Source: Escherichia phage JS10
Direction: 5' to 3' (one strand)
Sequence record: EU863409
Length of the DNA stretch: 64,000 nt
Positions within the stretch are counted from its first letter, which is position 1, and the number at the start of each line of letters is the position of its first letter. Under the pieces are notes generated by a model that saw only the letters and a list, made by a program, of their open reading frames with translations, searched no databases and was not told the origin of the DNA. This document shows positions 1 to 64,000 of this stretch, one piece after another. Made by a program: the position numbers and the translations under genes.

Positions 1-14
1 AATATTTCCTTAGA

Positions 15-2225
15 TTAAGCCGCTTCCACGGCTTTCATGAATTTAACGATTTGAGCTACAGAAGCCTCGGTAATGGATGTTCCACGACGATACATGTAGT
101 CCGAAACTAAATGGTAATCAGATTCAAACTGTACAGTCATTTTATCATTGTTACTTGAAGCATTATTGGTTAACGTATTGAACGTAGTGTTACAGATTTT
201 CTTGATAACAGAAAGTTTGTCATCAGTTATATACCCATGGAAATTCATATAACGGAATATATCATAGAAATTGCTCAGACGAGTATATGCTTCAGACACC
301 GGCTTATCACTGAAATATTTAGTCATAAAACCAAGCTCAGGGAACTTAGCAATGATTTCAAGATAATACCTTGCACGGGTATTACTACCAATATAATCAT
401 CAATATCTACAGCATCTAATGCTTCAGCATAAGCTTCTAACGTGGTTTCCATCAAGCATTCACATTGGCCTAACTTTTTAATCTTTTTGGCAATCTGAGG
501 GCGAATGATATGGAATTCGGTAGCACCAATCAAATTAGCCATACGGCACATGGTAGTGGTGTTGATGTCAAAGATACCATAAGCTTCATCCATTCCCATG
601 ATATCAGAACGACTACCAAACAATACGTACCCTGTAATTTCTTCTGCTTCTGCAGCAGTTAAGTATAAGGTCTCTTGTTGCCAACGTCCATCTTTAATGA
701 ACCAACGATAAGCACTTGGTGTTTTAGGACGAGGTTCTGATGAACGGACAGTAACCGGAATCCATGGCTTAACAATTTTATTCAGTTCAGAGACTTTATA
801 AAAATGAATAGTATCACCTTTAAAAAGTTCTTTAACCTTTTCAAGTTGTTGCATTTGCAGCATTGAATTTGGGTCGACAAAAATAAGGTCAGTTCCGTAT
901 TTAGGAATATTGTTCTCTTTAACAATTTTCTTAGCCGAAGCACTGTTGTCCATTGCCAGAGCCCAAAGTCCTCGAACTAGTGGCACACGACCCTTTTCAT
1001 CATCATAAACAATATGGATTTCTTTATTATTAATGCCTAATAGGCTACTAAGTCCTGCCACCGAAGAAGTATTACCACTCGGCTTAATTCGTTTCAAACG
1101 TGGGTCTGAAACGATTTCGTAAACAACACCCAAATTAATAAGGTCGTTTTGAAGTGTATAACGTTGGTACAATTTCTCGTATGTCAATTTTTCTGTAGTA
1201 AACAGGCTAGTCCCACCTTTTTTGGTAAGATAGTCACGAGCACTGTAACCAAGGTTAGAAAGGTCGCGATAAACATGGCGTGGATTATCAGATTCAACCC
1301 ATTCTTGTGTATCGTTTTTAAAGACCACTGCATCCAGTGCTTCGATACGGGTTGCAATATTTTCCATCGTACGTTTATCAAGAGACAACACTTCACGAGA
1401 CGGAGCAATATCCAGCGAGCCCATAGGGAACTTAATATAAACTACATCATGGCGAGTACGCATCCATGTGCCTTTATTATAAGCAGAATCCAATGGATAA
1501 ACAATACCACCATAAACTGCATAAAGTCCTGAACGTTCGAAGCTGCCATAATTTGTAGTGGTTACAGGATAGTAGTCTTCAAATTCAGGGAAATAATCAA
1601 CTTCAACACCGTCAACATCGCCAAGTCCAATGAACGGACGCATGATATATCGAACTTCAGTTTCAAACTTACGGAAATCTTCTTCATCGACAGGAACCGT
1701 GATTTCGATACCTGTTTTATCACCTGGCTGCATAGGTTCTACGAAAGTAGGTTTAATCTGCGGCCCATCACCATCCATATAAGCTACATAACCGCGAACT
1801 TCGCCATTGTGCCATGAGGTAATATTAAACGTTTCGGTATAACTGAACGGAGATTTTGAACCAAGGCCAAAGCCACCGATGAAATCGTTAGAAGCGGTTT
1901 TGGATGATGCGAAATAAGAGTTATACAAACCGGTTTCGTTTTCATCGCCACGAATCTGGAAATCACTCATACCCGGACCGAAGTCACGGCACACAAAGCG
2001 AGGGTCGAGCTTACCAGGAACCTGTACTTTCCAACGTTCTTTATTACCATTCAGAATATGAGCATCAATCATGTTGGTAATTAGTTCACGAACTACGGCA
2101 CGTACCTTATTACTATAAAGGTCTGATGAAAGAATTTTAAAGACCTTAGGCGAGGCCTGGATGGTAAATCCTGTGGACTTAGAGCCGTTGCCAATGATTT
2201 GTTCTTTTTCGGTTTCAATAATCAT
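15..2225 (-). CDS. rIIA: rIIA protein
   Basis: 736-aa ORF; N-terminus MIIETEKEQIIGNGSKS and downstream blocks match T4 rIIA as I recall it; first gene of the T4-collinear block. Confidence 0.85.
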   Translation of the reverse strand: MIIETEKEQIIGNGSKSTGFTIQASPKVFKILSSDLYSNKVRAVVRELITNMIDAHILNGNKERWKVQVPGKLDPRFVCRDFGPGMSDFQIRGDENETGLYNSYFASSKTASNDFIGGFGLGSKSPFSYTETFNITSWHNGEVRGYVAYMDGDGPQIKPTFVEPMQPGDKTGIEITVPVDEEDFRKFETEVRYIMRPFIGLGDVDGVEVDYFPEFEDYYPVTTTNYGSFERSGLYAVYGGIVYPLDSAYNKGTWMRTRHDVVYIKFPMGSLDIAPSREVLSLDKRTMENIATRIEALDAVVFKNDTQEWVESDNPRHVYRDLSNLGYSARDYLTKKGGTSLFTTEKLTYEKLYQRYTLQNDLINLGVVYEIVSDPRLKRIKPSGNTSSVAGLSSLLGINNKEIHIVYDDEKGRVPLVRGLWALAMDNSASAKKIVKENNIPKYGTDLIFVDPNSMLQMQQLEKVKELFKGDTIHFYKVSELNKIVKPWIPVTVRSSEPRPKTPSAYRWFIKDGRWQQETLYLTAAEAEEITGYVLFGSRSDIMGMDEAYGIFDINTTTMCRMANLIGATEFHIIRPQIAKKIKKLGQCECLMETTLEAYAEALDAVDIDDYIGSNTRARYYLEIIAKFPELGFMTKYFSDKPVSEAYTRLSNFYDIFRYMNFHGYITDDKLSVIKKICNTTFNTLTNNASSNNDKMTVQFESDYHLVSDYMYRRGTSITEASVAQIVKFMKAVEAA

Positions 2226-2232
2226 ATTTTTC

Positions 2233-2436
2233 TCAATTCAGGTTACGTTTAAAAATATCTGCTACTTCAAGGAGCTCTTCCTTAGTAGCGATGTCGTTGA
2301 GTATTTTATATCTGATTTCTTTAAAGCGTTCTTTAAAATCTTCAGCTGCATTGATATCAAAAAATCTCTGGATTAGTCGGAATTCTTTGTGGACAGCTTT
2401 ATCAAACAAATCAATGTTGACTTTAAAGTTTGTCAT
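2233..2436 (-). CDS. hypothetical small protein (rIIA.1 position)
   Basis: 67-aa ORF tightly packed between rIIA and the upstream ORF. Confidence 0.4.
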   Translation of the reverse strand: MTNFKVNIDLFDKAVHKEFRLIQRFFDINAAEDFKERFKEIRYKILNDIATKEELLEVADIFKRNLN

Positions 2437-2746
2437 TTTTAACTACCTCATGTTGAACATATTCTCTGGTAGAACCCAGTTCAGCCAGAATTCTTCTCAT
2501 AGAACCCATCGTACTTTTGTGCTCTCTGTGACGATACAATATCTCTAGAACCTTTTCCTGGACAACAGGAGAGAGCGCCTGGTTATCTTTAATCTTTAAG
2601 GCAATAGATTTTACAGCCTTAAGATATTCTAGTCCCTTGCCGCTTGTAATCACTACTCCTTCGTCTTTACAATTACGAATTGCAGTCTCCATAAAAGACA
2701 AAGCCAAGTTATCAGTGTTCACTATACTATTATCTTGCATAATCAT
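2423..2746 (-). CDS. hypothetical protein
   Basis: 107-aa ORF; early-promoter-like element lies just upstream at 2765-2794. Confidence 0.45.
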   Translation of the reverse strand: MIMQDNSIVNTDNLALSFMETAIRNCKDEGVVITSGKGLEYLKAVKSIALKIKDNQALSPVVQEKVLEILYRHREHKSTMGSMRRILAELGSTREYVQHEVVKNDKL

Positions 2747-2764
2747 ATTCTCACCTCTTAGAGA

Positions 2765-2794
2765 ATCGTATCACACTTTTAATCTGTTGTAAAC
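2765..2794 (-). promoter_or_regulatory. early-promoter-like element
   Basis: minus strand reads GTTTAC, 18-nt spacer, TACGAT. Confidence 0.45.
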
Positions 2795-2796
2795 CC

Positions 2797-2820
2797 CGAA
2801 AAGGGCCTTGCGGCCCTTAA
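2797..2820 (-). terminator. intrinsic terminator-like hairpin
   Basis: GC stem agggcc/ggccct with 4-nt loop, U-run on minus-strand RNA; directly downstream of the 53-aa ORF. Confidence 0.5.
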
Positions 2821-2982
2821 TTAGTTGCTTGAATCGACTCTATAAACTTGACCACGGGTTTGGTAAACTTCGCCGTCCCATGTTTCAACTGTGATAGTAA
2901 CGTACTCGGCAAAAAGAGGACGTGTATCTGTCCAGAGATAACCATATTCACCTGTGACGAGCGTAACCCAGTACTTTCTCAT
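2821..2982 (-). CDS. small hypothetical protein (53 aa)
   Basis: ATG at 2980-2982 preceded by AAGGAG 5-6 nt upstream; stop at 2821-2823; below track cutoff. Confidence 0.45.
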   Translation of the reverse strand: MRKYWVTLVTGEYGYLWTDTRPLFAEYVTITVETWDGEVYQTRGQVYRVDSSN

Positions 2983-3024
2983 AAAGTCTCCTTTTATACG
3001 GTACTCATGTACCGTACGTATTTA

Positions 3025-4842
3025 TTATGACATCCAAGCCTTGCGCAGCTGTGGGTCGTTTCCAAGGAGCATTTCGAACTGGTCTTTCCAATCTTCAGGT
3101 AATTGAACTACATCGAATTTAGGGTCTTGAATCATTCGACGGTATTCAGCCTTCTCAAGAGAACCGAGACCTTTAATATAACGAATAGAATGTTTTGGTA
3201 GAGAGTCCTTAGCTTTGGTATAACTAGGTACATCATAGAACCATTCCTGTTCTTTACCAACCTGAGCAATGATTACAGGAGTCTTACAGAAACGAATTCG
3301 TCCCTGTTCAAACAATTCCGGCCACTGACTAAAGAAAGCTAATAACGAAGGATAAATCGAACCAGTACCATCCACATCGGCGTCAGTCATGATAGCGATA
3401 TTGCGATAGTTGGTTTTATCTGCAGGTTCACCAATAACCAGTCCAGTGATTGCACAGATATCAAACAATTCTTTGTTCTTCATGATATCGGCAGCAGTCA
3501 TACCCCAGGTATTCATAACCTTTCCGCGTAACGGATAACCACCTTGGAGGTCTTTATTACGAACTTCAATGAAAGGACCCATTGCAGAATCACCTTCCGT
3601 AAGGAATAAAGTCGTATCAGCATCTTTGCCATACATATTGGCTTTAATATGCTTATGGACCTTGGCTTTCAAAGCTTTCTTAGCAGCTTTTGTTTCGGCT
3701 GCTTTTTCAGCAGCGAGTTTACGTGCTAAAGCTGCTTCGACAATAGGCATAATCAACCCATCGACCTTAAGAATAGCCGTTGCAATTTTCTTAGCATCAA
3801 TTTGGATATGGTTACGAATCTCACCAAACGGAGAGGTCAATCGCTCTTTAGTCTGTGAATCAAAACGCATATTGCTCATATCACGAATGAACATGACCAT
3901 CGTAAGGCATTCTTTAACACGAGCCTTAGTTACTTCGATTCCTTTATATTTCTTTTTAATACCAGGCAGAAGGTGCTCACAGATATCGTCAAACACACAT
4001 TCAACGTGATGGCCGCCATTCTTAGTATGGATATTGTTTACATACGTCAGTTGACGGAACCCGTCCGGAGAAGGAGTAAATGCCATCGAAACATTATCAG
4101 TTTCTTGGATTACAAAGTCTTCACCAAATTGCTTAGCATACTTTTTAAAGTTGCCATCTACTTTTTTACCATTAAAAGTAAATTGGATATCCGGATAAAT
4201 TACGGCCAGTGTTTGAAGACGGTCTAATGTAATATCCAGATAAATTTGGGACAGACTATTTTCTTCGAAATGGTTAAAGTCTGGGGTGAATATAACCGAA
4301 GTACCCTTACCTTTAGATTTCTTAGTAGACCAACCTTTGTTTTCCATTCCATTGGAACAGTTAACAGTAATCTCATTCTCACCATCAGAGGTGATGCCTG
4401 TGAACAAAACAGAGAAGATATTAGTTAAACTACTACCAACACCGTTCATGCCGCCTGTCTTACGCTCAGCGTCATCTCCAAAGTTACCACCGGCTTTTGG
4501 AATAGTCCATGCAGCTACAGGACCCGGAATTTGTTCACCGTTTTGGTCAGTAACCATTGCTTGAGGAATACCACGGCCATTATCAGAAACTGAAACCTGA
4601 TTATTCTTAATTTGAACATCGATTTTATTTGCGAATTTAAAATTGGTACGAATAGCTTCATCGACAGAGTTATCAATGATTTCGTCAATTAATTTAACCA
4701 GTCCAGGAACATAGTTCACCTGGGTAAAATTACCAAACAGGAATCGACCGTGAGCTTCATTAGCACTTGAGCCAATATACATCCCACTACGTTTTTTGAT
4801 ATGTTCAATGTCGGACAGTACTTTAATTTCATTCTTAATCAT
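3025..4842 (-). CDS. 39: DNA topoisomerase II large (ATPase) subunit, fused 39/60 type
   Basis: 605 aa; GyrB-like ATPase N-terminus; T4 synteny upstream of rIIA. Confidence 0.85.
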   Translation of the reverse strand: MIKNEIKVLSDIEHIKKRSGMYIGSSANEAHGRFLFGNFTQVNYVPGLVKLIDEIIDNSVDEAIRTNFKFANKIDVQIKNNQVSVSDNGRGIPQAMVTDQNGEQIPGPVAAWTIPKAGGNFGDDAERKTGGMNGVGSSLTNIFSVLFTGITSDGENEITVNCSNGMENKGWSTKKSKGKGTSVIFTPDFNHFEENSLSQIYLDITLDRLQTLAVIYPDIQFTFNGKKVDGNFKKYAKQFGEDFVIQETDNVSMAFTPSPDGFRQLTYVNNIHTKNGGHHVECVFDDICEHLLPGIKKKYKGIEVTKARVKECLTMVMFIRDMSNMRFDSQTKERLTSPFGEIRNHIQIDAKKIATAILKVDGLIMPIVEAALARKLAAEKAAETKAAKKALKAKVHKHIKANMYGKDADTTLFLTEGDSAMGPFIEVRNKDLQGGYPLRGKVMNTWGMTAADIMKNKELFDICAITGLVIGEPADKTNYRNIAIMTDADVDGTGSIYPSLLAFFSQWPELFEQGRIRFCKTPVIIAQVGKEQEWFYDVPSYTKAKDSLPKHSIRYIKGLGSLEKAEYRRMIQDPKFDVVQLPEDWKDQFEMLLGNDPQLRKAWMS

Positions 4843-4891
4843 GTTATTTCCTCATGTAGTAGGAGAATATTATCCCATTTCACTTAAAGCA

Positions 4892-4912
4892 TAAAAGGGC
4901 CGAAGCCCTTAA
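4892..4912 (-). terminator. UUCG-loop hairpin
   Basis: agggc-cgaa-gccct with flanking A/T runs. Confidence 0.45.
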
Positions 4913-5169
4913 TCAAATCGAATGGTCGACTTTTTAAAGAATAACCCAGAACAAACTGTTCCTTCAACCCTTTTACCTGTCGGCCCTACAGCAATAAAAC
5001 CTGTACGCTGGAAATCATCTTCAGAACAACCAAATAGGTTGTATCCTGTGATTTGGATTTGTTCGTAGCCATTTGCATCCAATACACGGGTGGCATTATC
5101 AGCATCAGTACAACCAGCCAACGAAACTGCTAGTACAAGAGCCGCAATAGAACGATTAACATATTTCAT
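4909..5169 (-). CDS. putative lipoprotein
   Basis: 86 aa; signal peptide with lipobox LAGC. Confidence 0.55.
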   Translation of the reverse strand: MKYVNRSIAALVLAVSLAGCTDADNATRVLDANGYEQIQITGYNLFGCSEDDFQRTGFIAVGPTGKRVEGTVCSGLFFKKSTIRFD

Positions 5170-5175
5170 AATTTC

Positions 5176-5352
5176 TCACTTAGTTAGCAGGTCATAGAAC
5201 CCGCCGTTAACATGTTTAGGAGCTGAAACTAACCGAACAGCCAGCCGATGGCAATCAGGGCAAACATCATTATCTCTTTCAGAGATTTTCTTGATTTTTT
5301 CGTATTCTTTTGCACAGTCTTCGGATTGGCATTTGTAATCATAAAGTGGCAT
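5176..5352 (-). CDS. FmdB-like zinc-ribbon protein (58 aa)
   Basis: MPLYDYKCQSEDCAKEYE...CPDC; AAGGA RBS; below track cutoff. Confidence 0.5.
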   Translation of the reverse strand: MPLYDYKCQSEDCAKEYEKIKKISERDNDVCPDCHRLAVRLVSAPKHVNGGFYDLLTK

Positions 5353-5353
5353 A

Positions 5354-5725
5354 TTATTCCTTAAAGTGGGCTTTCAACATCTGGTAAACTGTCCAGGCTT
5401 CAGAATTATTAGAGATAGTGATTTTAGTCAAAGGGAAATCACTCGGTTCCGATGGGCCCACGTCTTCGCATTCATCTTCAGTATCGTCATCTTTTTCTTC
5501 TTCAAAGAAACGACGCTCATCTTTCTTTATGAATAGGCTCGTAAATTCACCAGTTGATAATTCCATTTTATACACATCACCATCTTCAATTCTGACTGGT
5601 CTAAATCCCTCGCCATTGATTATAGTATTGGCTATATTATCATTATCTGTACATAACAAACGGAATTTGCTTTCAGCATCATTATCTTTAAAATAATACC
5701 ACTTATCAGTTTCAAATTTGGTCAT
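5354..5725 (-). CDS. hypothetical acidic protein
   Basis: track ORF 5354..5818 trimmed to internal ATG at 5723-5725 (MTKFETDKWYYFK), which avoids a long overlap with the upstream ORF. Confidence 0.45.
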   Translation of the reverse strand: MTKFETDKWYYFKDNDAESKFRLLCTDNDNIANTIINGEGFRPVRIEDGDVYKMELSTGEFTSLFIKKDERRFFEEEKDDDTEDECEDVGPSEPSDFPLTKITISNNSEAWTVYQMLKAHFKE

Positions 5726-5936
5726 TATAAGTTTCCTTCCAGAAGTCGGTGCCTTCAGCAGTGATTTCACGGAACACTGCATAGATAGGGTTTTTATCAC
5801 CTTGATTTTCGTATACATAAACCGACGATAAATGAGAAAACGTATCAGAATGTTCCTTTTGAACCACGATTAAATCAGGGTTGAACAGAACATCTTCAAA
5901 TTCTTCACGAGTCGAGTTCACAGTAACTTTAGCCAT
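5712..5936 (-). CDS. hypothetical protein
   Basis: 74-aa ORF; promoter-like element at 5955-5996 upstream. Confidence 0.45.
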   Translation of the reverse strand: MAKVTVNSTREEFEDVLFNPDLIVVQKEHSDTFSHLSSVYVYENQGDKNPIYAVFREITAEGTDFWKETYNDQI

Positions 5937-5954
5937 TTTATTTTCCTCTCATTT

Positions 5955-5996
5955 GTTGATAGGGTAATAGTATCACTACCCTACCGTATTGTATAC
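5955..5996 (-). promoter_or_regulatory. early-promoter cassette (variant -35)
   Basis: gttgatagggtaatagta...gtatac; minus strand gives GTATAC-N17-TACTAT. Confidence 0.45.
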
Positions 5997-6009
5997 TGTT
6001 TTTTAAACT

Positions 6010-6573
6010 TTATGCACGGTGAATGTTAGCATATTCAACAATAAAGCTTTCAGGAACAACCTTAAAGGTTCCAAGGAACACGATGTTATAGAGCTTAACG
6101 CCACCTTCAACCCACTGGTCTGTGATGTAACCAGACATGCTACTGGTTTCGTAAGTACCAAAAGGTTCGTCAACATATTTGAACGGTTTAGGAGTATTAA
6201 AACACACTCCTCGACCTAATTTCCATTTGAAATCAACGCCGACATGAGATTGGTCAATAGTTTCAACGTCTTGAGCTACTACGCCACGGATATCATTGCT
6301 TTCACATACATACCCATCATGGGATTCAACTTCTTCAACCACTGGGGTATGAACAAGTTCAGGAACTATTGGACGCGCTTTCCATCCCTTGGGAACCAAA
6401 GTGACATAACGTTCTTTAACGTAACCTACAAAAGAAGAAACGAAACCACTGGAACGAAATGCCTGGACTTTAACAAGGCCACGAGAGAAATTGAATCCAA
6501 TAATAATACATTTTTTACCAGCAACTTTAGATTTAGAATCTTCGGAAACCGTTACGATATCACCAATTTTCAT
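6010..6573 (-). CDS. hypothetical protein, paralog A
   Basis: 187 aa; C-terminal about 40 aa resembles the next ORF (DQWVEGGVKLYNIV...VVP). Confidence 0.55.
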   Translation of the reverse strand: MKIGDIVTVSEDSKSKVAGKKCIIIGFNFSRGLVKVQAFRSSGFVSSFVGYVKERYVTLVPKGWKARPIVPELVHTPVVEEVESHDGYVCESNDIRGVVAQDVETIDQSHVGVDFKWKLGRGVCFNTPKPFKYVDEPFGTYETSSMSGYITDQWVEGGVKLYNIVFLGTFKVVPESFIVEYANIHRA

Positions 6574-6650
6574 AATATTACCTTTTGTTTAGGAATTAGG
6601 TTTATTCTCCATAAGAGCCATTATAACATGGCTCTCGATAAAGTAAACTA

Positions 6651-7199
6651 TTAATTCAATACGTTAACCACTGCACTACGAGGTACTACGCTAAAATCAC
6701 CAGCATGTACAACGTTCAGCAGTTCAACACCATCTTCAATCCACTGGTCTGTTACCCAACCACAGATAGGATTATCAAAAGGACGACGGATAGCCACAGC
6801 AGCACACAACAGGTCGGTAGGGTCTTGTTCTTCAACTTCTTGGAACAGGATGAACTCATCTTCATAAACCAGGTTTTTCTCTATTTTGTTATTATCTAAC
6901 CGGCGACCGTGGATGACGTAAGATTTGTCAAACCAGTCACTTTTGGCGAATTCTTCAACAATAAATTCGCCTTCGCCAAAAACATCAGTCAGAGTTTTAT
7001 AACCAGAAATCAAGGCCTTAATTTTAATTTCAGGTTCAACCAGTTTGTAGGTTTTGCCGATTTCGATAGTCTGAGTAGTCATAGTGGTTTCCTTAATTTC
7101 CAGTGGTTTAACAGGGCATACATAAGTGCTTAAAACATCAAAATCAATCAGTTTAGCTGCCGGATTCGGGGTGTATTTAGGGTTGTAATTAAATTTCAT
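6651..7199 (-). CDS. hypothetical protein, paralog B
   Basis: 182 aa; C-terminus DQWIEDGVELLNVV...VVP shared with 6010..6573. Confidence 0.55.
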   Translation of the reverse strand: MKFNYNPKYTPNPAAKLIDFDVLSTYVCPVKPLEIKETTMTTQTIEIGKTYKLVEPEIKIKALISGYKTLTDVFGEGEFIVEEFAKSDWFDKSYVIHGRRLDNNKIEKNLVYEDEFILFQEVEEQDPTDLLCAAVAIRRPFDNPICGWVTDQWIEDGVELLNVVHAGDFSVVPRSAVVNVLN

Positions 7200-7705
7200 A
7201 TTGTTCTCAATTCAATAAAATCTACGAGTTCGGCATAGGATTTGCGGAACATTACTTGGCGCCCACCGATGACAACCTCATCTTCAGGTATTTCGTAAAC
7301 AGCAAGATAGAATCCTTTAGAAGATAATTCTTCGCGCTCTTCACGAGTGAACCAGCGCATCATATCATACTCACTGGCAAAAGCAAAATGGTAGAGGTTA
7401 ACAAACCAGCCTGGAATATAATCATCACAGCCTTCATAATCAGGCTGGTTCCACTTAGTTCTAATGGTTTTATTAGAATTTTCCACCAACAACTTGTCTT
7501 GACCTGGTAGCGGAATATTTTTATTATTGGTATGGTGGTGTCTAAAATTAGGTTTGTCGAAACCTACTTCTAATAACCAACCTTCGCTCCATTCATCAAA
7601 CGAGCCTCTATATGGTGTTAATTGGCGGCACTGTTGGTGAGTGATTGCTATGACATCGCTGTTATCTAAGATACTGAACGATGACTCAACTCGATAAATT
7701 TTCAT
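7196..7705 (-). CDS. hypothetical protein
   Basis: 169-aa ORF; promoter cassette upstream. Confidence 0.5.
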   Translation of the reverse strand: MKIYRVESSFSILDNSDVIAITHQQCRQLTPYRGSFDEWSEGWLLEVGFDKPNFRHHHTNNKNIPLPGQDKLLVENSNKTIRTKWNQPDYEGCDDYIPGWFVNLYHFAFASEYDMMRWFTREEREELSSKGFYLAVYEIPEDEVVIGGRQVMFRKSYAELVDFIELRTI

Positions 7706-7719
7706 TTTGTTCTCCTCAT

Positions 7720-7761
7720 GTTGATAGGGTAGATAATATCATGTCATGAGGAGAAGTAAAC
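7720..7761 (-). promoter_or_regulatory. early-promoter cassette
   Basis: minus strand GTTTAC-N17-TATTAT, then conserved leader with GAGGAG RBS. Confidence 0.55.
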
Positions 7762-7765
7762 ACTT

Positions 7766-8440
7766 TTATCGATTTTTTATACTTAATGGGTCTGGGTTCT
7801 CAGGAACATCTTCCAGGTTTAAAGCATATCGTTGAGCATATTTCAGCATCAAGATATCCTTAGCACAGTCATGGATAGAGTCATGAGCAACAAAGCCATT
7901 CAAGGTTCCGTTAGGCAGAGGGCACATGCTCAATCCACGCGTCAGTGAATAGGCTTCAATGGCCGTACGGATATCGCGTTGGTTCCAGAATTTAACCGGT
8001 TCCAACTTAGTGGTATCGATTTCGTTCTCAGGAACACCTTCAGAACGATAAGCATCACGAATAAGGTCCACTAAGATTGGAAAGTCAAAGGACATTCCGC
8101 GGCACCACATCTGCGATTTCCATTGGTCCACTTCGTTTTTACGGCAGTATTCCAGGAAATTACCAATGCCGATAGAAGTACTCACATCAATTTCGGACGG
8201 AGCCAGGTTTTTACGTGCTTCAGGTCCTTGTTCTTTCCACCACTGCAATGTGCTTTTAGAGAACAGACGTTTATCGCGTTGAGAAGCCAAATCGAATTTA
8301 ATACGAAGGCCGCGTTGAGTAAGCTCTTCAAACGATTCTACTACTTCTGGATTGGGGTCATAAGCAATTACGGCGAGGTCAATAACCGCTGCATTTTGGG
8401 TAGTGGCAAAGGTTTCGAAGTCAATAATTATATCTTTCAT
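7766..8440 (-). CDS. dexA: exonuclease A (DnaQ-like 3'-5' exonuclease)
   Basis: 224 aa; N-terminal IIIDFET exonuclease motif; T4 synteny next to dda. Confidence 0.75.
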   Translation of the reverse strand: MKDIIIDFETFATTQNAAVIDLAVIAYDPNPEVVESFEELTQRGLRIKFDLASQRDKRLFSKSTLQWWKEQGPEARKNLAPSEIDVSTSIGIGNFLEYCRKNEVDQWKSQMWCRGMSFDFPILVDLIRDAYRSEGVPENEIDTTKLEPVKFWNQRDIRTAIEAYSLTRGLSMCPLPNGTLNGFVAHDSIHDCAKDILMLKYAQRYALNLEDVPENPDPLSIKNR

Positions 8441-8727
8441 TTAACGTACCTCATAAGGTCTCGGATTTGGCCGACCGTATAGTCTTCAATATAAACCGAA
8501 GAGATATTGTCGTCCATCAGTTTTTGCACTGCAATAAAATCACTTTCAATCTCTTTAAGTGAATGCAAGACCTTATGAGCCTTGCCACGGATATTTGTAT
8601 CGTCTGGGTTGACCTTAATAATATATTCCGTCTCGAATTTCAACTTATAAAACTGGTCTTTAGTTACTTTAATCATATTTTCCTCAAACATAATAGGCAT
8701 CAGTACGAGCACGGGTAATACTAACAT
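8437..8727 (-). CDS. hypothetical protein
   Basis: 96-aa ORF between dexA and dda. Confidence 0.45.
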   Translation of the reverse strand: MLVLPVLVLMPIMFEENMIKVTKDQFYKLKFETEYIIKVNPDDTNIRGKAHKVLHSLKEIESDFIAVQKLMDDNISSVYIEDYTVGQIRDLMRYVK

Positions 8728-10015
8728 AAGCCAGCTGTGAAGCTAAATTGGCATCTGCCATGTGCATGCACGGAGTATAGATGAAACTGTTTTGGACAGT
8801 AAGGCCTTGTGATTTATGAACAGTGCTCACCGGAAGAGCTCGAACCTTAGTGAACATTCGCTTAGCTTTCCAGAAATCAGCCCACTTAGGTTTCTTACCA
8901 GTTCCACGCATAGCCTTGTACTCAGTAGCCACCTTAGCCAAGAAATAATGGAACTTCTCAACTGAAGCCTCATCAATAACTTTCAAGTGTTCTACATAGT
9001 ACTCGTCATCCTCATCAACAGATTCAACCTGGAGGTCCCAGTAATTAATCATCTGGCGAGTGCCTACATCCTTGGCAGACAAGAACAATGAGGTGTGGTT
9101 CACATCTAAAATACGAACCATTTGTCCGTTATTAAAAATGGTTTCAGAGAATTTCTTACCGTCGTATTCAAGTTCCTTAATAAAAGGCTCTTGCATCACG
9201 AGGATTTCGCCTTTGATATAAGGCGCATCGGTTTCATAAAGCTTTTTACGAATAATGCTATTCAGTTTTTCAACTGATTTATTTGTATAAGCAAACATCC
9301 TATTCTCAAACAAGGCATCTGCATCTTTTACGATGGAAAAATAATTCATCATAAAATCTTTTAAAGCCGTTTGAGATTTAAAACCATGGACACCGTGACC
9401 TTCGAATATACAATCTCGGAACCATCCACCATTACGGATTTCAGTAGCAACCTCAATGATAGGAGCATTACTACGCATTACTTCAGTAAGGTGTAGCTGT
9501 TTAATTTTAGGATGAGTAAAGAATGGAGACAACTGAGGACTTCCATCACTTCCTGGTTCTACAGGTTGTAACTGTGCTCGGTCGCCAATCCCTAGTACAG
9601 TGCACCACGGCGGAACCGAAGCTTCGATAATCTTAAACAACTTACCGTCAATCATTGAGCCTTCGTCGACCACAAGAACATTACATTTGCTCAAATCAGG
9701 AGCTTCACGCTGTTCAAAAATATCCTGGTCTTCGTATGTAGTCGGGTTAATCTTTAAGATTCGGTGGATTGTCGATGCTTCTTGGCCTGCGAGTTTCGAC
9801 AATACCTTCTTGGCCGCGTGTGTAGGTGCGGTCAAAATAACTCCGAGTTCGCCATTCTTGACTAAGTGGTCAAGGATAAATTTAGTAAGGGTCGTTTTAC
9901 CTGTACCGGCAGGACCATTCAATGTAATCCATTCGCCCTTACGTCGTTTAATAGCTTCAATGATTTCTTTAAAGGCCGTCCGTTGCCCAATATTCAAGTC
10001 TTCAAATGTAATCAT
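8684..10015 (-). CDS. dda: Dda DNA helicase (SF1B)
   Basis: 443 aa; Walker A GPAGTGKTT; N-terminus similar to T4 Dda. Confidence 0.85.
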   Translation of the reverse strand: MITFEDLNIGQRTAFKEIIEAIKRRKGEWITLNGPAGTGKTTLTKFILDHLVKNGELGVILTAPTHAAKKVLSKLAGQEASTIHRILKINPTTYEDQDIFEQREAPDLSKCNVLVVDEGSMIDGKLFKIIEASVPPWCTVLGIGDRAQLQPVEPGSDGSPQLSPFFTHPKIKQLHLTEVMRSNAPIIEVATEIRNGGWFRDCIFEGHGVHGFKSQTALKDFMMNYFSIVKDADALFENRMFAYTNKSVEKLNSIIRKKLYETDAPYIKGEILVMQEPFIKELEYDGKKFSETIFNNGQMVRILDVNHTSLFLSAKDVGTRQMINYWDLQVESVDEDDEYYVEHLKVIDEASVEKFHYFLAKVATEYKAMRGTGKKPKWADFWKAKRMFTKVRALPVSTVHKSQGLTVQNSFIYTPCMHMADANLASQLAYVSITRARTDAYYV

Positions 10016-10311
10016 GCCAATTTTACTCGCTTAACATATAAAGTGTCTAAAATCAATTTTAATTCTCGAGCCCGTTCTTTGGTAGGAAAAACTGTTTTAG
10101 TTTCCCACTTATCAAACCACCATTTTCTTGGCGTGCACACTGTTTCAAGGCGTCCAAGCCGAAGATATCTTTTTGTTGAGATTTCATAAGCCTCTAAAGC
10201 AGTGTCGGCTCCAATCTTTGTCGAATACAAAGTCACTTCACCGGCATCTTCTAACGGAATTTCATACCCGTCTTTGTCCTTGTGAACCAATACGTATGCA
10301 TAGTACATCAC
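10012..10311 (-). CDS. hypothetical protein (dda.1 position)
   Basis: 99-aa ORF. Confidence 0.45.
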   Translation of the reverse strand: MMYYAYVLVHKDKDGYEIPLEDAGEVTLYSTKIGADTALEAYEISTKRYLRLGRLETVCTPRKWWFDKWETKTVFPTKERARELKLILDTLYVKRVKLA

Positions 10312-10312
10312 G

Positions 10313-11062
10313 TTAACCTCTAATCAGTGAAAAAATTGAAGCATTCAGCGGAAGACCTTTTTTCAACTTCAATTTGTCAATAAAAGAAAGGTGTTCTAAA
10401 CGCTCCAGACCTTGAATAATTTTATCATACATATCGTAACGCGTTTCTGCTTCAGACAATTTAAACTTAACACGCCAATCAGGTCCACCAATTAAAGATT
10501 TAAGACCTTTTTCCATAGTACCGATTGAAGCATTAGAACCGTGGATACGGGCCTTAACTGCGATAACAGAAGGAGTCTTATCAGTAGCTCCCGATTTAAT
10601 AAGGTCTTTAAGACGTTTTTCACGTTTTTTAAGACCTCTTTGGGTATCTTTTATATTTTTAACGATTTTACGGATTTTATAATAGTTGTCAGGAGTAACT
10701 TTAAAACTATTAGGCATTTTAGAACTACCTGAAATACGAACTGCTAAACGAGTCTGAGCACGTTTCAGTTCATCAAGGGACAAATCGGCACGTAAGCTGT
10801 TATACTTAACTTTAACTGGGATTACATTACCCTCAATATAGCCGATATCGTTGTTAAAACGTTCAAATGAAATCTTATCATTAACTGAATTTTCATCAAA
10901 GTACTCGCCTGAATAAGCGCACACTTTTTGTTCGAGAAGTCTACGAACATACTTACTAGACAGATTGAAGTCCTTACCACGTTTATAAGCAGAAGCTTTG
11001 GTGTGTTTGCGGCGGTTGTAAACCTTTAACTCAAATTCATCGTTAGTTTTAATAGTAGGCAT
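10313..11062 (-). CDS. Srd-like protein (by position and size)
   Basis: 249 aa, basic; sits in the T4 srd slot between dda and modA; no motif confirmation. Confidence 0.4.
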   Translation of the reverse strand: MPTIKTNDEFELKVYNRRKHTKASAYKRGKDFNLSSKYVRRLLEQKVCAYSGEYFDENSVNDKISFERFNNDIGYIEGNVIPVKVKYNSLRADLSLDELKRAQTRLAVRISGSSKMPNSFKVTPDNYYKIRKIVKNIKDTQRGLKKREKRLKDLIKSGATDKTPSVIAVKARIHGSNASIGTMEKGLKSLIGGPDWRVKFKLSEAETRYDMYDKIIQGLERLEHLSFIDKLKLKKGLPLNASIFSLIRG

Positions 11063-11089
11063 GATATTTTCTCATCTTACGGACGATTA

Positions 11090-11130
11090 GTTGATAGGTC
11101 TATAGTATCATGTTGCTTGATAAAGTAAAC
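11090..11130 (-). promoter_or_regulatory. early-promoter cassette
   Basis: gttgataggtctatagtatca...gtaaac; minus strand GTTTAC-N17-TACTAT. Confidence 0.6.
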
Positions 11131-11199
11131 ACTTTTTTGCTTTAAATTTTCAACGGTATAATGAATCAAGGACTTTGCCTTTCAATTAAACCGGGCGGT

Positions 11200-11814
11200 T
11201 CAGTAAGAAAGAACGGAAAGATTCCAAATGGTGTAATTATTCCATTTAGGATTTCTCTCAATAGAGTCTACGCGTAGCGTAGTTCCCGCAGGGAACATCA
11301 TCTCATCTTCATCATTAATTAATTGTAAGTTTGCTACACGTGTAGATTCAGGAAATGCGCCTGGGAACTCTTCAGGGGGCGCAGCACATAACATTTTAAA
11401 GATTTCTTCCTGATAATTGTACACAAATGGTGCATCATTAATACAAAAGATATTAAATGTGCCGTAGAAGTTATAAGATGCGAAATTCCTTGCTACGTTG
11501 AAGTCTTTAGAGAAGCTCATCACACGGTCGAATTCAATTACCGCACCCACACACATTGTGGACTCTAGATACTTCAGGGTCTTTTTAGATATACCGCGAT
11601 AGAGCTTATCAGGCACTACAGAAGTCAGGTTCTTACGAATAATTTTGTTCAGAGTTTCCTGGATAGAATCAGGTTTATTTTCCATACACTGCCAGAGCGT
11701 GCTCTGTTCTAAATCAGAATACACCTCATCAATTTCTATCTGGGTATTCTCACGGAAATCATCGCATTTGGCATTGTTGATAAATTCTGCTAATTTATGG
11801 CTTGGATATAACAT
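11200..11814 (-). CDS. modA: ADP-ribosyltransferase ModA-like
   Basis: 204 aa; LYRG motif; paralogous to next ORF; T4 order srd-modA-modB. Confidence 0.65.
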   Translation of the reverse strand: MLYPSHKLAEFINNAKCDDFRENTQIEIDEVYSDLEQSTLWQCMENKPDSIQETLNKIIRKNLTSVVPDKLYRGISKKTLKYLESTMCVGAVIEFDRVMSFSKDFNVARNFASYNFYGTFNIFCINDAPFVYNYQEEIFKMLCAAPPEEFPGAFPESTRVANLQLINDEDEMMFPAGTTLRVDSIERNPKWNNYTIWNLSVLSY

Positions 11815-11827
11815 ATTATTCTCCTCA

Positions 11828-11869
11828 GTTGATAGAAAGATAGTACCACAAGCTTCCTTGCCTGTAAAC
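11828..11869 (-). promoter_or_regulatory. early-promoter cassette
   Basis: gttgatagaaagatagta...gtaaac, overlapping the modB stop. Confidence 0.5.
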
Positions 11870-12438
11870 TAAAAATCCAACATTTTTAAATGAATTATTT
11901 TGTACTCGATTTCGTATGGGTCTCTTTTGATAGTTTCGATTTCCACAATCTCAAACCGTGATAGACTAGAGACCATGAACTCACATTCAGTTTCAACCAT
12001 ATCATAGAGGTCAATACGGGTTTCATCTATTTCAAGTTCGTCCACATTCCCTGCAAGAACAAGGTCGATAGCATGATTGTAGTAGTCAAAAATGAAGGGT
12101 GCATTCCTGAGACTTAAGATGGTTTTGGTTCCATATTCCCATGCCCCTGCGAACTGACGAGCCTGAGAGTATTGTGTACTAAAAGAAGTAACCCGACCAG
12201 GAGACCAGTGGCACCCTACTGAAAGGAGCTCTAATTGCTCAAGTTCTCTGGTGGTAATCCCACGATAAAGCTCTACCGGAACCACTGAAGTGACATGCTT
12301 ACGAACCAGTTTGTCTAGGTCGTAATGGAAGTTAGGGTCTTTTTTGGCATCCAGACATTTCTCTAACAACGCTTGTTCAGATTTTGAAAATTTGGAATTG
12401 ATTCGGTCTTGATAAAGACATTTTTGTTCGATGTTCAT
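11869..12438 (-). CDS. modB: ADP-ribosyltransferase ModB-like
   Basis: 189 aa; ELYRG motif; paralog of the modA ORF. Confidence 0.65.
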   Translation of the reverse strand: MNIEQKCLYQDRINSKFSKSEQALLEKCLDAKKDPNFHYDLDKLVRKHVTSVVPVELYRGITTRELEQLELLSVGCHWSPGRVTSFSTQYSQARQFAGAWEYGTKTILSLRNAPFIFDYYNHAIDLVLAGNVDELEIDETRIDLYDMVETECEFMVSSLSRFEIVEIETIKRDPYEIEYKIIHLKMLDF

Positions 12439-12440
12439 AT

Positions 12441-12462
12441 GACCTCCGGTGATTTAGAGGTC
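12441..12462 (-). promoter_or_regulatory. RBS-sequestering hairpin in modB leader
   Basis: inverted repeat gacctc/gaggtc (6 bp) with 10-nt loop; the GGAGG RBS lies in the 3' arm. Confidence 0.45.
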
Positions 12463-12491
12463 ATTATAACATGAAGGGAAGGGTTGTAAAA
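12463..12491 (-). promoter_or_regulatory. early-type promoter of modB
   Basis: minus strand TTTTAC-N17-TATAAT, directly abutting the hairpin. Confidence 0.5.
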
Positions 12492-12493
12492 CT

Positions 12494-12682
12494 TTATTTT
12501 ACCCAAGGAGCCCAGGGTGGAGGGTCTTGATAGTAAGAAGCAAGGTCACTAAGAACATCTTTAGGCAACTTAAAACCGTGCTTCTGTATAATCATATCAA
12601 GTTCATTGACAAGGTCAATAGGCGGCTCCTGAGTTGTTTCAGGCTCAGGGTCCGGAATGACGAACATATCAAATAAGTCCAT
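12494..12682 (-). CDS. hypothetical protein
   Basis: 62-aa acidic, Pro-rich ORF. Confidence 0.4.
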   Translation of the reverse strand: MDLFDMFVIPDPEPETTQEPPIDLVNELDMIIQKHGFKLPKDVLSDLASYYQDPPPWAPWVK

Positions 12683-13173
12683 TAGTAACCACCGATAGGA
12701 CCATAACCATACATACGAGCTCGTAACTTAGCATCACGAATAGCTTCTTCGGTCAGGGTAAAGCGCAAACCGATATCAAAGTGTTTCCAAATCTGACATT
12801 CTACTTCCGTCAGGTCTTCGACCGTAGAAATCAGATAAGTACGACCTTTAAGACGTTCATTAGCCATTTTATCTCTATCTTTATAGAAAATATCCGTTGT
12901 TCCTTCGGCATACGGGTCTGCCGGATAACGATAGCCTTTGATATGCAAGGCTTGAGCCACACTAAAAGGACACCCATCAGCAACATCAACGTTTTGATTA
13001 TGGCGTACTTTCATCATAACATTTTCAGGAAGCTTGATATCTTTTAAGCGCGTTTCTAACTGGGTGATAGAATTCATACCATTGTCAACAAGGATAAGAC
13101 TTGCTGTAGCATCATAAGGACTCGTTTGACCTGATGAATCACGCACATGGAATTCGAGTTCATAGACTTTCAT
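12682..13173 (-). CDS. hypothetical protein (T4 mrh position)
   Basis: 163-aa ORF; assigned by synteny only. Confidence 0.4.
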
Positions 13174-13323
13174 TATGTTTTCCTCTTTTTAGTTTACCTA
13201 CTAAAGGACCATCCGGAATTTTATTTTCCTGGATGTATTTCTCGTTTTCTTCCATCATTTTACTACCAATTTTAAGAAGCAAATCCATTGCCTCTTTAGT
13301 ACGTGCTTCAGCTTCTTCAATAG

Positions 13324-13524
13324 TCATGATTTATCCCCATAGATATCACGCATAATCCTAAGGGCCTCGCGTTCTAATTTCTTTTCGCGTTCGTCACGGA
13401 TGCCTTTAAGAATCCATTCCTCGGATTCACGCTTCATTTCTGCATTAGCTTGGTCTAACCAACCGTCATCAAGATAATCACCTGGGCGGTCCAGCCAATC
13501 TTTAAGCCATGATAAAGGTTTCAT
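13324..13524 (-). CDS. hypothetical protein
   Basis: 66-aa ORF. Confidence 0.35.
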
Positions 13525-13841
13525 TAATCACACGAGCTTGACGAAGAGTCACAGCTTCCCGAGTCAGAATAAGACGAATCGCCGGTCCAAGAACTAACGG
13601 CAGCCGCTACTACAATAGGAGTGGTATCAATATGGCTTGTTCGACTAGCTTCTAGATGTTCTTTAAACTTTTTAGAATTCAAAGGAAGGGCCTTGGCATC
13701 CACATTACCCGCCTTTTCAGGTTGACGGGTAACTTCTTCCATCATACCATCGCCTACATAAACATATTCCTTCGGGCCTGAGATAGGAACTACACCTTCA
13801 CCAGGAGTGGTCTTGAAAAAATTTTTAAGCCAACGAATCAT
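13524..13841 (-). CDS. hypothetical protein
   Basis: 105-aa ORF with Ser/Cys-rich C-terminus. Confidence 0.4.
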   Translation of the reverse strand: MIRWLKNFFKTTPGEGVVPISGPKEYVYVGDGMMEEVTRQPEKAGNVDAKALPLNSKKFKEHLEASRTSHIDTTPIVVAAAVSSWTGDSSYSDSGSCDSSSSSCD

Positions 13842-14047
13842 AGGAAACCTCGTTTAAATTCAACCTTATCAATATCATCAGTCTCGTGACGGATTTCGGC
13901 GTTAAATTCGATAGAACCGTCTTCATGCATCATAAATGAATGGACAATAACTTCGGTATACCAAGGAGTATAGAAGTACTTTTTCAATACGTGATTAGCG
14001 ATAATTTCATCCAAAGTTTTATTTGGTTTAATCCAACGATTTAACAT
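13838..14047 (-). CDS. hypothetical protein
   Basis: 69-aa ORF. Confidence 0.4.
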   Translation of the reverse strand: MLNRWIKPNKTLDEIIANHVLKKYFYTPWYTEVIVHSFMMHEDGSIEFNAEIRHETDDIDKVEFKRGFL

Positions 14048-14114
14048 AGTGTTCTCCTCTATAAGATACGTCTATCTTAACATGGTCTACTCGTAAAGTA
14101 AACTACTAAAACGA

Positions 14115-14143
14115 AAAAAGGAACCCGAAGGTTCCTTATAATT
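14115..14143 (-). terminator. UUCG-loop intrinsic terminator after soc
   Basis: aaaaaaggaacccgaaggttcctt: 7-bp stem, cgaa loop, U-run on minus RNA. Confidence 0.6.
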
Positions 14144-14149
14144 AATCTA

Positions 14150-14383
14150 TCATGCCGCTGGAGTTACTTTAAACAAGTCTTCGTTTGCCGTAATCCATGC
14201 CTCCCGGTCATCCTTCTCAAAAACGGTAGAATATGCTGCATCTTTAGAAGGGAAAGTCTGGTAATGAGAGCCCGCAATTTTGTGGACATCTGAATACAGA
14301 GTAAAATCAATGGAAATTTCTTTGCCTTCTACAGTACCACCGGTGACGTCACGGGTAGCTGTTTTGATATTAACATAAGCCAT
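14150..14383 (-). CDS. soc: small outer capsid protein Soc
   Basis: 77 aa; MAYVNIKT...GKEISIDFTLYSDVHKIAGSHYQTFPSKDAAYSTVFEKDD matches T4 Soc closely. Confidence 0.85.
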   Translation of the reverse strand: MAYVNIKTATRDVTGGTVEGKEISIDFTLYSDVHKIAGSHYQTFPSKDAAYSTVFEKDDREAWITANEDLFKVTPAA

Positions 14384-14413
14384 GCAATTCTCCTTTATGA
14401 TTAATTACAAATG

Positions 14414-14421
14414 TATTTATA
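14414..14421 (-). promoter_or_regulatory. late promoter TATAAATA for soc
   Basis: plus-strand tatttata; about 30 nt upstream of the soc ATG, with AAGGAG RBS in between. Confidence 0.6.
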
Positions 14422-14423
14422 CC

Positions 14424-14447
14424 AAAAAAGGAACCCGAAGGTTCCTG
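14424..14447 (-). terminator. UUCG-loop intrinsic terminator after soc paralog
   Basis: same aaaaaaggaacccgaaggttcct hairpin as at 14115. Confidence 0.6.
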
Positions 14448-14451
14448 GTAA

Positions 14452-14682
14452 TTAAAACATATCGTCGACAAACATTTTACTATTTAAAGCAATCCATTCC
14501 TCCCTTTGGTCTTCTTCAAAGACCGGAGTATAAATTGGTTTTTCAGTAATAGAAATTGTATAGTTTGCACCAGCAACACGGTTAACATTGGAATAAAGAT
14601 TAAAATTAACCGAAGCTTTTCTGTTACCAATAGTCATATCGCCGTCAACATGAACGAAGGTCTTGATGTTTACATAAGCCAT
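14452..14682 (-). CDS. Soc paralog (divergent second copy)
   Basis: starts MAYVNIKT at ATG 14680-14682 (track gives 14694); 76 aa, alignable along its whole length with the soc ORF. Confidence 0.7.
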   Translation of the reverse strand: MAYVNIKTFVHVDGDMTIGNRKASVNFNLYSNVNRVAGANYTISITEKPIYTPVFEEDQREEWIALNSKMFVDDMF

Positions 14683-14724
14683 GCAATTCTCCATTTTATT
14701 AATTACATGACTTATTTATTAGTA

Positions 14725-15246
14725 TTAATAACCTCGGTCTTGACGAGCAAAGTTCTCGGCATTTTTAAGATAATACAGTTTAAAGATTTCTTCAGCAGTC
14801 AGTCCAAGACCCTGGAACATATTCAGAACAAAGTGCAGAATATCAATCATTTCGAATTTAATTTCGAGCTGGTCTTCAGGAGACAAATCATTAATCAGGG
14901 TTTCGCGACGTTCAGCATGTTGAGCTTTCCAAGGCTTCCATACTGCAGATGCATCTTTTTCACCATTGCTCATACCACCAAGAGAAGTCAGAAGTTCACG
15001 GAATTCGTCATCAATATAATCTTTCTGGTTGCGAAGCCAATCGACAACTTCACCCGCAGTGGCCAAATCATCAGGATGACGATTATATTCAGGCTTATCT
15101 TTAGCTAAACGAACCTGTAATGATTTCTGCATATCAAGCATAACCTGCAGAGGGTCTTTATCTTCGTGAATCAGAGCATTAAAATAAGCTTCTTCAGCTT
15201 TATCGGCACCGGCAATCAGTTGAGAACATTCATTAAAATGAGCCAT
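14725..15246 (-). CDS. 56: dCTP pyrophosphatase (dCTPase)
   Basis: MAHFNECSQL... matches T4 gp56 start; MazG-like; track start 15264 trimmed to ATG at 15244-15246. Confidence 0.85.
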   Translation of the reverse strand: MAHFNECSQLIAGADKAEEAYFNALIHEDKDPLQVMLDMQKSLQVRLAKDKPEYNRHPDDLATAGEVVDWLRNQKDYIDDEFRELLTSLGGMSNGEKDASAVWKPWKAQHAERRETLINDLSPEDQLEIKFEMIDILHFVLNMFQGLGLTAEEIFKLYYLKNAENFARQDRGY

Positions 15247-15340
15247 TATATTTTTCCTTATCAATTCATTTGTTAGTAAGTGAGATAATTATAAACTGCT
15301 AGATTAAAGCGAATAAATATTAATTTAACAGGAGGATAAC

Positions 15341-15541
15341 ATGGGTAGTATCTTTTATCAAATTTGGAAATTGGCTGAAAAGAAAGACAAGAAAATGATG
15401 TTAGGTTTTCTTGCGCTGGACGTATTCCTTTGGAATCTTCTGGTAGTCCCTGTAGCCGCTAGCCAAGGGATAATTTTACCAGCGGTTACAATGGAGCACG
15501 TAATGAGCATTATAGGATTCTTTACCGGAATCCCTGCTTAA
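15341..15541 (+). CDS. small hydrophobic protein (66 aa), plus strand
   Basis: AGGAGG 5 nt upstream of ATG; two predicted hydrophobic segments; lies in the 56-61 intergenic space. Confidence 0.4.
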   Translation: MGSIFYQIWKLAEKKDKKMMLGFLALDVFLWNLLVVPVAASQGIILPAVTMEHVMSIIGFFTGIPA

Positions 15542-16566
15542 ATCTTGGAATATTTCGAAAGTCTCATTTTTGCCATTAAACCCTGGGCTATATTAGCTTT
15601 CATATATGCCAATACATCATTTATATCAGCTTTATCTTTCATAACCATATCATTTATATCTTTAGAAGGCCATGGAGCCTTGTCCCAGAATAGAACCCTT
15701 TCGCCGGCATCAACTAATCGTTGCATACGCTTAATTGTGTCAGGATGACGGGGTTCATTGTCCATTACCCAAGCACGAGTTTCTTTACATGGAACCATAG
15801 CCAAGTCCAACGACCCACCAGTAATTGCTATTGCATTAGGTACGAATAATGAATCAATAGGACCTTCCATTACCCACACCAATTGACGTTCGTCAACTGT
15901 ATCCATTCCATATATTTTTGTAGCTTGGTCGTGAGCTTTTATTGTAATATATTTTTGTGGAGCATCTTTACGTAAGGCTCGGCCCTGAAAACTTTCAATT
16001 TGTTTATTCTTATTGAAAATCGGAATAACCAAACGTGGTTCAGGCATTTCTTTGGAATAGGTCCCTGGATTAACAGAATTCACCAATGCAGGCCATTCTT
16101 TAGTAAACCATAACCGATTCCATTTATTTTCAGGAATGCACCGCAGAGTTACATACTTAATAATAGGATGGTCTTTCGGCATTCTATCTAATCGTTCACA
16201 GAAATTAAGCTTTTCAATGACAGGCATCTTAGCTTTAATTTTTTCAGATATCTCCACCTTAGGTGCAGCTTGTCTCCCGAACGATTGCTCTTTATGTTTC
16301 TCAAGAATATATTCGCGATATAAATCAGGCTCATATTCGTATAGGTACTTCTTAATTCCTGCTGAATAATCGCAGTTAAAACAGTGTAGCATTACAGAGC
16401 CGTCATTGGCCGGATAGGCCCAGAATCGAGCTTTGTTCTCATCCTTTTGGGAGTCGCCACATACACGACAACGACAGTTTAATTTAAAATCACTACCAGT
16501 TACTTGTCTGAATTTAGGTTGGTAATTCAAGGCACGTACAGCAAATTCTCTATCGACATATGACAT
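15538..16566 (-). CDS. 61: DNA primase
   Basis: 342 aa (same length as T4 gp61); N-terminal Cys4 zinc ribbon CRCRVCGDS...CFNC. Confidence 0.85.
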   Translation of the reverse strand: MSYVDREFAVRALNYQPKFRQVTGSDFKLNCRCRVCGDSQKDENKARFWAYPANDGSVMLHCFNCDYSAGIKKYLYEYEPDLYREYILEKHKEQSFGRQAAPKVEISEKIKAKMPVIEKLNFCERLDRMPKDHPIIKYVTLRCIPENKWNRLWFTKEWPALVNSVNPGTYSKEMPEPRLVIPIFNKNKQIESFQGRALRKDAPQKYITIKAHDQATKIYGMDTVDERQLVWVMEGPIDSLFVPNAIAITGGSLDLAMVPCKETRAWVMDNEPRHPDTIKRMQRLVDAGERVLFWDKAPWPSKDINDMVMKDKADINDVLAYMKANIAQGLMAKMRLSKYSKI

Positions 16567-16782
16567 TATTTTTCCTTGGGCTCTAAATTAATAGAGCCAT
16601 TATATCATTCGTTTTCGGATTTTTCTTTACGCTTTTTAGATGGGATTTGTTCAGGCCCTTTGTTGACGACTGCGCCTGAGGTAGTTCCGGAGGCAATATT
16701 AGATGGATTTCCACCAGCATCGCCTGCGACCATATCTTCGTTCATAACTTCTTTAAAAGATTTCATAGGCTCCTGGCCTTAT

Positions 16783-16974
16783 TTATATTACGAAAATAGC
16801 TTTATCACCATTTGCATCAGTGACTTCATATGTATCTTCGTGGTAAAGTGGGATAATCCAAGTTACGCCATCACCGGCAATAATATGGATAGCTTCTTGG
16901 TCTTTTGATACGATTTCATATTCTTCGAACAGTTCGAATACAGAAATCTTAGAGCCCGTACACATTGCAGTCAT
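16783..16974 (-). CDS. hypothetical protein
   Basis: 63-aa ORF. Confidence 0.4.
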   Translation of the reverse strand: MTAMCTGSKISVFELFEEYEIVSKDQEAIHIIAGDGVTWIIPLYHEDTYEVTDANGDKAIFVI

Positions 16975-16975
16975 A

Positions 16976-17416
16976 TTAACCTCGGTTCATAAAGGCATTA
17001 AAAATCTGGTCGTCAATTGAATAAACCGGAGCTTCCAGAATTTTCAACAGACTGTTTTTGATATACTTGCTAGGGATATCCATATTAACAGCATCATTCA
17101 ATTCGTTGTCCGGGAGGATGTCTTTAAATTCGAATCCATCAAACTCAACCTTGTCAGGAATACCTTCAGCGAAAAAATAAACCAATTGATGCATTGCATT
17201 ACACGAAAATAATTTAGACCTTACCGCAATAAGTTCTTGCCAATGGTTTAATTCTCTGTTAAGAAGTTTATGGGCCATTGTAATTCTATCATCACTATCA
17301 ACAAGAAAATAGCCCAGGTACTGGTGGTCGTCGCTCCAAAACATCCTGTATGCTTGTGCATTTGGATTTTTGCAACGGAGCTTTTTGATAACCAAATTTC
17401 TGTTAATCTTATTCAC
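16976..17416 (-). CDS. hypothetical protein
   Basis: 146-aa ORF. Confidence 0.5.
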   Translation of the reverse strand: MNKINRNLVIKKLRCKNPNAQAYRMFWSDDHQYLGYFLVDSDDRITMAHKLLNRELNHWQELIAVRSKLFSCNAMHQLVYFFAEGIPDKVEFDGFEFKDILPDNELNDAVNMDIPSKYIKNSLLKILEAPVYSIDDQIFNAFMNRG

Positions 17417-17702
17417 CTGTCACCTCTTTAACAATATTTTTGTTATCGAAATTAGCATCACAGTACAGAACATAGTTATACTGCATAACACCGCTGGAAG
17501 CCAATTGGTCGGATACTTCTTTAACCATATCAGGACGGTCCCGTTTAGTGATATTCATGATATCAGCGTAAATCTGATGTTCAACTGATTCTTGGTCTGC
17601 AGTCATAGACCATTCACAAAGGTCTTTATCCAATCCAGCCGTAACTGGAGCTGTACCACATGATGCTACTGTAAGGATTGCTGCGATTAATAACTTTTTC
17701 AT
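17409..17702 (-). CDS. secreted/periplasmic protein, Spackle-like by size and position
   Basis: 97 aa with N-terminal signal peptide MKKLLIAAILTVASCG; T4 sp is about 97 aa in the 61-41 interval. Confidence 0.45.
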   Translation of the reverse strand: MKKLLIAAILTVASCGTAPVTAGLDKDLCEWSMTADQESVEHQIYADIMNITKRDRPDMVKEVSDQLASSGVMQYNYVLYCDANFDNKNIVKEVTGE

Positions 17703-17718
17703 TTTTAACTCCTCATTA

Positions 17719-17760
17719 GTTGATAGGTCTATAGTACCACTACCATAGACCGATGTAAAC
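17719..17760 (-). promoter_or_regulatory. early-promoter cassette
   Basis: gttgataggtctatagtacca...gtaaac. Confidence 0.6.
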
Positions 17761-17761
17761 T

Positions 17762-18001
17762 TTATTTTAACGAATCTTCCAAATAAATTTTACGGAATTT
17801 ACGTTTTGTCTGACGAATCTGACGCTTAGTAGGCTTCACAGGAAATTCGAAGAACTCTACGTATTCTTGTTCATAATCGTTGTGGCCGACTGAAAGAACT
17901 AGTTCCCAGCTGCTTACGGTGCGTTGGATAAACATATTATGCTTACCAAAAGATTTATTCCAAAAAGAGCTAGGGGTTGGCTTCATTAATACAATATTCA
18001 T
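17762..18001 (-). CDS. hypothetical protein
   Basis: 79-aa ORF. Confidence 0.45.
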   Translation of the reverse strand: MNIVLMKPTPSSFWNKSFGKHNMFIQRTVSSWELVLSVGHNDYEQEYVEFFEFPVKPTKRQIRQTKRKFRKIYLEDSLK

Positions 18002-18142
18002 TTATTCCTCGTCTTCATGTTTATGAGCAATTTCTTCGTATTCGCTATCGCAGTCTAAACAAGTTGCGTTGTCCCAAGCATCAAATACTGCCTGGTCTTC
18101 ACATACCGAACAACCACATACTACACATTCAACCTCTTCCAT
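18002..18142 (-). CDS. small Cys-rich (zinc-ribbon-like) protein, about 41-46 aa
   Basis: CxxC...CxxC (CSVCEDQ...CLDCDSEYEE); exact start uncertain by a few nt; stop at 18002-18004. Confidence 0.3.
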   Translation of the reverse strand: MEEVECVVCGCSVCEDQAVFDAWDNATCLDCDSEYEEIAHKHEDEE

Positions 18143-18346
18143 TTAGATTTCCTCAATGCGGGCATCATATTCAAAAACTTTATTATCATTAACAAAGGCT
18201 TTCACCAGTGCATTATTCACTTCTGCATACTGCACTGTAACCCATTCAATCATTTTTTGGTCACTAACATCCAGCGCAGTTTCTTTGGTAAACATATTAC
18301 CATTTTCAAACCAACCAATAAACACTACGTTCTCTAATTTATACAT
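18143..18346 (-). CDS. hypothetical protein
   Basis: 67-aa ORF; start overlaps stop of upstream gene (TAAATG junction). Confidence 0.45.
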   Translation of the reverse strand: MYKLENVVFIGWFENGNMFTKETALDVSDQKMIEWVTVQYAEVNNALVKAFVNDNKVFEYDARIEEI

Positions 18347-18664
18347 TTAGATTTCCTCACAGAAGGCCCATTCAGCGTGATAAACCGTAGCGCCTTTGGT
18401 ATCATTTAAACAAACCACATCTACCGGAGCAATTACACGATAAAGACGAGGTTCTCCTCCCACCGAACGAGCAGCTCGTCCAGCATAAATCTTAGCCAAA
18501 CCGATATCTTCAGTAAAGAACACACGATTTAGGTTTTTCTTACGACCAGTTTCAGACAGAACTCCTGTTTCCTCAGGAGGACAAAGCATATTACCAATAT
18601 TAGCAACACTACAACTTCCATGGTAATACACTTTATATTCCGCTTTACAGTCGATGGTTTTCAT
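18347..18664 (-). CDS. hypothetical protein
   Basis: ATG at 18662-18664 (MKTIDCK); track start 18676 is a TTG inside the promoter leader. Confidence 0.5.
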   Translation of the reverse strand: MKTIDCKAEYKVYYHGSCSVANIGNMLCPPEETGVLSETGRKKNLNRVFFTEDIGLAKIYAGRAARSVGGEPRLYRVIAPVDVVCLNDTKGATVYHAEWAFCEEI

Positions 18665-18676
18665 TTTGTTCTCCAA

Positions 18677-18717
18677 GTTGATAGGTCTATAGTATCATGC
18701 CTACAGGAGAAGTAAAC
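18677..18717 (-). promoter_or_regulatory. early-promoter cassette
   Basis: minus strand GTTTAC-N17-TACTAT-AGACCTATCAACTTGGAGAAC-ATG. Confidence 0.6.
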
Positions 18718-18727
18718 CCTTAAAACA

Positions 18728-18748
18728 AAAAAGGAGCCGAAGCTCCTT
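18728..18748 (-). terminator. UUCG-loop hairpin after gene 41
   Basis: aaaaaaggagccgaagctcc. Confidence 0.55.
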
Positions 18749-20186
18749 AAAATTTGATAGATGCTGCTAAATCGTCTAAATCGCTTCTATTAACACGCGA
18801 CTGGCGATTGACCTCTGCTTGGCGGTTCATTTCACCTGTAGCCTCACGAACGGTGTTCACTGGGCCTGGGTTAGAATCGTCTTCAACTTCATACCAACGT
18901 TGGTTTCCTTTCTTAACACCAATCTTAAATTTGTTGTAGTAGCTCTTATCGCCATAACGAGATTTAAGCTGCTTGACCATCTGCATACCCATCTGAGCAA
19001 ACTCTTCTGTCTCGACCACGCCTAACATGAAGTCTGCAGTATGTGCAATACCAAAGGATTCAGCAATATCAGCCATATCGATTTCGGCTGCAACGTTCGC
19101 ACCACGAGTAGTCTGGGCTGCAGTCCACAACAATAATTTCTTCTCTACTGCAAGTCCGCGTAGTTCTTCGGCAACCATCTTAATCAATCCATAACTGTTT
19201 TCAGAGAAAACTTTCGTACGGGATGAAGCACAGATAGCCAAGTAGTCGACGATAACGACCTGTGGAACAAAGTTTTGTTTGAGCTTGTATTCGTTTAATA
19301 ATGCACGGAATGTATCGGCATTAGCACCACCGGTAGGATACTGTTTAATCTTTAAACGACCCAAAGTAGCAGTTGAACGCCACTTATCCATCTTAGCTTT
19401 ATATTCAGGCCATGAGACGTGACCATCATCAATATCATCCAGTGATACATCCAGAAGGTTGGCATCGATACGCTTAGCACATACTTCCTCTGCCATCTCC
19501 ATGGAGATATAAAGAACATCGTAACCGGATTGAAGGTAATCAGCAGCCAATGAACACAGACCCAGAGACTTACCTACGTTTGTTCCTGCCAACAATACGT
19601 TTTCAGTACCAAACTCAGCGCCACCCTTAGTAATCTTATTCAGAATATTAAGACGGAATGGAACCTTACGTGCTTTATCGGAATAACTTTTGAATCGTTC
19701 TTCATAGTCATCCATCCAGTCATGGCCTAATTCAGAATCGAAACAAATCGATAATGCATCACGCATGATATCTGGAATAGCACCAATACCTGGGAGTTTT
19801 CTATTTTGTTGCTCAACCGGAAGGTCGGCATTAGTTTGAATTTCAATAATTTTTGAAGTGGCATTATACATCGCTGCCTTCTGAACATATTTCTCTGTCT
19901 CTTTAACCAACCATTCTTGGTCTTCAGGGCCAGCGTTCAGTGAACTTAAAAGCTCTTTAGCTCCTTGATGTTCAACTTCTGAAAGGGTGCTGTTATCTAA
20001 TGCAATACTCAAAGCATTTTTAGAAGGCACCGCATTATATTCATTGACATGTTTTTTGATTTCTTTGAAAAGGGTCTTTGCTGGACCCTGGTCAAAATAA
20101 GAATCATTCATATAAGGCCAGACCTTAGTAAAATAATCACTATTGCCTAGCAGTTGAGCCAAAATAGTTTCTACCACTTCCACCAC
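18747..20186 (-). CDS. 41: replicative DNA helicase (DnaB-like)
   Basis: 479 aa; Walker A GTNVGKS; T4 synteny with 61 and uvsX. Confidence 0.85.
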   Translation of the reverse strand: MVEVVETILAQLLGNSDYFTKVWPYMNDSYFDQGPAKTLFKEIKKHVNEYNAVPSKNALSIALDNSTLSEVEHQGAKELLSSLNAGPEDQEWLVKETEKYVQKAAMYNATSKIIEIQTNADLPVEQQNRKLPGIGAIPDIMRDALSICFDSELGHDWMDDYEERFKSYSDKARKVPFRLNILNKITKGGAEFGTENVLLAGTNVGKSLGLCSLAADYLQSGYDVLYISMEMAEEVCAKRIDANLLDVSLDDIDDGHVSWPEYKAKMDKWRSTATLGRLKIKQYPTGGANADTFRALLNEYKLKQNFVPQVVIVDYLAICASSRTKVFSENSYGLIKMVAEELRGLAVEKKLLLWTAAQTTRGANVAAEIDMADIAESFGIAHTADFMLGVVETEEFAQMGMQMVKQLKSRYGDKSYYNKFKIGVKKGNQRWYEVEDDSNPGPVNTVREATGEMNRQAEVNRQSRVNRSDLDDLAASIKF

Positions 20187-20500
20187 CTCTTAGATTTAAT
20201 TTTATCCAGTTCTTCTTGTATTTGCATTGTAACACATTTTTCTACATGAAGCGCTAGCTCTTCTTTTCGGTCTTCGGAAGGCGTTCCGAAATCAACCGAC
20301 ACTTTTCCATCTTTCTCAATAACAATATTCATCACATAAACGATGTGAGCAGTGCCATCGGGTAATGTAAGCATAATTTCCTGCTTAACAGAACCCATTG
20401 ACTTACGGATTATATCTAACGATTTCTCATAATAACGAGGGTCACTAGGACCCTCTTCAGTATCTTTAACAAAATTATCTAAATCAGATAAATCAGTCAT
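20171..20500 (-). CDS. 40: gp40-like protein (by position)
   Basis: 109-aa ORF between uvsX and 41. Confidence 0.5.
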   Translation of the reverse strand: MTDLSDLDNFVKDTEEGPSDPRYYEKSLDIIRKSMGSVKQEIMLTLPDGTAHIVYVMNIVIEKDGKVSVDFGTPSEDRKEELALHVEKCVTMQIQEELDKIKSKRWWKW

Positions 20501-21665
20501 CTAAATCCATCTCTTCTAAATCGTTTTCGATATCAGCTGCGCTTTGAGTGTCGCCACTCAATTTAACTGCAACGTTCTTAGAGACACGAGAGTTAATAAG
20601 GTCGTTCACCGCATCATCGACTTCTTTAATAGAATTAATTGCACCGAGCTTATACTTATTCTCGATTGCTTCACGGAATGGAGCATGTTTAAACAGCGGT
20701 CCCCAGAACTCGACACAATCGGTAGCTTTAGCACGCCATGATTTTTCTTCTTGAACCATTTCACCCGTGGTTTCGTCAAGGAATGCACGATTATACCAAC
20801 CAGCTTTAGGTTTCACGACAAAGCCAATATCAGTAGCCATTTCGAGCAGACCACTAAATGGGTCGATACCACCTTCAAAGTTCACAGTAATTGGGAACGT
20901 TGATTTCTCTTTAACAGTACGAGATTTTTCGGCCTTCAGGGTGAAGTCATAACCAGTGAGCTCGGTACCATCTTTAACCTGACGTTTAGAGATAAAGAAT
21001 ACGGTAGAAGCAGAGTACAGAATACCAGTACCACCACCCATAATCTCTTTAGGATACATTCCACCAATTTCCATAGCCGTATGGTTAATTGCTACACAAG
21101 GAATATCCTTGATAGTCAGATAAGGTGTTACGATACGGAACAGAGATTTCAGAGACTTAGCACGAGTCATATCACCTACAACTTTCTCGTTCAACGCATC
21201 TTCGGTTTCTTTCTTAGAAGCAGTGTTACCGATGGAGTCGATAAAGATAATAACCTTTTCGCCACGAGTAATTTCTTCTAATTGGTTGGTCATGTCAACC
21301 TTCAGTTGTTCGACTGACTGGATTGGTGTATGAACCACACGTTCCAGGTCAACACCCATTGAACGGAAATAAGATTCTGAAGCACCGAACTCAGAGTCAT
21401 AGAACAAGCAAATTGCGTCTGGATATTTCTTCATATATGCCGCAACCATAGTTAATCCAAACAACGTTTTAAAGTGTTTAGACGGTGCAGCAAAGATTGT
21501 CAAACCTGATTGTAAGCCTGCATTCAACGCACCGCCCAATGCAATATTAAGCATAGGAATACGAGTAGGAACTTCGTCACGACCATTAAACAATTTAGAT
21601 TTGGTCAGGTCGGCAGTCATTTTAGAAGTAGAAGCTTTAATCAAACGGGATTTTAAATCAGACAT
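20493..21665 (-). CDS. uvsX: UvsX recombinase (RecA-like)
   Basis: 390 aa; RecA-fold ATPase; T4 UvsX is about 391 aa. Confidence 0.85.
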   Translation of the reverse strand: MSDLKSRLIKASTSKMTADLTKSKLFNGRDEVPTRIPMLNIALGGALNAGLQSGLTIFAAPSKHFKTLFGLTMVAAYMKKYPDAICLFYDSEFGASESYFRSMGVDLERVVHTPIQSVEQLKVDMTNQLEEITRGEKVIIFIDSIGNTASKKETEDALNEKVVGDMTRAKSLKSLFRIVTPYLTIKDIPCVAINHTAMEIGGMYPKEIMGGGTGILYSASTVFFISKRQVKDGTELTGYDFTLKAEKSRTVKEKSTFPITVNFEGGIDPFSGLLEMATDIGFVVKPKAGWYNRAFLDETTGEMVQEEKSWRAKATDCVEFWGPLFKHAPFREAIENKYKLGAINSIKEVDDAVNDLINSRVSKNVAVKLSGDTQSAADIENDLEEMDLDD

Positions 21666-21699
21666 TATATTTTTCCATAGGCATCATTATATTTTTCTC

Positions 21700-21745
21700 A
21701 CGTTTTAAGATAGGGTAATTATATCACTTCACAGTTACAGCATTA
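21700..21745 (-). promoter_or_regulatory. possible middle (MotA-type) promoter of uvsX
   Basis: minus strand AATGCTGTAA box 12 nt upstream of a perfect TATAAT. Confidence 0.3.
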
Positions 21746-21867
21746 CTTAATTCCTCGGTTGATAGCCTTATCGACTATCTTCCGAACTTCTCGTTTCTCG
21801 AGCCACCCTAATAATAGCAAGGCTCCGAAAGAGAATAATAACAAACCTATAAAAAGCAATAGAGGAC

Positions 21868-22761
21868 CTAGCATACTACGTCCTCATAACGTGGCATTTC
21901 GTATTCAGAATGAATATTGGCACCGAAATAAATGAATTCAGCCAGACCAGGATGGAATACTAAACCTGGGTTCTCATGATAAATGATATGTGGTCTTGAT
22001 TTCAGAATTTGATAATATTCAACCTTACTCGGTTTGAATTTAATAATCTCTACATCAGGACGATAGTCTTCGCGCTTAAATGAATCATTCGGGTCGGTGA
22101 TATAAAGACGAGCACCTTCAGCGGCAGCTTGGTCTACAACTCTTTCGAATTGATAGCACTTATCCGAAATACGGAATGGATGGAAAATACCATCAATTTT
22201 AATAGGCGCTAGACCTTCAGAGTAACGCTCAATTACTGCAGGATTAATTACCTTTTGGTCTACAAAAATCTTATCAGAGGATGCACCTCGTGACACCAGG
22301 ACGTCTTTCTGGCATTGATTCAGGACTGTAGTATAAAGTGAACGTTCAACCGAAGCCACATCAATATCAATGAACTCGTCGATATAATAACGAGGAACTT
22401 CAGGGTCCATTGTGATATTAAAGTTGAATTGTACAGTGTGAGCACCATCATAACCGGTGATATCGGTTACCAGTCCTGAGCAATCGTAGTATTCGATTAG
22501 TGAATCGACTACAAACTCATTTTCAGACCAGAAATGTTTACGGGTTTCATAAGCATTTTCTTTATACCAAAGTGGTACGAAATTCAGTTCTGGGAATAAT
22601 TCAATGCATTCTTTGATATCGCTCGAATTTCTAGGATAAGCCAGATAATCACCTGGACGAGCACGATTTAAATGGAGTTGAAAATTACCGTCCTTAAGGA
22701 CGGCATATTCACCTGTTTCGTAACTACGCATACTGAAAATAGGAACGATAAACAAACTCAT
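21868..22761 (-). CDS. hypothetical protein at the T4 beta-glucosyltransferase locus; candidate DNA-sugar transferase
   Basis: 297 aa; sits between uvsX and gene 42 where T4 has bgt, but does not resemble T4 bgt. Confidence 0.5.
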   Translation of the reverse strand: MSLFIVPIFSMRSYETGEYAVLKDGNFQLHLNRARPGDYLAYPRNSSDIKECIELFPELNFVPLWYKENAYETRKHFWSENEFVVDSLIEYYDCSGLVTDITGYDGAHTVQFNFNITMDPEVPRYYIDEFIDIDVASVERSLYTTVLNQCQKDVLVSRGASSDKIFVDQKVINPAVIERYSEGLAPIKIDGIFHPFRISDKCYQFERVVDQAAAEGARLYITDPNDSFKREDYRPDVEIIKFKPSKVEYYQILKSRPHIIYHENPGLVFHPGLAEFIYFGANIHSEYEMPRYEDVVC

Positions 22762-23456
22762 TTCAGGAAACCTCGGACGTAGTCAAAATCACGTTCAAAC
22801 ACGTGTGCACTTACCATGGTGTGAGAATATGTACCTAAACCGACACCACACTGTTCAGCAATAAATGCCATCAGTTTACCCTGCAGATAGAAATCCAGCT
22901 GCATAACAACAGCACAGTTTTGTGAACGCATATGGGTGTGTGCATACAAACGTCCGTCACGAATATAATACGTTACCGAATCGGTGCACGGATATTCTAA
23001 GGATTCGTCAGAATCAAGGAGGGCTTGGTCTTGTTCTTGGAGAATCTGGAACACAACTCTTCGCGAGTTAGCCTTTTCTTTAAGCTCTTTAAGTAGGGCT
23101 GGGAGTTGGGCCACAATTCGAGGTCCATAGAAAGTGTTGAAGTTTGCAGGCAATACGTCACTTTTCGGCTTATCAATGAACTTAGCAACATTAGGATATT
23201 CCTTAAATGCTTCGGCGGCGTCAGTACCACCAGAAATCATAAATTTCCAAAAGGATTCGGCATATTCATAACTAATACGATTGATACGTGGGTCGGTGAA
23301 TTTATAGGTGCTTGCATCCAGTACTTCTACAGAAGCAGAACCAATTTCATAACAACGTCCGATACGAGAATCAACTGCAAACTGTGGAGCTTCCAGGATT
23401 TCTTCGTTCATTTGTTTAAATGCATTTTCAAAACTAACAGCGGTAATGTGTTTCAT
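22758..23456 (-). CDS. 42: dCMP hydroxymethylase (thymidylate-synthase fold)
   Basis: 232 aa; NSRRVVFQ...THMRSQNCAVVMQLDFY...HVFERDF align with T4 gp42 blocks. Confidence 0.8.
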   Translation of the reverse strand: MKHITAVSFENAFKQMNEEILEAPQFAVDSRIGRCYEIGSASVEVLDASTYKFTDPRINRISYEYAESFWKFMISGGTDAAEAFKEYPNVAKFIDKPKSDVLPANFNTFYGPRIVAQLPALLKELKEKANSRRVVFQILQEQDQALLDSDESLEYPCTDSVTYYIRDGRLYAHTHMRSQNCAVVMQLDFYLQGKLMAFIAEQCGVGLGTYSHTMVSAHVFERDFDYVRGFLK

Positions 23457-23989
23457 TTATTCACCTTATTTTCAATATATTCGTTCAGACGTTTTAATTC
23501 TACCATATCAACATTAAGCAAATTATTATGGCCGTCATGATTTAAGATTTTAAACACGTTTTCAAAACATGTTTCGTATTGCCGGATAGTTAGGTTGAAC
23601 TCATCTTTGGTTAATTTAATAAGGTCGTCTTCGAAGTCTTCGTCTAATGGATTACGAGTTAAAATAACCTCGATAACGTTAAATTCGGATTTAAACCCTT
23701 TCCAATCTTCCAGTTCTACATAAGGGTCCATTTCACCACGAAGGAATCCTGAGTAAACAATATTACTTGGATAACCACGGTCAAGGATATAAACGAAATT
23801 AGGGTCTAAAAACTTATACAGAGTTTCAACTAAAGCCTTATCGTTATCGGTTCCTAATGAAATACACTTGCCATTAATCTTTTTAGGAAAATCAATAAGG
23901 CGGTATTTCTTATTGGATAACAGATTTTTAATTAAAGTGGACTTCCCGGAATTATCCGGGCCGTCTATAACAATGATTTTTGGATTCAT
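23453..23989 (-). CDS. P-loop kinase, thymidylate-kinase-like
   Basis: 178 aa; Walker A IVIDGPDNSGKST typical of Tmk/dNK-type kinases. Confidence 0.55.
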   Translation of the reverse strand: MNPKIIVIDGPDNSGKSTLIKNLLSNKKYRLIDFPKKINGKCISLGTDNDKALVETLYKFLDPNFVYILDRGYPSNIVYSGFLRGEMDPYVELEDWKGFKSEFNVIEVILTRNPLDEDFEDDLIKLTKDEFNLTIRQYETCFENVFKILNHDGHNNLLNVDMVELKRLNEYIENKVNK

Positions 23990-24384
23990 GGATGATAGGC
24001 CTTATAACTATCAAGAGTTCCTTCACGAACCATTTCTTTAAAGTGGTCAGGACGGATTGCTCGGTCATCGATGATAAAAGTATAACTCGGCTTGTGTGTA
24101 AGCAAATTGTGATATTTCAATCCAATTTTTTCAAGGTTCTTAACCAATGCAGGAACTACTTCAACCAAGATTCGACCTGGGCCACATGAAGTCATGCCAC
24201 GGGCGGTGAACAATGTAATCTCGTACCCTTCATCATAAAGCTTATTAATCATGGACACCATTTCGGTGTCCGGTTTAAAGTTCTCATAATCACGGTCATG
24301 GTTCCAAATCGTGATTGTGTTATCGATATCAAAACATAAGTGTGGCTTATTTTCTACTCGATGCGACATTAAATTTTCTTCCAT
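23986..24384 (-). CDS. HAD-superfamily phosphatase
   Basis: 132 aa; motif I CFDIDNTIT (DxDxT). Confidence 0.6.
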   Translation of the reverse strand: MEENLMSHRVENKPHLCFDIDNTITIWNHDRDYENFKPDTEMVSMINKLYDEGYEITLFTARGMTSCGPGRILVEVVPALVKNLEKIGLKYHNLLTHKPSYTFIIDDRAIRPDHFKEMVREGTLDSYKAYHP

Positions 24385-26042
24385 TGTTTGTGGAGTTCAG
24401 TAGAACCTGTAGGTTTATATTTTACACCAGTTTCCTGGTCAAGCAAAACCCACTTATCAGGACAACGAGTAATAATTTGGGCCGTAATAGGGTCACGAAC
24501 TTCATCGACAAATTCACCTGTAATAAGCTTACGCTTACGAGGATGCCGCTTCAGCAGCACACTCAGTTGGTACAAACCGTTATAATAAGCACCCAGAGCT
24601 TTCAGAGGGTTATTCTTAAAGTAACCTGCCAGAGCCATCCAAATAACAGCAATCCAGAGCTTGTGCTTAAATGTGCACATAGGGATATCGTCTAAAGGCA
24701 TAACCTTTTCGATATCAACGAATACACGAGTTCCGTTACGAGTTAATCCACCCCATAGAGGGTCTGAGTTAAATTTGTCATAGCCATCGATAGAATAAAG
24801 CACCTTAGCTTCATCATAAATCGCAGGGCCTTTAGAACTATTACCGAAATAACCGCGTGGGTCGATGATTTTAATATCACCTTCGTCCGACAGCATAATA
24901 TTACTGTAGTGCGGGTCACCATGAATAAGTTGGTACGGTTCTTTATGTTCAGACAGAATTTCTAGTGCATGGCGGAGAAGTTTTTCAGGGTCGCCTACTT
25001 TGAAATCGTTAACATGGGTAATGCCTTGTGGAGCAAAGCCTTCAATCAATCCGGCAATAGAAGCATTACGAATAAGGACCTTGTCCAATACTTCTTTCTT
25101 AACATCAGAATACCATTGCTCATCGGACGGGTTATCGATAGTTCCACCGAATGAACGTAATGCACTAATGACCTTATAAACCATGAGGACTTTAGTTTCT
25201 TTGGACATAAACCGGTAGGCATCTGCCATGGTCCGACCAAAGATACGTTCCATTTTAATGAATTCGCCTGGAGAAAAGTCTACAATGCTAGGAACGAATT
25301 CAGAATCAATAGAATTATACCAATTGATTTCTTTAGATTGAATTTCTTTACCTAAATCGTTAGTTGGTACTTTAATAGCCAGATTCTCGGTGAATTCTAA
25401 TTTATTAAATTCACGGTTAATTTCAGATTCTTCATGGGCCTTAGCCAGTTTCAATTTGTCACCGACATCAACTACAAAGTCCAGTTTACGTTCAGTCAAA
25501 TAGACCATTGAATCCAGGTTATCAGCAAGGTCTTCACCGTAATTAGAACGGTCGAAACCTGTCCAATTAGCCACCTGATACAAACCAACTACACCGCCAC
25601 CGGTACCAATTTCACGTAAGTACGGTTCTTCAAATGTAAAACGACAATCGGTTCCATAAGTATAGCAGTAGTCGTTACCCCACTCAACTTTATGACCTTC
25701 AGGAATGATGTCACACCAGTTAAACAAGACATTATGACCAATGATATCTTCGGCAATGCAATCGATAGCATGAGCTGAACCATTAGCAACATCAACGTTA
25801 CGAATAGTGAATTTAGGCTTATCACCAGTAATCATGTTAATGGATTTAATATAGCCTTTAACGAGGTCGTTAAATTTGCTGTGAATAACCAGAATAATTT
25901 CATCTGATTGGTTACTATACAAATCATACAAATGCTTTAATACTGTATGTTGTTTGTAGTTAACCAATACCTTCGGGATTTCGTTAGTAATTGGGTACAA
26001 ACGTGAGCCAAGACCTGCGCCTAAAATAACAACCTTTTTCAT
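24369..26042 (-). CDS. bifunctional sugar-1-phosphate nucleotidyltransferase / APH-fold sugar kinase
   Basis: N-terminus VVILGAGLGSRL (NTP-transferase G-x-G-x-R); C-terminus HGDPHYSNIML...IIDPRGYFG (APH/choline-kinase catalytic loop); start trimmed to ATG 26040-26042 with GAGGAA RBS. Confidence 0.65.
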   Translation of the reverse strand: MKKVVILGAGLGSRLYPITNEIPKVLVNYKQHTVLKHLYDLYSNQSDEIILVIHSKFNDLVKGYIKSINMITGDKPKFTIRNVDVANGSAHAIDCIAEDIIGHNVLFNWCDIIPEGHKVEWGNDYCYTYGTDCRFTFEEPYLREIGTGGGVVGLYQVANWTGFDRSNYGEDLADNLDSMVYLTERKLDFVVDVGDKLKLAKAHEESEINREFNKLEFTENLAIKVPTNDLGKEIQSKEINWYNSIDSEFVPSIVDFSPGEFIKMERIFGRTMADAYRFMSKETKVLMVYKVISALRSFGGTIDNPSDEQWYSDVKKEVLDKVLIRNASIAGLIEGFAPQGITHVNDFKVGDPEKLLRHALEILSEHKEPYQLIHGDPHYSNIMLSDEGDIKIIDPRGYFGNSSKGPAIYDEAKVLYSIDGYDKFNSDPLWGGLTRNGTRVFVDIEKVMPLDDIPMCTFKHKLWIAVIWMALAGYFKNNPLKALGAYYNGLYQLSVLLKRHPRKRKLITGEFVDEVRDPITAQIITRCPDKWVLLDQETGVKYKPTGSTELHKQWKKI

Positions 26043-26102
26043 TATCTGTTCCTCAAGTGAATGTAGGTACATTATACACTATTTTTAATAAATTTCTATT
26101 GC

Positions 26103-26603
26103 TTAAATCTTATCTTTACCGTATTCCATGCACTGTTCTACTGCAGCAGGCACTTTGGACTTAAGCTTGTTGATTTGTTTCTTATAATCACGAGCCTTAT
26201 CGAAGCTCTCGGTTTCAAGCATTTCGTAATAACGGGCCTCGTGGACGGAAATCTGTAGATTGATATGGTTTACACACATAGAATACAGTTTCTGCTTTTT
26301 GTACAAATCATCTTGGCGCTTCATTTCTGCCTGGTGTTTGGCTAGTACCGCTTCACGCTTAGACTCTTGTTCACGTTGGAATTCGATTTCCCTTTGAGCA
26401 TATTTTGCACAGTTATTACCGCATTGATTATTAGCTCGGGTATACACAAGTCCAGAACCAGCACGGAATTTCATTTCGCCGTCGAATTGTTTCTGTTCAG
26501 CTGCGATACGAGCTTTACCAACTTCATCAGCAGAAACTGCATCACCGTATTGGACTGCGCAACCTGATAGGAGCATACTCATTGCGATAATTAACTTTTT
26601 CAT
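26103..26603 (-). CDS. putative lipoprotein
   Basis: 166 aa; signal peptide with lipobox LSGC. Confidence 0.55.
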   Translation of the reverse strand: MKKLIIAMSMLLSGCAVQYGDAVSADEVGKARIAAEQKQFDGEMKFRAGSGLVYTRANNQCGNNCAKYAQREIEFQREQESKREAVLAKHQAEMKRQDDLYKKQKLYSMCVNHINLQISVHEARYYEMLETESFDKARDYKKQINKLKSKVPAAVEQCMEYGKDKI

Positions 26604-26610
26604 AATATCC

Positions 26611-26748
26611 TCAATTAAAACAGTTATACTTAATTTGTGCTATAAGAATAATCCATCCCATGATTAATGTTGGAATCATTGGAGGAATTGCCACTGCCCA
26701 ATAAACAGTAAAGGCGGCCATTATAAGAAATAAAATAATTATCTTCAT
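26611..26748 (-). CDS. small membrane protein (45 aa)
   Basis: MKIIILFLIMAAFTVYWAVAIPP...; ATGA start/stop overlap with next gene; below track cutoff. Confidence 0.4.
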   Translation of the reverse strand: MKIIILFLIMAAFTVYWAVAIPPMIPTLIMGWIILIAQIKYNCFN

Positions 26749-26981
26749 TGTTTAACGATAATGATTTGTGCGTTTGATTTACGTTCAGCGACGATAGCCC
26801 AGATTAAAGCCACTACCCAACCAATCATCGTCCACCCTAACAGGAGATTAAGGAAGAAGATTCCGACATTGCTACGAGTGCCTCGCAGAAGAGCCAGAAT
26901 CCATGGTAAAAAGTAACCAATGAACATAATAACCAGAGAACCGAATCCTAAAACACCAGCACTAACGATTAAAGCTTCCAT
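26745..26981 (-). CDS. membrane protein, Imm-like by position
   Basis: 78 aa, two hydrophobic helices; T4 imm lies between 42 and 43. Confidence 0.45.
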   Translation of the reverse strand: MEALIVSAGVLGFGSLVIMFIGYFLPWILALLRGTRSNVGIFFLNLLLGWTMIGWVVALIWAIVAERKSNAQIIIVKQ

Positions 26982-26998
26982 TATAATTTCCTCATGTA

Positions 26999-27041
26999 GT
27001 TGATAGGAAGAATAATACCACGTTCCATGTGGTATGTAAAC
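26999..27041 (-). promoter_or_regulatory. early-promoter cassette
   Basis: gttgataggaagaataata...gtaaac. Confidence 0.5.
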
Positions 27042-27043
27042 AC

Positions 27044-29755
27044 TTAAAAGTCGAACATGTCAAATAATGTTGCTTTTTTCTCGTAGTCGATTTTAGCAGA
27101 CTCAGTAAAACCAGTCAGTGGTTTGATAAAGGTCTTTTGGAACAGTACGTTGTAGTCCATCCAACGGAGGACTTGGTCACGAATCTGAATCGGAAGTTCA
27201 ATACCTGACGGCCATGCCATACAAGCTTCACCGAACGGGTTGCCTTCTTTAAGTGGCAGTACATATACCTTTTCACCATCAACGATACGAGGCATAGTCA
27301 AATCACCAGCAGAAGCACGCATGTAAGCTAAGCAACCTTTGATGTGGTACGGGCATTTAGAACCAGGGAAACCGCCTTCATTATATTTCTCAATGTTGTT
27401 AGCACTGGATACTGCAGCAATGCTTACATAGTCTAGTTCGTTAAATTCCTTATTAAACTGTTTGAAATATTCTTGCAAAGAAGCCTCGCCTTCTTGAAGC
27501 ATACGACGGATACATTCTTTCAGTGCTTTCTGAACCGCTTTAGGCGTACTTGATTTCTGGGTTTCGAGACCCATGATTTTCAAGTGTGGTTCGGCATAAC
27601 GAGTACCTTCCATGTCCCAAACGTTCAGTGCGTAACGTTTCTTGCCTGTCCAGAATCCACCAAGACCTTTAGAACCAAGTGGAGGACCAGCGATAGCTTC
27701 TCGGTCCATGAACATCAAGTGCTGTTTATTGTTCATGTATTCACACATCTCACGGAAGCCTGCATCAATAGCTGGTTCCATACGTTCACGTGCAAATTTA
27801 TCTAAGAAGTCAACCCAGTGGTTAGTATCACGGAATTTGTCTTCGCCTACTTTATTGATGATTGCATCAGCCTTAACATAAATGGAGTCGGTATCACCAT
27901 AGAGCACGAACTTCTGGTTTTCAGTCTTGCACACGCCATTCAGATATTCGTTAACCTTACGTTCAATCCATTGGAGGGCCATTTGACCAAACAATGTGAT
28001 TGCAGTTGCGTTCCTGAGGTCATAGTAACGGAACCATACGTTACCAAGTGCACCATAAAGGGAGTTGATAAGCAACTTACGGTTAATCTGAGCAGTCATA
28101 CCTGCGACTTCAGTGCGTTCGGCTTTGAACAACATTTCTTTTAAAGAAGATGCTGACAATTTTTTAATCTGAGCTTTGATTTCGTCAGAGAAGTCGAAAC
28201 GATAATCGATATCCAGTGGACTATCAACAGACAGATTAGGATTTTCTAATGCTTCTTTAATTAACTCACCATTACGTTGAGCTGCAAGCATATAACCTTT
28301 ATGTTCTTTACGCTGTAAGAACACCTTCGTGATTTCTGTAGGAATCACACCATCACGGTCTTTATAGTACATCATGCCGTTAGGAGAGCAACTGTAGGTG
28401 TCGCTAGGACGCGGAGCAGTTCCGGCAATATATTCATGTATCGGTGCGTTGGCGAATGTCCCTGCGATGGTCTCTGGGCTTATATTCACTTGACGAATGA
28501 TACTCGGGTACAGAGATGTAAGGTCGAAACTCATTACATATTTGTACGCGTTAGGAATAGGTTCCTTAACGAAAGCACCCGGATAAGGTTGAACCGCATG
28601 CGATTTGGCCTGAGGAATAACTTTACCCTGTTCTTTAAGGCTATTAAAGATAATAGCGTCCCAAGTCTTAATTGGACTGAACACCGACTGAATCTGCATC
28701 TTGGCATAGTAACCCATGTCCAGACTAAGAAGAATGAACTGGCGTTTCATATCAATCTGCACAACACGATATACGTCGATAATGTTATAGGAAATATATC
28801 GTTGGTGGTTCGTCTCACGTAACTTGGAGATAGGACCATCATATTTCAACTTACCTACTTTCAATTCATATTCAGAAACATAATCCAGAGAATAAGAAGG
28901 CTGGTTGGTAAAGCTGAATTTTTTATAAAGGTCGATATAATCCAGAACAGAAATGCCGAACAGTGTAATAATTTCACGAACACCGTACATATTCTCGATA
29001 ACTTTAACACGAGTCTTACGATGTGGGCTTAATCGCTTAGCAGTGTTCTCACCAAACAGATTTTTCAGACGGTTATAAACGTATGGCACGTCAAATGATT
29101 CAACGTTCCATCCAGTCAAAATCACAGGAGTTTTCTGTTGCCAGAAATTCAGATACTCAAGCATCATTTCTTCTTCAGAATTAAACGGAAGATAAACGAT
29201 TTTGTCAATGATTTCTTGTGGAACTTCGTCACCACCTTCGTCTTGGAGTTTCTCAGCGATTTTAATCGACCACTCTTCGACCGTACCATAAGGTGAAACT
29301 AAAAGGTCAAATACATAGAATTTATCATCAATCGAGTCGTAGTGAGTAATGGCATCGATAGGATGTTTAGCCTGGGCAGGTTCAGGGAATCCATCAGGAG
29401 ATGTTACCTCGATGTCGAAGTTAGCAATACGAATCTTGGAAGAATCATACTTGATTTCTTTACGATAGGTATCAGACAAATAGGCTAATTTATAGTCGTC
29501 CATACCAAGGGCTTCGAGACCCATATCGTCCATGCGCTTCATCCACTGAGAAGCATCGCGCATTGAATCGAATTCTTTCTTAACACAGCCCTTACCGTAG
29601 ATGTCAATATATTTTACGGCTTGCTCTGGGTTGGCATGCATAAACATTGTAGGCTTGTAAGGAACTTCACGACTACGTTCTTTACCATTTTTATCGATGT
29701 AACGTTCGAGAATATTATCACCGATTTGTTCGACTGTCAAATAGAATTCTTGCAT
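27044..29755 (-). CDS. 43: DNA polymerase (family B)
   Basis: starts MQEFYLTVEQIGDN as T4 gp43; YGDTDS motif; track start 29815 trimmed to ATG 29753-29755. Confidence 0.9.
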   Translation of the reverse strand: MQEFYLTVEQIGDNILERYIDKNGKERSREVPYKPTMFMHANPEQAVKYIDIYGKGCVKKEFDSMRDASQWMKRMDDMGLEALGMDDYKLAYLSDTYRKEIKYDSSKIRIANFDIEVTSPDGFPEPAQAKHPIDAITHYDSIDDKFYVFDLLVSPYGTVEEWSIKIAEKLQDEGGDEVPQEIIDKIVYLPFNSEEEMMLEYLNFWQQKTPVILTGWNVESFDVPYVYNRLKNLFGENTAKRLSPHRKTRVKVIENMYGVREIITLFGISVLDYIDLYKKFSFTNQPSYSLDYVSEYELKVGKLKYDGPISKLRETNHQRYISYNIIDVYRVVQIDMKRQFILLSLDMGYYAKMQIQSVFSPIKTWDAIIFNSLKEQGKVIPQAKSHAVQPYPGAFVKEPIPNAYKYVMSFDLTSLYPSIIRQVNISPETIAGTFANAPIHEYIAGTAPRPSDTYSCSPNGMMYYKDRDGVIPTEITKVFLQRKEHKGYMLAAQRNGELIKEALENPNLSVDSPLDIDYRFDFSDEIKAQIKKLSASSLKEMLFKAERTEVAGMTAQINRKLLINSLYGALGNVWFRYYDLRNATAITLFGQMALQWIERKVNEYLNGVCKTENQKFVLYGDTDSIYVKADAIINKVGEDKFRDTNHWVDFLDKFARERMEPAIDAGFREMCEYMNNKQHLMFMDREAIAGPPLGSKGLGGFWTGKKRYALNVWDMEGTRYAEPHLKIMGLETQKSSTPKAVQKALKECIRRMLQEGEASLQEYFKQFNKEFNELDYVSIAAVSSANNIEKYNEGGFPGSKCPYHIKGCLAYMRASAGDLTMPRIVDGEKVYVLPLKEGNPFGEACMAWPSGIELPIQIRDQVLRWMDYNVLFQKTFIKPLTGFTESAKIDYEKKATLFDMFDF

Positions 29756-29812
29756 TTCATTTCCTTTATAGACGAGTGATTGTCTTTTGTTTGTTGATGA
29801 ATAATTATACTC

Positions 29813-29836
29813 CAAAAAGGGACCGAAGTCCCTTTG
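29813..29836 (-). terminator. UUCG-loop hairpin upstream of gene 43 leader
   Basis: aaaaagggaccgaagtccctttgc. Confidence 0.5.
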
Positions 29837-29837
29837 C

Positions 29838-30053
29838 TTAAATTTCTATTGTCAAGCGTTTAATAGTCGGATTGCCATCTTCGCCTTTAGTTCTAATCAT
29901 AGCCTGGAAGACTTGCTGACCTGGATGTAGTAACTTATGGAGGTCCTTTTGAAATTCTATTTGGAGCTCTTCGGAAAGGTCAAAAACAGTTTGAGTTGGT
30001 GAAAGCCCGTACACCTCTTTAAGACGTTCACACGTTTCAATTTCAAGAATCAT
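29838..30053 (-). CDS. small hypothetical protein (about 71 aa)
   Basis: internal ATG (MILEIETCE) just after the regA stop; the longer track form overlaps regA. Confidence 0.3.
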   Translation of the reverse strand: MILEIETCERLKEVYGLSPTQTVFDLSEELQIEFQKDLHKLLHPGQQVFQAMIRTKGEDGNPTIKRLTIEI

Positions 30054-30054
30054 A

Positions 30055-30417
30055 TTAATTACCAATGGTATACTTAGACAATAGTTCCCAGTCATTTTTC
30101 TGTTTAAAGGAAATGACACGGAAATTATTAGTAATTTCGAACAATTCAGAATCGTCTACAATATCAATAAGTCCCCAATCCTTAAGAAGCTGGGCGATAG
30201 AATCACGGCGTTGGTAGTCTTCACCATCGATATCTACCTGGCGACCGTCCATACGCAACATCTCTTTAAAGTGGACAATATAATATCGTCCTTGCTTTTG
30301 CAAAATGTGACAGGATTGATATAGTTTCTTTTCTTTATTATTAGCGATACCCATACGAGTTAGGGTCTCTTTCACTTTCAAGAAGTCTTCAGGTTGTTTC
30401 AGAGTAATTTCAATCAT
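30055..30417 (-). CDS. regA: translational repressor RegA
   Basis: 120 aa; MIEITLKQPEDFLKVKETLTRMGIANNK... near-identical to T4 RegA over the N-terminal half. Confidence 0.9.
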   Translation of the reverse strand: MIEITLKQPEDFLKVKETLTRMGIANNKEKKLYQSCHILQKQGRYYIVHFKEMLRMDGRQVDIDGEDYQRRDSIAQLLKDWGLIDIVDDSELFEITNNFRVISFKQKNDWELLSKYTIGN

Positions 30418-30423
30418 TTTAAT

Positions 30424-30996
30424 TTACCATTCCAATGCTTTCTTTTTCAAGTCTTTTTGTTCTTTCACATTTTTAGTTACGGATTTCAGGAACTCGTCCG
30501 TAACCAACCCTTTCATCTTCTTAAGCATTGCCGGAAGATGGCCTTTAATTTTATAAGTCTCGAGATAACGATAAGCGTCATCATTATTAATTGAATGGTA
30601 TTTCATCAATAAACGAGTAATAAAAACTACACTAACTTCATCATCATGGGCCTTAGCCCATTTACCAAATCTCTTACCCTTAGGAACAGCATGTAAAAGA
30701 TAATTGAAGTGACTTTGGTCGTCAAGTTTAAGACAGTTAACCATCGCGGCTTGCATAATGCAATCTACGTGTTGGCTCAAACTATTATCTAGCCAAAATT
30801 GATTATAGTTTTCTGATTGAGCCAAGTTACGTTGTTTTTTACCGTATGTGATATCGTTCATAATGGCAAACAATTCGTTTTCAGCCTTTTCTTTAAATGA
30901 ATCGGCCAAGGCTTGAATAGCAGCGTCGTTACGTTGTTTCCAAGCAACTTCATGTTCATTCAGTTCAACGTCATCATCAAAAAGACTTATAGCCAT
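30424..30996 (-). CDS. 62: clamp-loader small subunit
   Basis: 190 aa; T4 synteny between regA and 44. Confidence 0.8.
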   Translation of the reverse strand: MAISLFDDDVELNEHEVAWKQRNDAAIQALADSFKEKAENELFAIMNDITYGKKQRNLAQSENYNQFWLDNSLSQHVDCIMQAAMVNCLKLDDQSHFNYLLHAVPKGKRFGKWAKAHDDEVSVVFITRLLMKYHSINNDDAYRYLETYKIKGHLPAMLKKMKGLVTDEFLKSVTKNVKEQKDLKKKALEW

Positions 30997-31946
30997 TGGA
31001 GCTCCAGAGCAAGTTGGATAAACAGATAAGTCAGGTGAATTTCTGGGTTAGCAGCAATACCATGGTATTGGTTATTTTCACCGACGATTTCATACATTCT
31101 AACAATGCTCGGCCCAGGCAATTTACCATAGAGTTCGTTAGCCAATGCCATAATAAAGTTGGCATAATCATTGACATGACGTGGAGCTAATGCACGGAGT
31201 TCTTTAAAGTTTTTATCTTTCAGTGCAGCCACTACTTCATCAATAGGCGAATTGGTATTCATTACAATACTCAAAATGCCTGCATCGATTTTACCACTTG
31301 AGGAATAACGGTCCAGTTGGTTAACTGTTTTACGGAAGTCAGGGAAGTTTTGTTTAACTAAAGCAGCAATAACTTTAAGGTCTTCGACTTCGATATTTTC
31401 GTTTTTACAAATTGCTACGGCACGATGAATCATTTCTTTCATCATGGCTGTTTGGTCAGCTGGAGTGGCTTCACCAAATTTAATTACACGACAACGGGAT
31501 TGAAGTGGACCGATGATACCATCAATATTGTTTGCTGTAATAATTACAGAACAGTTTGAGGAATAGGCCTCTAAGAATGAACGAAGGTGGCGTTGAGCTT
31601 CAGCAACACCAGCACGGTCGAATTCGTCAATAACAATTACCTTACGTTTACCTTCGATAGATTTAGAAGATGCAAAACGAGTAAGTTCGTTACGAACGAA
31701 ATCAATACGGCAGTCAGAACCGTTAACAAACAACATTTCTGAATTTGTATCAGCACACAATGCTTTAGCTACGGTAGTTTTACCTGTGCCTGGTGAAGCA
31801 GAGACTAGGATAATGTTAGGGATTAGGCCCTTATTAACAATGGCTTGGAGAGTTTCTTTATCATGAGCAGGCAGAATACATTCAGATAAAGTACCTGGAC
31901 GATATTTCTGTTCGAACATGAATTCATTATTATTTACTGTAAGCAT
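30987..31946 (-). CDS. 44: clamp-loader ATPase (AAA+)
   Basis: 319 aa; Walker A SPGTGKTT. Confidence 0.85.
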   Translation of the reverse strand: MLTVNNNEFMFEQKYRPGTLSECILPAHDKETLQAIVNKGLIPNIILVSASPGTGKTTVAKALCADTNSEMLFVNGSDCRIDFVRNELTRFASSKSIEGKRKVIVIDEFDRAGVAEAQRHLRSFLEAYSSNCSVIITANNIDGIIGPLQSRCRVIKFGEATPADQTAMMKEMIHRAVAICKNENIEVEDLKVIAALVKQNFPDFRKTVNQLDRYSSSGKIDAGILSIVMNTNSPIDEVVAALKDKNFKELRALAPRHVNDYANFIMALANELYGKLPGPSIVRMYEIVGENNQYHGIAANPEIHLTYLFIQLALELQWL

Positions 31947-32007
31947 ATTAATTTCCTCAGGTTTGTTTTTACATTATACTCCAAGGGAGGAATTTCCTCC
32001 CTATGCT

Positions 32008-32706
32008 TTAGAACGAGTGGCTTGAGCCTGCTTCCATAGCTAATACGTAAGAAGCTTGTGTACCTTCAAACTTAGCTGCAAATCGAGCATCCTGACCTTC
32101 ACCGCGTGCCCATAACAACACATGATAATCGGCAGGCATCATTTTCATATTGGTTTTGTTAATGATGAACTTAAAGTCAGGACCATCATGGTCAGCCACG
32201 ACCAGAGAATACAGTGGACGAGTTAATTCTTTATCGTCGACTTGTTTATAACCGTTGATAACAATTTTACCATCGTCTACAGTGATTGCAAATGTATCAA
32301 TACTCAGACCAGAGGACACACGCATCAACTGTTGATAATCTTCGGCTTTCAGGTCGAAAATAACTTCGGCCACAGGGAACGGAATAGCTTTACTTGGGAA
32401 TGCGATTGTGCTTGGGTCGGCAATAGGCCACTTAATTGTTGAACGTTGGTCTTTAATAATTAATGTTGTTTGGTCTTCACTTACCGAAACTTCAGCACTT
32501 TCCGATACCAAAGACAGAATACTTAAGAAGCCATTCAAATCATAGATTGCTGCTTCGATATCGAAGGTATCACTTACAGTAGCTTCACCATAACTTGCAC
32601 CGGTAACAGATCGGGTCAGAATGGTGTTACCTGGTTTAAGCATAATGCCTGGGTTAATACCGGAGAAGTTTTTAAGAATGTTCAGGGTTTCTTTAGAGAA
32701 TTTCAT
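32008..32706 (-). CDS. 45: sliding clamp
   Basis: 232 aa; alignable with T4 gp45 along its length. Confidence 0.9.
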   Translation of the reverse strand: MKFSKETLNILKNFSGINPGIMLKPGNTILTRSVTGASYGEATVSDTFDIEAAIYDLNGFLSILSLVSESAEVSVSEDQTTLIIKDQRSTIKWPIADPSTIAFPSKAIPFPVAEVIFDLKAEDYQQLMRVSSGLSIDTFAITVDDGKIVINGYKQVDDKELTRPLYSLVVADHDGPDFKFIINKTNMKMMPADYHVLLWARGEGQDARFAAKFEGTQASYVLAMEAGSSHSF

Positions 32707-32731
32707 AATGTTTCCTTATCAAGTCAAATTA

Positions 32732-33166
32732 TTAAGCAATTACGATCATTTGTTTACGGATTGATTCAGGCAGAGATTCAATATACTCTGGAATCTTGGA
32801 AGCAATAATAGAACCGGCTTCAAGCAACTGCTCATCAGGGTCGACGCAATAATCATCTTCTAAACGTTCAGAACCGTCGCGGTCGATAACAAGTTTAGCA
32901 CCTGCAGCCAAAGAATCTTTAAAGTGTTTACGCATGATTTCAATCCACTTATCAGATACATCATTATCGATGATACTGTACAGCATAAACTTGGTTTCTT
33001 GTGGAAGAGACTGCAATCGGCGTGCAGAGTCGGTATCAATATTCAGTACCCATGATTTACGGATACGGTTCTGATTATGTGGGTTGGAATCAGTACGGAT
33101 GGTTTTAACTTGGATATCTTTAACGGTAACGCCATTAGAAGTAGCAAACATAATATTTTCTCTCAT
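32732..33166 (-). CDS. RpbA-like protein (by position)
   Basis: 144-aa ORF between 45 and 46. Confidence 0.45.
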   Translation of the reverse strand: MRENIMFATSNGVTVKDIQVKTIRTDSNPHNQNRIRKSWVLNIDTDSARRLQSLPQETKFMLYSIIDNDVSDKWIEIMRKHFKDSLAAGAKLVIDRDGSERLEDDYCVDPDEQLLEAGSIIASKIPEYIESLPESIRKQMIVIA

Positions 33167-33207
33167 TTAGTTGGTAAATGTATTATAAATCAATATTTTA
33201 AAGCAAT

Positions 33208-33399
33208 TTAATCAAAGTACTCATAGACAAACCATGCTGGATTTCTATTTGACATGATTGTAACATATTCTGACTTAAAAGCATTTTGGAGATAATCTTC
33301 AGTAACAAGATGTTCGTCTCCAGAGAAGTTGTTAACTAAAACATATCTCTTTATTTCTGGAACGGCCAACAAATGCTGGCCTGTTATAAAATCACTCAT
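33208..33399 (-). CDS. hypothetical protein
   Basis: 63-aa ORF. Confidence 0.45.
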   Translation of the reverse strand: MSDFITGQHLLAVPEIKRYVLVNNFSGDEHLVTEDYLQNAFKSEYVTIMSNRNPAWFVYEYFD

Positions 33400-35078
33400 T
33401 CTAACACCGTGAATCGCCCAACTTTCTTCATTTGAAGATGTTGGCCATAAGCTTGTGGGTCATGGTCTCGGTGAGAGATAATGAACACGTTCGTATCCTC
33501 AAGGCTATTCAAGATGGTTGCAATGCTCTTAACGCCTTCAGAATCCGTGGCACTATCAAAAACTTCATCAAGAATTAACGTGCTGATATTAACACCTGAT
33601 ACCTTAGAAGCAATATCACGCCATGTAAAAAGAAGTGCGATATCAATACGTGCTTTCTCACCCTGTGAAAATGAAGCATAACTAAAGTCTTCACGTCCAC
33701 GTGATTTAATCGTCTCATTGAATTCTTCGTCTAGGGTAAAGACGTAGTCCGCTTCCATAATCTTCAAATAAGAATTAATCTGCTTATTAAAGATAGGAAT
33801 GTATTTCTTAATAATGGAACCTTTAATACCAGTATCCTTCAACATTTCTGTCAGAATTCCACGATGATATTTTTCCATTACCAAGGACGATTTGGTAGAG
33901 ACGATTTTATCAAGCTCTGCTTGAAGCGCAGCAATCTCTTCGGCATTACTTACGAACTCAGCTGCTGCCTGGTCAATTAATACCTTAACCTTTTTGGCTT
34001 TCTCTACGGCAGTAATGGCTTGCTGCTTATGAGTAGCTATCTGAGATTTAATAGCCAACGCTTTATTGCGTTGTTCGGTTACTTGGTCTTTAATGAGCTT
34101 GAGCTCTTGGTATTGCTCATTAATCTTATCCAAAGATTTTTGAAGCTCAAAGTTTTTATCCTTAATTTTAGTAAGGATATTACCATGCTCTTCTAACCCT
34201 TGCATACACGTAGGGCAGTGACCACCAGTTTCGTATAACTTAACCACCTTTGTAAAGGTTGCCATATCATTTTTGATTGCAAATCCTTTATTACTCAGGT
34301 CACTCATGGAGTCGCTAGGGTCATCATCTACGATAACATTGAGTAATTCATCAGTCAGGGATTCTATGCTCGCCTTCGCAGTCCTGGCTTCTTTAACGAG
34401 CTCATCATACATTAATTGTAGGCGGGCGGCGTTCTCGCCGGATAATTTACGTTGACGTTCTTCGTTGTCATTATAAATTTTAATTTGTTGGGTAATAGAA
34501 TCTTGCTTAACGTCTATTACTTGGATTTGGCTATTAGTCTCACGAATTAAAGATTTGTTCAACTTATCCATATCCGCTAATACAGAAACCTCTAAGAGGT
34601 CTTCGACGAGTTTTCTTCTTGCAGGAGTGGATAGGCCCATAAAAGGGGTATATCCAGCTGTGCCGAGTACGACAATTTGTTTGAAGCTTGCATAGGACAT
34701 TCCGATAAGCTGTTCAAATTCCGCTTGGAAGTCTTTACTGCTGGCAGATTCATCAAGACGTTCACCGTCACAAGAGATTTCAAAAACGTTGGGTTTTTGC
34801 CCGCGTTTGATATAGTATTCTTTGCCATCATATTCCATCCACAGTTCGACCAAAAGGTCTTTCTTGTTACTTGAGTTAATCAACTGCCCTTTCTTAACAT
34901 CACGAAAAGGCTTACCGAACAGAGCAAATGTTACAGCTTCAAGGAATGTTGATTTCCCTGCACCATTTTTACCAGTGACTAAGGTCTTTTGGACCTTATC
35001 AAGTTGGATTGTAATAGGCTGCTGCCCTACCGACATAATATTTTTATACGTTACTTTTTTTAACTTAAAAGTCTTCAT
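33396..35078 (-). CDS. 46: recombination nuclease ATPase subunit (Rad50/SbcC-like)
   Basis: 560 aa from ATG 35076-35078 (MKTFKLKKV); Walker A GKNGAGKST; closely matches T4 gp46. Confidence 0.9.
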   Translation of the reverse strand: MKTFKLKKVTYKNIMSVGQQPITIQLDKVQKTLVTGKNGAGKSTFLEAVTFALFGKPFRDVKKGQLINSSNKKDLLVELWMEYDGKEYYIKRGQKPNVFEISCDGERLDESASSKDFQAEFEQLIGMSYASFKQIVVLGTAGYTPFMGLSTPARRKLVEDLLEVSVLADMDKLNKSLIRETNSQIQVIDVKQDSITQQIKIYNDNEERQRKLSGENAARLQLMYDELVKEARTAKASIESLTDELLNVIVDDDPSDSMSDLSNKGFAIKNDMATFTKVVKLYETGGHCPTCMQGLEEHGNILTKIKDKNFELQKSLDKINEQYQELKLIKDQVTEQRNKALAIKSQIATHKQQAITAVEKAKKVKVLIDQAAAEFVSNAEEIAALQAELDKIVSTKSSLVMEKYHRGILTEMLKDTGIKGSIIKKYIPIFNKQINSYLKIMEADYVFTLDEEFNETIKSRGREDFSYASFSQGEKARIDIALLFTWRDIASKVSGVNISTLILDEVFDSATDSEGVKSIATILNSLEDTNVFIISHRDHDPQAYGQHLQMKKVGRFTVLE

Positions 35079-35328
35079 CGTTATAAGCATCCTTGATGCA
35101 TGATTCAGCCATATGAATTAATGTTTCTGGAGTATCATCTACCATTACATTAAAGCTAAATTCCACAGCCCAATCGGTAGCAACATAAACTTTAATAAGC
35201 TCGCCGGTATCACGAGTGCTCACGGCTTCAAACCAGAACTTAATTGTACTAGGTTGTCCATCATCATCAATAACTATACAGTCGTGTTCCAGTTCAAGTC
35301 CCGATTTTTTGAATTCATCTAAAGTCAT
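35065..35328 (-). CDS. hypothetical protein (46.1 position)
   Basis: 87-aa ORF. Confidence 0.5.
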   Translation of the reverse strand: MTLDEFKKSGLELEHDCIVIDDDGQPSTIKFWFEAVSTRDTGELIKVYVATDWAVEFSFNVMVDDTPETLIHMAESCIKDAYNDEDF

Positions 35329-36347
35329 CGTGTAACCTCATTATAAAGTTGTGCGGCCATAGTCTTAAGGGCTTTAACGTCTTCTTCAGTGTGGCCATCA
35401 GGAAGGGCGTCGATATAATCATACATCATATCCAAGAGGGATTTAACTTCATCTTCCTCTTCAGAATCATCGATATCAACACTATTATCTACCTTAGACA
35501 CAATACGTAAAGAGTGAACAACCTTTTCAAGCTCTGATTCGAACTTAGTAAGACCGTCATCAATTTTATCGACTATAACACGAACTGCGATATTTGTAAA
35601 ATCTTTGTAATCGATAGTCGCGTTAGGATAATGAATCTTACGGTGCCAACAGGTTTCATTAATGATGAAATCCATTTTATGAGTTTCGGTATCGAAAATC
35701 CAGAAACCACGAGGGTCGTTCTCATCGCCTGCAGTAAGGGTCCATGGAGTACCAATGTACTTGACGTTTGCTGCATCAGAAATAGTATGGAAGTGGCCTG
35801 ACCAAACTTGCTTATACTTTTTAAGGAAATCAGGTTCTAAACCGTGAGATTTCATTCCTTTATAGAAATAGAAACCATTTAATTCCCAATGACCAATACA
35901 GAAATCTGCTGTGGTATTTTTGATATGGTCCATGATATCGGTCGTGTTTTCTTCACACATCCATGGAATCAAATCAATTTCGGTGCCATCAAAGTTAACC
36001 GTAGTAGGTTTTTCAATAACCTTGATATGGTCATATTTACCGAGAACTTCAGAAGCAGCATTAGGAGTCAAGGTATTTTTGTAGTGCATATCATGATTAC
36101 CAACAATGGTATACATGGTAATGCCATTAGCTTTAAGCAAATCAGAGATTTCGCGAGCGAATTCCATACACTTATGGGTAATTGCTTTACGAACGTCAAA
36201 GATATCACCGTATTGAATCCATACGGTAATACCATTTGCTTTAGAATAATCAATAGCGTCTTGGATACCTTGACGTTGGATATTTTGTACCCACACATCA
36301 TCGGCCTTCACTCCAAGGTGCCAGTCACCTGTGTTTAATATTTTCAT
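35325..36347 (-). CDS. 47: recombination nuclease subunit (Mre11/SbcD-like)
   Basis: starts MKILNTGDWHLG as T4 gp47; track start 36374 trimmed to ATG 36345-36347. Confidence 0.9.
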   Translation of the reverse strand: MKILNTGDWHLGVKADDVWVQNIQRQGIQDAIDYSKANGITVWIQYGDIFDVRKAITHKCMEFAREISDLLKANGITMYTIVGNHDMHYKNTLTPNAASEVLGKYDHIKVIEKPTTVNFDGTEIDLIPWMCEENTTDIMDHIKNTTADFCIGHWELNGFYFYKGMKSHGLEPDFLKKYKQVWSGHFHTISDAANVKYIGTPWTLTAGDENDPRGFWIFDTETHKMDFIINETCWHRKIHYPNATIDYKDFTNIAVRVIVDKIDDGLTKFESELEKVVHSLRIVSKVDNSVDIDDSEEEDEVKSLLDMMYDYIDALPDGHTEEDVKALKTMAAQLYNEVTR

Positions 36348-36487
36348 AAGCCGAGCACCGTTATCGCAATGCAAAATAAAATTATTGAGATGAACCCATC
36401 AGGAGTAGAAAAGAATCCTATCCAACAGGCTCGTGTGAATGTGTAGAATGCCATGAATAACACGACATATCCTAAAAGTAATTCCAT
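36344..36487 (-). CDS. small membrane protein (47 aa)
   Basis: MELLLGYVVLFMAFYTF...; GAGGAG RBS; ATGA overlap with gene 47 start. Confidence 0.4.
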   Translation of the reverse strand: MELLLGYVVLFMAFYTFTRACWIGFFSTPDGFISIILFCIAITVLGL

Positions 36488-36530
36488 ATGTTCTCCTCAG
36501 TTGGTTCATTTTATCATCCGAATATAAAGC

Positions 36531-36550
36531 AAAAAAGGAGCCTAAGCTCC
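36531..36550 (-). terminator. intrinsic terminator-like hairpin
   Basis: aaaaaaggagcctaagctcc. Confidence 0.45.
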
Positions 36551-36804
36551 TTTACCAATTAATACCCCGTACAGAGGTTCATGAGAAGACCTGAACTTGA
36601 TAGGCTTATAGGTAATAGTACCTTCATTTTCCGCTTTAATACGAGCAGCTTCAAATTTAAGTATCATCTCATTTTTGTCAGATTTAATCTTATCAAAATC
36701 CATCGAATTCGTCATTCATATAACCTCTTAAACTTTTTCGTATTCGTCATTCATAAGCTTAAAAATCCGGATGTTCATCTTTCATTAGCCACCTGTCCAC
36801 GTTA

Positions 36805-37089
36805 TCATCGTTGCCACCATTTCTTAAGTTGGTGTGAATCCACCCAAACCTTGGCTACAGGCTCAATCCGAAAAATTTCATCGGAATATTGACCCACCAT
36901 TTTGTATTCGGTTTCAGTCTGCTTAATACAAATATTACCGTATGAGCGAAGTCTGAAGGCGGCTCCAATAAGAAGCCGTTTAAAGGGTTTATTTACTAGC
37001 GCCATTGATAATTTCCCAAATCTGTTTACGCGTAGTTTCCCACATAACTCTAACGATTTCGTCAGTAGTTGGTTGACGGTAAATACCAC
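36805..37089 (-). CDS. hypothetical protein
   Basis: 94-aa ORF; real start probably internal because of overlap with next ORF. Confidence 0.35.
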   Translation of the reverse strand: MVFTVNQLLTKSLELCGKLRVNRFGKLSMALVNKPFKRLLIGAAFRLRSYGNICIKQTETEYKMVGQYSDEIFRIEPVAKVWVDSHQLKKWWQR

Positions 37090-37300
37090 GTAATTTAATT
37101 ATAGCATATTTGTAAGCTTCGAAATTGTTTTCGAGAACAGCGCCCTGAGCATGTGTATTAAGACGCTTAATTTCACGGGCATTCTTTTTAAGAATTTTGG
37201 CAGCTTGGGAAGCGGCTTCTTTAGCATTATTCTCTTCTAAACGCTTCTGGGCTTCTTCAATTTGCTCTTCGGTCAATTGAGAAATGTCGGTGCTTTGCAT
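36989..37300 (-). CDS. hypothetical protein
   Basis: 103-aa ORF. Confidence 0.45.
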   Translation of the reverse strand: MQSTDISQLTEEQIEEAQKRLEENNAKEAASQAAKILKKNAREIKRLNTHAQGAVLENNFEAYKYAIIKLRGIYRQPTTDEIVRVMWETTRKQIWEIINGASK

Positions 37301-37301
37301 A

Positions 37302-37550
37302 TTAATCCTTGTAATTCAGTTTTATATAAAAATCTTCGTCGGTAACGTGATAGTTATAAGTTAATGTTCCTTTTTCAGCTTTAATTTCTACCGAATCAGG
37401 GTGTTTTGGGTCTATTACAATAGGAAGCTTGGCAATATCCTTAAGATACATTTTAAGAACATAAGGAATTGCCGAATACTCTCCATCTACTTCTTCTAAA
37501 AGGCCTACCAGGTTAATCTTGAGTTCCATATAAAAAATCCAGCTCACCAA
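37302..37550 (-). CDS. hypothetical protein
   Basis: 82-aa ORF. Confidence 0.45.
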
Positions 37551-38070
37551 CTTTAGATTCGGCGCTCTTATCAGACCCTGGCGCTTTAACTAAAGAGGTT
37601 TCATACTGAGTCATTTTGTCGTAAATATCCTGGATAAAAGTTTCATCTGCGATACCTACCATGTCGTCGTCATTGGCGTCATAAACGTTATGGACGAAGT
37701 AGCTGTATTTCTTTGCCATTTCTTTACGTTCTTTCTTGATACGCTGAACAAAGGCATTAAAACAAGCCATAGTGATATATGCATGTGGGTTGTCGTATTT
37801 TGTTTCGTCGAAGTTATGAAGACCTTTAATAGAGGCTTCGATTCCATCAGCAATCATTTCTTGCTTCCAAGATTGGGTATATCCGGAGAAGTTGAAACGC
37901 TTAGAAAGGCCTTCAGCAATGAGCATAATAGCCAAGCCGATAACGTCGTTCTGACGAACTATTTTATTAGGGTCGGTATTTTCTCGGAGTTCCGTTTTCC
38001 ACTGGGTAATGGCTTTCAGAAGCTCCTTATTATTTACATAGTTATTTTTAGTCAGTTTAATTTCGGTCAT
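37513..38070 (-). CDS. 55: late-transcription sigma factor
   Basis: 185 aa; long blocks near-identical to T4 gp55 ([52 protein letters not shown]). Confidence 0.9.
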
Positions 38071-38136
38071 TGTTACCTCAGATAACTCAAATCATAGGTC
38101 TATTATATCATAGTATTTGGAGACCCGTTTAAAGCA

Positions 38137-38400
38137 TCAACGGAGTAAGCAATAAGCCTGAAATACTGTTTCAAGGATTTGTATGAACTCGGGATAAGAA
38201 ATTGTATCAGTACATCCATGTTCGGACATATATCCGCAAAATTCTTTAAAAAGTTCCGGATAATCCCGATGGTTGTATTTGGAAATATGAGACTTCCATA
38301 CTAAAGAAGTCTCACCACAAACAAACTCAACATCCATACAGTTATCTATTAAGAAAAATCCGAGACCTTCATAAGCGAGGGTGGTGGATATGGGTTTCAT
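38137..38400 (-). CDS. hypothetical protein
   Basis: 87-aa ORF. Confidence 0.45.
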   Translation of the reverse strand: MKPISTTLAYEGLGFFLIDNCMDVEFVCGETSLVWKSHISKYNHRDYPELFKEFCGYMSEHGCTDTISYPEFIQILETVFQAYCLLR

Positions 38401-38663
38401 TGTAGGAATCGAGCTCCTTCTAATGCATCATCAAGATTATCAAACTCATCGACGTAATCAATACCGCCAACTTCATCTTTAGCGTATAGCCAGTACCGTT
38501 TAAATTCATATTCGATAATAAAGTGGTCACCTTCAATCTGGAGAGCCCCATCACCATTAAATTGGACTGCATAACCTGTAAAGCGGACATCATTCAGGAG
38601 TTCTTCTTTCATAGCAATCATTTCCAAGTTTTTATCGTAATTAGAGAGTTTTATTTTAATCAT
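38397..38663 (-). CDS. hypothetical protein
   Basis: 88-aa ORF. Confidence 0.45.
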   Translation of the reverse strand: MIKIKLSNYDKNLEMIAMKEELLNDVRFTGYAVQFNGDGALQIEGDHFIIEYEFKRYWLYAKDEVGGIDYVDEFDNLDDALEGARFLQ

Positions 38664-39031
38664 TTCGCAGCCTTAACAATTTTCAGGTCAACGAATTTTT
38701 TCTTACGCTGGTTCTTCATACGACGGATGGTTTTGTCTGTGATTTCACCCGGATGCCAAGCTTTAGATTCAACACCGAAGGCAGCAACATCAAACTCATC
38801 AAGAATATATTGAACCAGGATTTCACGAATACCATTCTTACCGATTTTTTGGTCTTTAGAATGCATAATTGGTAACAGTTCAGCAACCCATTGGTCAAGA
38901 ACCTGAGGAGTTACAAAGCCAGTTTTCATCAGTTCATTAACTTTATCGAAAGCGAAAGAGTTCAGTACGTTTTTAATAGCTTGTGACATAATAATTTCCT
39001 CAGTTTTAAAATTTATAATCCGTAGGACCAT
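38660..39031 (-). CDS. hypothetical protein
   Basis: 123-aa ORF; may start at internal MSQAIKNV. Confidence 0.45.
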   Translation of the reverse strand: MVLRIINFKTEEIIMSQAIKNVLNSFAFDKVNELMKTGFVTPQVLDQWVAELLPIMHSKDQKIGKNGIREILVQYILDEFDVAAFGVESKAWHPGEITDKTIRRMKNQRKKKFVDLKIVKAAK

Positions 39032-39058
39032 TATACTCTGGTCCCAAGAGTTTGTAAA

Positions 39059-39259
39059 CTATTTTTGTGCTAATGCACCTTTCCAACCTTCATACATCAT
39101 TGCGGCTGATATTAATATTGCTCCTGCGCATTTTGAATATTTGTTATTCCAAAACCAGTTTAGAAAAACTTCGTCATCAATACCTTGAGCTATCATATTT
39201 TCAAAGAATTGACGACGGGCTTCAGCAATTCGTTGTGATAATTTAGATTCAGGATTCAT
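39059..39259 (-). CDS. hypothetical protein
   Basis: 66-aa ORF. Confidence 0.4.
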   Translation of the reverse strand: MNPESKLSQRIAEARRQFFENMIAQGIDDEVFLNWFWNNKYSKCAGAILISAAMMYEGWKGALAQK

Positions 39260-39398
39260 TTAAATTTTCCAGTTGCCGTTTTCATCAATAAATTTAATCC
39301 AGTCATTTACTGACCACTTAGTCGTATCGCCTTTTGGAGCAACATTTAAGGTGTATAATCCTTGTTTAAAAAGCATACGTTTGATATTCATATTTTCC

Positions 39399-39692
39399 TC
39401 AGCTGTAACGATAGCACTCGTTTGATTTACGTTTTGCAACTCGATGAGAAGTATTGTAATCAGGTTCATCGTCGTTGTAAACATCTTTTTTCAGCTTTCT
39501 CACTTCTTTACGAAGTTGGCGATTCATTTCATTCTTAACTTCAGAATCAACGCCACGCATACGTTTCCACTTGTCAGAACGGAAGATATTTTCATTCAAA
39601 GTTTCTTCCGATACGCCATCAGGTGCTTTACGTCTAGCAATGCAATTAAAATCTCTAGATGGCAATTCTTTACGACGGATAGTTTTACCCAT
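39399..39692 (-). CDS. hypothetical basic protein
   Basis: 97-aa ORF, Lys/Arg-rich. Confidence 0.45.
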   Translation of the reverse strand: MGKTIRRKELPSRDFNCIARRKAPDGVSEETLNENIFRSDKWKRMRGVDSEVKNEMNRQLRKEVRKLKKDVYNDDEPDYNTSHRVAKRKSNECYRYS

Positions 39693-39694
39693 AG

Positions 39695-39949
39695 TTACCT
39701 CAACAGTTTGTATCCAATAAGGTTTTTAATGTACTGGATGTCTTTGATATCCAAATCCAACTTAAGGTCTTTCAGACGGTCGGCCAGGGTCAAAAAGGTT
39801 ACATGCTTCCAATTCTTCACTGGGCAGCAATAAGTTTTCGGGCCGTTGGCGATTTCAATATTCTTATCAGTGACGGTAAGAAAAATTAGGCGCTCATCAT
39901 CCAGATTAAGGGTGATGACATTTTTCATTGAATGCAATTTCAGGCTCAT
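39695..39949 (-). CDS. hypothetical protein
   Basis: 84-aa ORF. Confidence 0.45.
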   Translation of the reverse strand: MSLKLHSMKNVITLNLDDERLIFLTVTDKNIEIANGPKTYCCPVKNWKHVTFLTLADRLKDLKLDLDIKDIQYIKNLIGYKLLR

Positions 39950-40138
39950 AATTTAATTTCCTTAGCTATCGAACAAAATACACCACGGTCACAAATCATT
40001 TTAATATTAAGGTCAATTATGGTATACCACACATCCAGGCTAGATATTTCAGTTACTAGAACAGCTTTGCCGTTGATTGAATAATACTGGTTGACTTTAA
40101 TTTCTTTATCTTGGATAGTCATAATGTTCTCCTCGTGT

Positions 40139-40180
40139 GTTGATAGGATAGACTATAACACGTGAGGAGAGGAAGTAAAC
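40139..40180 (-). promoter_or_regulatory. early-promoter cassette
   Basis: gttgataggatagactata...gtaaac. Confidence 0.5.
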
Positions 40181-40181
40181 A

Positions 40182-40499
40182 CTAATCTTCAATTAAATCT
40201 CGGTCATAGCCAAGCTCAATCAAAAGGGATTTGAAGGCAGGAATATTTTCTATTTTCTTATTATCAACAAAGATTACAGGATAGCGTATAGCTAAGCTCT
40301 TGAAGCCAGCACGTTTGGCCAATGATACTATAAGAGGCTTATCATATACTGCGCCTGACGGTGTCTGGTTAATCACAGGATAGAAAGTATATTGGATAGA
40401 AAGGGAATTTAGGAGCGATAGAACTGCAATGCACCCTGGACAGCGCATGACCGTCTCAGGGATACCGTAAATCTCAATTTTAGTTAACTTTTGGTCCAC
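40182..40499 (-). CDS. glutaredoxin/NrdH-like redoxin
   Basis: CPGC active-site motif after KIEIYGIPET; probable GTG start at 40497-40499 with AAGGAG 9 nt upstream; the longer track ORF overlaps its neighbour. Confidence 0.45.
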   Translation of the reverse strand: MDQKLTKIEIYGIPETVMRCPGCIAVLSLLNSLSIQYTFYPVINQTPSGAVYDKPLIVSLAKRAGFKSLAIRYPVIFVDNKKIENIPAFKSLLIELGYDRDLIED

Positions 40500-40776
40500 A
40501 GGAAATAACTCCTTGGTAGTCCCAAGTTTTGATAACTTCGTCTTCATTAGTTCCATATGGGATGTAAATCTGGATAAGGAACCCAGTATCATCAAAAGAG
40601 AAGTAGACGGTAGGTTTAATACCATGAATCTCTGACAGAGCATAGATATCTTTAAGGTCTTCTTCCTTATCTTTAAAGAATTCTGGGTTCAGGTCACAGT
40701 CATGGAAGTACCATTCTTGGCCAAACTTGTCCCAAGCAGCCCAATCAGTAGCTACATACTCTTCAAAACGTTTCAT
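40480..40776 (-). CDS. hypothetical protein
   Basis: 98-aa ORF. Confidence 0.45.
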   Translation of the reverse strand: MKRFEEYVATDWAAWDKFGQEWYFHDCDLNPEFFKDKEEDLKDIYALSEIHGIKPTVYFSFDDTGFLIQIYIPYGTNEDEVIKTWDYQGVISCGPKVN

Positions 40777-41000
40777 TCTTTCACCTTCATCATTTTAGAA
40801 ATAACACTATGAACAGACTGGATTCGTTTTTCGAACTCAGAATCTTCAAGACCCTTTTCAGTACTCAGCGCACCAATCATCACAAACAGCAATCCAAATG
40901 GGATAACCAGGATTAAAAGGCACACAATAAACAGGACAAATGTAATATTGGCCAGGATATCAGAAACAGCATTACGAAATTTATTCATACGATAGTCCAT
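40773..41000 (-). CDS. small membrane protein
   Basis: 75 aa with a central hydrophobic helix. Confidence 0.45.
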   Translation of the reverse strand: MDYRMNKFRNAVSDILANITFVLFIVCLLILVIPFGLLFVMIGALSTEKGLEDSEFEKRIQSVHSVISKMMKVKE

Positions 41001-41094
41001 GTATTAGTTACAACAAATAACCATTGAGCAGGATACTCAACACCCATGCGCCGGATAATATCATTCATAGATTCGGTTAAGGCATAAAAATTAA

Positions 41095-41568
41095 TCATTT
41101 AAGCGATTTCCTCAGTTGTTTTTTAAATGAATCGACCATTTGTTTCTTTGTGTCAGATTCATTATAAGTCATTCCATGTGAAAGCATTTCAGCAATCATT
41201 TCTTCCTTACCTAATCTACTGAACTCTTTGGTTTTATCAGGAACGAAATTAGGATGGATATTGTTTTCAGTATAATCAGATTTCAGATAGACCAGCAAAT
41301 TCTCTAACCATTCGAGGTAGTCAACATTTTGACCTTTAAGACCAGAACGGTTGAACTTATGCTTCATTTGTCCTTCTGCAGCATTGCACAGGTTACATAG
41401 TAAACCACGAACCTTACCAGCTTTTGGCCCGCTCAATTCATGGTCGTGGTCAAGGTGGTTACTTTGAACATCAGGGTTTAATTCACGTTTACAAATCAAA
41501 CACTTACCACATTGTGCATCATAAAGTTTTTGTTTTTCTTCTTTGTATAATTTGCCGGTCAACAACAT
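41095..41568 (-). CDS. 49: endonuclease VII (Holliday-junction resolvase)
   Basis: 157 aa; MLLTGKLYKEEKQK...NHLDHDHEL...GLLCNLCNAAEG near-identical to T4 gp49. Confidence 0.9.
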   Translation of the reverse strand: MLLTGKLYKEEKQKLYDAQCGKCLICKRELNPDVQSNHLDHDHELSGPKAGKVRGLLCNLCNAAEGQMKHKFNRSGLKGQNVDYLEWLENLLVYLKSDYTENNIHPNFVPDKTKEFSRLGKEEMIAEMLSHGMTYNESDTKKQMVDSFKKQLRKSLK

Positions 41569-41603
41569 AATAAACCCTTACCATTATTAGATAAGGGTAT
41601 TTA

Positions 41604-41789
41604 TTATTTTTCAAATGTGCTATAGAACGAACGGTGCAACCGTTTAAATTGACGAATCATCTTTTTGGTAGGACGAGTATACAATCCCACACAGGTGGCC
41701 ATAAACTGGTCAGTAGGGCTTCCTTTGATAAGAAGTTTCCAGACCTTGTCACCGTTTAACTTTTCGGTATAGACTAATGCAGTTTTCAT
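41604..41789 (-). CDS. hypothetical protein
   Basis: 61-aa ORF. Confidence 0.4.
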   Translation of the reverse strand: MKTALVYTEKLNGDKVWKLLIKGSPTDQFMATCVGLYTRPTKKMIRQFKRLHRSFYSTFEK

Positions 41790-42088
41790 GCGACCTCAAA
41801 TTCATTATCATCGTTAGTCCAAAAACACCAGAATGAAGCTTTAGTATCTTCAAACATTTCTTTAGTGTATTCGTATACCTTACCATTGAATTCGATAGCA
41901 GTTACGCCAATGATTCCAGGATTGCCCCATGGAGAAATCTCCACCTTCAAGATTTTAACTTCAGCACCTTCACAGAGCTCGCCTGACTCAAAACCGCGAT
42001 TGCCGTTTAATTCAGGCCAGTCAACATAATGGTCGACATCTTCTTCAGTAATACGAACAGTTTTACCTTCAAATTCAAATAAATTCAT
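41786..42088 (-). CDS. hypothetical protein
   Basis: 100-aa ORF. Confidence 0.45.
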   Translation of the reverse strand: MNLFEFEGKTVRITEEDVDHYVDWPELNGNRGFESGELCEGAEVKILKVEISPWGNPGIIGVTAIEFNGKVYEYTKEMFEDTKASFWCFWTNDDNEFEVA

Positions 42089-42377
42089 CAGAAGGCCTCA
42101 TCAGAAAAGCGGAGTTGAGCTTCAAGCCAATGAATATAATCCGCTGCGGCAAAAATTAAAGCAGATTCTTCATCGGGTAACTTACGAGAATCCGACAATT
42201 CATAAAGCGAATGTTCAATCAGACGGCCTTTATGACGGCCAACTTCAATTTTGGTACTCATATCCAAACTCCATATCGATTAAATCATTGTTTGAAGGTT
42301 CATTATACTCTATTTCGGAATCGTTGTAAACCGGTTCCTCTGGCTCGGTAGTTTCCCACCGAGCGACATACCACGGC

Positions 42378-42686
42378 TTAACGGTCACACCACCAACTAC
42401 TTACTTCAAAATCAGGCTCGCCGTCTTCCCAATACCAAGGGCCGATTGGATGCCAATCACCATGCTCATCTTCTTCAAATTCTTCGGATTCGAGCCCAAC
42501 GTATTGCCATTGGACTTCATAAGCAATGTCACCGATTACAACGGTGTTCTCGCCATATGGGTGAGCTACAACAAAGTCTATACCTTCTGCTTTAGCCAGC
42601 CAAACCATATATTCGTATAGTTTATATTCTAGGTCATCTTCGGTGCCATCACCTAGAAAAATGGTCTGTTCATTTAATTCAATCAT
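42378..42686 (-). CDS. hypothetical acidic protein
   Basis: 102-aa ORF. Confidence 0.45.
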   Translation of the reverse strand: MIELNEQTIFLGDGTEDDLEYKLYEYMVWLAKAEGIDFVVAHPYGENTVVIGDIAYEVQWQYVGLESEEFEEDEHGDWHPIGPWYWEDGEPDFEVSSWWCDR

Positions 42687-42946
42687 TTAAAATATGCTCG
42701 CAGTTGGTCAAAGCCGCCAATAGAAGTTCCATCAGGAGCAAATACCTGAGGCATAGTCAAACCTACTTGAGATTCACGACCAAGAGCAGCCAGGAGTTCA
42801 GCAATCTTCTCATCATCAAATACGCCTTTTTCCGGCATAACGTTAATGAATTCGTAAGGTTGTTTCTTAACATCAAGTAGACGTTTGGCATTATCACAGA
42901 AAACACAACGGTGAATATTTGAATCGTAACCATAAACTTTAAACAT
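42683..42946 (-). CDS. nrdC: thioredoxin (glutaredoxin-like)
   Basis: 87 aa; MFKVYGYDSNIH-CV-CDNAKRLL... near-identical to T4 NrdC. Confidence 0.9.
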   Translation of the reverse strand: MFKVYGYDSNIHRCVFCDNAKRLLDVKKQPYEFINVMPEKGVFDDEKIAELLAALGRESQVGLTMPQVFAPDGTSIGGFDQLRAYFK

Positions 42947-42947
42947 T

Positions 42948-43190
42948 TTAAATTCCTAATACTTGTTTGAATGCTTCAGAACGGTCAAGTTCTGTTCCAT
43001 ATTTTTCTAGGTGTTCGTATTTTAAATCATACACATCAGATAGTATATTATTATACGAACGAGTTAAAGCAGATTTCAATACTGAATAACTGTCCGGGAA
43101 TTTACCATGCTCTTTATAATAAGCCAGAGTAAGTTCGCGGACTGCCTTATCGGCAGCCTCTACATATTCTTTACGCTTTGCCATTTTCAT
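42948..43190 (-). CDS. hypothetical protein
   Basis: track ORF 42948..43367 trimmed to an internal Met to limit overlap with the zinc-ribbon ORF. Confidence 0.35.
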
Positions 43191-43392
43191 CTCGCTCAAA
43201 TCGGTGTTTACAATGGCGGCATTTATACTGAAGCGGATTATGACGCCATTGAACCAACTGGACCTGTTCAGTTCCACATTCAGGACAATTTGGAACATTC
43301 TTAGAAGCTTTTTCACGACGTTCGACAATTTTAATAATTTGATTCCAATCAGGAATAGTTTGGTCAATATCGTCAGCTAATTGGTATTTCAT
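43171..43392 (-). CDS. zinc-ribbon protein
   Basis: 73 aa; CPECG...CRHC. Confidence 0.45.
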
Positions 43393-44399
43393 TTCAACAG
43401 CTCCAGAGCCTGTTCAAGACGGTCTAAACGATTGGTAGACTCTTCCCAAAGTTTCTTGGCAGCAGTATATTGTCCGGTCAGTTTTTTGTTGATAGCAAGG
43501 GCATCTTTATACGCTTTTTCTAAGGCAACGATTTCCGGTAACTTGGATTTAGTAATTGGTGTATGGGCCATGATAGGGCTGTTCAAGTCGTTAATCAAGT
43601 CTTCTAATGTAGCAGGCTCTTTATCAGTGTTCACAATTTCCTCACATTTTTCTTGGTAAATTTCAGCATCAGTTTTTGGAACAGGGCATTTGATTTCGCG
43701 AACTGTTACTAAAACTTCATATCCTTTCCATCCTAAGTGGTGTTTAACTTCTTGGGTCTCATATTTCTCTACTGTATCCATCAAAGCTAAGGCTTGTTCG
43801 ATAGTATTCAAGGTATCGTAAGCAATATCTTGATACTTTACAACTTCCGCATCATCTTTGGGTTTCCTATTTGGTGACCAGATAACAGAAATAAGCACCT
43901 TTCCTTTATAGCCGTTTGTTTTAATCATGCAATTTGCCATAGGATGAATGGTGCGGCTATCACCGGCAACTACTGTTTTAGTGGCGGCTTTGAGGATTAA
44001 TGCAGAGTTAGCCTTGAATTCAGCGGCCCAACGTTGTGGAAATAAACTACTAGGGTCCATACCTTTAATTTTGACATAACCTTTTATGGTATCACCAAAC
44101 CATTTGTAGCTAACAACATGGCTAGAACCTGGGTGTTTCTCTTTGCCAAACTCTGAAAGGATATCCTTATTAACCAACCGCGAAAGCAGTCGAGAACCTT
44201 TAAATGTATCTACGATATCAGGAATAAACAAGCGGCCCGCGATCTTTTCGATTTCAGCTTTGAAACAGCGCGATAATGCATCATCAATTTGGTCTACCCA
44301 TTTATTGATATTAGAAACTATTACCACATATGGGGTTAATGGAGGGGTATTGGCAGTGATATACGTAGTAAAGGCATTGATGTATTCAGTACGAGTCAT
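43389..44399 (-). CDS. hypothetical protein
   Basis: about 336 aa from ATG 44397-44399 (MTRTEY), downstream of the promoter at 44416-44457. Confidence 0.5.
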   Translation of the reverse strand: MTRTEYINAFTTYITANTPPLTPYVVIVSNINKWVDQIDDALSRCFKAEIEKIAGRLFIPDIVDTFKGSRLLSRLVNKDILSEFGKEKHPGSSHVVSYKWFGDTIKGYVKIKGMDPSSLFPQRWAAEFKANSALILKAATKTVVAGDSRTIHPMANCMIKTNGYKGKVLISVIWSPNRKPKDDAEVVKYQDIAYDTLNTIEQALALMDTVEKYETQEVKHHLGWKGYEVLVTVREIKCPVPKTDAEIYQEKCEEIVNTDKEPATLEDLINDLNSPIMAHTPITKSKLPEIVALEKAYKDALAINKKLTGQYTAAKKLWEESTNRLDRLEQALELLK

Positions 44400-44415
44400 G
44401 ATATTCTCCTCAGTA

Positions 44416-44457
44416 GTTGATAAAAGGATTATACTCCATCCATCCTTGGATGTAAAC
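44416..44457 (-). promoter_or_regulatory. early-promoter cassette
   Basis: minus strand GTTTAC-N17-TATAAT (perfect -10), GAGGAG RBS in leader. Confidence 0.6.
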
Positions 44458-44458
44458 A

Positions 44459-45364
44459 TTATTTTAGAGCTAATAGTGCCGCACTGAGCTTGTCACGCTG
44501 GTTTTCCATATTCTTGATGCGGGTCAATACGTCTTGAATACTCTTTTTCTCATCTTCAATCTGACCATTTAAACGGTGGATTGATTCCTGAATGCTATCT
44601 GCATAATAGGTCTCAATAGGTTTCATCGTAGGGTTAGTAACAACCAAAGAATTATCAGGTTTAATTTTCCAATGATACGGTTCGGAATTGAATGGACTAG
44701 GCACAGCAGTGGTTTTGAATTTGTCATAGGCTGCATACTGGCCTACGCTGTCACATGATACTGTAGAGGTAGCGATAGATATACGACGTTCCATTTGTGG
44801 GTCCTTTTGTTGAGATTGATAAGGGGTATAAGACAAAAGATATTCACGAGTTAGTTTAACATTAAAATACACTGCATCGGCTCGCCCAGAACAATCAGCA
44901 TATTCATCGGTTGTAACCTTATATGATTCTACAGCCTTAATACGAGTCATTGCTTCTCTGAATAAGGTTTCGAATGCTTCACGAAGGGCCTTATTACCTT
45001 TTGAGGTAGGACGGAAACGAACTTGAATACCGTCAGCCAGAATATTAATGACTAGGTTACGAGCCGTAAAATTAATATTCTTGATATTAACAGGAACCGT
45101 AGAAATACGTCCTGCAGTGGCCAAGAGGTCTTTGATATTAGCTCGCAATGTTGCACCAAACAGGTGGGCTGGGCAACGGCAATAATCGTTCAAAGAACCA
45201 ATATAAGTTCCTTTACGACCTACACCATAAGTATAATTACCATTACAAATATGACCAAAGTCGGCCAGCCGATCGATAGCGATACGACGAGTCGTGTCAT
45301 GGTCGTATATAGAGTATTCTTTACGTGTTTTAATGTTCATATTAAAGTCCAAATAATTTTTCAT
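44459..45364 (-). CDS. hypothetical protein
   Basis: 301-aa ORF. Confidence 0.5.
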   Translation of the reverse strand: MKNYLDFNMNIKTRKEYSIYDHDTTRRIAIDRLADFGHICNGNYTYGVGRKGTYIGSLNDYCRCPAHLFGATLRANIKDLLATAGRISTVPVNIKNINFTARNLVINILADGIQVRFRPTSKGNKALREAFETLFREAMTRIKAVESYKVTTDEYADCSGRADAVYFNVKLTREYLLSYTPYQSQQKDPQMERRISIATSTVSCDSVGQYAAYDKFKTTAVPSPFNSEPYHWKIKPDNSLVVTNPTMKPIETYYADSIQESIHRLNGQIEDEKKSIQDVLTRIKNMENQRDKLSAALLALK

Positions 45365-45557
45365 AAAATTTAGCGAAAGGCCATGCGATACACATTATAA
45401 TGCCCACTATCCAGAATATAGGCCATACTAGTGTAATGAATACTGCATCATAGCTTGATTCAATTTCGATTGGATTCCAATCACCCGATTTATGAATGAT
45501 AAAGGTCGTCATAAATCCTAGCACAAAGTAAAGGAGAATAAAACCTAAGATTTCCAT
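45342..45557 (-). CDS. small membrane protein
   Basis: 71 aa, two hydrophobic helices. Confidence 0.45.
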   Translation of the reverse strand: MEILGFILLYFVLGFMTTFIIHKSGDWNPIEIESSYDAVFITLVWPIFWIVGIIMCIAWPFAKFYEKLFGL

Positions 45558-45641
45558 ATTAACCTATAATGTTTGAGAAAATTAGCCACAGAATACCTGT
45601 GGCTATGATTACATAACCAAGAACAGCGAGCCATTCCATAA

Positions 45642-46484
45642 TTAATCCTTAAGAAGATTTAGGATATCGATATATTTCTGGCGTTCAGCCTTAGCTTTGG
45701 CATTCAGGCCAGAGAGTCGGAAAATCTCATCATCTTGTTGTTGGATTGTAACATTCAAGCAAGTAAGCAAATTGCTAAAATACTCGATTTGGGCTTGATG
45801 TTTCTCATTGCTGCGCACTGGCACAGGTTCTGGTTTAGGAGCTTCTGAATGCTCTTCAGCCAGGTCTTTAATTTTATAAAGTTTAATACGTTGGCCTACT
45901 CCAGTTTCAGCATCACCAAAACTAAGAACACCGTGTTGTTCTAATTCAGACAGGGCCAAGCGCAGATGGAACTTCCAGTTGTCATATTGACAACCACTAA
46001 AAGTTGAAATGGTATACTCATTTTCATTTCCAGGGTGGTTAACAATATTAAAGATAATCCAATCACCTGAACCGTTAGTCTTAAATGTCATTTGTTTATC
46101 AAGACCTTTTGCAAGGCGAGCACCAAGAGCCAGTAGACGTCGTTGGTTGGCATGAAGGTCTTGAACAACTTCGCCAAATGACATCGCCGGGATTAAACGA
46201 CCGTAGAGGTCGTAGCCTTTGTTATAATTTTTAAGAATAATTTTGGCATTAGCACGAGACAACATACCTGTTTTACGAAGAGTTTTCATGACCCGGTCTT
46301 CTAAGGTAAACAACCCTTTGGTCTTGTCAAAGATTTTAGTGAAGTCATCTTTAACAGTACAAACATTGAACTTGTCCCACATCATATATAGGACCTTTTC
46401 AACCACTTCTTTAGAACTCGGAATACGACCAAATTTAACAACTTTTTTAACTTCAGAACGAATTTGATTAATTGCTTGTGACAT
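45642..46484 (-). CDS. hypothetical protein
   Basis: 280-aa ORF. Confidence 0.5.
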   Translation of the reverse strand: MSQAINQIRSEVKKVVKFGRIPSSKEVVEKVLYMMWDKFNVCTVKDDFTKIFDKTKGLFTLEDRVMKTLRKTGMLSRANAKIILKNYNKGYDLYGRLIPAMSFGEVVQDLHANQRRLLALGARLAKGLDKQMTFKTNGSGDWIIFNIVNHPGNENEYTISTFSGCQYDNWKFHLRLALSELEQHGVLSFGDAETGVGQRIKLYKIKDLAEEHSEAPKPEPVPVRSNEKHQAQIEYFSNLLTCLNVTIQQQDDEIFRLSGLNAKAKAERQKYIDILNLLKD

Positions 46485-46547
46485 AATAATTTCCTCAGTA
46501 AGTAATTAAGAACCTAGAACCATTATACCATCCTTGGTATAAAGCGT

Positions 46548-47072
46548 TTATGCGAGAACCGTCTTTAAACGCTCTTCAAATTTCTGAAGCAGAGCTTGGC
46601 GTTCAGCTCGTTGTGATTTGTACTGCTCGATACGACCTGAAGTGAGGGCGTACTGTTCGTTTACTGATTCCCGCATGAATTCAGGAATCTCTTTACAAGC
46701 TTTGATTTCGTCAAACTTATCAATAACCGCTTGTTGTTCGGCAATCAAGTTATCAAAATAAGCGATATCTGATTTAACGTTTGCCAGGTCAGATTCGGTA
46801 GGCATTAAACGTTTATTACGCTCAGCTTGATAAGCTTGGTTGGTTTCACGACTCCAGTGAAGAGTACGTTTTTTGTTGGTGTTTTTATAGAGCTCTACAA
46901 TACCAACTGAATCGATGATAGCAATCCAGTTCCAACGGTTTTTGTAAATCTCTCCTCCAGATACGGTAATCTCATTACCACAAGCAACATCATTAAAGAA
47001 CTTGCTTTGTTTTTCAGATTTGAAATTACCATTGTTAAAATTAATCAGTGAAAAAATATCTTTAGCGTTCAT
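46548..47072 (-). CDS. hypothetical protein
   Basis: 174-aa ORF. Confidence 0.5.
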   Translation of the reverse strand: MNAKDIFSLINFNNGNFKSEKQSKFFNDVACGNEITVSGGEIYKNRWNWIAIIDSVGIVELYKNTNKKRTLHWSRETNQAYQAERNKRLMPTESDLANVKSDIAYFDNLIAEQQAVIDKFDEIKACKEIPEFMRESVNEQYALTSGRIEQYKSQRAERQALLQKFEERLKTVLA

Positions 47073-47086
47073 GATAACCTCCAGTA

Positions 47087-47127
47087 GTTGATAGGTCTAT
47101 AGTATCATGTCTAATGGAGATGTAAAC
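47087..47127 (-). promoter_or_regulatory. early-promoter cassette
   Basis: gttgataggtctatagtatcatg...gtaaac. Confidence 0.6.
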
Positions 47128-47129
47128 AA

Positions 47130-47471
47130 CTAATAGAAACTTTTTTCACCGGCTTGCCCACTAAACCAGGCGGATTGTGTGTTCTCTTTCCGTTGGTGTT
47201 TAATACGAATAAGGTATTCGTTCCTGATGGCGCAGAGTTCATCTCTGAAGTCGCCTGCCAACTTAACCTGCTTACGGTCTAGATTTATTAAGGCTTGGGT
47301 CTTCGCGGCCAAGCGCAACCTCTTGAAGTCTCCTCCTTCACAACCGGTTTTATAAACCTTCTCAGCGAATTTGTGTTTAGATTCATTATCATAGTCTTCA
47401 ATAGACTGTTTCATGGCATTAGAGTATTTCAACTCTGCTTTTACAAGGTCATAACTAAATTGTTCGAACAT
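47130..47471 (-). CDS. hypothetical protein
   Basis: 113-aa ORF. Confidence 0.5.
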   Translation of the reverse strand: MFEQFSYDLVKAELKYSNAMKQSIEDYDNESKHKFAEKVYKTGCEGGDFKRLRLAAKTQALINLDRKQVKLAGDFRDELCAIRNEYLIRIKHQRKENTQSAWFSGQAGEKSFY

Positions 47472-47481
47472 AATTTCACCT

Positions 47482-48462
47482 TTATTTCAGAAGGGTAACT
47501 TCGGCGATTTCGCTCCAGTCATTTTTATCGGTGGCAATGAAGTCCGCCAGATAAAGAGCTGTACGTAATGATACGTTACGAAGACGAGATACATTGGCCT
47601 TCATCCATGCTAGAGCTTGATAAGTCTCGGCATCAGTCAGACCTCGGTTTTGCATCATATCGGTGGACAGGATAACGTCTTCAACACGAACCATAATCTC
47701 TTCGTTCGAGTGAACTCCGAGGTCTAAGTAAACTGAACGAGATACTAAAGCCTGGAGGTGTGGAGCAAGTTTAGTGCCACGTTCTAATTCACGGTCAATA
47801 TCAACGTTGGTGATGAATACGATGGTGCCTTCATATTCGAATTCTTTATCGATATTTTTATCATCGAGATAAGAACTTGAAGTGCTCCAGCACACCTTAC
47901 GTTTCTCACCGGTATCCAATGCGGCTTTCAGAAGGTTCAGGATATCCATGTCAGAGAATACATCAACATCATCAATAAGAAGAACACTATTAGGGCCGCG
48001 GTTATTCCAAAGTTGCTCGTAAAGACCGATTCCACTAATCTTTCCGTTGATTGATTTATATTCGATAGTTTCATTTTCGTGGGCATTTTGTAATGCTTTA
48101 TCCAAAGAGTATGTTTTACCAATACCTGCGGCACCAGAGATGATAAGGGAACGAATTTTACCATCAATGATTCCGTTAGTCATCATGTTCATTACTTTAA
48201 AACGTTTGTTGATGCGATGTTTCATTTCTTCAGCAGATTCAGTAACCATTGCAGGAGCTTCAGCACCTTCCATTTCAACGTCACATTTGAACACCCATAC
48301 ACCACGTTCAACACCATCAATCTGTACAAATACCTTGCCATCACCGAGGTGAGCTTCAGATTCATGAATTTTATTAGGGAACCAGGTTTTACCTGAACTC
48401 ATGAACGTACCAGAGATTTCATTACCGCGATAGATACCTTTGTTGATTTTGATAGTTAACAT
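47482..48462 (-). CDS. AAA-type ATPase
   Basis: Walker A GAAGIGKT and Walker B VLLIDDVD; ATG at 48460-48462 with AAGGAG RBS (track start is an upstream GTG). Confidence 0.6.
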   Translation of the reverse strand: MLTIKINKGIYRGNEISGTFMSSGKTWFPNKIHESEAHLGDGKVFVQIDGVERGVWVFKCDVEMEGAEAPAMVTESAEEMKHRINKRFKVMNMMTNGIIDGKIRSLIISGAAGIGKTYSLDKALQNAHENETIEYKSINGKISGIGLYEQLWNNRGPNSVLLIDDVDVFSDMDILNLLKAALDTGEKRKVCWSTSSSYLDDKNIDKEFEYEGTIVFITNVDIDRELERGTKLAPHLQALVSRSVYLDLGVHSNEEIMVRVEDVILSTDMMQNRGLTDAETYQALAWMKANVSRLRNVSLRTALYLADFIATDKNDWSEIAEVTLLK

Positions 48463-48485
48463 TTTATTCTCCTTCACTCAGTAGA

Positions 48486-48526
48486 TTTGATAGGTCTATA
48501 ATAACATGTTTAAAGCAGATGTACAC
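48486..48526 (-). promoter_or_regulatory. early-promoter cassette, copy 1 of a duplicated pair
   Basis: gataggtctataataacatgtttaaagcagatgtacac; same 38-nt string recurs at 48797-48838. Confidence 0.5.
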
Positions 48527-48528
48527 AC

Positions 48529-48759
48529 TTATTTTGCAATAATTTCACAGAAGCCATCTTTATAGCGGGCCCATGTTTCACCATTTACTGTATAAAGAGC
48601 AGCTTTACGACCATTAGGCATAACAACTTGTTTACCTTTGTTTTTAGTTACAGCTTCAATAATTTCGTATTCTTCAGCACGATCAGCTTTAAAGGTATCT
48701 TCCAGAGCGATCAAGTTAGTAGTGTAAGAACCGTATTTGTAATTTTTGATAGCGTACAT
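48529..48759 (-). CDS. hypothetical protein
   Basis: 76-aa ORF flanked by two identical promoter cassettes. Confidence 0.5.
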   Translation of the reverse strand: MYAIKNYKYGSYTTNLIALEDTFKADRAEEYEIIEAVTKNKGKQVVMPNGRKAALYTVNGETWARYKDGFCEIIAK

Positions 48760-48796
48760 TTTTATATCTCCGTTTGGTTTAAGTTTTCAGCTCTTT

Positions 48797-48838
48797 AGCT
48801 GATAGGTCTATAATAACATGTTTAAAGCAGATGTACAC
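48797..48838 (-). promoter_or_regulatory. early-promoter cassette, copy 2
   Basis: identical core to 48486-48526. Confidence 0.5.
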
Positions 48839-48858
48839 TACTTTTTTGCACTAAACCC

Positions 48859-48882
48859 AAAAAAGGCCCGAAGGCCTTTTAT
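48859..48882 (-). terminator. UUCG-loop terminator
   Basis: aaaaaaggcccgaaggcctttt. Confidence 0.55.
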
Positions 48883-49892
48883 CATTTATAATACGAGTTA
48901 TGGTTTTCTAGGTAAACCTGCTCAACGAACTTGTCCCAGAACTTCATGTCCACCTTCGCAGGCATACCATTCTTAGCTGCCCAGATGGCATTGGTTTCGA
49001 CTTCATCAACTATAGCTTCGAGCTCAGCCTGTACATCTTTAAAAGCATGTAGCCCTTGTTTGATTTCAAGGATAAATGGTGCTGTTCGTAAAGGATATTG
49101 AAGGTCGCCGGTCATATAGATTTCCTTCAACTGATATCCAGCACGATAAGCATGGCTCAGAGCTTTCCAATCAATGCCTTCATTAGCTTCGGCCTTACGA
49201 GCACGTTCACCATATTCAGCATCAAGTTTATTCAGAGATTGCTTAAGCTCGATTAATGACAAAGTAGTTTGGTACTTACGTCCGAGGACAGTATAGAACG
49301 TTTGAGGACCTGTTTTCTCATGGTTATGAAATACCCATTCACAGAACTCGTTTTCAGGAAGTCGATGTTTGATATCTTCTACCTTAGTGCGACGTTGCTT
49401 AGTAGAACCATCTTCTTGATAATCAACCCACTGTTCAGGAATCTGGTTAACGATAGCCAGTACACCACGCAGAGCAGCCAGACGAGAACCCTTAACACCA
49501 TATTTAGAAGCTTGCTTACGGACGTACCCTAAATAGGCTTTCATGTTAGTTGTATAGAAACGCGAACGGTTATCTTGGATAAATTTCCATACATCAGGTA
49601 AATCAGATTTAACCACCATTTCGGGTGGAGTGTGGAGCATATCCAGAGCAACGGTTTCGCCATCAGCAGCCAGTTTAAAGAAATATTTCAGGCTGTAAAG
49701 CTCATGGTCAACATCATCTTTAGTGTTTTTGGAAGCAGTGTTATTCGTGTTCAGGTTGGTATGGTTCATTGCCGTACCTAACAGAATATCACGCGGATGT
49801 GGAACAAAGATTTCTTTAAAATCGACATCAGATTCCGGAGTACTTGTTCCATAAAGATGGCTACCGAAGTAGCCTTTCATAACTGTTCTCAT
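48882..49892 (-). CDS. nucleotidyltransferase-fold protein (Pol-beta-like)
   Basis: GYFGSHLYGTSTPESDVDFKEIF (hG[GS]...D-x-D); start placed at ATG 49890-49892 forming ATGA overlap with upstream gene. Confidence 0.5.
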   Translation of the reverse strand: MRTVMKGYFGSHLYGTSTPESDVDFKEIFVPHPRDILLGTAMNHTNLNTNNTASKNTKDDVDHELYSLKYFFKLAADGETVALDMLHTPPEMVVKSDLPDVWKFIQDNRSRFYTTNMKAYLGYVRKQASKYGVKGSRLAALRGVLAIVNQIPEQWVDYQEDGSTKQRRTKVEDIKHRLPENEFCEWVFHNHEKTGPQTFYTVLGRKYQTTLSLIELKQSLNKLDAEYGERARKAEANEGIDWKALSHAYRAGYQLKEIYMTGDLQYPLRTAPFILEIKQGLHAFKDVQAELEAIVDEVETNAIWAAKNGMPAKVDMKFWDKFVEQVYLENHNSYYK

Positions 49893-50341
49893 TCTTTGTT
49901 CTCGAAGTGAATTACAGGACACATCTTAGATTTACGAGCTTTAATGTATTGGACGACGATATTTTCTTTAGTTTCTCGGCCTTCACGCTCAGCTTGAATA
50001 CGTTGCCATTCCTTTTCTTCTCTACGTGCATCATACCACGCGTGTAAATTCATCGCACCTAATGCCAAACCAATGGATAGAGCAATAATAAGAGCTATTG
50101 CAATCAACCCTAAAACAAACCCTAGACTCAACAGAACAGGAGTACTTAATACAAAGAAATGCTCTAATACACCAGCTCCTGCAACAGTTAATCCAAAAAG
50201 CGTACTACCTGCAACAACAGCACAAGCAAAACAAGCCCAAACCATTTTCCAGAAATAAGCACACAAAGAGTGTGGTCGAGAATGACGGTCATAAAAACGG
50301 TCGTGTAATTTAACGTGCCAAGAGTTTGAATTGATAATCAT
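49889..50341 (-). CDS. membrane protein
   Basis: 150 aa with several hydrophobic helices. Confidence 0.5.
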   Translation of the reverse strand: MIINSNSWHVKLHDRFYDRHSRPHSLCAYFWKMVWACFACAVVAGSTLFGLTVAGAGVLEHFFVLSTPVLLSLGFVLGLIAIALIIALSIGLALGAMNLHAWYDARREEKEWQRIQAEREGRETKENIVVQYIKARKSKMCPVIHFENKE

Positions 50342-50351
50342 AATATTTTCC

Positions 50352-50912
50352 TTAAGGGTTCATAGTTGGGATAACAGAGTTCAGATAAGAGACTAAAACT
50401 TTTAGCTCGTCTTTAGTAAATACCACTTCATTTTCACCGTCGTGTCTTTGGGTCAAGGATAGCAAATCACGACCCTGGTGTTGATACACGGATAATTCGG
50501 TATCATAATCCAGTTCTTCTTCATCACCTTCAAATGTTTCACTAGAACGAATCACCGCATCTTGACCTGGAACTTTCCATTCAACTTCAGGCTTGCATTC
50601 TTCCTGGAACAGTTTAAAAATACATTTAAAGAAATTACTAGAATTCCTAATGCTTAGACATTCAGTATCAGTTTCGATATTAAATCCGTCTTCATTTTTA
50701 TAAATTTGGGCCCATACATCGTCGTTAATATCAAACGATGCTCTATGGCGTCCATCAAGATACCCATCTTTATCCAAAACCTTTAAATCATAAAGTGGTT
50801 TAATATCTTGGATAGTTAGTACGATTTTATCGTCTTCTTGTGAAAGCACAATTGCATTATCAACTACTTCAGCGGTCAGTTCACCAAACAATTCAGTTGT
50901 TTCAATAATCAT
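50352..50912 (-). CDS. hypothetical acidic protein
   Basis: 186-aa ORF. Confidence 0.5.
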   Translation of the reverse strand: MIIETTELFGELTAEVVDNAIVLSQEDDKIVLTIQDIKPLYDLKVLDKDGYLDGRHRASFDINDDVWAQIYKNEDGFNIETDTECLSIRNSSNFFKCIFKLFQEECKPEVEWKVPGQDAVIRSSETFEGDEEELDYDTELSVYQHQGRDLLSLTQRHDGENEVVFTKDELKVLVSYLNSVIPTMNP

Positions 50913-50922
50913 TTTCTGTTCC

Positions 50923-51195
50923 TCAACGGTTATGTTTTAAAATACTATAAAGTTCTTCGACTTGGCTTGCATTCAGACAAATCATATCATTTTCTTGTTG
51001 GAGCGTGATTCCGCCTTTTTCTTCCCAATCTTTAACAAAGATGTCATCGTCAGACTCTTCAACATCTGCCAAAAGGACAATAATACCGTCTTCAGAATTA
51101 CCACTTGGGTCGTATAACATTACAGTTTCCTCGCTAGCCATGAAAAGAATAAACCTATTAAAACTGGACCAATAAGCATTGTAAGCCAAGCCCAA
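50923..51195 (-). CDS. hypothetical protein
   Basis: 90-aa ORF. Confidence 0.45.
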   Translation of the reverse strand: MGLAYNAYWSSFNRFILFMASEETVMLYDPSGNSEDGIIVLLADVEESDDDIFVKDWEEKGGITLQQENDMICLNASQVEELYSILKHNR

Positions 51196-51211
51196 GGTTC
51201 AAGATAGTAAA

Positions 51212-51469
51212 TCATCTCATGCTCCTGTGCCAACAGTTACGTGGCTCACGTTTAAAAATTTCATCATGCATTGACTGACAACCTATACAATATATCACAC
51301 CTTTGATAGCTTGACGTCGTGCTTCAGGAATCTCTTCATCACAATCAAAACAATATTTAGCCGATTCACGTTCAACTGCTACTTGCTTACGGGCGTGTAC
51401 TATAGCGGCCTGAACGACCGCTTCCATTTCGAGCTGTTCAGCTCCGTCCTTAGCAAATCCAACAGCCAT
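51212..51469 (-). CDS. DksA/TraR-family C4 zinc-finger protein
   Basis: CFDCDEEIPEARR...CIGCQ (C-x2-C-x16-C-x2-C with the IPxxRR signature). Confidence 0.55.
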   Translation of the reverse strand: MAVGFAKDGAEQLEMEAVVQAAIVHARKQVAVERESAKYCFDCDEEIPEARRQAIKGVIYCIGCQSMHDEIFKREPRNCWHRSMR

Positions 51470-51651
51470 TATGCTTTCAACTCATTAAGATACTCAACCA
51501 ATGCTGCTTTAGAGTTAGTCAAATCTCTTTTACACTGCTCTATTCCAGAATATGAATAACCTTCGCAATATTCAACAGCTAGGTCATTGGAGGCGTTTTC
51601 AATATGCTGGGCGAGTTTAATAATTTTCTCAATCTGTTCGGTAGTTAACAT
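51469..51651 (-). CDS. hypothetical protein
   Basis: 60-aa ORF. Confidence 0.4.
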   Translation of the reverse strand: MLTTEQIEKIIKLAQHIENASNDLAVEYCEGYSYSGIEQCKRDLTNSKAALVEYLNELKA

Positions 51652-51655
51652 AATA

Positions 51656-51892
51656 TCACCAGTATTTGTTGATAGTAGAAATTAATTCTTGGGCCTGGGT
51701 AGTCTTCAGTTTACATCCACAACCCTTTAATGTGTCTTTAAGGAGCCATGGTTCCTTGAGCTCGTCCTTTTCTAGACGAATTCTGTATCCTCGATAATCG
51801 GCAAAGATACTTCGGTCGTCGAATATCTTAATCTCAAGGATACGACCGTTGATTTCATATTCTAATGAAACCGTAGTACTTGTAAGTTTCAT
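51656..51892 (-). CDS. hypothetical protein
   Basis: 78-aa ORF downstream of a promoter cassette. Confidence 0.45.
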   Translation of the reverse strand: MKLTSTTVSLEYEINGRILEIKIFDDRSIFADYRGYRIRLEKDELKEPWLLKDTLKGCGCKLKTTQAQELISTINKYW

Positions 51893-51908
51893 ACTGTTCT
51901 CCTCATTA

Positions 51909-51949
51909 GTTGATAGGTCTATAGTATCACGTTCCTAGAGGATGTAAAC
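51909..51949 (-). promoter_or_regulatory. early-promoter cassette
   Basis: gttgataggtctatagtatcacg...gtaaac. Confidence 0.6.
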
Positions 51950-51960
51950 ACTAAAACGAA

Positions 51961-51986
51961 AAAAGGTCCCACCGAAGTGGGACCTT
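51961..51986 (-). terminator. hairpin terminator
   Basis: aaaaaggtcccaccgaagtgggaccttt. Confidence 0.5.
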
Positions 51987-51989
51987 TGA

Positions 51990-52376
51990 TTATTCTAACG
52001 TTAACAAATACTTAGTCTGGTAAAAGACACCAGTGATGTCGTCCAAAGTCGATTGGATGGCCTTAGGAAGATTTTTGTAGATTTTATCAGACGCTTTAAT
52101 AAGTTCATCAAGAAAATCTATGGGGTCTTTAGGCAGTTCTGAAGCAGATGGTAGTGATGCTTTATATTCTTTGCCACTAAATCCTAAATACTGTTCACTG
52201 AACTGGTCTAGTGGTCCTTGAACTTCTGTATAATAGAAGTCATATGCTTTGTGTCTTGCATAGCTTTTGGTTTCCAAATGGGCTGACTTAAAATAGGCTA
52301 AAGAAACCAACAGCCAACCAATATAAGAATCTACTTCAGTCCCTCGACTAAGTACGAAATCATTGAATTTCATCAT
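51990..52376 (-). CDS. hypothetical protein
   Basis: 128-aa ORF. Confidence 0.5.
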   Translation of the reverse strand: MMKFNDFVLSRGTEVDSYIGWLLVSLAYFKSAHLETKSYARHKAYDFYYTEVQGPLDQFSEQYLGFSGKEYKASLPSASELPKDPIDFLDELIKASDKIYKNLPKAIQSTLDDITGVFYQTKYLLTLE

Positions 52377-52653
52377 CTACCTTCATTAGTTTAGCGTATC
52401 GTTCTCCGATAGCCCGACCTTCAATCGAGCAAGACTCTATTGTATTGCAATTTGAAATTTTCCAAGAAGCAGTTACATAAGCCCAGTAGTCTTCGGAGGC
52501 CTTTACACTAGGTTTACTCATTTGCGCATAAACTGGCATCGCACTACTAGCAAAGGCGTCCATCAATTTAGGGTCGGATTTGTTTGCTAGTGAAGATGTT
52601 GGGCTTAAACATCCAATCATAAGGATACAAGCCACTGTACGGAAAATACCCAT
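52360..52653 (-). CDS. rI: lysis-inhibition regulator rI (periplasmic antiholin)
   Basis: 97 aa with signal-anchor N-terminus; resembles T4 rI in size and C-terminal Cys-containing region; correct position upstream of tk. Confidence 0.6.
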   Translation of the reverse strand: MGIFRTVACILMIGCLSPTSSLANKSDPKLMDAFASSAMPVYAQMSKPSVKASEDYWAYVTASWKISNCNTIESCSIEGRAIGERYAKLMKVDDEIQ

Positions 52654-52746
52654 ACAAAAGTCCTTTGTTATTTTATACGAATTTGCCTTTCGGCCTTAAC
52701 CGATAGCGATTACCAAAAGCTAAAGCTCTACGGTTAGTATTACTAT

Positions 52747-53025
52747 TTATAGCTTTTTAAGCTTACGACAATACGAATAGAACACGTCGTTAAAATTATA
52801 TTCAACCCAATTCCTCTGTATAGGCGAGGTAATGGAAAGCATATAATGCGCTTTAATTAAATCCATCCCATTTTTATTAGGGCATTCTTTATTATTAGCA
52901 TTATACGTCGCTGCTACAACTTCTATCTCTCTTTTGTAAGCCGCATCATCCATGATGGGCGAAAGAACAATATAAGAGATGGCCACAGCGAACGCTAGAA
53001 TTAAAATCTTTGAATTTAGGTCCAT
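52747..53025 (-). CDS. small membrane/secreted protein
   Basis: 92 aa with hydrophobic N-terminus. Confidence 0.45.
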   Translation of the reverse strand: MDLNSKILILAFAVAISYIVLSPIMDDAAYKREIEVVAATYNANNKECPNKNGMDLIKAHYMLSITSPIQRNWVEYNFNDVFYSYCRKLKKL

Positions 53026-53032
53026 AGTACCC

Positions 53033-53605
53033 TCAACTCGTTATTTCTATCCAGTGCTTCCTGCACAATGACACGTAAGAATCGTTGCCACCTATAGAAA
53101 CTTGGGCTCCGTCCTTAATTGCGACACCATCTTGGACCCTAGCAGTCATAGTAGCTTTACGGCCGCAATGGCACACACCTTTGTACTCAACGAGTTTATC
53201 TGCCGTAGCGAGTAATTCAGCAGAACCAGGAAACAGTTTACCCTGAAAATCAGTTCTTAGCCCGTAACACATAACTGGAACATTATAATTGTCTACTATC
53301 TTTGCCAGTTGTTTTATCTGTGCAGGTTCTAAGAACTGTGCTTCATCCACAAACACACAGTGGATATCTTTTTGAGATTCAGCCCAACGATAGAACTCGT
53401 ATAGGTCCATATCCGGAGTCACTGCATTAGCCTCTTGACTAATCCCTATACGAGACGAAATGGTATGGCTTGATTCTCTATTGTCTATCGCAGGCTTTAA
53501 AAGGAGCACGCCCATACCACGTTCTTTGTAGTTATGAGCTGCCGTTAGCAATGAAGCGGTCTTACCTGAGTTCATTGCCGCATAATGAAAATAAAGTTGA
53601 GCCAT
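53033..53605 (-). CDS. tk: thymidine kinase
   Basis: 190 aa; Walker A NSGKT, C-terminal zinc-binding Cys pairs (CHCGRKA...CRKH). Confidence 0.85.
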   Translation of the reverse strand: MAQLYFHYAAMNSGKTASLLTAAHNYKERGMGVLLLKPAIDNRESSHTISSRIGISQEANAVTPDMDLYEFYRWAESQKDIHCVFVDEAQFLEPAQIKQLAKIVDNYNVPVMCYGLRTDFQGKLFPGSAELLATADKLVEYKGVCHCGRKATMTARVQDGVAIKDGAQVSIGGNDSYVSLCRKHWIEITS

Positions 53606-53614
53606 ATTACCTTC

Positions 53615-53800
53615 TTAAAGCGTATTCACATAAGCTATTAATTCGTTTTCTTTCTCATCAAACCGATCAGCAAATTCTTCTTGCTGTTCGGGAGATAGCG
53701 GGCCATATTCATCGTAAAAAGCGTTTGCTTCTGTATGCTCATCCAAAAGCTCATGGATAAGCTCAAACAATCTACTTTTCTGACTAATACTTAAACTCAT
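53615..53800 (-). CDS. hypothetical acidic protein
   Basis: 61-aa ORF. Confidence 0.4.
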   Translation of the reverse strand: MSLSISQKSRLFELIHELLDEHTEANAFYDEYGPLSPEQQEEFADRFDEKENELIAYVNTL

Positions 53801-54024
53801 TTAGGTTCACCATATCGCACAAATTTAGGATGTTCGCAATAACCGGAATGAAAACCTTCACCCTTATGATTAGAACATCCTTTATTAGAACAGTACCACC
53901 AGTAATCAAATTCACATTCCATTTCATCGTTGCATAAAGCTGCGATTACCGGCCATTCACATTTTTCGCATTTAGCAGTTTTAAGAATTCGGGCTTGGCT
54001 CATAACCATTGCACCTTTAAGCAA
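53797..54024 (-). CDS. Cys-rich small protein
   Basis: 75 aa with multiple CxxC pairs. Confidence 0.45.
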   Translation of the reverse strand: MLKGAMVMSQARILKTAKCEKCEWPVIAALCNDEMECEFDYWWYCSNKGCSNHKGEGFHSGYCEHPKFVRYGEPK

Positions 54025-54212
54025 TATTCTTCTACATGCTGTTTACGTTTATTTTTATCTATAAAAGTATATTCAACGTATTCACCAATATACCATTTAT
54101 CGGTGTTATGCTGACTTTTTATAGGGCATTTAGTTACTCGGGTTTCGGTCCAGCGCCGAATAATTTCCGCTTTGTTTTTAGGGTCAAACGGATGCGGATA
54201 ATGGGCTTTCAT
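54000..54212 (-). CDS. hypothetical protein
   Basis: 70-aa ORF. Confidence 0.4.
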   Translation of the reverse strand: MKAHYPHPFDPKNKAEIIRRWTETRVTKCPIKSQHNTDKWYIGEYVEYTFIDKNKRKQHVEEYCLKVQWL

Positions 54213-54651
54213 AATCTACCACCACTAAATTAACATCAGGAGTAAACAAATTAATCAATTGATAAACCTTGTCCCAATCACCACCAGCAATACCACAACC
54301 AATGCGAGGAATATAAATTCTTGGTTTAAACAAAAGACCTTTTGCTTGTTGATTTAATTCTATCATACAGTTTACTAAAGCACCATAATCAAGATTAGGG
54401 CCTGGTTCGTATTGGGTGTATAAATTATAGCAAATTTGTCCATTATTACCTGTGGCTTGGGTATATGTTCCAAGTTTTGCTATATCACCTAAATAAGTGG
54501 TTTTATCGATAGCAAGAATAGGTGGATAAGCCTTAGCCAATTGTCCAGCTACACCTGAACCCATTGTGTGAAAGCAGTTACACCCGTGTGCAACATTATT
54601 GCCTTGAAGAAACAGGGCGACGATATCGCCCTTAATATAATCAATAATCAT
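54184..54651 (-). CDS. macro-domain-like protein
   Basis: 155 aa; VAHGCNCFHTMGSGVAGQLA resembles the macro-domain N-x-x-N...G-x-G-V-A-G ADP-ribose pocket. Confidence 0.5.
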   Translation of the reverse strand: MIIDYIKGDIVALFLQGNNVAHGCNCFHTMGSGVAGQLAKAYPPILAIDKTTYLGDIAKLGTYTQATGNNGQICYNLYTQYEPGPNLDYGALVNCMIELNQQAKGLLFKPRIYIPRIGCGIAGGDWDKVYQLINLFTPDVNLVVVDYESPLSASV

Positions 54652-55004
54652 TTAGAGTTTAGCCCTCGGTTGTAAGAGTCAACGAGTCTGTCTACCATAG
54701 ACGCGCACATTTCTTTGTACTTTTTATCAGATGGAACACATTCAGTAACGTTTAGACGTTGCTCGTATCTTTTAGAAAGAGTTTTCTCTTTCATTCGGCG
54801 ATGCTCGACGTCGTTCTGTCCATCTTTAAAAGCAGCTGTTATTTTTGAACTGAATTCAATAACACATTCAGTATTACTCGGATGACAATAATCTTTTGCT
54901 GTACGGGTGGCATACTCGACAATTGAATTATTTGTATCATCAACCTGTGATGCTAATACTCCCGGAGCAATCAACATAAGCGCTATAGTCATCTGTTTAA
55001 TCAT
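54648..55004 (-). CDS. secreted/periplasmic protein
   Basis: 118 aa with signal peptide. Confidence 0.5.
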   Translation of the reverse strand: MIKQMTIALMLIAPGVLASQVDDTNNSIVEYATRTAKDYCHPSNTECVIEFSSKITAAFKDGQNDVEHRRMKEKTLSKRYEQRLNVTECVPSDKKYKEMCASMVDRLVDSYNRGLNSK

Positions 55005-55544
55005 TTAATATACCGCCTCAAACATCTTTTTAGATTTTAGGTAATTGGCCTTTTCTAGAACTTCGGAAGCATATTTACTGCCTGCTTTGACATTCCAGCC
55101 CGCATTATAAGAAGCAATCGCTTTTCTCAGGTCACCTTTGTGAACATCAATCCAATAAGACAGTTCAATGTAGGCCCAAGAGGCACTGTTCTGTCGTTTT
55201 TGGACCATACGGATTATTTCTTTGTCTGTCATCTTCCAACCTACCTGTTTAACACGACTTCTTAACGTAGGCAAGTAATTTTGGAACATGCCATAAGCAT
55301 GGTGCTTATCTTTATTTAAACCCTGATTAATTCCGGCGGATGATTCTTGCCATAGTAATCCGGCCATGATATATCCTAATCCTTTTTGATTAGGGTTTTC
55401 TTTGAACTTTCCCGACTTTTGGTATTGTTCACCGAAAGCATACGCATAATGTAAATTATCGAGTTGTTCATTACTGAAAGTAGGCTCTACGCTATAGGCA
55501 GACATACTAACTGTCAATAGTAAAGTGGCTAATACTTTTTTCAT
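55005..55544 (-). CDS. secreted lytic-transglycosylase-like protein
   Basis: 179 aa; signal peptide; LLWQESSAG and AYGMFQ resemble the SLT-domain E-S and GLMQ motifs. Confidence 0.5.
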   Translation of the reverse strand: MKKVLATLLLTVSMSAYSVEPTFSNEQLDNLHYAYAFGEQYQKSGKFKENPNQKGLGYIMAGLLWQESSAGINQGLNKDKHHAYGMFQNYLPTLRSRVKQVGWKMTDKEIIRMVQKRQNSASWAYIELSYWIDVHKGDLRKAIASYNAGWNVKAGSKYASEVLEKANYLKSKKMFEAVY

Positions 55545-55556
55545 GAGACCTCATTA

Positions 55557-56015
55557 TTAAAGATAGATTACTTTCGTGCTGGTTTTACCTTCTAAACGTT
55601 TAGAGTTAACAAATGCCATACGACATTTTAATGAATACCCTTTATCAGGATGTTTACGATCTACGGTCATACCCAACCATAAGGTTTTATCGGTAATCTC
55701 GAGACGCAGTGGACGATACACTTTACCTGGGACAATTTCAGATTCTACGTCAGGAAGAGGCTCCTGGATTAAAAATTCATGGATTTCTTTAACATGATTG
55801 TGGAGCTTCTTGAACAAAGAGAAAACATATTTTTCGTCAATTTCACGTTGGATAGCACGGTCCAACAAGTGATTAGAGTACTTAATAAAGAAAGCTGGGA
55901 CACCGCTCTTAATGGCGGCTTTTTTGATGGACGCGTTAAGTTCACGAAATTCGGTTTCGAACTGACGACGTAATTTGTTGCGGCGGATGAATACTTCTGA
56001 ATTAATTTCTGACAT
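55557..56015 (-). CDS. regB: RegB endoribonuclease
   Basis: 152 aa; EVFIRRNKLRR-FE-EFR... and HLLDRAIQREID... blocks match T4 RegB. Confidence 0.85.
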   Translation of the reverse strand: MSEINSEVFIRRNKLRRQFETEFRELNASIKKAAIKSGVPAFFIKYSNHLLDRAIQREIDEKYVFSLFKKLHNHVKEIHEFLIQEPLPDVESEIVPGKVYRPLRLEITDKTLWLGMTVDRKHPDKGYSLKCRMAFVNSKRLEGKTSTKVIYL

Positions 56016-56031
56016 TTTGTAATCTCCTGTA

Positions 56032-56072
56032 GTTGATAGGTCTATAGTACCACGTCTACAGGAGATGTAAAC
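56032..56072 (-). promoter_or_regulatory. early-promoter cassette
   Basis: gttgataggtctatagtacca...gtaaac. Confidence 0.6.
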
Positions 56073-56077
56073 TGCTT

Positions 56078-56356
56078 TTAGTATTTTTCTTCAGGTTGGA
56101 AAACGGAACGACAGGCCCACATGGATGCTTCTTTCAAGCGTTCGATTGCCGTACGAATCTGGGCGAGACGTTCATGAGTGAGGTCGAATTCTTCATCACT
56201 CATTTTATCAACACCCGAGCATGTAAAGGCTTCAACATATTCTTCTTCTAGTGCTTTAAAGATTAAGCCTAATCGAACTTCAGCATCTTTAATGGCATTC
56301 ACTTTACTGATTTTATCGTCGGTATGTGGCTTGTAACCTTTGATATCTTCAATCAT
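56078..56356 (-). CDS. hypothetical protein
   Basis: 92-aa ORF. Confidence 0.45.
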   Translation of the reverse strand: MIEDIKGYKPHTDDKISKVNAIKDAEVRLGLIFKALEEEYVEAFTCSGVDKMSDEEFDLTHERLAQIRTAIERLKEASMWACRSVFQPEEKY

Positions 56357-56571
56357 TTCACTTCCTCATCAGATGCAATATCATATTCTACAAAACGAAG
56401 GCCGTCATATCCACCACTAACAGAGATATACGTAGTCGGGTAAACAGTTTCTTTACCATTCCATTGGCCACCGTCCCAACATTCCATAAAGCCTTGTTCG
56501 CCCTGTTCGTGGAACCAGTCAACAAACATCTTCAGAGCTTCATCAGAGCCTTCAATTGTCAATTTAGACAT
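56353..56571 (-). CDS. hypothetical protein
   Basis: 72-aa ORF. Confidence 0.45.
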   Translation of the reverse strand: MSKLTIEGSDEALKMFVDWFHEQGEQGFMECWDGGQWNGKETVYPTTYISVSGGYDGLRFVEYDIASDEEVK

Positions 56572-56860
56572 ATTTTTTCCAGTCAGAAATCATATGAATC
56601 TCTTGGTCATACGTCAAGAGACTACGAGTTATAATACCCTTACAAGGCCCTGAGATGAACTCGAGGGTGAAGTAAGGAACCTGTTTCATTAATCGGATAC
56701 TAGGAGCGTGGCATCTAAAACGAGAGCCCTTAAAGGGCCCTGACATGAATACATATTCTAATGGATAGAAATAAGCATGCTCAAAGTTTGTAGTAAGGTC
56801 CTCTCTTCGAACCTTACGTGAGAAATAACAGAACTCAAAAAGTTCTTCATCGGTCATCAT
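56564..56860 (-). CDS. hypothetical protein
   Basis: 98-aa ORF. Confidence 0.45.
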   Translation of the reverse strand: MMTDEELFEFCYFSRKVRREDLTTNFEHAYFYPLEYVFMSGPFKGSRFRCHAPSIRLMKQVPYFTLEFISGPCKGIITRSLLTYDQEIHMISDWKKYV

Positions 56861-57384
56861 TGCATTCCTATCACAAAGAACAGTGGCAGAGGTTTAGAAC
56901 CCTGGCACATAAATTTGTTAATCATTACCTGGTAAGCTTCATAGAACTTATCCATCGATGGAAGGCGCATTGGCTCTTCGATAATAATCAATAATCGAGT
57001 AACTGATAGACCACGATACTTATGGAAGTTATCTTCGTCTAAAAATGAACGCACGGTATCATATACAACAAATCCAGGACCTTCTACTTGAAGGTGTGGT
57101 TGGGCCTTAGAAACCCTTTTTATTATATTACAGATTTCTCGTGAGCGATGCGAAGAACTTGACATAACAATCACATCATTACCCTTGGAAACCCAATCAG
57201 CTGCGAACTGAGCAAGGGCACTTGTTTTACCTGTTTGACGCCCGCCGTCAAGTCGAAGAGTACCAAATTCTTGCATTCTTGAAGTGGGTTCGTACCAGGT
57301 ATATTGGTCTGAGTCTAAACGTTCAATGGCGCGTTCAGCGAAGGCGTGCATTAAGGTTAGATAAATGGGAGTTAAAAATTTCAT
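56857..57384 (-). CDS. P-loop NTPase
   Basis: 175 aa; Walker A GGRQTGKTS. Confidence 0.5.
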   Translation of the reverse strand: MKFLTPIYLTLMHAFAERAIERLDSDQYTWYEPTSRMQEFGTLRLDGGRQTGKTSALAQFAADWVSKGNDVIVMSSSSHRSREICNIIKRVSKAQPHLQVEGPGFVVYDTVRSFLDEDNFHKYRGLSVTRLLIIIEEPMRLPSMDKFYEAYQVMINKFMCQGSKPLPLFFVIGMQ

Positions 57385-57544
57385 AATGGTCTCTTAGTTG
57401 TGGGGCCGTTCCTTGGCACATAATTCATCCATGTATCCGTATGTAAACCCTTTACCGCACTTGGGCTCGACCTTATTACAGGTAGGGAAAGGTCCATCAC
57501 TCAGAGGACGCGACGTTCATGAGGAGAGGGCCGGCTTGCCTTTA

Positions 57545-57844
57545 TTAGAAAGAACCAGAACCTTTAATTGTATTCTGGCGACCTTTATTTTCTAATTCAG
57601 AGTGGTCGATTTCGTATGCTTGGGCTACACCAAAGGCCTTTTTAACTTTAGCTAAAGAGCCTTTAGATGTAACAATATTAAAAGTATTACCTTTAGTAAA
57701 ATCAACCAAATCCACTTGTACGCCCTGTTTACCGAGGCTTGCTACAATAGCATCAACATATTCTTGGTCTAAGGTGCCTTGGACACCTATTTGGAATGCT
57801 TTAGGAGCTTTGGCTTCTGTAATAAATTCTTGATAGGTTTTCAT
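57545..57844 (-). CDS. internal protein (capsid-targeted), IP family
   Basis: 99 aa; N-terminal capsid-targeting sequence MKTYQEFITEA as in T4 IPs. Confidence 0.65.
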   Translation of the reverse strand: MKTYQEFITEAKAPKAFQIGVQGTLDQEYVDAIVASLGKQGVQVDLVDFTKGNTFNIVTSKGSLAKVKKAFGVAQAYEIDHSELENKGRQNTIKGSGSF

Positions 57845-57856
57845 ATTATTCCTTAA

Positions 57857-57898
57857 GTTGATAGAAGTATTCTATCACGGATTTAATTAAGCGTAAAT
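57857..57898 (-). promoter_or_regulatory. early-promoter cassette (variant -35)
   Basis: gttgatagaagtattcta...gtaaat. Confidence 0.45.
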
Positions 57899-58303
57899 AG
57901 CCTTGCCATAGTGTTTGTACCAGGTAGGGCGTTGTGCAATTTTTTCGTCCAAACGGGCTTGTGAAATAGCGATAGAAGCTTCGTGAGGAACATAATCACC
58001 ACGGAATTCCTGAGGAATATCACTAATGTCCTGGACTGTAGTATCCTTGATATTAAAGCCACGTTTTAAACATTCGGCTATAAGCTCGATTTGACGCTTA
58101 CGTAAAAATTCAAGCTTATCATAAAAGAATGTAACGTGGCCTGTACCAAGGATAAAAGTAGGGCTGATTTTAAAATCACGAACACGTTTACCGTTAGCAA
58201 CATGCTTACGAACTGCACCGAAAACACGTGGTAATTCACGATATTCAGCCATTAAGTGTTGGTCAGCCAATTCAGATACTAAGGTAAGGTTGATACGAGT
58301 CAT
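57887..58303 (-). CDS. denV: endonuclease V (pyrimidine-dimer DNA glycosylase)
   Basis: 138 aa; essentially identical to T4 DenV ([34 protein letters not shown]...). Confidence 0.95.
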
Positions 58304-58318
58304 TTTTAATCTCCTGTA

Positions 58319-58359
58319 GTTGATAGGTCTATAGTATCATGCCTACAGGAGAAGTAAAC
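58319..58359 (-). promoter_or_regulatory. early-promoter cassette
   Basis: gttgataggtctatagtatcatg...gtaaac. Confidence 0.6.
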
Positions 58360-58758
58360 TTATTTGTAAGTTTTCATCCAATTCTTGAACAGAGCTGCAA
58401 CGTCTTTCTCTTTAACGTTCAATTTAACGTCCAGCATTTTGCCACCAGCGGCACGTGTCTGACGAATCTTAGCCGTACCGGTTTCGCCATTCCACTCAAC
58501 ATAATACTGCCCGGTGTTCATAGCGATACCATCGCCATAGTCTTCGTTCTTAGAAGTAGTGAATGCCAACTTCATGGTCTTAGAGACACGGGCCTGCATG
58601 CCTGTCTGCAGAGCGTTACGAACGCGAATAACCTGAGGAGTGGCCTGGGTCAGGTTCTCGTTCAGTTCTTCGGTGAACTCTTCTGATTCAAACATTGCCA
58701 AAAGTTCAGCGGGCGCCGGGATTACAGCTTCGGCGATAAATTCATTGTAAGTTTTCAT
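58360..58758 (-). CDS. internal protein (capsid-targeted), IP family
   Basis: 132 aa; N-terminus MKTYNEFIAEA. Confidence 0.6.
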   Translation of the reverse strand: MKTYNEFIAEAVIPAPAELLAMFESEEFTEELNENLTQATPQVIRVRNALQTGMQARVSKTMKLAFTTSKNEDYGDGIAMNTGQYYVEWNGETGTAKIRQTRAAGGKMLDVKLNVKEKDVAALFKNWMKTYK

Positions 58759-58799
58759 ATAGGTCCTTTAAAGGTAAATGTGTTTAAGTATAGGCTTTA

Positions 58800-59396
58800 T
58801 TAATTACCACGGGCTGCATTAGCAACGGCGTAAGCGTACTGAATATTAGCGTCTTTAAACGTACCTTTAGAGGTATCTAGCTCTGCCTTAAAGCCGGCTT
58901 TAGTCATAACATCGGCAAATTCTTTACGGAAAGCCATTGTATCAAGACCTTTCCATGCTGATTTATGCTTGGCAAATTCAAGACCAGCGAAGTTGACTGC
59001 TTTAGCCAATTTATTATCAATAGTCCATTTACCTGCTTTAGGCACAAATATCGGACCTTTCTGTTTAGAGAATAGTTTTAAATTCCAGCGACGAAGGTCG
59101 CCGTCGGCTTTAACAAAAGCTGCGTCCAAGTTACTAGCAACAACATCTTGAATATGGCCAAATTTAAGCCCATCAGCTTCAATATTTAGGTCGTTACGCC
59201 AGCGAAGTCCTTCCCAGGCGAAAGCTTTAAAGTCGGAAGCTTTTGTAGCTAAATACCGTTCAATAGGAGCTGTTTTAGCGTCAAAGCCGTTTCCTGGGTT
59301 GTCAACGCCGTTTCCTCGGTAGGTCCACTCATCTTTATTAATGCCTTTGACCTTTCCTGCAGTAGCTTCGGTGATAAATTCTTTATACGTTTTCAT
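58800..59396 (-). CDS. internal protein (capsid-targeted), IPIII-like
   Basis: 198 aa; N-terminus MKTYKEFITEA; basic. Confidence 0.6.
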   Translation of the reverse strand: MKTYKEFITEATAGKVKGINKDEWTYRGNGVDNPGNGFDAKTAPIERYLATKASDFKAFAWEGLRWRNDLNIEADGLKFGHIQDVVASNLDAAFVKADGDLRRWNLKLFSKQKGPIFVPKAGKWTIDNKLAKAVNFAGLEFAKHKSAWKGLDTMAFRKEFADVMTKAGFKAELDTSKGTFKDANIQYAYAVANAARGN

Positions 59397-59434
59397 ACGG
59401 GTCCTTCAAATGTAAATTTAATTAGTCTGTTCAA

Positions 59435-59475
59435 GTAACTGTAGATATACTATCACAATTCTAGGAGATGTAAAC
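59435..59475 (-). promoter_or_regulatory. early-promoter cassette (degenerate)
   Basis: gtagatatactatcac...gtaaac. Confidence 0.4.
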
Positions 59476-59480
59476 TGCTT

Positions 59481-59969
59481 TTATCTATAAGCAGCCCAAG
59501 TACCTGTTTTAAAGGTGGCGATAACACGCTTGGCACGATTCGGGGTTTGCTTGTACCAACGAGACTGCGCCAGGTTAACTGCCGCATCGTCCCAACGTTT
59601 CTGTTGGAGCATACGTAAAGAGTTAGTGAACCCTGCCACACCTGCTTCACCCATTTGGAAGACCATATTAATCAATGCGCAACGACGAACTTCGTCCAAC
59701 ACATCATAAACCGGTTTCAATTTAGGATTGCGCATTATAGCTCTACGAGCATTTTCCACTGAACGATTAAAGAGTTGTTCAGCTTCAGCCATAGTAATAC
59801 GACCATTACAAACTCGACCCATAAGCTTATCAAGTTCAGCGCGAGCAACATCTTTAGATGGGTTCTTGGTAACTAACTGGCCAATACCAATAGTCCAATA
59901 ACCTTCGGTGTCTTTATAAAGGTTTAAATCAAGACCTTCGTCTTGACGTAACATATCAAAAATATCCAT
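59481..59969 (-). CDS. e: endolysin (T4 lysozyme)
   Basis: 162 aa; long identical blocks with T4 lysozyme ([62 protein letters not shown]). Confidence 0.95.
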
Positions 59970-59974
59970 AATTA

Positions 59975-59992
59975 CCTCCTGATTATAGGAGG
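59975..59992 (-). promoter_or_regulatory. RBS-sequestering hairpin of gene e
   Basis: inverted repeat cctcct/aggagg around a 6-nt loop; the AGGAGG RBS is in the 3' arm. Confidence 0.6.
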
Positions 59993-60000
59993 TATTTATA
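59993..60000 (-). promoter_or_regulatory. late promoter TATAAATA of gene e
   Basis: plus-strand tatttata immediately upstream of the hairpin. Confidence 0.6.
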
Positions 60001-60450
60001 TCAAAAGAGTGAATCTAAAACCTTAAACATCGACGGGCCCATGACATATTCCCATTGCGGACGTTTAATCAAAGCGAAAGCGTCGAATTCCGGAATCGTA
60101 CGACCATCAGGGAACGTATGGTAAGCTGTACATTTGCAATTCTTGAACTGCTCGTGTTCGACAGGCACAGTATATAAGAACAGGTGTAGATTCTTATTGC
60201 TTGAATATTTGAACTCACCTAGGTCTTTCAGGAACGCAGGGTCATATGCTGTGAATCCAATCTCTTCTTCGGTTTCACGCATTGCCGCTTGAATAGGCTC
60301 TTCACCCGGTTCGACATGACCTTTAGGGATGTCCCATTTATGACGCATGTTCTCTGGATTACGAGAGCCTGTTACACGACCCATAACCAATTCTTTATCG
60401 GCGGTCATGAACAAAATACCAGCGGATAATTCTTTCGCTTTCTTACTCAT
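60001..60450 (-). CDS. nudE: Nudix hydrolase
   Basis: Nudix box [22 protein letters not shown]; start trimmed to internal MSKKAKEL to about 149 aa, near the T4 NudE size. Confidence 0.75.
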
Positions 60451-60679
60451 CGTCTCGTTCCCATGATTGTTTAAAGATATCTCGTATAATAATTTCAACA
60501 CACGTTTCTGTTGACGGACTTTCACTATCAGACACTTGAATCATATAATCAGAAATAGGTCGGAACATATCCAAGTCGCTTTCTAAATCTTCTTTGATTT
60601 TCTCTTCTGATGTTCCTGTGTCATAGGAATACAGATAAGAATCGCATGACTCGGATTTAATATAAATCGCAATACTCAT
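60443..60679 (-). CDS. hypothetical acidic protein
   Basis: 78-aa ORF. Confidence 0.4.
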   Translation of the reverse strand: MSIAIYIKSESCDSYLYSYDTGTSEEKIKEDLESDLDMFRPISDYMIQVSDSESPSTETCVEIIIRDIFKQSWERDDE

Positions 60680-61263
60680 TTACGGCATTCCTCAATAAAA
60701 GAATTTAATGTATTTTTCTTAGTGATATCGTCATACACCTTTTTAACTTTAGAAATACGAAAAGGTACTTCAATAACTGCAGTCCATAAAAATGATGCGA
60801 TAAGTCCTAAGATGGCCGCAGACATCGCTGAAGCGAATACACTAATGGGTAAGTCATTATCTGTTGTCAGGAAAAACCCTAGGAGTGGGAAAAATAATAT
60901 CCCCATCCAAACATAGAACCTAGAACTCACTAATTTGTCGTATTCATCACTCCATGTACGGAAGCCGTATTTTTTACTATAACAAATCAATGGGTCTGGT
61001 GTCTGTTCTTTATGGGGTTCTGGTTGCCAACCATTTACGATATAGCCCATTTTATATTCCTCAATTAAAAGTTGTTTCATTTCAGCAGTACAACCCGACC
61101 AATCTATTGTACTGGCTGAAATTCCTTCATCACCATCATCAATATTTCGCCAGGACTTTTTAATAATCATATTCTCACCACTTGGGATAATGATTCCGGC
61201 ATTTTCTGACCGACGGATGAAGTTTACATCAACACCCATGCAACCAGGTTCATAAAGGGCCAT
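60676..61263 (-). CDS. membrane protein
   Basis: 195 aa with C-terminal hydrophobic helices. Confidence 0.5.
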   Translation of the reverse strand: MALYEPGCMGVDVNFIRRSENAGIIIPSGENMIIKKSWRNIDDGDEGISASTIDWSGCTAEMKQLLIEEYKMGYIVNGWQPEPHKEQTPDPLICYSKKYGFRTWSDEYDKLVSSRFYVWMGILFFPLLGFFLTTDNDLPISVFASAMSAAILGLIASFLWTAVIEVPFRISKVKKVYDDITKKNTLNSFIEECRK

Positions 61264-61949
61264 TACCAGCCCTCCATAGGAAATTCCAGATATACTTGAG
61301 CATTAACACGGATTTCATTAGTAATCTTTTTAACACGGTCAGTATTACGAGAGACACGACCAAACCAGCGCCAACCGTTACTTACCGCACGAGAACCCGT
61401 ATGCCATGTCTGCCAATCAAACTGGAGCAATGTGCGGTCAGGAGCATCCCACTTGGTTAATTCATTGGACTCAATTTTTTCCAGAACTTCTTTATGCCAC
61501 TGGCGATAGATAAGTTCGCCTTCAGGAATCTGACTAAATTGCGCAGTTCCGGTTGCAAAATAAGTAGGACACACATCAGCGTTAACAAGACCAAGAATAT
61601 GTTCAGAATGGTATCGAGGATTATCATAATCAGGTTGGCCTGCGGTAATAAAGTGTTGACCCACCGGAATATCCGGACGTGGTACATCATCATGGTGATA
61701 ACCTGGGATAGCAGGATACCAACCAGGCATAAGCATATGAACTCGGGAATCAAATACAACCTGGTCGGTGTTCCACTCATCTGGCAGGTTCATAATGAAG
61801 CTGCGAGTAATAGGGCCACCATTATCAAAAGCGAAAGCCAATGAGCTGTTGAAGAACATAGTTTCGTTTTTGATTTTATCGTTAGAAATTTTACCGGCAA
61901 AACTACCCACTGCACGAGCTTGAGAATTAAAAGTTTTCGGGCTGTTCAT
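61263..61949 (-). CDS. hypothetical protein
   Basis: 228-aa ORF, His/Asp-rich. Confidence 0.5.
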   Translation of the reverse strand: MNSPKTFNSQARAVGSFAGKISNDKIKNETMFFNSSLAFAFDNGGPITRSFIMNLPDEWNTDQVVFDSRVHMLMPGWYPAIPGYHHDDVPRPDIPVGQHFITAGQPDYDNPRYHSEHILGLVNADVCPTYFATGTAQFSQIPEGELIYRQWHKEVLEKIESNELTKWDAPDRTLLQFDWQTWHTGSRAVSNGWRWFGRVSRNTDRVKKITNEIRVNAQVYLEFPMEGW

Positions 61950-61963
61950 AATATTTTCCTCAA

Positions 61964-62188
61964 TTACTTTTTGTTGAAAAAGTACATTTTACCTTTAGGG
62001 GATAAGGATACACGAAGTGCGTTACCGATACCAACTGAACATTTAACCAGGTCAGCAGATTTCAATTCACCAAATGCTTGACGAAGGTCACCGTCACGAG
62101 TGTTAACCATCAGACATTTAGCACCAGCTGCACGAACTTCATTTAACATGTTGATTGCTTGGTTAGAAAGTTTCATTTTATTCTCCAT
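61964..62188 (-). CDS. hypothetical protein
   Basis: ATG at 62186-62188 or 62174-62176 (MENKMKLSN), downstream of the promoter cassette; track start 62254 lies upstream of that promoter. Confidence 0.45.
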   Translation of the reverse strand: MENKMKLSNQAINMLNEVRAAGAKCLMVNTRDGDLRQAFGELKSADLVKCSVGIGNALRVSLSPKGKMYFFNKK

Positions 62189-62202
62189 TTCACTCTGTTG
62201 TT

Positions 62203-62242
62203 TTGATAGGTCTATAGTATCACACCTATAGACCTTGTATAC
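62203..62242 (-). promoter_or_regulatory. early-promoter cassette (variant -35)
   Basis: ttgataggtctatagtatcac...gtatac. Confidence 0.5.
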
Positions 62243-62254
62243 TGTTTTATGCAA

Positions 62255-63214
62255 TTATTTTTCGAAAGGACGAATTAAATGTTGGTTAGCCTTGAAACGA
62301 TTAACATAGTCTTCGCGACCCAGGGTGTTATACATATTAACCACAGCTTGGTAGTTTTCCCAGGCATACTCACGGAACCATCCAGAAGTAATGGAGGTAC
62401 AGACTTTTTCCAGAGCAACATGGAAGCTCACGGATGGAGAGATATTGAACTCATTAGGAACCTGCGAACGCTCTAGAGCAAGTACACATGCTTCTTCATA
62501 TACGCCAGCCAGTTTAATAGCTTCAGGCAAAGCTTCAAACTTCTCACGTGAGGTCATGACTTCAGAACCATCTTTCATATAAAAGGTATACGCTGGGCGT
62601 CCAGCCAATGCCACAGCTTCATGGATAGAGTCATGGTCTAATGTATAAATGGTATCATTAAAGAACGATGATTTGTTTACATCCAATTTAGGATGAGAAT
62701 AGCTCAACGTTTCTTTCTGGCGTTGCAGCATGATTTCTTGGAGCTCTTCATTCAAGGTTACACCTTTATTACGAAGATATTTGATGTGGGACATCGTCTT
62801 CAAAAAGAACGGGTTGTTCTTCAAATAACGATGGCTCATTTTGATAGCCAGACAGATATCAGGCGTGGCCCAATAGAAACCAGTAAGACGATCCTTTTTA
62901 ATATGATTTTCAGCATATTTCAGGAGACGATAACTTGAGGTGAAATCTTCGTCCTGAAGCTCACCGGTAATTTCTCGTACGTTAGTCAGAGCACGGACAA
63001 TATAAGCTTCAAAATAGGTTTCTTTACCATTGTACATACATTTAAAGGCCTGGACATCTGGATTATCCACAGGGACATGGGCGCCGAACATCCGGGCTTT
63101 AAATTGATTCCATGAGCCTTGGTCGGCAATAAAATCCCAATCAGAATTTTCAATATACTTACTTTCAATCAGACCAGCGTGGTGCAGTGCACGAGAACCA
63201 ATAACTAGCATCAT
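62255..63214 (-). CDS. hypothetical protein, possible nucleotidyltransferase fold
   Basis: 319 aa; N-terminal VIGSRALHH...SDWDFIAD resembles the G-S...D-x-D NTase signature. Confidence 0.4.
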   Translation of the reverse strand: MMLVIGSRALHHAGLIESKYIENSDWDFIADQGSWNQFKARMFGAHVPVDNPDVQAFKCMYNGKETYFEAYIVRALTNVREITGELQDEDFTSSYRLLKYAENHIKKDRLTGFYWATPDICLAIKMSHRYLKNNPFFLKTMSHIKYLRNKGVTLNEELQEIMLQRQKETLSYSHPKLDVNKSSFFNDTIYTLDHDSIHEAVALAGRPAYTFYMKDGSEVMTSREKFEALPEAIKLAGVYEEACVLALERSQVPNEFNISPSVSFHVALEKVCTSITSGWFREYAWENYQAVVNMYNTLGREDYVNRFKANQHLIRPFEK

Positions 63215-63415
63215 AATATTTTCCTCATTAATAAAGACGAGTTACTTCATATTTACCCAGTTCAGATTTTTTGCTTCAATACGCGTTGCGGCTAGATTAG
63301 CAGCCTCTAGTGAAGAAAATTGAACCACTTGGGAAGTATTCTGCCTTACGCCACCTTGTGGGTGAGTAACAAAAACAATAAGAACATTATACATAATATT
63401 TTCCTCAGAGTAAAC

Positions 63416-63664
63416 TTAAATTTCAGCAACGTAATCGTTATGCAATTCCCACATATTATCAGAATTATTCTTAACGATAGGAATTATCTCATTAGAGATT
63501 TCTTCTGCATAAGGGTCATTGATACAGTGAGCATCTTCAAAACGAACACCGTAATCAGACTTCTTATAGGCAAAGCCATAAATCTTTTTAAACTTAGCAC
63601 GACTAATTCGTACCGGCTCATCAGACTTATCAGACTTATCAGACAGCGGAGAGTAATACCACAT
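63416..63664 (-). CDS. hypothetical protein
   Basis: 82-aa ORF containing a short SDKSDKSDE repeat. Confidence 0.45.
   Translation of the reverse strand: MWYYSPLSDKSDKSDEPVRISRAKFKKIYGFAYKKSDYGVRFEDAHCINDPYAEEISNEIIPIVKNNSDNMWELHNDYVAEI
63622..63644. repeat. 9-bp tandem repeat (cagacttat x2.5)
   Basis: tcagacttatcagacttatcagac read directly. Confidence 0.7.
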
Positions 63665-63708
63665 AATGTTCTCCTCATGTTGGTGTACGGTAATAGTAAC
63701 ACGGTTTT

Positions 63709-63984
63709 CTAGAGTTGTACATCACTTCTACAATATTCTAAAAATAATTTATCGTTGTCTACTGTATCCCAACGTCGCCAAGATGGATTCCAGACCAAAG
63801 CGTTGTCACCACAATCATTGAGCTTAAAATGGTCATAGTACATGGCTATGTGTCTAGTCTCGTCACCAGAGAACCCTAGTATAGGCTCGCCGTGGGTATG
63901 ATACATATGGTGATGCATTGAGAGGTCGCATTTATAAAACATCTCACGTTTACCACGAATGAACAAGAAAGCTTGTCCATTCAT
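63709..63984 (-). CDS. hypothetical His/Cys-rich protein
   Basis: 91-aa ORF near the window edge. Confidence 0.4.
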   Translation of the reverse strand: MNGQAFLFIRGKREMFYKCDLSMHHHMYHTHGEPILGFSGDETRHIAMYYDHFKLNDCGDNALVWNPSWRRWDTVDNDKLFLEYCRSDVQL

Positions 63985-64000
63985 ATAGAATTCTTTATCC

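Follow-up and report, generated by a model that had tools for sequence, protein, structure and literature searches.

Repeated early promoters of a JS98-like T4-type phage overlie inverted repeats that may insulate genes from read-through transcripts

A T4 early promoter runs from an A-tract through GTTTAC and 17-18 nt of spacer to TGn and TAnnAT (PMC2988021, PMC1524935), and middle RNA consists in part of extended early transcripts (PMC2988021). In T4, hairpins that hide the ribosome-binding site and have a promoter embedded in them are established for e, soc, 49 and I-TevI, and RNA structure shields GGAG from RegB (PMC3014915). For the PeSL elements of RB49 and phi1, a terminator role has been proposed and reporter-tested for one stem-loop (PMC2839356). 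Here, we analysed a 64-kb stretch of DNA (the window), which is the rIIA-proximal region of a JS98-like Dhakavirus, a T4-type coliphage; all of its genes lie on the minus strand, in the order rIIA-39-motB-dexA-dda-...-regB-denV-ipIII-e, and its identity to phage JS98 is 97.1% over the whole window and 97.5% over 46-52 kb. Taking the embedded hairpin described below as part of the same explanation, we consider it probable that the motif repeated across this region represents sigma-70-dependent "early" promoters of the host polymerase, a kind of element already known. What is new is a complementarity between the promoter spacer and the stretch that directly follows the -10, the ribosome-binding site, or both; most copies appear to lie inside a co-evolving hairpin that could form only in RNA read through from upstream, in which the ribosome-binding site would often be buried.

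The motif itself is far from random. GTTTAC-N15-19-TACTAT has eight exact matches in the window, every one of them on the minus strand, where shuffles would give 0.06, and the 21-mer GTTGATAGGTCTATAGTATCA has 11 matches with at most three mismatches, against 0 expected; a loose promoter scan returned 38 matches on the minus strand and 9 on the plus strand. About 24 sites are T4-type early-promoter-like, all on the minus strand and 18-50 nt upstream of ORF starts in a strand-specific manner, and run from an A-tract through GTTTAC, 17-18 nt of spacer, TGn-TACTAT and AGACCTATCAAC to a GGAG ribosome-binding site (window consensus aaaaaa..GTTTAC..N17..TG.TActAT agacCTAtcaAc). A first-pass annotation had quoted seven positions for this motif, all of which matched, and the ends of its range, 2765 and 62242, are promoter-like sites; the conserved leader with GGAG that it described was confirmed in window copies, and its early-promoter reading is well supported by the T4 consensus, the strand specificity, the distance to ORFs and the roughly 90% identity between the denV copy and the region preceding denV in T4. 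In each copy, an A-rich UP-like tract, the GTTTAC -35, the 17-18 nt spacer and an extended -10 (TGn TACTAT or TATAAT) would be expected to set the transcript start 7 nt past the -10, at the A of AGACCT-A-TCAAC, as extrapolated from the T4 convention in which the -10 element spans -12 to -7; the leader that follows would extend over about 20-25 nt and carry a GGAG-type ribosome-binding site.

At the following promoters the ribosome-binding site is complementary to the spacer or, at modB, to sequence past the -10; z denotes the fold z-score against composition-preserving shuffles and "unpaired" the predicted probability that the ribosome-binding site is free of pairing in the promoter's own transcript and then in read-through RNA:
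58301..58359, minus strand: denV early promoter cassette; spacer TCTCCTGTAG pairs with the ribosome-binding-site region CTACAGGAGA; z -5.3; unpaired 0.43, then 0.02
56013..56072, minus strand: regB early promoter cassette; spacer ATCTCCTGTAG pairs with CTACAGGAGAT; z -4.6; orthologue chimera test 1/720
7703..7761, minus strand: motB.2 early promoter; spacer TTCTCCTCATG and CATGAGGAGAA form a stem that is a compensatory variant of the one at regB; z -6.5; unpaired 0.73, then 0.00
40120..40180, minus strand: 55.6 early promoter; spacer/ribosome-binding-site stem; z -5.0; unpaired 0.49, then 0.01
47070..47127, minus strand: nrdC.8 early promoter; spacer/ribosome-binding-site stem with one mismatch; z -2.0; unpaired 0.23, then 0.00
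12436..12491, minus strand: modB early promoter (TTTTAC); GACCTC, between the -10 and the expected start, pairs with the ribosome-binding site GGAGGTC; z -3.6; unpaired 0.38, then 0.00
18662..18748, minus strand: orf34-like gene; UUCG terminator 18748..18731 and early promoter (-35 at 18717); spacer TTCTCC pairs with GGAGAA

Stems were also found at other promoters, several of them around the -10:
62174..62242, minus strand: early promoter (GTATAC); spacer AGGTCTATAG pairs with CTATAGACCT, which covers the -10 end and the start site; z -3.6
17700..17760, minus strand: sp (spackle) early promoter; spacer GGTCTATGG pairs with CTATAGACC; z -2.8
5934..5996, minus strand: cef early promoter; GGTAGGGTAGTG pairs with TATTACCCTATC across the -10; z -4.5
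6571..6648, minus strand: motB early promoter; AGAGCCAT pairs with ATGGCTCT, flanking the -10; z -3.0
38987..39059, minus strand: 55.2 early promoter; GGGACCA pairs with TGGTCC(T), flanking the -10; z -2.0
26979..27041, minus strand: imm early promoter; ATACCAC pairs with GTGGTAT within the spacer and -10

From spacer to ATG, the mean fold z of the 24 window promoters was -2.13 (averages -2.1 to -2.4), with 10/24 below -2, whereas 104 promoter-less gene junctions averaged -0.03 (Mann-Whitney p=3e-6). Spacers fold with their own leaders at -10.3 kcal/mol and with other leaders at -7.4 (permutation p ~5e-5). The regB orthologues of six lineages each have a hairpin of 16-21 kcal/mol with a stem sequence different in each; chimeras between them lost 8.3 kcal/mol, and the native pairing was the best of 720 permutations. 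RNAalifold found no positionally conserved consensus structure across these orthologues, because their stems sit in different registers. The same hairpin architecture was observed in T4-like, RB69-like and other T4-type loci, with mean z from -2.3 to -5.6 in promoter sets that include related phages and whose data points are therefore not fully independent. Among 90 distinct promoters, the spacer pairs with the ribosome-binding site in 37 and with the post -10 sequence in 44, and neither pairing was found in 27; about 7/24 window promoters likewise have no such pairing, and pairing is therefore not obligatory.

Our data suggest a model whereby a selected inverted repeat overlies the promoter, its 5' arm in the -35/-10 spacer and its 3' arm just past the -10, on the ribosome-binding site, or both. 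A transcript from the promoter itself would begin within the 3' arm of the inner stem or beyond it, and would therefore lack the 5' arm and keep its ribosome-binding site open; RNA arriving from upstream would carry both arms and fold, burying the ribosome-binding site or at least forming a stable hairpin at the gene boundary. Averaged over the 24 window promoters, the ribosome-binding site is predicted to be unpaired with a probability of 0.50 in own transcripts, falling to 0.28 in read-through RNA; with shuffled upstream sequence the read-through value was 0.39, relative to which the drop is moderate, and 1/60 shuffle sets reached 0.28. For denV, regB, nrdC.8, 55.6, modB and motB.2 the predicted read-through value is at most 0.04, and hairpins whose two arms both precede the start make no contact with the ribosome-binding site.

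The window also contains conventional GC-stem hairpins, eight with a UUCG loop and one with a GCAA loop, all on the minus strand. The further promoters, and the sites at which such hairpins come into play, are:
14045..14137, minus strand: mrh.2; UUCG terminator 14137..14118 and early promoter (-35 at 14103)
2744..2818, minus strand: 107-aa ORF; GCAA-loop terminator 2818..2801 and promoter (-35 at 2794, -10 TACGAT)
51890..51987, minus strand: 78-aa ORF; UUCG terminator 51987..51962 and early promoter (-35 at 51949)
14405..14446, minus strand: soc-like ORF; UUCG terminator, then late promoter TATAAATA; no early cassette
11060..11130, minus strand: srd early promoter cassette; strong embedded hairpin not found
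11812..11869, minus strand: modA early promoter
44397..44457, minus strand: nrdC.4 early promoter
57842..57898, minus strand: internal-head-protein-like ORF; weaker promoter (ATTTAC...TAGAAT); z -2.3
59394..59475, minus strand: ipIII early promoter (GTTTAC...TAGTAT)
63662..63722, minus strand: 82-aa ORF; divergent promoter-like site (ATGTAC...TACTAT)

A terminator hairpin stands 7-23 nt upstream of the -35 at only five sites (51987, 48880, 18748, 14137 and 2818), so that the pairing of cassettes with UUCG hairpins, previously described as frequent, is real in some cases but confined to 5/24 promoters. One hairpin cited as an example near 14424 (14446..14429) does not belong to an early cassette, the next element being the T4-type late promoter of the soc-like ORF; the identical hairpin at 14137..14118 does stand before an early promoter. 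The PeSL-like architecture proposed earlier is thus present as promoter, stem-loop and ribosome-binding site, but the typical stem-loop is mostly embedded in the promoter, as in RB49 and phi1 (PMC2839356), rather than being the upstream UUCG hairpin.

This composite architecture fits PeSL definitions (PMC2839356, PMC4122927), and it is possible, if on balance doubtful, that the cassettes are primarily mobile regulatory modules whose conserved sequence lets small ORFs be cut out and inserted by crossing over, as mini-circles, which would explain both their repetition and their bracketing of variable segments. By clustering of 45-nt cores, about ten copies are near-identical (58359, 56072, 48838, 48526, 47127 and 18717, plus 51949, 11130, 17760 and 62242), with 13/276 core pairs at least 80% identical; the remaining 14 or so sites have only the T4-type consensus in common, so that the repeated motif stands but the earlier figure of about 20 near-identical 40-bp copies was too high. 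Homologous promoter regions are present in T4 (denV and regB) and in RB69-like phages, yet the regB cassette is 92% identical to its denV paralogue and 72% to its T4 orthologue, and copies number 7-12 per genome in Dhakavirus versus 1-3 in Tequatrovirus and Mosigvirus. The ten or so copies appear to have been homogenised into one "denV-type" cassette, probably via recombination or gene conversion between them. The clean case of cassette-flanked ORF swapping among relatives is the nrdC.11/nrdC.10 locus (48.46-48.90 kb):
48757..48880, minus strand: ORF-A cassette, upstream copy of the pair flanking ORF-A; UUCG terminator 48880..48861 and -35 GTGTAC at 48838
48529..48759, minus strand: ORF-A (76 aa), cassette-flanked module; absent or replaced by a different ORF in relatives
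48460..48526, minus strand: nrdC.10 cassette, downstream copy; core GTGTACATCTGCTTTAAACATGTTATTATAGACCTATCA identical to the 48838 copy

Three alleles occur here, with ORF-A between two cassettes (window, JS98), a different ORF between two cassettes (IME341), or a single hybrid cassette and no ORF (IME281, QL01, VR5, U155), and the distribution of ORF-A is patchy; cassette homology may thus occasionally let small ORF modules be gained or lost. Beyond this locus and the regB likeness, the earlier proposal that cassettes bracket variable segments and drive shuffling is weakly supported. Boundaries within 20 nt of a cassette were found in 18/59 indel events, against about 5 expected under uniform boundaries, but against the proper null of indels at gene junctions, cassette-bearing junctions held 21/101 boundaries versus 15.6% expected, with no significant enrichment (p=0.10). 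Many breakpoints adjoin cassettes simply because the cassette occupies the entire intergenic space, most indels are flanked by a cassette at one end at most, only about ten copies have enough identity (~40 bp) to recombine, and recombination leaves the compensatory co-variation of spacer and leader unexplained.

It is rather unlikely that the embedded stem-loops act as transcription terminators or attenuators for upstream transcription instead of as translational masks. The stem-loops of PMC2839356 lie between the -35 and -10 or overlap the -10, and one of them cut downstream lacZ as strongly as the rrnB T1 terminator, a drop that cannot distinguish termination from a translation block with Rho polarity. 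Some hairpins pair spacer with post -10 sequence and do not involve the ribosome-binding site, as termination would allow, but in 37/90 promoters the ribosome-binding site itself forms the 3' arm, which termination would not need. A stem that closes a loop of about 23 nt makes a poor intrinsic terminator, and the embedded hairpins are followed by ATCAAC-type sequence with no U-run, unlike the bona fide terminators of the window, all of which have GC stems, UUCG loops and T-runs.

Less probable still is that the inverted repeat acts as DNA, as a cruciform, a single-strand hairpin or the place where a dimeric protein binds in order to shut off or modulate early promoters or to target recombination. 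Several spacer/post -10 stems have loops of 4-8 nt and could extrude, early-promoter shut-off has no established mechanism (PMC3014915, PMC2988021), and a DNA-binding protein recognising the PeSL stem has been speculated on (PMC2839356); however, the arms differ wholly between promoters and lineages while complementarity is kept, which speaks against recognition by a sequence-specific protein, the spacer/ribosome-binding-site stems have loops of about 23 nt, unfavourable for cruciforms, and stems contain G-U pairs (e.g. T4 regB and 17760). The sense-strand fold is stabler than the antisense by 1.0 kcal/mol over 70 promoters (p=0.003), a small difference that is not significant within the window alone (p=0.12). 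Although non-cognate spacers and leaders already pair appreciably and near-identical copies have both arms in common by descent, we find it very hard to credit that the hairpins are a by-product of one palindromic ancestor or of CTCC-rich spacers meeting GGAG sites, given the advantage of cognate pairs, the composition-preserving null, the lineage-specific regB stems and the unrelated arms of different promoters (AGAGCCAT/ATGGCTCT, TAGGGTA/TACCCTA, GGACCA/TGGTCC, TTCTCCTCATG/CATGAGGAGAA).

We favour the reading in which embedded hairpins act in RNA and may insulate genes from read-through transcripts. They are weaker behind an intrinsic terminator (mean z -1.03, n=15, versus -2.88, n=75; p=0.0017), and within the window z falls below -2 in 0/5 promoters with an upstream terminator versus 10/19 without (p=0.047), a relation that would fit any insulating role, termination included. 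Burial of the ribosome-binding site would be expected to prevent translation, to protect GGAG from RegB and possibly to bring about Rho-mediated polarity. Because read-through RNA would fold while the gene's own transcript would stay open, the embedded hairpin and the upstream UUCG terminator look like alternative insulators of an immediate-early gene against read-through.

The window covers what in T4-type genomes is the classical early/middle region. It begins at rIIA, as does the record of Escherichia phage JS98 (Dhakavirus, Tevenvirinae), which is 97.5% identical to a 6-kb piece of the window and, on alignment, 97.1% identical to the whole; the gene order runs rIIA, 39, motB, dexA, dda, srd, modA/B, soc, 56, 61, 41, uvsX, 43, 45, 46/47, 55, 49, nrdC, tk, regB, denV, ipIII and e, entirely on the minus strand, where 128 ORFs (a greedy set) cover ~95% of the window. 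No family reached the gathering score in an Rfam scan of the whole window.

The early-promoter repeat reported by the first-pass annotation is real. In a motif scan across the window, GTTTAC-N15-19-TACTAT matched exactly eight times (0.06 expected from shuffles), on the minus strand only, and the 21-mer GTTGATAGGTCTATAGTATCA, with up to three mismatches, matched 11 times (0 expected). A profile built from 12 copies recovered more copies on the minus strand and no credible match on the plus strand, and a loose T4-type scan yielded 38 minus-strand candidates versus 9 on the plus strand. We curated 24 sites, all on the coding (minus) strand, each followed after 18-50 nt by an ORF start that has a ribosome-binding site. 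Their consensus, aaaaaa..GTTTAC-atc..ct..a..cgTG.-TActAT-agacCTAtcaAc, contains the features of a T4-type early promoter (-35 GTTTAC, a spacer of 17 +/-1 nt, TGn and -10 TAnnAT) together with an A-rich UP-like tract ('aaaaaa', roughly at positions -8 to -3 counted from the -35 hexamer), and orthologues of the early genes cef, motB, motB.2, srd, modA, modB, sp, imm, regB, denV and ipIII lie directly downstream of sites. The earlier figure of about 20 near-identical copies was overstated: only ~10 are near-identical (13 pairs at least 80% identical over 45 nt, with the copies at 18717 and 58359 identical over 41 nt), and the rest merely share the consensus.

T4 early promoters combine a UP-like A-tract, GTTTAC, TGn and a -10 element at -12 to -7 (PMC2988021, PMC1524935). 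The cassettes of the window share with these host sigma-70 promoters GTTTAC, the 17-18 nt spacer, TGn, TAnnAT, the A-rich tract at ~-40 and further conserved positions, as well as the place upstream of immediate-early genes; they differ in that the -10 element is mostly TACTAT, not TATAAT, and in the strong conservation of the start region AGACCTATCAAC. T4 carries GTTTACATCTCCTGTAGGTATGATACTATAGACCTATCAACTACAGGAGA upstream of denV, and its denV promoter region is ~90% identical to the denV copy of the window. A cassette query found 7-12 places per Dhakavirus genome versus 1-3 in T4-/RB69-type genomes, there upstream of denV or regB, and in the Dhakavirus lineage, unlike the T4/RB69 types, some ten copies have become homogenised. 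Because of the consensus and of these matches upstream of T4- and RB69-type denV or regB, the elements are, as far as sequence can tell, orthologues and paralogues of T4-type early promoters, with every sequence feature present.

Two cassettes, with -35 elements at 48838 and 48526, have GTGTAC in place of GTTTAC, and their spacers contain a MotA-box-like TGCTTTA; a middle-promoter reading of the two was rejected, as only 7 nt separate the box from the -10 element, versus 11-13 nt in the consensus (PMC1524935). Two further promoter-preceded ORFs lie where the JS98 RefSeq annotation has no gene, one of 107 aa (2423-2746, between rIIA.1 and gene 39) and one of 78 aa (51656-51892, between mobD.3 and rI.-1).

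Nine GC-stem hairpins with T-runs, eight with a UUCG loop and one with a GCAA loop, occur in the window, all on the minus strand. UUCG hairpins of this kind are found at the following positions.

UUCG hairpins with a GC stem and a T-run
51987, coding strand
48880, coding strand
29835, coding strand
18748, coding strand
14446, coding strand
14137, coding strand
4910, coding strand

Five GC-stem hairpins (four UUCG, one GCAA) sit 7-23 nt upstream of the -35 element of an early promoter. The proposed pairing of UUCG hairpins with cassettes therefore holds for four copies, plus the one with a GCAA loop, and not for the remaining ones, and it was misapplied at 14424, where the next element is TATAAATA, the late promoter of a soc-like ORF. 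These UUCG intrinsic terminators are elements separate from the promoter-embedded hairpins described below. The hairpin AGGAACCTTCGGGTTCCT is present twice (14137..14118 and 14446..14429), once before each of two ORFs, the soc-like one of 77 aa (14150-14383) and an extra one of 80 aa (14452-14694), and the segment 14118-14699 is ~300 bp shorter in JS98 and four other relatives (553 vs 248 bp); thus a duplicated terminator hairpin flanks a variable module. Another UUCG terminator-like hairpin, AAAGGGACTTCGGTCCCTTT (29816-29835), lies just upstream of gene 43; it follows a 93-aa ORF of which phage VR5 lacks 194 bp.

As a class, the cassettes are of an already known kind: they make up the early promoters of a phage that shares 97% identity with the published JS98, and they agree with the published PeSL concept. 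PeSLs are modules of early promoter, stem-loop and ribosome-binding site that recur in hyperplastic regions and have been linked to ORF shuffling (PMC2839356, PMC4122927), and 'PeSL-like sequences' in JS98 have received a passing mention (PMC2839356). Their stem-loop lies mostly between -35 and -10 or over -10 in RB49/phi1 (Arbiol et al. 2010, PMC2839356) and upstream of the promoter in PST/T4 (Comeau et al. 2014, PMC4122927); here, five copies have the upstream stem-loop of the PST/T4 type and most copies are of the RB49 type. The window contains the PeSL structure of sigma-70-like early promoter, stable stem-loop in or beside the promoter, ribosome-binding site and start codon, shares the AT-rich tract and the repetition in early regions with the PeSLs of RB49/phi1, PST/T4 and nt-1/KVP40, and has ~10 copies similar enough over tens of bp to recombine. 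The stems themselves differ, since those of RB49 PeSLs are G-run/C-run and were read as terminators, whereas in the window the stem is often made of a CTCC-rich 5' arm and, as its 3' arm, the ribosome-binding site.

The cassettes had also been proposed to drive gene shuffling. Homologous regions of 64-68 kb from six Dhakavirus genomes, assembled with the use of IMG/VR loci, were compared with the window by chaining BLAST alignments. One IMG/VR contig, 2974741249 (U155; 155,101 bp; loci L027, L042, L061, L069), lacks dozens of ~100-bp blocks of the window across conserved genes; these gaps look like an assembly or record artefact, not biology, and were left out of the indel count. The window and the six relatives are separated by 59 unique indel or replacement events; in 18 of these a boundary lies no more than 20 nt from a cassette, versus ~5 estimated for uniform placement. 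Whole-gene indels necessarily end at gene junctions, and a gene-junction null was therefore used, under which 21 of 101 boundaries fell at cassette-bearing junctions versus 15.6% expected (p=0.10). The enrichment is thus apparent against the uniform null but not significant against gene junctions, a point in which the window and its six relatives may differ from the published PeSLs, and most events have a cassette at one side only or at neither. Judged by sequence, one locus fits cassette-flanked ORF swapping perfectly, as in PeSLs: at nrdC.11/nrdC.10, the window and JS98 have a 76-aa ORF between the near-identical cassettes 48838 and 48526, IME341 has an unrelated ORF between two cassettes, and IME281, QL01, VR5 and U155 have one hybrid cassette and no ORF, the hybrid lending comparative support to a recombination between copies that would yield deletions or mini-circles. 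The regB cassette of the window is 92% identical to its denV cassette and 72% identical to the T4 regB promoter region, a pattern suggesting that cassettes have been homogenised or replaced. On the whole, recombination at cassettes appears to happen, but as the dominant source of variation here it is not borne out by these counts; the shuffling proposal survives at a single clear locus, a caution for PeSL-type claims.

Further observations concern gene content and breakpoints. The 76-aa ORF (48529-48759; JS98 49270-49497), which has its own cassette promoter and ribosome-binding site, is 100% conserved in nine Dhakavirus-type records, is unannotated in both JS98 records, and recurs at 40-54% identity, with a patchy distribution, in CC31/PG7-, PEi20- and EcS1-type phages. 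Alignments to relatives break off repeatedly at a point 0-16 nt upstream of a -35 hexamer, at 56078 (regB), 58359 (denV) and 59476 (ipIII); at 56078, the upstream edge of the regB cassette, QL01 and IME341 have 209 extra bp. In addition, orf114 is absent from QL01 and ipIII from IME281. The preceding gene ends, with its stop codon, right at the -35 element of these cassettes, which thus take up all of the intergenic space. At motB, the 5' end and leader (6345-6598, ~250 bp) have no nucleotide-level match in the six relatives compared, a replacement of 252 bp by ~251 bp. The segment, whose right breakpoint is ~25 nt downstream of the -10 element of the motB promoter, looks like a window-specific N-terminal allele of motB. 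Three small genes of relatives are missing from the window at simple gene junctions with no cassette close by.

Small genes missing from the window
16972-16977, orf29, 190 bp, present in all six relatives
35074-35078, gp46.1, 204 bp, present in JS98 and QL01
42674-42686, orf81, 140-336 bp, present in five relatives

Beyond the published concept, we find a co-varying hairpin embedded in the promoter itself, widespread in T-even-type early promoters and tending to be weaker below a terminator. A side-by-side comparison of the copies shows that sequence downstream of the promoter spacer is its reverse complement. In one class the spacer pairs with the ribosome-binding site, and in a second class with 8-12 nt beginning inside or just past the -10 element.

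Pairing segments of minus-strand promoters, by downstream gene or -35 coordinate (spacer / partner)
regB, spacer/ribosome-binding site, ATCTCCTGTAG / CTACAGGAGAT
motB.2, spacer/ribosome-binding site, TTCTCCTCATG / CATGAGGAGAA
55.6, nrdC.8 and denV, spacer/ribosome-binding site, like regB and motB.2
62242, spacer/post -10, AGGTCTATAG / CTATAGACCT
cef, spacer/post -10, TAGGGTA / TACCCTA
motB, spacer/post -10, AGAGCCAT / ATGGCTCT
55.2, spacer/post -10, GGACCA / TGGTCC

From spacer to ATG, the 24 sites have a mean fold z of -2.13, with 10 below -2, versus a mean of -0.03 and 7% below -2 at 104 promoter-less control junctions (Mann-Whitney p=3e-6). Spacers fold with their own leader at -10.3 kcal/mol versus -7.4 with other leaders, and none of 20,000 permutations matched the observed cognate mean. 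The same pairing is found at T4 regB and denV, the T4 regB stem being UUUUCCUCUUGAC / GUUAAGAGGAGAA with two G-U pairs, and the same architecture recurs at T4-like, RB69-like and other T4-type loci. The orthologous regB promoter of six lineages forms a hairpin of -16 to -21 kcal/mol in each, although the sequences differ; chimeras of regB spacers and leaders lose 8.3 kcal/mol on average, and the native assignment is the single best among 720 permutations. No consensus structure emerged when 11 regB promoter regions were aligned with MAFFT and folded with RNAalifold, because the stems sit in different registers across lineages; column-wise counting being inapplicable, covariation was assessed by cognate-versus-chimera folding and permutations. 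Among 90 distinct promoters across phages, 37 have spacer/ribosome-binding-site pairing and 44 spacer/post -10 pairing, with 18 having both and 27 neither. These statistics support a selected structure in the promoter/leader.

If transcription starts 7 nt after the -10 hexamer, as by T4 convention, RNA begun at the cassette's own promoter would lack the 5' arm, which lies in the -35/-10 spacer, and the hairpin could fold only in RNA coming from upstream. By prediction, the ribosome-binding site is unpaired with a mean probability of 0.50 in the own transcript but of 0.28 in read-through RNA (Wilcoxon p=5e-6), where the value is 0.04 or less for denV, regB, nrdC.8, 55.6, modB and motB.2; with the upstream part shuffled (mononucleotide shuffles) the mean is 0.39, and one of 60 shuffle sets reached the observed value. 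Across all phages, embedded hairpins have a mean z of -1.03 where an intrinsic terminator lies upstream (n=15) versus -2.88 elsewhere (n=75, p=0.0017), and in the window alone z is below -2 at none of 5 sites with a terminator versus 10 of 19 without (p=0.047). Weaker hairpins below a terminator are to be expected if hairpin and terminator both shield the gene from transcription that comes from upstream, and this opposition to true terminators suggests that the embedded hairpins, whose own stems have no U-run, act as insulators. Across 70 promoters the sense strand has a slight folding advantage over the antisense strand (p=0.003), although the difference does not reach significance within the window by itself; this mildly favours a role at the RNA level.

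We propose that the hairpins silence read-through copies of immediate-early genes, which, being untranslated, might also be attenuated by Rho, whereas promoter-proximal copies would be translated and afterwards cleaved by RegB. Hairpins that stop short of the ribosome-binding site could serve in outer-stem nucleation, 3'-end protection or attenuation. The same logic is known from the T4 genes e, soc, 49 and I-TevI, where hairpins with an embedded promoter hide the ribosome-binding site (PMC3014915): the 5' arm lies upstream of the proximal start, so that long RNAs hide the ribosome-binding site/AUG and proximal RNAs are open. [quoted passage not shown] In those T4 genes, however, the promoters are late (gp55, TATAAATA) and expression is delayed to late times, whereas the embedded promoter here is an early sigma-70 one, predicted to confine translation to the immediate-early burst, and the predicted arrangement occurs at many genes, not a handful. 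Pairing of the ribosome-binding site in long transcripts is predicted for a subset (the 37 of 90 promoters). On these models the arrangement would work like the T4 late-promoter hairpins, yet it falls outside the described set because its promoter is early.

Spacer/leader complementarity receives no mention in the T4 early-promoter reviews and comparative papers examined, and our search of the accessible literature found no prior account of spacer/ribosome-binding-site complementarity in T4 early promoters; an earlier description of the co-variation may nevertheless exist in older papers. Much of the value for further work lies in this embedded-hairpin layer. It is quite possible, if somewhat short of probable, that most immediate-early promoters across T-even-type phages (Dhakavirus, T4-like, RB69-like and others) are set in a co-evolving hairpin that acts as a general 'promoter-gated' switch not catalogued before, by which own transcripts would be translatable and RegB-cleavable, and read-through or middle-mode transcripts translationally silent and RegB-resistant. 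Such a switch would mirror the hairpins at the late promoters of e, soc and 49 and could take the functional place of an upstream terminator, and it would confine expression of regB, denV, modB and motB.2 to the first minutes of infection. If this function holds, it would account for the way in which densely packed early genes of one orientation are shielded from read-through transcripts, and in which immediate-early proteins, several of which are toxic enzymes, are limited to a short burst.

What the first reader, a model, noticed from the sequence alone, without database searches (positions are those of the whole stretch)
12436..12491. Promoter placed so that its transcript would escape an RBS-sequestering hairpin upstream of modB
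A perfect -10 (TATAAT, with TTTTAC 17 nt upstream) abuts a 6-bp stem (GACCUC/GAGGUC) whose 3' arm contains the modB Shine-Dalgarno GGAGG. Transcripts reading through from upstream would fold the RBS into the hairpin. Transcripts starting about 7 nt after the -10 would start inside the 5' arm and leave the RBS free. This is the same logic as the known T4 gene e and soc control, but here with an early-type promoter.
Basis: partly seen in the sequence, partly recalled or inferred. Interest (0 to 1): 0.5.

Follow-up and report, generated by a model that had tools for sequence, protein, structure and literature searches.

The report
Early promoter gating modB translation

Summary
On the minus strand, a perfect T4-type early promoter (GTTTTACA, TGn, TATAAT; 12492-12463) runs straight into a hairpin. 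The hairpin has a 9-bp core, AUGACCUCU/GGAGGUCAU, plus an outer helix. Its 3' arm is the modB Shine-Dalgarno, and it folds far better than shuffled sequence (z about -5).

Opening the ribosome-binding region costs about 16 kcal/mol in read-through RNA. It costs about 2.5 kcal/mol in RNA started at the predicted +1 (12456-12454).

The same layout precedes modB in T4 and at least eight other lineages. Stem sequences differ, base pairs covary and G-U pairs are frequent, so the structure is selected in the sense-strand RNA. The hairpin is as strong as the validated T4 gene e and gene 49 hairpins.

It is not a one-off. About a quarter of early promoters here and in T4 (motB.2, nrdC.8, regB, denV) carry an anti-SD upstream of +1.

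Anatomically it is a PeSL-type promoter/stem-loop cassette. It lacks a terminator U-tract, and SD sequestration was not found in the PeSL papers I read.

No 5' ends or translation data exist. I class it as a new variant of a known kind, of moderate interest.

The parts
12494..12682 (-). modA.2 orthologue (62 aa). It is the last gene of the upstream mrh.2-to-modA.2 block. Its stop codon TAA (12496-12494) lies about 30 nt upstream of the hairpin core.
   Evidence: ORF. It matches phrog_1647, and JS98 and T4 annotate the equivalent gene as modA.2.
12493..12500 (-). A-rich stretch (AAAATAAA) just upstream of the -35, in the position of an UP element. It contains the modA.2 stop codon.
   Evidence: Sequence. 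An A-rich stretch at -40 to -44 is typical of T4-type early promoters (PMC1524935).
12485..12492 (-). -35 element GTTTTACA, the T4 early type GTTTAC(A).
   Evidence: TTTAC is invariant (the G before it nearly so) across the 20 aligned modB elements.
12469..12484 (-). C/U-rich 16-nt spacer ending in the extended -10 motif TGn (TG at 12471-12470).
   Evidence: The TG is invariant in alignment A2.
12463..12468 (-). -10 hexamer TATAAT. Its last two bases (12464-12463) are the first two pairs of the hairpin core.
12454..12456 (-). Predicted transcription start (+1 at 12456, with a purine start at 12455 or 12454 more likely). This is inferred, not mapped.
   Evidence: In T4 early-promoter numbering the last T of the -10 is at -7 (PMC1524935). 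RNA starting here is unstructured.
12456..12464 (-). 5' arm of the hairpin core, AUGACCUCU (the anti-SD). It lies upstream of or at the predicted +1, so it is present only in read-through RNA.
   Evidence: Fold. Covariation.
12448..12455 (-). 8-nt loop, AAAUCACC.
12439..12447 (-). 3' arm, GGAGGUCAU. It contains the modB Shine-Dalgarno GGAGG (12447-12443) and the 4-nt spacer before the AUG.
12436..12438 (-). modB start codon. It sits in a small internal loop between the core and outer helices here. In most other genera it pairs with the TAT of the -10 (TATGAT with AUC-AUG).
12468..12475 (-). 5' strand of the outer helix (UUCAUGUU, the extended -10 region).
   Evidence: MFE and centroid of the 81-nt and 141-nt folds.
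12427..12435 (-). 3' strand of the outer helix (codons 2-4 of modB).
11869..12438 (-). modB, an ADP-ribosyltransferase of 189 aa. This is the gene under control.
14074..14103 (-). Upstream early-type promoter in front of mrh.2 (GTTTAC, 17 nt, TGt TAAGAT). It is the likely source of read-through transcripts. No terminator-like site lies between it and modB.
   Evidence: Sequence. Terminator scan. The equivalent T4 promoter is named Pe15.0 (PMC6024815).

Best explanation
The element is a composite cassette: a strong sigma-70 (T4 early-type) promoter fused to an RBS-sequestering stem-loop. It acts as a translational insulator for modB.

RNA polymerase arriving from upstream comes from the early promoter before mrh.2, and possibly from middle or late promoters further up. 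It transcribes the whole inverted repeat. In that RNA the anti-SD (AUGACCUCU) overlaps the -10 and discriminator, and it pairs with GGAGGUCAU. An outer helix brackets the AUG. 30S subunits therefore cannot bind.

Polymerase that initiates at the cassette's own promoter starts at about 12456-12454, after the anti-SD. Its 17-18-nt leader is unstructured and modB is translated.

ModB synthesis would thus be tied to the firing of its own early promoter. It would stop when early promoters are shut off, whatever read-through RNA persists.

What is shown (in silico):
- the promoter and hairpin exist;
- both are conserved;
- the helix covaries on the sense RNA strand;
- the closed/open energy difference is large.

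What is inferred:
- the start site;
- the translational consequence;
- the biological rationale, namely dose and time limitation of a toxic host-takeover enzyme;
- possibly Rho-dependent polarity on the untranslated read-through RNA.
For: **Structure.** The hairpin gives z = -4.75 and -5.44, with 0 of 200 shuffles as stable.

**Energy switch.**
- TIR opening energy is 16.2 kcal/mol in read-through RNA and 2.4 in promoter-initiated RNA. The z-score against shuffled upstream sequence is 5.3.
- The same switch holds in all 20 distinct modB elements, at 14.9-22.1 against 1.6-4.6 kcal/mol.

**Conservation.** Promoter plus hairpin is present in Dhakavirus, Tequatrovirus (T4), Mosigvirus, Moonvirus, Winklervirus, Karamvirus, Gaprivervirus and Klebsiella phages. 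A variant is present in RB49.

**Covariation.**
- 81.9% of cells pair in register, against 36-54% when the 3' partner is slid.
- 7 pairs and 30 cells show changes on both sides (0 of 500 shuffles reach this).
- For example, columns 32:60 are AU in 11 and GC in 8 sequences. Columns 33:59 are GC 9, AU 5, GU 2, UA 1.
- RNAalifold independently predicts the same 12 pairs.
- Frequent U-G pairs fit sense-strand RNA, not DNA or a protein operator.

**Promoter.**
- TTTAC and the TG are invariant (the G before TTTAC nearly so), and the -10 is nearly invariant.
- Perfect promoters number 4 in the window against 0.2 by chance.
- T4 has a named early promoter, Pe12.8, with modA and modB downstream (PMC6024815).
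- ModA and ModB are early proteins in T4 proteomics (PMC9697503).

**Benchmark.** Opening energies are e 15.8, gene 49 15.6, soc 8.8 and T4 modB 15.3 kcal/mol. The e hairpin is reported to reduce lysozyme synthesis 100-fold (PMC3014915).

**Read-through is expected.** An upstream early promoter exists, and no terminator-like site lies before modB.

**Class behaviour.**
- A gain of at least 6 kcal/mol occurs at 5 of 20 promoter-linked TIRs against 3 of 100 others (Fisher p = 0.003).
- The orthologous genes show it in T4: motB.2, nrdC.8, regB and denV.
- Their helices covary between T4 and the window.
Against: - No transcript 5' ends, structure probing or translation data exist for this phage.
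- Assigning T4 Pe12.8 to this site rests on position only.
- Both the upstream and the local promoter are early-type. The temporal logic is therefore less clear-cut than for the late-gated e and soc, and the benefit (insulation, dose control) is inferred.
- Folding was computed on isolated RNA. In vivo, ribosomal protein S1, helicases or co-transcriptional kinetics could open the helix.
- The strongest pairs (-10 with AUC-AUG, anti-SD with SD) are invariant because of their other roles and say nothing either way. Covariation rests on about 5 pairs in related sequences.
- The PeSL papers showed that one such stem-loop (phi1 PeSL211/210) is a strong transcription terminator. The RB49 modB version has a U6 tract. 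Attenuation of transcription may therefore be part, or the origin, of the function.
Confidence: 0.68

Rival explanations
1. The stem-loop is mainly a transcription terminator, attenuator or 3'-end stabiliser for the upstream mrh.2-to-modA.2 transcripts. This is the published PeSL reading. On this view its overlap with the modB RBS is a by-product of a very short intergenic space.
For: - PeSL stem-loops are interpreted as terminators/attenuators, and one was a strong terminator in a lacZ test (PMC2839356).
- Phage Moon's record annotates the homologous hairpin as a 'terminator'.
- The RB49 version is followed by UUUUUU.
- Many 3' ends of T4 early RNAs are thought to be stable ends rather than termination sites (PMC6024815).
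Against: - In the window the 3' arm is followed by AUGAACAUCG, with only 2 U in 10 nt.
- The terminator scan did not call it, although it did call the soc terminators nearby.
- In every Tevenvirinae lineage the 3' arm is exactly the SD plus the spacer before the AUG, and the helix extends over the AUG. A terminator does not need that.
- In the sister cases (motB.2, regB, denV, nrdC.8) the two strands are about 30 nt apart and enclose the -10 and +1. That geometry is poor for a terminator but fits SD masking.
- The two functions are not mutually exclusive. Untranslated read-through RNA could be terminated by Rho.
Confidence: 0.17
2. The inverted repeat works at the DNA level. It could be an operator for a dimeric repressor, a cruciform that modulates promoter activity, or only a recombination linker for PeSL-type module shuffling, with no RNA role.
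For: - The repeat overlaps the -10 and +1, a classic operator position.
- PeSLs are proposed recombination linkers (PMC2839356, PMC4122927).
- The JS98/window indel ends exactly at the -35.
Against: - The stem sequence is not conserved between genera, but pairing is. An operator would conserve sequence.
- Many pairs are U-G. For example, 37:54 is UG in 10 of 20 sequences, 35:57 in 8 of 20 and 26:66 in 18 of 20. These would be C-A mismatches on the other strand and in a cruciform.
- A recombination-linker role does not explain why the 3' arm is always the SD.
Confidence: 0.05
3. The hairpin's main role is to protect the GGAG of the modB SD in long transcripts from the phage RegB endoribonuclease or from RNase E. 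On this view it controls mRNA life-time rather than translation.
For: [quoted passage not shown]
- The regB gene itself carries the same promoter/anti-SD design.
Against: - The modB context GGAG-GUCAUAU matches only about 4 of 7 positions of the strong-site consensus GGAG-RAYARAA. I read this directly against the consensus quoted, so modB is not a predicted strong RegB target.
- A protected but closed TIR would still be untranslatable, so this adds to the main explanation rather than replacing it.
Confidence: 0.06
4. A promoter-like sequence and a hairpin sit next to each other by chance, with no function.
For: AT-rich phage DNA yields many promoter-like hexamers. The loose scan found 13 sites against 15.2 expected by chance.
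Against: - Perfect sites are 20-fold over chance.
- The hairpin gives z about -5.
- The layout is conserved with covariation in 20 variants from nine or more lineages.
Confidence: 0.02

Closest known systems
T4 gene e / soc / gene 49 / I-TevI translational gating (an RBS hairpin with an internal promoter)
   Same: - The SD and/or AUG are sequestered in a helix on long transcripts.
- A promoter sits so that its own transcripts lack the 5' strand and are translated (PMC3014915 section 29; PMC2988022).
- Computed hairpin strength is comparable: modB 15-16, e 15.8, gene 49 15.6 and soc 8.8 kcal/mol.
   Different: - The internal promoter here is an early sigma-70 type (GTTTAC, TGn, TATAAT). It is not a late TATAAATA or a MotA-dependent middle promoter.
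- The gate would therefore restrict translation to the early period or to the gene's own promoter, rather than delaying it to late times.
- The reviews read list no early-promoter case. For homing endonucleases one states 'no occurrences of early promoters'.
- Here the -10 hexamer itself forms part of the anti-SD/anti-AUG strand.
PeSL (promoter-early stem-loop) cassettes of T4-like phages (Arbiol et al. 2010; Comeau et al. 2014)
   Same: [quoted passage not shown]
- The PST/T4 promoter consensus TTTACW-N17-TAYWAT fits.
- It is associated with indels: JS98 has an extra 230-bp ORF whose end abuts the -35.
   Different: - PeSL stem-loops are described as terminators/attenuators. For PST/T4 they are placed 'just upstream of the endogenous promoter', with the SD drawn as a separate element.
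- Here the 3' arm is the SD, there is no U-tract, and the helix covaries as an SD mask.
- SD sequestration is not mentioned in the PeSL text I read.
IS10/Tn10 (and IS50) 'protection from external promoters' by fold-back inhibition
   Same: The working principle is the same with an ordinary sigma-70 promoter. Transcripts entering from outside include a sequence upstream of the element's own start site. That sequence pairs with the transposase RBS, while transcripts from the element's own promoter lack it. Sources: Davis, Simons & Kleckner 1985, cited for sequestered translation signals in PMC13181058; the details are from my own knowledge.
   Different: - That is a transposable element protecting a transposase gene, unrelated in sequence.
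- It is a single locus rather than a repeated promoter design across a phage genome.

Membership tests
e/soc/49/I-TevI-type promoter-in-hairpin translational gate | The SD and/or start codon are base-paired in transcripts coming from upstream. | tested here: met
   The MFE and centroid structures pair GGAGGUCAU with AUGACCUCU (z about -5). TIR opening energy is 16.2 kcal/mol. Covariation supports the helix. All of this is in silico.
e/soc/49/I-TevI-type promoter-in-hairpin translational gate | A promoter is positioned so that its transcripts lack the 5' strand of the helix. | tested here: met
   The -10 (12468-12463) overlaps the 5' arm (12464-12456). The predicted +1 is 12456-12454. RNA from there folds at only -1.9 kcal/mol. 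The 5' end itself is not mapped.
e/soc/49/I-TevI-type promoter-in-hairpin translational gate | The internal promoter is a late (gp55, TATAAATA) or middle (MotA box) promoter. | tested here: not met
   The sequence is GTTTTACA, 16 nt, TGt TATAAT. There is no TATAAATA and no TGCTT Mot box. This is the point of difference.
e/soc/49/I-TevI-type promoter-in-hairpin translational gate | A demonstrated difference in translation between long and short transcripts. | not testable with these tools
   This needs reporter fusions, toeprinting or ribosome profiling.
PeSL cassette | A strong sigma-70-like early promoter with an AT-rich upstream tract, in the intergenic space starting at the upstream stop codon. 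| tested here: met
   The stop TAA lies at 12496-12494 inside AAAATAAA, followed by GTTTTACA, TGn and TATAAT. TTTAC and the TG are invariant in 20 relatives.
PeSL cassette | A stable stem-loop within or next to the promoter, followed by the SD and ATG of the downstream gene. | tested here: met
   The difference is that the SD is inside the stem rather than after it.
PeSL cassette | The stem-loop acts as a transcription terminator or attenuator. | tested here: inconclusive
   There is no U-tract (2 U in the 10 nt from the modB ATG, which starts one base after the 3' arm) and the terminator scan did not call it. The RB49 homologue does have U6. Actual termination was not measurable here.
PeSL cassette | Association with insertions or deletions between close relatives. 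| tested here: met
   JS98, P479 and Ursula carry an extra ORF of about 230 bp between modA.2 and the promoter. The window lacks it, and the junction lies at the -35.
Intrinsic (Rho-independent) terminator | A GC-rich stem followed immediately by a run of U. | tested here: not met
T4-type early promoter | -35 GTTTAC, extended -10 TGn, -10 TAnnnT, an A-rich UP region, and activity without phage factors. | tested here: met
   All sequence features are present and conserved. Activity is not testable here. T4 has a named Pe12.8 upstream of modA/modB, matched by position only.
ModB ADP-ribosyltransferase (the downstream gene) | Sequence similarity to T4 ModB greater than to ModA, with conserved synteny. 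| tested here: met
   34% identity and E = 2e-24 to ModB, against 24% and 1e-4 to ModA. It matches phrog_832. The order modA.2-modB-modA-srd is the same as in T4 and JS98.
Any curated RNA family (Rfam 15) | A match to a covariance model. | tested here: not met
   There were no matches with E up to 1 in 12300-12700, on either strand.

The most novel reading that the evidence does not exclude
The modB element is one instance of a genome-wide design rule in T-even-type phages. A quarter to a third of early promoters embed an anti-Shine-Dalgarno sequence upstream of their own +1, either in the -35/-10 spacer or over the -10.

Under this rule certain early genes are translated only from their own promoter's transcripts. 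Candidates are ModB, RegB, DenV, MotB.2 and NrdC.8. Shut-off of early promoters would then be an immediate translational shut-off. It would also insulate gene cassettes from their neighbours.

On this reading, many 'PeSL' stem-loops of T-even phages are SD masks rather than terminators.

A more speculative add-on follows from ModB's known target. ModB modifies ribosomal protein S1, which helps open structured initiation regions, so ModB activity might feed back on these masked sites.
Probability: 0.4. Interest if true: 0.7.

Novelty: new variant of a known kind. Interest (0 to 1): 0.55.

Why it matters
ModB ADP-ribosylates, and attaches RNA to, ribosomal protein S1 and other translation factors. 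It is lethal when over-expressed in E. coli (PMC3014915; PMC10468400). How its dose and timing are limited is not described in what I could read.

A promoter-embedded SD mask would give a simple mechanism. ModB would be made only while its own early promoter fires, whatever read-through RNA exists.

The same design sits at orthologous genes in T4 itself (regB, denV, motB.2, nrdC.8), so it can be tested directly in the model phage. It bears on three open points:

- what ends early protein synthesis;
- what distinguishes translation of immediate-early RNA from read-through (delayed-early) RNA;
- what the stem-loops of PeSL cassettes actually do.

It also matters for annotation. The hairpin has been annotated as a terminator in phage Moon. 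In phage Ursula the ATG inside the -10 box has been taken as the modB start codon.

Tried and rejected
- **Single-protein scans of IMG/VR.** They gave only 3-6 close relatives each.
- **DNA anchor on the modA.2 C-terminus.** It returned 120 stretches, mostly unrelated GC-rich hits. Only 18 encoded ModB downstream.
- **My first automatic start-codon finder.** It failed for 13 loci and was replaced by a motif-anchored extraction.
- **Papers not held.** Miller et al. 2003 (PMC150520) and Tiemann et al. 2004 and 1999 (PMC523198, PMC6157369) could not be read. Liebig & Rueger 1989 was not looked up. An earlier mention of this hairpin in the older T4 literature therefore cannot be excluded.
- **Genome-wide T4 5'-end data.** None was found in the searchable library.
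- **NCBIfam.** It gave nothing for the proteins tested.
- **Rfam.** No match.
- **Intrinsic terminator.** Considered and rejected for this window because there is no U-tract.
- **DNA operator or cruciform.** Rejected because the helix covaries rather than conserving sequence, and because of the many G-U pairs.
- **Unmasking by translational coupling from modA.2.** The stop codon is about 30 nt upstream of the core helix. That is beyond a terminating ribosome's reach. This is read from the sequence, plus general knowledge of ribosome footprints.
- **A strong RegB site at the modB SD.** Only 4 of 7 positions match the consensus.
- **A middle or late promoter.** There is no Mot box and no TATAAATA.
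Full report
**Setting.** The window is a JS98-like Dhakavirus, a T4 relative in the Tevenvirinae. It is 90-96% identical to JS98-group phages over 11800-13200. All genes near the finding lie on the minus strand. Their order is:

- two soc paralogues, each with a terminator;
- mrh.2, mrh.1, srh, modA.4 and modA.3 (Mrh-like family PF24070);
- modA.2 (12682-12494);
- a 55-nt gap;
- modB (12438-11869), modA (11814-11200) and srd (11062-10313).

The 189-aa gene is the ModB orthologue. It is 34% identical to T4 ModB (E = 2e-24), against 24% (E = 1e-4) to ModA.

- The promoter is better than described. It reads GTTTTACA (12492-12485), a 16-nt C/U-rich spacer ending in an extended -10 TG (12471-12470), then TATAAT (12468-12463). 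An A-rich tract lies just upstream.
- Perfect TT[TG]ACA-N16-18-TATAAT sites occur 4 times in the window against 0.20 in dinucleotide shuffles. All four are on the coding strand; three of them, modB's included, lead to a gene start in the scan.
- The hairpin is bigger than described. The core is 9 bp, AUGACCUCU (12464-12456) with GGAGGUCAU (12447-12439), and has an 8-nt loop.
- An outer helix pairs 12475-12468 with 12435-12427, leaving the AUG in a small internal loop.
- The fold gives z = -4.75 (81 nt) and -5.44 (41 nt). None of 200 shuffles folds as well.
- In T4 early-promoter numbering the last T of the -10 is at -7 (PMC1524935). So +1 falls at 12456, or at the purines 12455 and 12454. That is the 3' edge of the 5' arm.
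- RNA starting there folds at only -1.9 kcal/mol (z = +0.35).

**2. What it is: comparative evidence.** T4 itself has the same layout in its 67-nt modA.2-modB gap, with a different stem. It reads GTTTAC, 17 nt, TATGAT, then GAUAGCUUC/GAGGCUAUC around the SD.

- I found the same layout in JS98, Mosigvirus ST0, Moonvirus Moon and Ursula, Winklervirus LC53, Gaprivervirus P479 and VR20, Karamvirus RZH, Klebsiella phage Roth68 and several IMG/VR contigs.
- These gave 20 distinct sequences, aligned as A2.
- TTTAC and the TG of the extended -10 are invariant, and the G before TTTAC nearly so.
- In most genera the -10 hexamer TATGAT is itself complementary to AUC-AUG. The helix therefore runs from the -10, through the discriminator, to the SD and the start codon.

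The covariation tests gave the following.

- For a named 18-pair helix, 81.9% of cells pair in register. When the 3' partner is slid by 1-3 columns, 36-54% pair.
- Seven pairs and 30 cells carry changes on both sides, and 0 of 500 shuffles reach that.
- The informative pairs are the ones free to vary, between the -10 and the SD. Columns 32:60 are AU in 11 and GC in 8 sequences. Columns 33:59 are GC 9, AU 5, GU 2 and UA 1. Columns 34:58 and 29:63 also vary.
- RNAalifold, run independently, predicts the same 12 central pairs.
- Frequent U-G pairs point to a structure in the sense-strand RNA. They argue against a DNA cruciform or a protein operator.
- In all 20 variants, opening the TIR (ATG-14 to ATG+2) costs 14.9-22.1 kcal/mol in RNA containing the promoter region. 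It costs 1.6-4.6 kcal/mol in RNA begun at the predicted +1.
- No Rfam family matches the region.

**3. How it most likely works.** Read-through transcripts are to be expected.

- An early-type promoter (GTTTAC, 17 nt, TGt TAAGAT, 14103-14074) follows the soc terminator.
- No terminator-like site lies between it and modB.
- In T4, a middle promoter (P56/69) and the soc late promoter lie further upstream in the same orientation (soc late transcription from PMC3014915).

In such RNAs the anti-SD pairs with the SD. In RNA made from the cassette's own promoter the anti-SD is absent, because the -10 overlaps it.

Computed with the same method, the opening energy of the modB TIR is 15-16 kcal/mol. 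That equals the classic T4 e (15.8) and gene 49 (15.6) hairpins and exceeds soc (8.8). The e hairpin is reported to lower lysozyme synthesis 100-fold (PMC3014915).

Supporting context from T4:

- T4 has named early promoters Pe11.5, Pe12.8 and Pe15.0, with modA, modB, srh and mrh downstream.
- Pe names lag current map units by about 0.3-0.5 kb. Pe12.8 therefore fits the site at about 13.17 kb, but this assignment is by position only (PMC6024815).
- ModA and ModB are early proteins in T4 proteomics.

The rest is inferred. ModB synthesis would be tied to its own early promoter and insulated from upstream transcription. Untranslated read-through RNA might additionally be subject to Rho polarity.

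The stop codon of modA.2 lies about 30 nt upstream of the core helix. A terminating ribosome should therefore not open it. I read this from the sequence and from general knowledge of ribosome footprints.

**4. It is a member of a class.** I scanned the window for T4-type early promoters followed by a gene start and found 21 pairs, all on the minus strand. For each I compared TIR opening energy in read-through and promoter-initiated RNA, with shuffles of the upstream 60 nt as control.

| -35 position | ATG | z |
|---|---|---|
| 7760 | 7705 | 7.3 |
| 12490 (modB) | 12438 | 5.3 |
| 56071 | 56015 | 4.4 |
| 58358 | 58303 | 2.8 |
| 47126 | 47072 | 2.4 |
| 40179 | 40122 | 2.0 |

- With a uniform pseudo-start at ATG-27, a gain of at least 6 kcal/mol occurs at 5 of 20 promoter-linked TIRs. 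It occurs at 3 of 100 TIRs without a promoter (Fisher p = 0.003).
- The genes include RegB endoribonuclease (56015) and DenV (58303).
- The same pipeline on T4 positions 1-99,800 gives 23 pairs. The top seven are motB.2, denV, nrdC.8, modB, e.8, regB and mrh.2.
- The same orthologous genes therefore carry the design in both phages.
- Their helices differ in sequence but keep pairing. For regB the window has AUCUCCUGUAG/CUACAGGAGAU and T4 has UUUUCCUCUUGACUG/CAGUUAAGAGGAGAA.
- In these sister cases the anti-SD lies in the -35/-10 spacer. At modB it overlaps the -10 and discriminator.

**5. Comparison with what is known.**

(a) *T4 e, soc, 49 and I-TevI; also I-TevII and III, segB and Aeh1 mobE.* The logic is the same, but the internal promoters are late or middle. 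The reviews I could read list no early-promoter example. For homing-endonuclease genes one states there are 'no occurrences of early promoters' (PMC3014915 section 29; PMC2988022).

(b) *PeSL cassettes* (Arbiol 2010, PMC2839356; Comeau 2014, PMC4122927).

- The anatomy is the same: stop codon, AT-rich tract, strong early promoter, a stem-loop in one of five positions relative to the promoter, then SD and ATG.
- The PST/T4 promoter consensus TTTACW-N17-TAYWAT fits.
- PeSLs are linked with indels. Here, JS98, P479 and Ursula carry an extra ORF of about 230 bp whose end abuts the -35, and the window lacks it.
- Those papers read the stem-loop as a terminator/attenuator and draw the SD as a separate element. 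In the text I read, SD sequestration is not proposed.
- In this window the hairpin has no U-tract and the terminator scan does not call it. The RB49 version does have U6, so termination may be ancestral or additional.

(c) *IS10/IS50 'protection from external promoters'.* The principle is the same with an ordinary sigma-70 promoter (Davis et al. 1985, cited in PMC13181058; details from my own knowledge). It is an analogy of mechanism, not a relationship.

**6. Rivals.**

- *Terminator, attenuator or RNA-end stabiliser (about 0.17).* It is supported by the PeSL lacZ test, by Moon's 'terminator' annotation and by the RB49 U-tract. It is weakened by the absence of a U-tract here and by the fact that the 3' arm is always exactly the SD.
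- *DNA-level operator, cruciform or recombination linker only (about 0.05).* Sequence turnover with retained pairing and the many G-U pairs argue against it.
- *RegB or RNase protection (about 0.06).* Structure does protect GGAG from RegB. But the modB context matches only 4 of 7 positions of the strong-site consensus. A protected closed TIR is still untranslated.
- *Chance (about 0.02).*

**7. Limits.**

- Nothing here is experimental for this phage.
- The start site is predicted from promoter geometry.
- Folding was computed on isolated RNA.
- Covariation rests on about five informative pairs in related sequences, and the shuffle control is not a probability.
- Key older T4 papers (Miller 2003, Tiemann 1999 and 2004) could not be read, and Liebig & Rueger 1989 was not looked up. 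An earlier description of this particular hairpin, or of the early-promoter design, cannot be excluded.

**Verdict.**

- The element is a conserved early-promoter/SD-mask cassette. It works like the e/soc gate and is built like a PeSL.
- It is a new variant of a known kind and one instance of a recurring design.
- Interest is 0.55.

Noticed in passing
window minus strand. -35 positions and gene starts: 7760 to ATG 7705; 56071 to 56015; 58358 to 58303; 47126 to 47072; 40179 to 40122: Five other early-type promoters carry a sequence complementary to the downstream SD in their -35/-10 spacer. One example is TCTCCTCATG...CATGAGGAGA at 7760. Read-through RNA would mask those ribosome-binding sites as well. 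The genes are a MotB.2-like protein, RegB endoribonuclease, DenV, an NrdC.8-like protein and a 58-aa ORF. The T4 orthologues show the same design with covarying helices.
   Followed up: partly
window minus strand, just after the -10 at promoters with -35 at 44456, 27040, 40179, 7760, 57897, 48837, 48525, 11868 and about 11130: A recurring motif cTATCAAC lies around the predicted +1 of many early promoters. It is complementary to the TGATA of the extended -10 region and forms a small inner hairpin in read-through RNA. It is absent at the modB promoter, where AUC-AUG plays the equivalent pairing role in most genera.
   Followed up: partly
window 12494-12492, compared with L002 (JS98) 2207-2440: JS98, P479 and Ursula have an extra ORF of about 230 bp (phrog_14077 in Ursula's record) between modA.2 and the modB promoter. 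The window lacks it, and the junction sits exactly at the -35. In the window and two close relatives the -35 reads GTTTTAC rather than GTTTAC. This is the kind of indel attributed to PeSL-mediated shuffling.
   Followed up: partly
window 11868-11840 (minus strand): modA has its own early-type promoter here (TTTACA, 17 nt, TGg TACTAT, then ctatcaac) and no SD masking. In T4, modB and modA overlap (ATGA) and share one promoter.
   Followed up: partly
window 14150-14383 and 14452-14694 (minus strand); terminators at 14137-14118 and 14446-14429: There are two tandem soc-family genes (phrog_1715, 41% identical to each other). Each is followed by a near-identical GGAACC-UUCG-GGUUCC terminator. JS98 and T4 have a single soc.
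   Followed up: partly
L004 (Citrobacter phage Ursula) 832; L005 (phage Moon) 811-843: These look like annotation errors caused by this element. Ursula's modB start is placed on the ATG inside the -10 box (TATGAT), about 27 nt upstream of the SD-preceded ATG. Moon's record labels the SD-masking hairpin as a 'terminator', and that feature overlaps the annotated RBS and start codon.
   Followed up: yes
window minus strand, -35 at 6647 and at 39058: Two strong early-type promoters have a hairpin straddling the -10 (GAGAGCCAUguuauAAUGGCUCU and GGGACCagaguauaauGGUCC). Neither hairpin involves the downstream SD. These fit the PeSL subclass 'stem-loop overlapping the -10', and their role is unknown.
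   Followed up: no
window 12618-12591 (minus strand, inside modA.2): A promoter-like site (TTGACC, 16 nt, TATGAT with TG, 10/12) lies inside the modA.2 coding sequence. If active, its transcripts would contain the whole modB hairpin and be closed. Its conservation was not checked.
   Followed up: no
L010 (RB49) about 850-897: The RB49 modB upstream region reads TTGACA, 17 nt, TATTAT, then GCCUCC...GGAGGC followed by UUUUUU and the ATG. Here the stem-loop both contains the SD-like GGAGG and looks like a canonical terminator. It may be a bridge between the 'terminator' and 'SD mask' readings of PeSL stem-loops.
   Followed up: partly

Follow-up and report, generated by a model that had tools for sequence, protein, structure and literature searches.

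Two Soc genes in tandem in Escherichia phage JS10: probable stacking of alleles of different origins at the soc locus

Results

The window analysed in this work is the stretch of 64,000 nucleotides (64 kb) of Escherichia phage JS10 (EU863409). Its minus strand carries, head-to-tail, two open reading frames (ORFs) of the family of Soc, the small outer capsid protein, which cements the capsid. They are here called socA and socB, and both copies occupy the slot bounded by gene 56 (dCTPase) and mrh.2, which is the conserved position of soc in T4-like genomes:

13838..14047, minus strand: mrh.2 homologue (ORF; PHROG 1873), the downstream neighbour, where the backbone resumes
14150..14383, minus strand: socB, T4-type Soc gene, 77 aa (GenBank ACL78250 / YP_002922373)
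14452..14682, minus strand: socA, divergent Soc-family gene, 76 aa from the ATG at 14682 (GenBank ACL78251)
14725..15264, minus strand: gene 56 (dCTPase), ORF matching the JS98 gene 56 annotation (Pfam dUTPase_2, 27.8 bits)

The initial annotation had seen two Soc-like ORFs of 77 and 76 aa in tandem, and the Pfam, PHROG and PDB matches given below confirm that both are genuine; it had also called the 76-aa gene the second copy, which is incorrect, since on the minus strand this is the gene transcribed first. The promoter-proximal copy is socA, abutting gene 56, an early/middle gene and the upstream neighbour of the pair, and the promoter-distal copy is socB. An upstream in-frame ATG at 14694 lengthens socA to 80 aa and is the start used in GenBank (ACL78251). 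Both genes are in the public record, their annotation as Soc dating from 2009 (ACL78251, ACL78250); a search of the literature on JS10, JS98, Dhakavirus soc and two-copy soc found no discussion of the tandem. The arrangement is known from one genome record, that of JS10, the only record sharing its coordinates (CUA3, PP410321) being an assembly made by mapping to a reference, in which an N-run covers exactly 14147-14723.

On sequence evidence, the family membership of both proteins is settled. Pfam Soc PF16855, whose gathering score is 27, matches socB with 110.4 bits (residues 3-74) and socA with 65.8 bits (residues 3-70), and PHROG 1715 matches them with 130 and 110 bits, respectively. A PDB sequence search returned T4 and RB69 Soc chains at E 4e-27 for socB and 2e-15 for socA (5.3e-27 and 1.9e-15 for the T4 Soc chain 5vf3_O). 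The tadpole-shaped fold of the family is exemplified by RB69 Soc (crystal structure 3IG9/3IGE). In an alignment of nine Soc sequences, N5, S24, F27, Y30, Y41, W63 and N67 are retained in both proteins, and socA keeps all of the invariant columns (7/7). The common Soc motif HYQ[TI]FPS is absent from socA, as it is from the sole Soc of EcS1 and of PspYZU05, and the most conserved segment of the family, HYQTFPSEKAAYST, is replaced in socA by NYTISITEKPIYTP; if this segment is a gp23* contact, socA may misfit the JS10 capsid (gp23 itself lies outside the window). An AlphaFold2 prediction of socA, made from a two-sequence alignment only, gave a mean pLDDT of 45.6 and a pTM of 0.25, values too low for the model to be used. 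Each protein has peptides of its own (e.g., ASVNFNLYSNVNR and VAGANYTISITEK in socA, EISIDFTLYSDVHK in socB).

Each gene belongs to a module of the same build, consisting of a late-promoter octamer, 30 nt with a Shine-Dalgarno (SD) sequence, a Soc ORF of 76-77 aa and the same C(UUCG)G terminator:

14112..14137, minus strand: terminator 2, AAGGAACC-UUCG-GGUUCCUU and U run, after socB
14390..14395, minus strand: AAGGAG, SD of socB (from the sequence)
14414..14421, minus strand: TATAAATA, consensus late promoter of socB, directly abutting terminator 1; predicted +1 near 14408
14424..14446, minus strand: terminator 1, AGGAACC-UUCG-GGUUCCU and U run; local fold z-score -3.5
14674..14715, minus strand: translation-initiation hairpin of socA, 15-bp stem (from the RNA fold)
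14713..14720, minus strand: AATAAATA, late-promoter octamer of socA, -13A variant; predicted +1 near 14707

T4-type late initiation depends on gp55/gp33/gp45 and starts some 6 nt past the octamer; the gp55-dependent promoters were defined here by the octamer TATAAATA at -13 to -6, about 18-52 nt before the start of a late gene, the octamer being avoided elsewhere in the genome. In both modules, exactly 30 nt separate the end of the octamer from the ATG. The 77-aa gene has the consensus octamer and the strong SD AAGGAG upstream, just as first described, and the description of AATAAATA in the equivalent position before a much diverged 76-aa gene is also accurate. The SD of socA (GGAG, 14692..14689) is weaker than that of socB, and its octamer fits the consensus at 7 of 8 positions, with an A at -13, a position of low conservation in T4-like late promoters that is reported to be either A or T in most of these phages (PMC1524935). 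The variant AATAAATA occurs four times in the window (8.97 expected by chance), each time 18-36 nt before an ORF start (4/4), that of gene 49 included; TATAAATA also occurs four times in the 64 kb (6.65 expected by chance), three of them preceding ORF starts (socB, lysozyme e and a 53-aa ORF) and the remaining one being intragenic, and both octamers are under-represented in the window. In JS98, AATAAATA stands 26 nt before late gene 9, and in the late region of this phage 12 of the 16 TATAAATA and 2 of the 6 AATAAATA are in promoter position. The AATAAATA leader of socA, 15-bp hairpin included, is almost base-for-base that of the only soc of TH44 (Escherichia virus, Gaprivervirus, MT446415; a record marked UNVERIFIED and unannotated). 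Given this shared leader of a sole soc, the promoter position of all four sites in the window and a complete T4-type hairpin, we abandon the earlier view of a degraded late promoter and read AATAAATA as a working -13A late-promoter variant in this group of phages, serving soc and gene 49 among others.

T4 late genes situated inside early units (e, soc, 49 and I-TevI) carry an inhibitory translation-initiation hairpin, a helix described for soc, e and 49 of T4 in PMC3014915. A masking hairpin was defined here as one sequestering the SD and/or the AUG, with a 5′ arm that comes from the octamer or just after it and is absent from late transcripts. The socA hairpin has its 5′ arm at 14715..14701, its 3′ arm, with the AUG, at 14688..14674, and the GGAG in the loop; the predicted fold of the full leader has -15.5 kcal/mol, and that of the transcript from the predicted late +1 has -4.1. 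Masking hairpins of the same design precede soc in T4, TH44 and JS98, with compensating bases in JS98, and JS10 genes 49 and e also bear one. In socB the hairpin is reduced to a 7-bp remnant (UGUAAUU/AAUUGCA), which is not a masking hairpin in the above sense, and the leader is a chimera whose 5′ arm resembles that of JS98 and whose 3′ arm resembles that of TH44.

An identical UUCG-loop terminator had been reported after each copy, and indeed the 64 kb contain the 16-nt hairpin GGAACCTTCGGGTTCC at just two sites, one after each soc copy (0.02 expected by chance). Both copies read GGAACC-UUCG-GGUUCC, with a C-G-closed UUCG loop followed by T5-T6, and are predicted Rho-independent terminators; they are the only terminator-like calls on the minus strand in 13700-16700. 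An Rfam scan of 13700-15400 gave a chance match on the terminator alone (E 0.87).

The two proteins are only distantly related, with 39-41% identity, 58% identity of their coding sequences at the nucleotide level and nearly saturated synonymous sites (pS 0.65). SocB is 96% identical to the single Soc of TH44, 64% to T4 Soc and 64-68% to T4-group Soc, and the dN/dS of 0.12 between the JS10 and TH44 genes places it, by this estimate, under purifying selection (omega 0.12). In an identity matrix of 43 alleles, socA comes second to last for socB among the 42 other alleles, and is itself nearer to the Soc of Merlin (48%) and S16 (46%) than to socB (39%). No closer match than 50.7% identity was found for socA in 50,697 phage records, clustering at 90% leaves it as a singleton among 5.8e9 clusters, and the representatives nearest to it (of 1.84e9) have 39-49% identity, all of which marks socA as a singleton lineage, not a decayed copy.

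Single-soc relatives had been proposed as the comparison for a duplication. The relatives of JS10, at ~97% identity, carry a single soc each, of a third, RB69-like type (92-97% mutual identity) that neither JS10 copy resembles. This RB69/JS98-type Soc, of the same family and locus, is the standard Dhakavirus allele (JS98, dhaeg, E33, 04086 and C6) and is absent from JS10; socB is 47-49% and socA 32-38% identical to it, and it lacks the EE(D/N)QR insertion that T4, S16, socA and socB share. No second soc was found in the longer 56-to-mrh.2 intervals of dhaeg, E33, 04086 and C6, which hold a small unrelated ORF instead.

The departure of JS10 from its relatives has sharp limits and is accompanied by direct repeats:

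14147..14723, minus strand: foreign soc cassette with the two soc units and their leaders, an interruption of the Dhakavirus backbone in JS10
14361..14396, minus strand: direct repeat D2 copy B, the partner of copy A
14660..14695, minus strand: direct repeat D2 copy A, covering the SD, the start codon and the first codons

In a megablast of 14050-14760, JS98-like genomes match the flanks only, and an alignment of JS10 with JS98 and TH44 gives the same cassette boundaries as the CUA3 N-run. The left boundary is the gene 56 stop codon, with JS98-like sequence before it and TH44-like sequence immediately after; the right boundary is the hairpin of terminator 2, downstream of which the sequence is again JS98-like. 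The D2 copies are 89% identical and share an identical 21-nt core, GGAGAATTGCATGGCTTATGT, of which an exact search of IMG/VR found no match. A crossover in this ribosome-binding site (RBS)/start core would yield the TH44 layout, i.e., the AATAAATA leader joined to socB, the JS10 tandem minus one unit. The pair has a periodicity of ~300-310 nt, with leader and terminator segments repeated, and its junction, where the terminator T-run passes straight into TATAAATACATTTGTAATTAATCATAAAGGAG, is unique, being unlike both the leader proximal to gene 56 and the backbone after the terminator.

T4 soc belongs to the same family and lies in the same slot (gene 56 upstream, mrh.2 downstream), its leader is nearly that of JS10 socA (TATAAATAATCATGTAATTTAAATAAAGGAGAATTACATGGCT in T4, AATAAATAAGTCATGTAATTAATAAAATGGAGAATTGCATGGCT in socA), and its terminator, GGACUCC-UUCG-GGAGUCC-U6, is of the C(UUCG)G type as in JS10. 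T4, however, has one soc, with segF between 56 and soc, whereas JS10 has two copies and no endonuclease gene at the junction; also unlike T4 soc, socA uses -13A and socB is without most of the hairpin. The only other adjacent pair found is that of Enterobacter phages CIP9, IME523, Q7622 and Entb_45, in which a canonical soc adjoins a downstream Soc-GDSL hydrolase fusion. In this fusion, a 502-aa protein that also contains a GDSL/SGNH hydrolase domain, the variant Soc domain is N-terminal; it shares the 'Y.[IL]S[IL][ST]E.P[IL]Y' middle motif with socA and is only 36% identical to it. Escherichia phage EcS1 and Pseudomonas phage PspYZU05 also have a non-canonical, 'LSLS-type' middle motif like that of socA, here in a single-copy Soc 33-37% identical to socA. 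Phage records with two Soc-like places can be given as an upper bound only, from 1007 places in 995 records, and the Soc-GDSL fusion of Enterobacter phages probably accounts for many of the additional places. The long repeat proteins P0006 and P0007, matches of the exhaustive search, were rejected as low-complexity false positives and are not Soc arrays.

Discussion

The interpretation that we favour, with a probability of roughly 0.65, is that the soc locus of JS10 consists of two complete and independently regulated Soc modules of different origins, stacked by recombination at conserved flanks. Because the two alleles are not sisters, and the ~97%-identical relatives carry a third soc type, the tandem is taken as a foreign cassette, and socA and socB look like two foreign alleles brought together by recombination, not like the outcome of a recent duplication and decay. 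Everything between the gene 56 stop codon and the second hairpin would have replaced the genus-typical RB69-like allele, as comparison with the relatives suggests, and passage between the tandem and the single-gene layout of TH44 could take place by recombination in the 21-nt identical core, which holds the RBS and the start codon, or in the hairpin. The argument for separate origins rests on the identity matrix. The contrast in identity between flanks and coding sequences was considered as decisive proof and rejected, as T4 nearly shares the leader, a sign of functional constraint; for the same reason, the conservation of the flanks is silent on the age of the stacking. It is also possible that the two genes go back to an old duplication in some donor lineage that has not been sampled, and were moved as a unit.

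What was first proposed, a tandem duplication with one divergent copy, would mean that soc was duplicated in situ in the JS10 lineage and that one copy then diverged rapidly while its late promoter decayed. The head-to-tail arrangement, the periodicity with its repeated leader and terminator segments, and the much greater distance of one copy from the family consensus would all fit such a history. The copies, however, are not each other's closest relatives in the matrix, neither resembles the genus-typical allele in spite of a backbone ~97% identical to JS98, and the pS of 0.65 far exceeds the divergence of that backbone; in addition, the supposedly decayed leader is almost identical to the functional single-copy leader of TH44, with its hairpin intact, and its octamer also precedes gene 49 and other genes. 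We hold this history to be very improbable. A still lower probability is given to an artefact, in which two soc alleles of a mixed lysate were assembled in tandem. Such an error could be suspected from the single record behind the tandem, from flanks common to both alleles that could mislead an assembler and from the failure of CUA3 reads to cover the region, but the T-run/TATAAATACATTTGTAATTAATCATAAAGGAG junction is unique, therefore reads spanning it must have existed, and the gap in CUA3 is explained by that phage carrying a different soc allele. The simpler artefact raised at the outset, a sequencing or assembly duplication of one gene, is ruled out because the coding sequences are only 58% identical.

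An unlikely account, if less so than the preceding two, makes socA a passenger brought in by recombination with or beside socB, weakly expressed or incapable of binding the gp23* lattice of JS10, and on its way to deletion via the 21-36-nt direct repeats, with socB as the sole decoration of the capsid. In line with this are the weaker SD of socA and its -13A octamer, the replacement of the most conserved Soc motif, the direct repeats flanking the unit and TH44 itself, whose AATAAATA leader fused to socB is the layout expected after the deletion; Soc is dispensable in T4 (PMC3012670), and socA was found in no other genome among the 5.8e9 clusters and 1.84e9 representatives searched. Against it, the socA ORF is intact, retains every invariant Soc position and clears the Pfam threshold by a wide margin, the hairpin of its leader, the spacing of its octamer and its terminator are likewise undamaged, EcS1 and PspYZU05 rely on the same type of motif in their only Soc, and the binding of heterologous Soc is documented (PMC3708895).

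If the modules are complete and independently regulated, as we favour, both genes would probably be transcribed late in infection as monocistronic mRNAs of ~290 nt. In read-through transcripts from gene 56 the socA hairpin would bury the AUG; the late transcript, starting about 6 nt past the octamer, would be without half of the 5′ arm, and therefore socA should be translatable. Terminator 1 would end the socA mRNA and shield socB from upstream transcription. The weaker SD and the non-consensus octamer, on the other hand, mean that socA may be made in much smaller amounts. The phenotype of T4 soc concerns survival at pH 10.6-11 and at 60 °C, and Soc occupancy in T4 varies with the inter-capsomer angle. 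The protein is a trimer that binds between capsomers on the expanded gp23* lattice, with 870 copies per T4 head (PMC9958956, PMC3012670). Judging from the genes and their signals, both JS10 proteins are probably made and assembled; they would compete for, or share, the inter-capsomer sites, and the outcome would be a mixed decoration or the dominance of the better-fitting Soc. A more elaborate version, which we consider doubtful and less probable than the passenger account, is a two-component Soc cement maintained by selection, where late socA and socB co-assemble on one capsid, either as heterotrimers at quasi-threefold positions, which would be the mixed Soc trimers first suggested, or by partition between classes of inter-capsomer sites differing in angle. 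If true, JS10 would naturally possess two capsid clamps, orthogonal or complementary to each other, and the pair would not be a transient product of recombination.

T4 and RB69 Soc have already been exploited for T4 capsid display, and should both JS10 proteins decorate the capsid, they would provide a natural pair of divergent Soc adaptors of relevance to this technology. For the rest, the present results are mostly a clarification, the genes being in the public annotation and each regulatory element being a textbook T4 device, although the -13A variant AATAAATA matters for the annotation of promoters. They suggest that the soc slot is an exchangeable cassette, delimited by the gene 56 stop codon, the 21-nt RBS/start core and the conserved hairpin terminator, such that genomes ~97% identical may carry Soc alleles less than 50% identical, and that two such alleles may be stacked.

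Organization of the soc segment

The initial annotation's two Soc-family ORFs in tandem are borne out, as both socA and socB match Pfam PF16855 (65.8 and 110.4 bits, respectively; gathering score 27), PHROG 1715, and PDB chains of T4 and RB69 Soc. So is their common UUCG-hairpin terminator, whose 16-nt sequence GGAACCTTCGGGTTCC occurs at only two sites in 64 kb, one per soc copy. The layout, on the other hand, had to be turned around: the tandem is real, but its strand is the minus one and the divergent copy is the first transcribed, not the second. In 5′ to 3′ order, the strand carries:

Features of the soc segment and its flanks
15264..14725, minus: gene 56 (dCTPase)
42 nt, minus: leader between gene 56 and socA
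14682 (ATG) to 14454..14452 (stop), minus: socA, 76-aa ORF
14446..14424, minus: hairpin terminator after socA
14421..14414, minus: TATAAATA octamer of socB
14395..14390, minus: AAGGAG ahead of socB
14383..14150, minus: socB, 77-aa ORF
14137..14112, minus: hairpin terminator after socB, same as that of socA
14047..13838, minus: mrh.2

Both genes of this 171,451 bp genome, Escherichia phage JS10, are already known, having been annotated since 2009 (socB as ACL78250/YP_002922373, ‘Soc small outer capsid protein’; socA as ACL78251/YP_002922374, ‘small outer capsid protein’), and our literature search found no paper treating the pair. The annotated socA start is an upstream ATG at 14694, giving 80 aa (MENCMAYV..., window 14680-14694, minus strand); it overlaps socA's own Shine-Dalgarno (ATGGAG) and lacks one of its own, and homology to socB, TH44 and T4 indicates that translation really starts at ATG 14682 (76 aa).

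Origin of the two alleles

The JS10 backbone is ~97% identical to JS98, MN04 and other Dhakaviruses, and all Dhakaviruses inspected (JS98, MN04, dhaeg, E33, 04086, C6 and IMG/VR contigs) carry a single soc of a third, RB69-like type, showing 92-97% mutual identity, 47-51% identity to socB and 32-34% to socA. When aligned with JS98 and with the Gaprivervirus phage TH44, which has a single soc, JS10 is JS98-like until the gene 56 stop codon and TH44-like directly after, and JS98-like sequence resumes at the second hairpin. These switches, in a backbone whose relatives have another allele, indicate that segment 14147-14723 is a foreign cassette in a Dhakavirus backbone. The sole database record with JS10 coordinates, the reference-mapped assembly of vB_EcoM_CUA3 (PP410321), has a run of Ns at 14147..14723 covering exactly the soc segment, and neither supports nor contradicts the tandem, yet it delimits the unusual stretch. 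Between 12500 and 16600 this ‘partial genome’ reproduces the window's coordinates and ORF positions exactly, and has 774 N over 4.1 kb. Clearly it is a consensus built from reads mapped to JS10 and no independent assembly, and the N-run suggests a different soc allele in CUA3.

The pair had been interpreted as a tandem duplication, but it is not a recent one: socA and socB share 41% identity in protein, 58% in DNA and 52% at third codon positions, with pS at 0.65, near saturation. Among 43 Soc alleles compared in a matrix, the closest to socB is TH44 (96%), followed by T4 (64%), S16 (60%) and Merlin (58%), with socA second to last at 39%, whilst the nearest to socA are Merlin (48%) and S16 (46%), not socB. 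The two are not sister sequences, neither is the allele of the genus, and stacked heterologous alleles replace the duplication-and-decay reading.

Decay is not apparent in the proteins either. socA is a singleton among 5.8 billion clusters, matches itself and then only sequences of 39-49% identity when 1.84 billion representatives are searched exhaustively with HMMER, and reaches a top tblastn identity of 50.7% across 50,697 phage records. Nevertheless, the seven columns that do not vary across a diverse Soc alignment are all conserved in socA, which departs chiefly in the most conserved stretch of the family, where HYQ[TI]FPSEKAAYST becomes NYTISITEKPIYTP. A similar ‘Y.LSLSE.P.Y’ type characterizes the sole Soc of Escherichia phage EcS1 and of Pseudomonas phage PspYZU05, and is therefore proper to working Soc proteins; in Enterobacter phages, a Soc-GDSL hydrolase fusion has it as its N-terminal domain. 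socA is an orphan lineage rather than a ruined copy. For socB, the 13 nucleotide differences from TH44 (dS 0.193, dN 0.023, omega 0.12) show purifying selection. A structure predicted for socA with an alignment of two sequences had a pLDDT of 45.6, too poor for use.

Two repeats are common to both soc units: 36 nt over the Shine-Dalgarno, start codon and first codons (89% identical, including a 21-nt core, GGAGAATTGCATGGCTTATGT, identical in both copies), and 42 nt over the terminator (86% identical). The T4 soc leader is almost the same as that of JS10 socA and TH44, so these flanks are conserved because they are functional, and their similarity is therefore a substrate for recombination and no evidence of recency. 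In TH44, a socA-type leader (AATAAATA...GGAGAATTGC) is joined directly to a socB-type coding sequence, exactly as would be produced by a crossover inside the 21-nt core of a JS10-like tandem; the TH44 type could equally have been one parent in the unequal exchange that made the tandem. The 56-soc junction is a plastic, variable slot across T4-like phages, occupied in T4 by the homing-endonuclease gene segF (1607-2281 of the T4 locus, L015) and in dhaeg, E33, S16 and Merlin by one to three small unrelated ORFs (comparison loci L011 636-767; L013 636-776; L047 116-666; L048 515-667). E33 also has a mobE-like gene immediately upstream of gene 56.

Late promoters and leader hairpin

The variant octamer of socA had been described as a degraded late promoter. 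Its AATAAATA leader, however, is nearly base-for-base that of TH44, where it precedes the only soc, and, according to Nolan et al. (PMC1524935), conservation of the T at -13 of the T4 octamer is poor across most T4-like phages, ‘with either A or T commonly found’. The window contains 4 AATAAATA sites versus ~9 expected by chance, all four lying 18-36 nt upstream of a same-strand ORF start:

AATAAATA sites in the window
41598-41605, minus: ahead of gene 49 (endonuclease VII; 41568..41095; Pfam PF02945 + PF09124)
15312-15319, plus: ahead of a small conserved ORF (15341-15541; phrog_2024; AGGAGG Shine-Dalgarno)
3019-3026, minus: ahead of a 53-aa ORF (start 2982)
Fourth site, minus: ahead of socA

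The phrog_2024 ORF encodes a hydrophobic 66-aa product and lies on the other strand from the early genes around it. In T4, gene 49 is known, along with soc and e, to have both an inhibitory hairpin and a late promoter (PMC3014915), and the leader of JS10 gene 49 also adopts such a fold (-15.5 kcal/mol), which extends to the AUG. The late region of JS98 has a AATAAATA 26 nt upstream of gene 9 (baseplate), and the 61-nt intergenic space that holds it contains no TATAAATA. Finally, the octamer end lies exactly 30 nt from the ATG in socA and socB alike. These five lines speak against decay, and the -13A promoter of socA is, judging by sequence, intact.

Of the consensus octamers elsewhere, the one at 59993-60000 precedes lysozyme gene e (59969..59481, minus) and is followed by a CCUCCU...AGGAGG hairpin (59955-59990; -14.1 kcal/mol) that sequesters the Shine-Dalgarno as in T4, whilst one of the four TATAAATA sites (52744-52751, minus) is not followed by an ORF start in the next 65 nt and may be intragenic or serve another transcript.

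In the socA leader, 14715..14701 pair with 14688..14674 in a helix of 15 bp, with GGAG in the loop and the AUG in the 3′ arm. The full leader folds at -15.5 kcal/mol, as opposed to -4.1 kcal/mol for RNA from the predicted late +1 (~14707, six nt past the octamer), which lacks eight nt of the 5′ arm. The soc genes of T4, TH44 and JS98 have the same arrangement, the JS98 helix with different, compensating bases (CACCUGUAAUUAA / UUAAUUAUGGGUG). In T4, a device of this kind stops translation of long early transcripts (PMC3014915), and such masking makes sense for socA since it follows early gene 56 with no terminator between. The socB leader is a chimera that joins a 5′ arm of JS98 type to a 3′ arm of TH44 type, and only 7 bp of the helix are left; this leader sits directly behind the socA terminator, which should shield socB from read-through.

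Rarity and other paired capsid genes

A Soc profile run over ~35 distinct T4-like contigs and records found two short soc genes in JS10 only, and a canonical soc followed by a Soc-GDSL fusion in three contigs, from Enterobacter phages of CIP9 type. socB-like matches occur at 1007 places in 995 phage records, so at most ~1% carry a second Soc-like gene; several of the extra places are in Enterobacter phages. In these T4-like phages (MN882610, which is CIP9, MN087708, OL989991 and ON630910), a 502-aa protein (P0012) is encoded ~70 nt downstream of canonical soc; in loci L024, L025 and L026, soc spans ~1183-1437 and the long ORF runs from ~1506 to the locus end. The protein joins a Soc domain at its N-terminus (30.7 bits in Pfam, over the gathering score) to a GDSL/SGNH hydrolase at its C-terminus (68 bits), is variously named ‘lipase’, ‘virion structural protein’ or, in CIP9, ‘hoc’, and may be a capsid-anchored esterase. 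Another capsid-gene tandem in the genus is that of gene 24 (capsid vertex protein) in JS98 (34205-35485 and 35486-36769 of its locus, L046; record coordinates 106204-108768). A link to Soc is speculative, since Soc is not bound next to the gp24 vertices in T4.

Proposed mode of action

The anatomy and comparative origin of the pair are observed, and from them we infer all later steps. At late times of infection, RNA polymerase directed by gp55 would initiate at both octamers, yielding two ~290-nt monocistronic mRNAs, each with its own UUCG hairpin end. Both would be translated, socB probably more efficiently because of its consensus octamer and longer Shine-Dalgarno, and both proteins would encounter the expanded gp23* lattice. 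Decoration of the phage, if it occurs, requires that one or more of the foreign Soc proteins be compatible with the capsid. socA may also bind, or mixed trimers may form, or socA may be an idle passenger pending deletion via the direct repeats.

The soc tandem is genuine; although unusual, it is of an ordinary kind, being made of annotated genes of a known family and standard T4 regulatory parts. Only a genuinely two-component Soc lattice, if true, would raise the importance of the JS10 pair, which is otherwise low to moderate.
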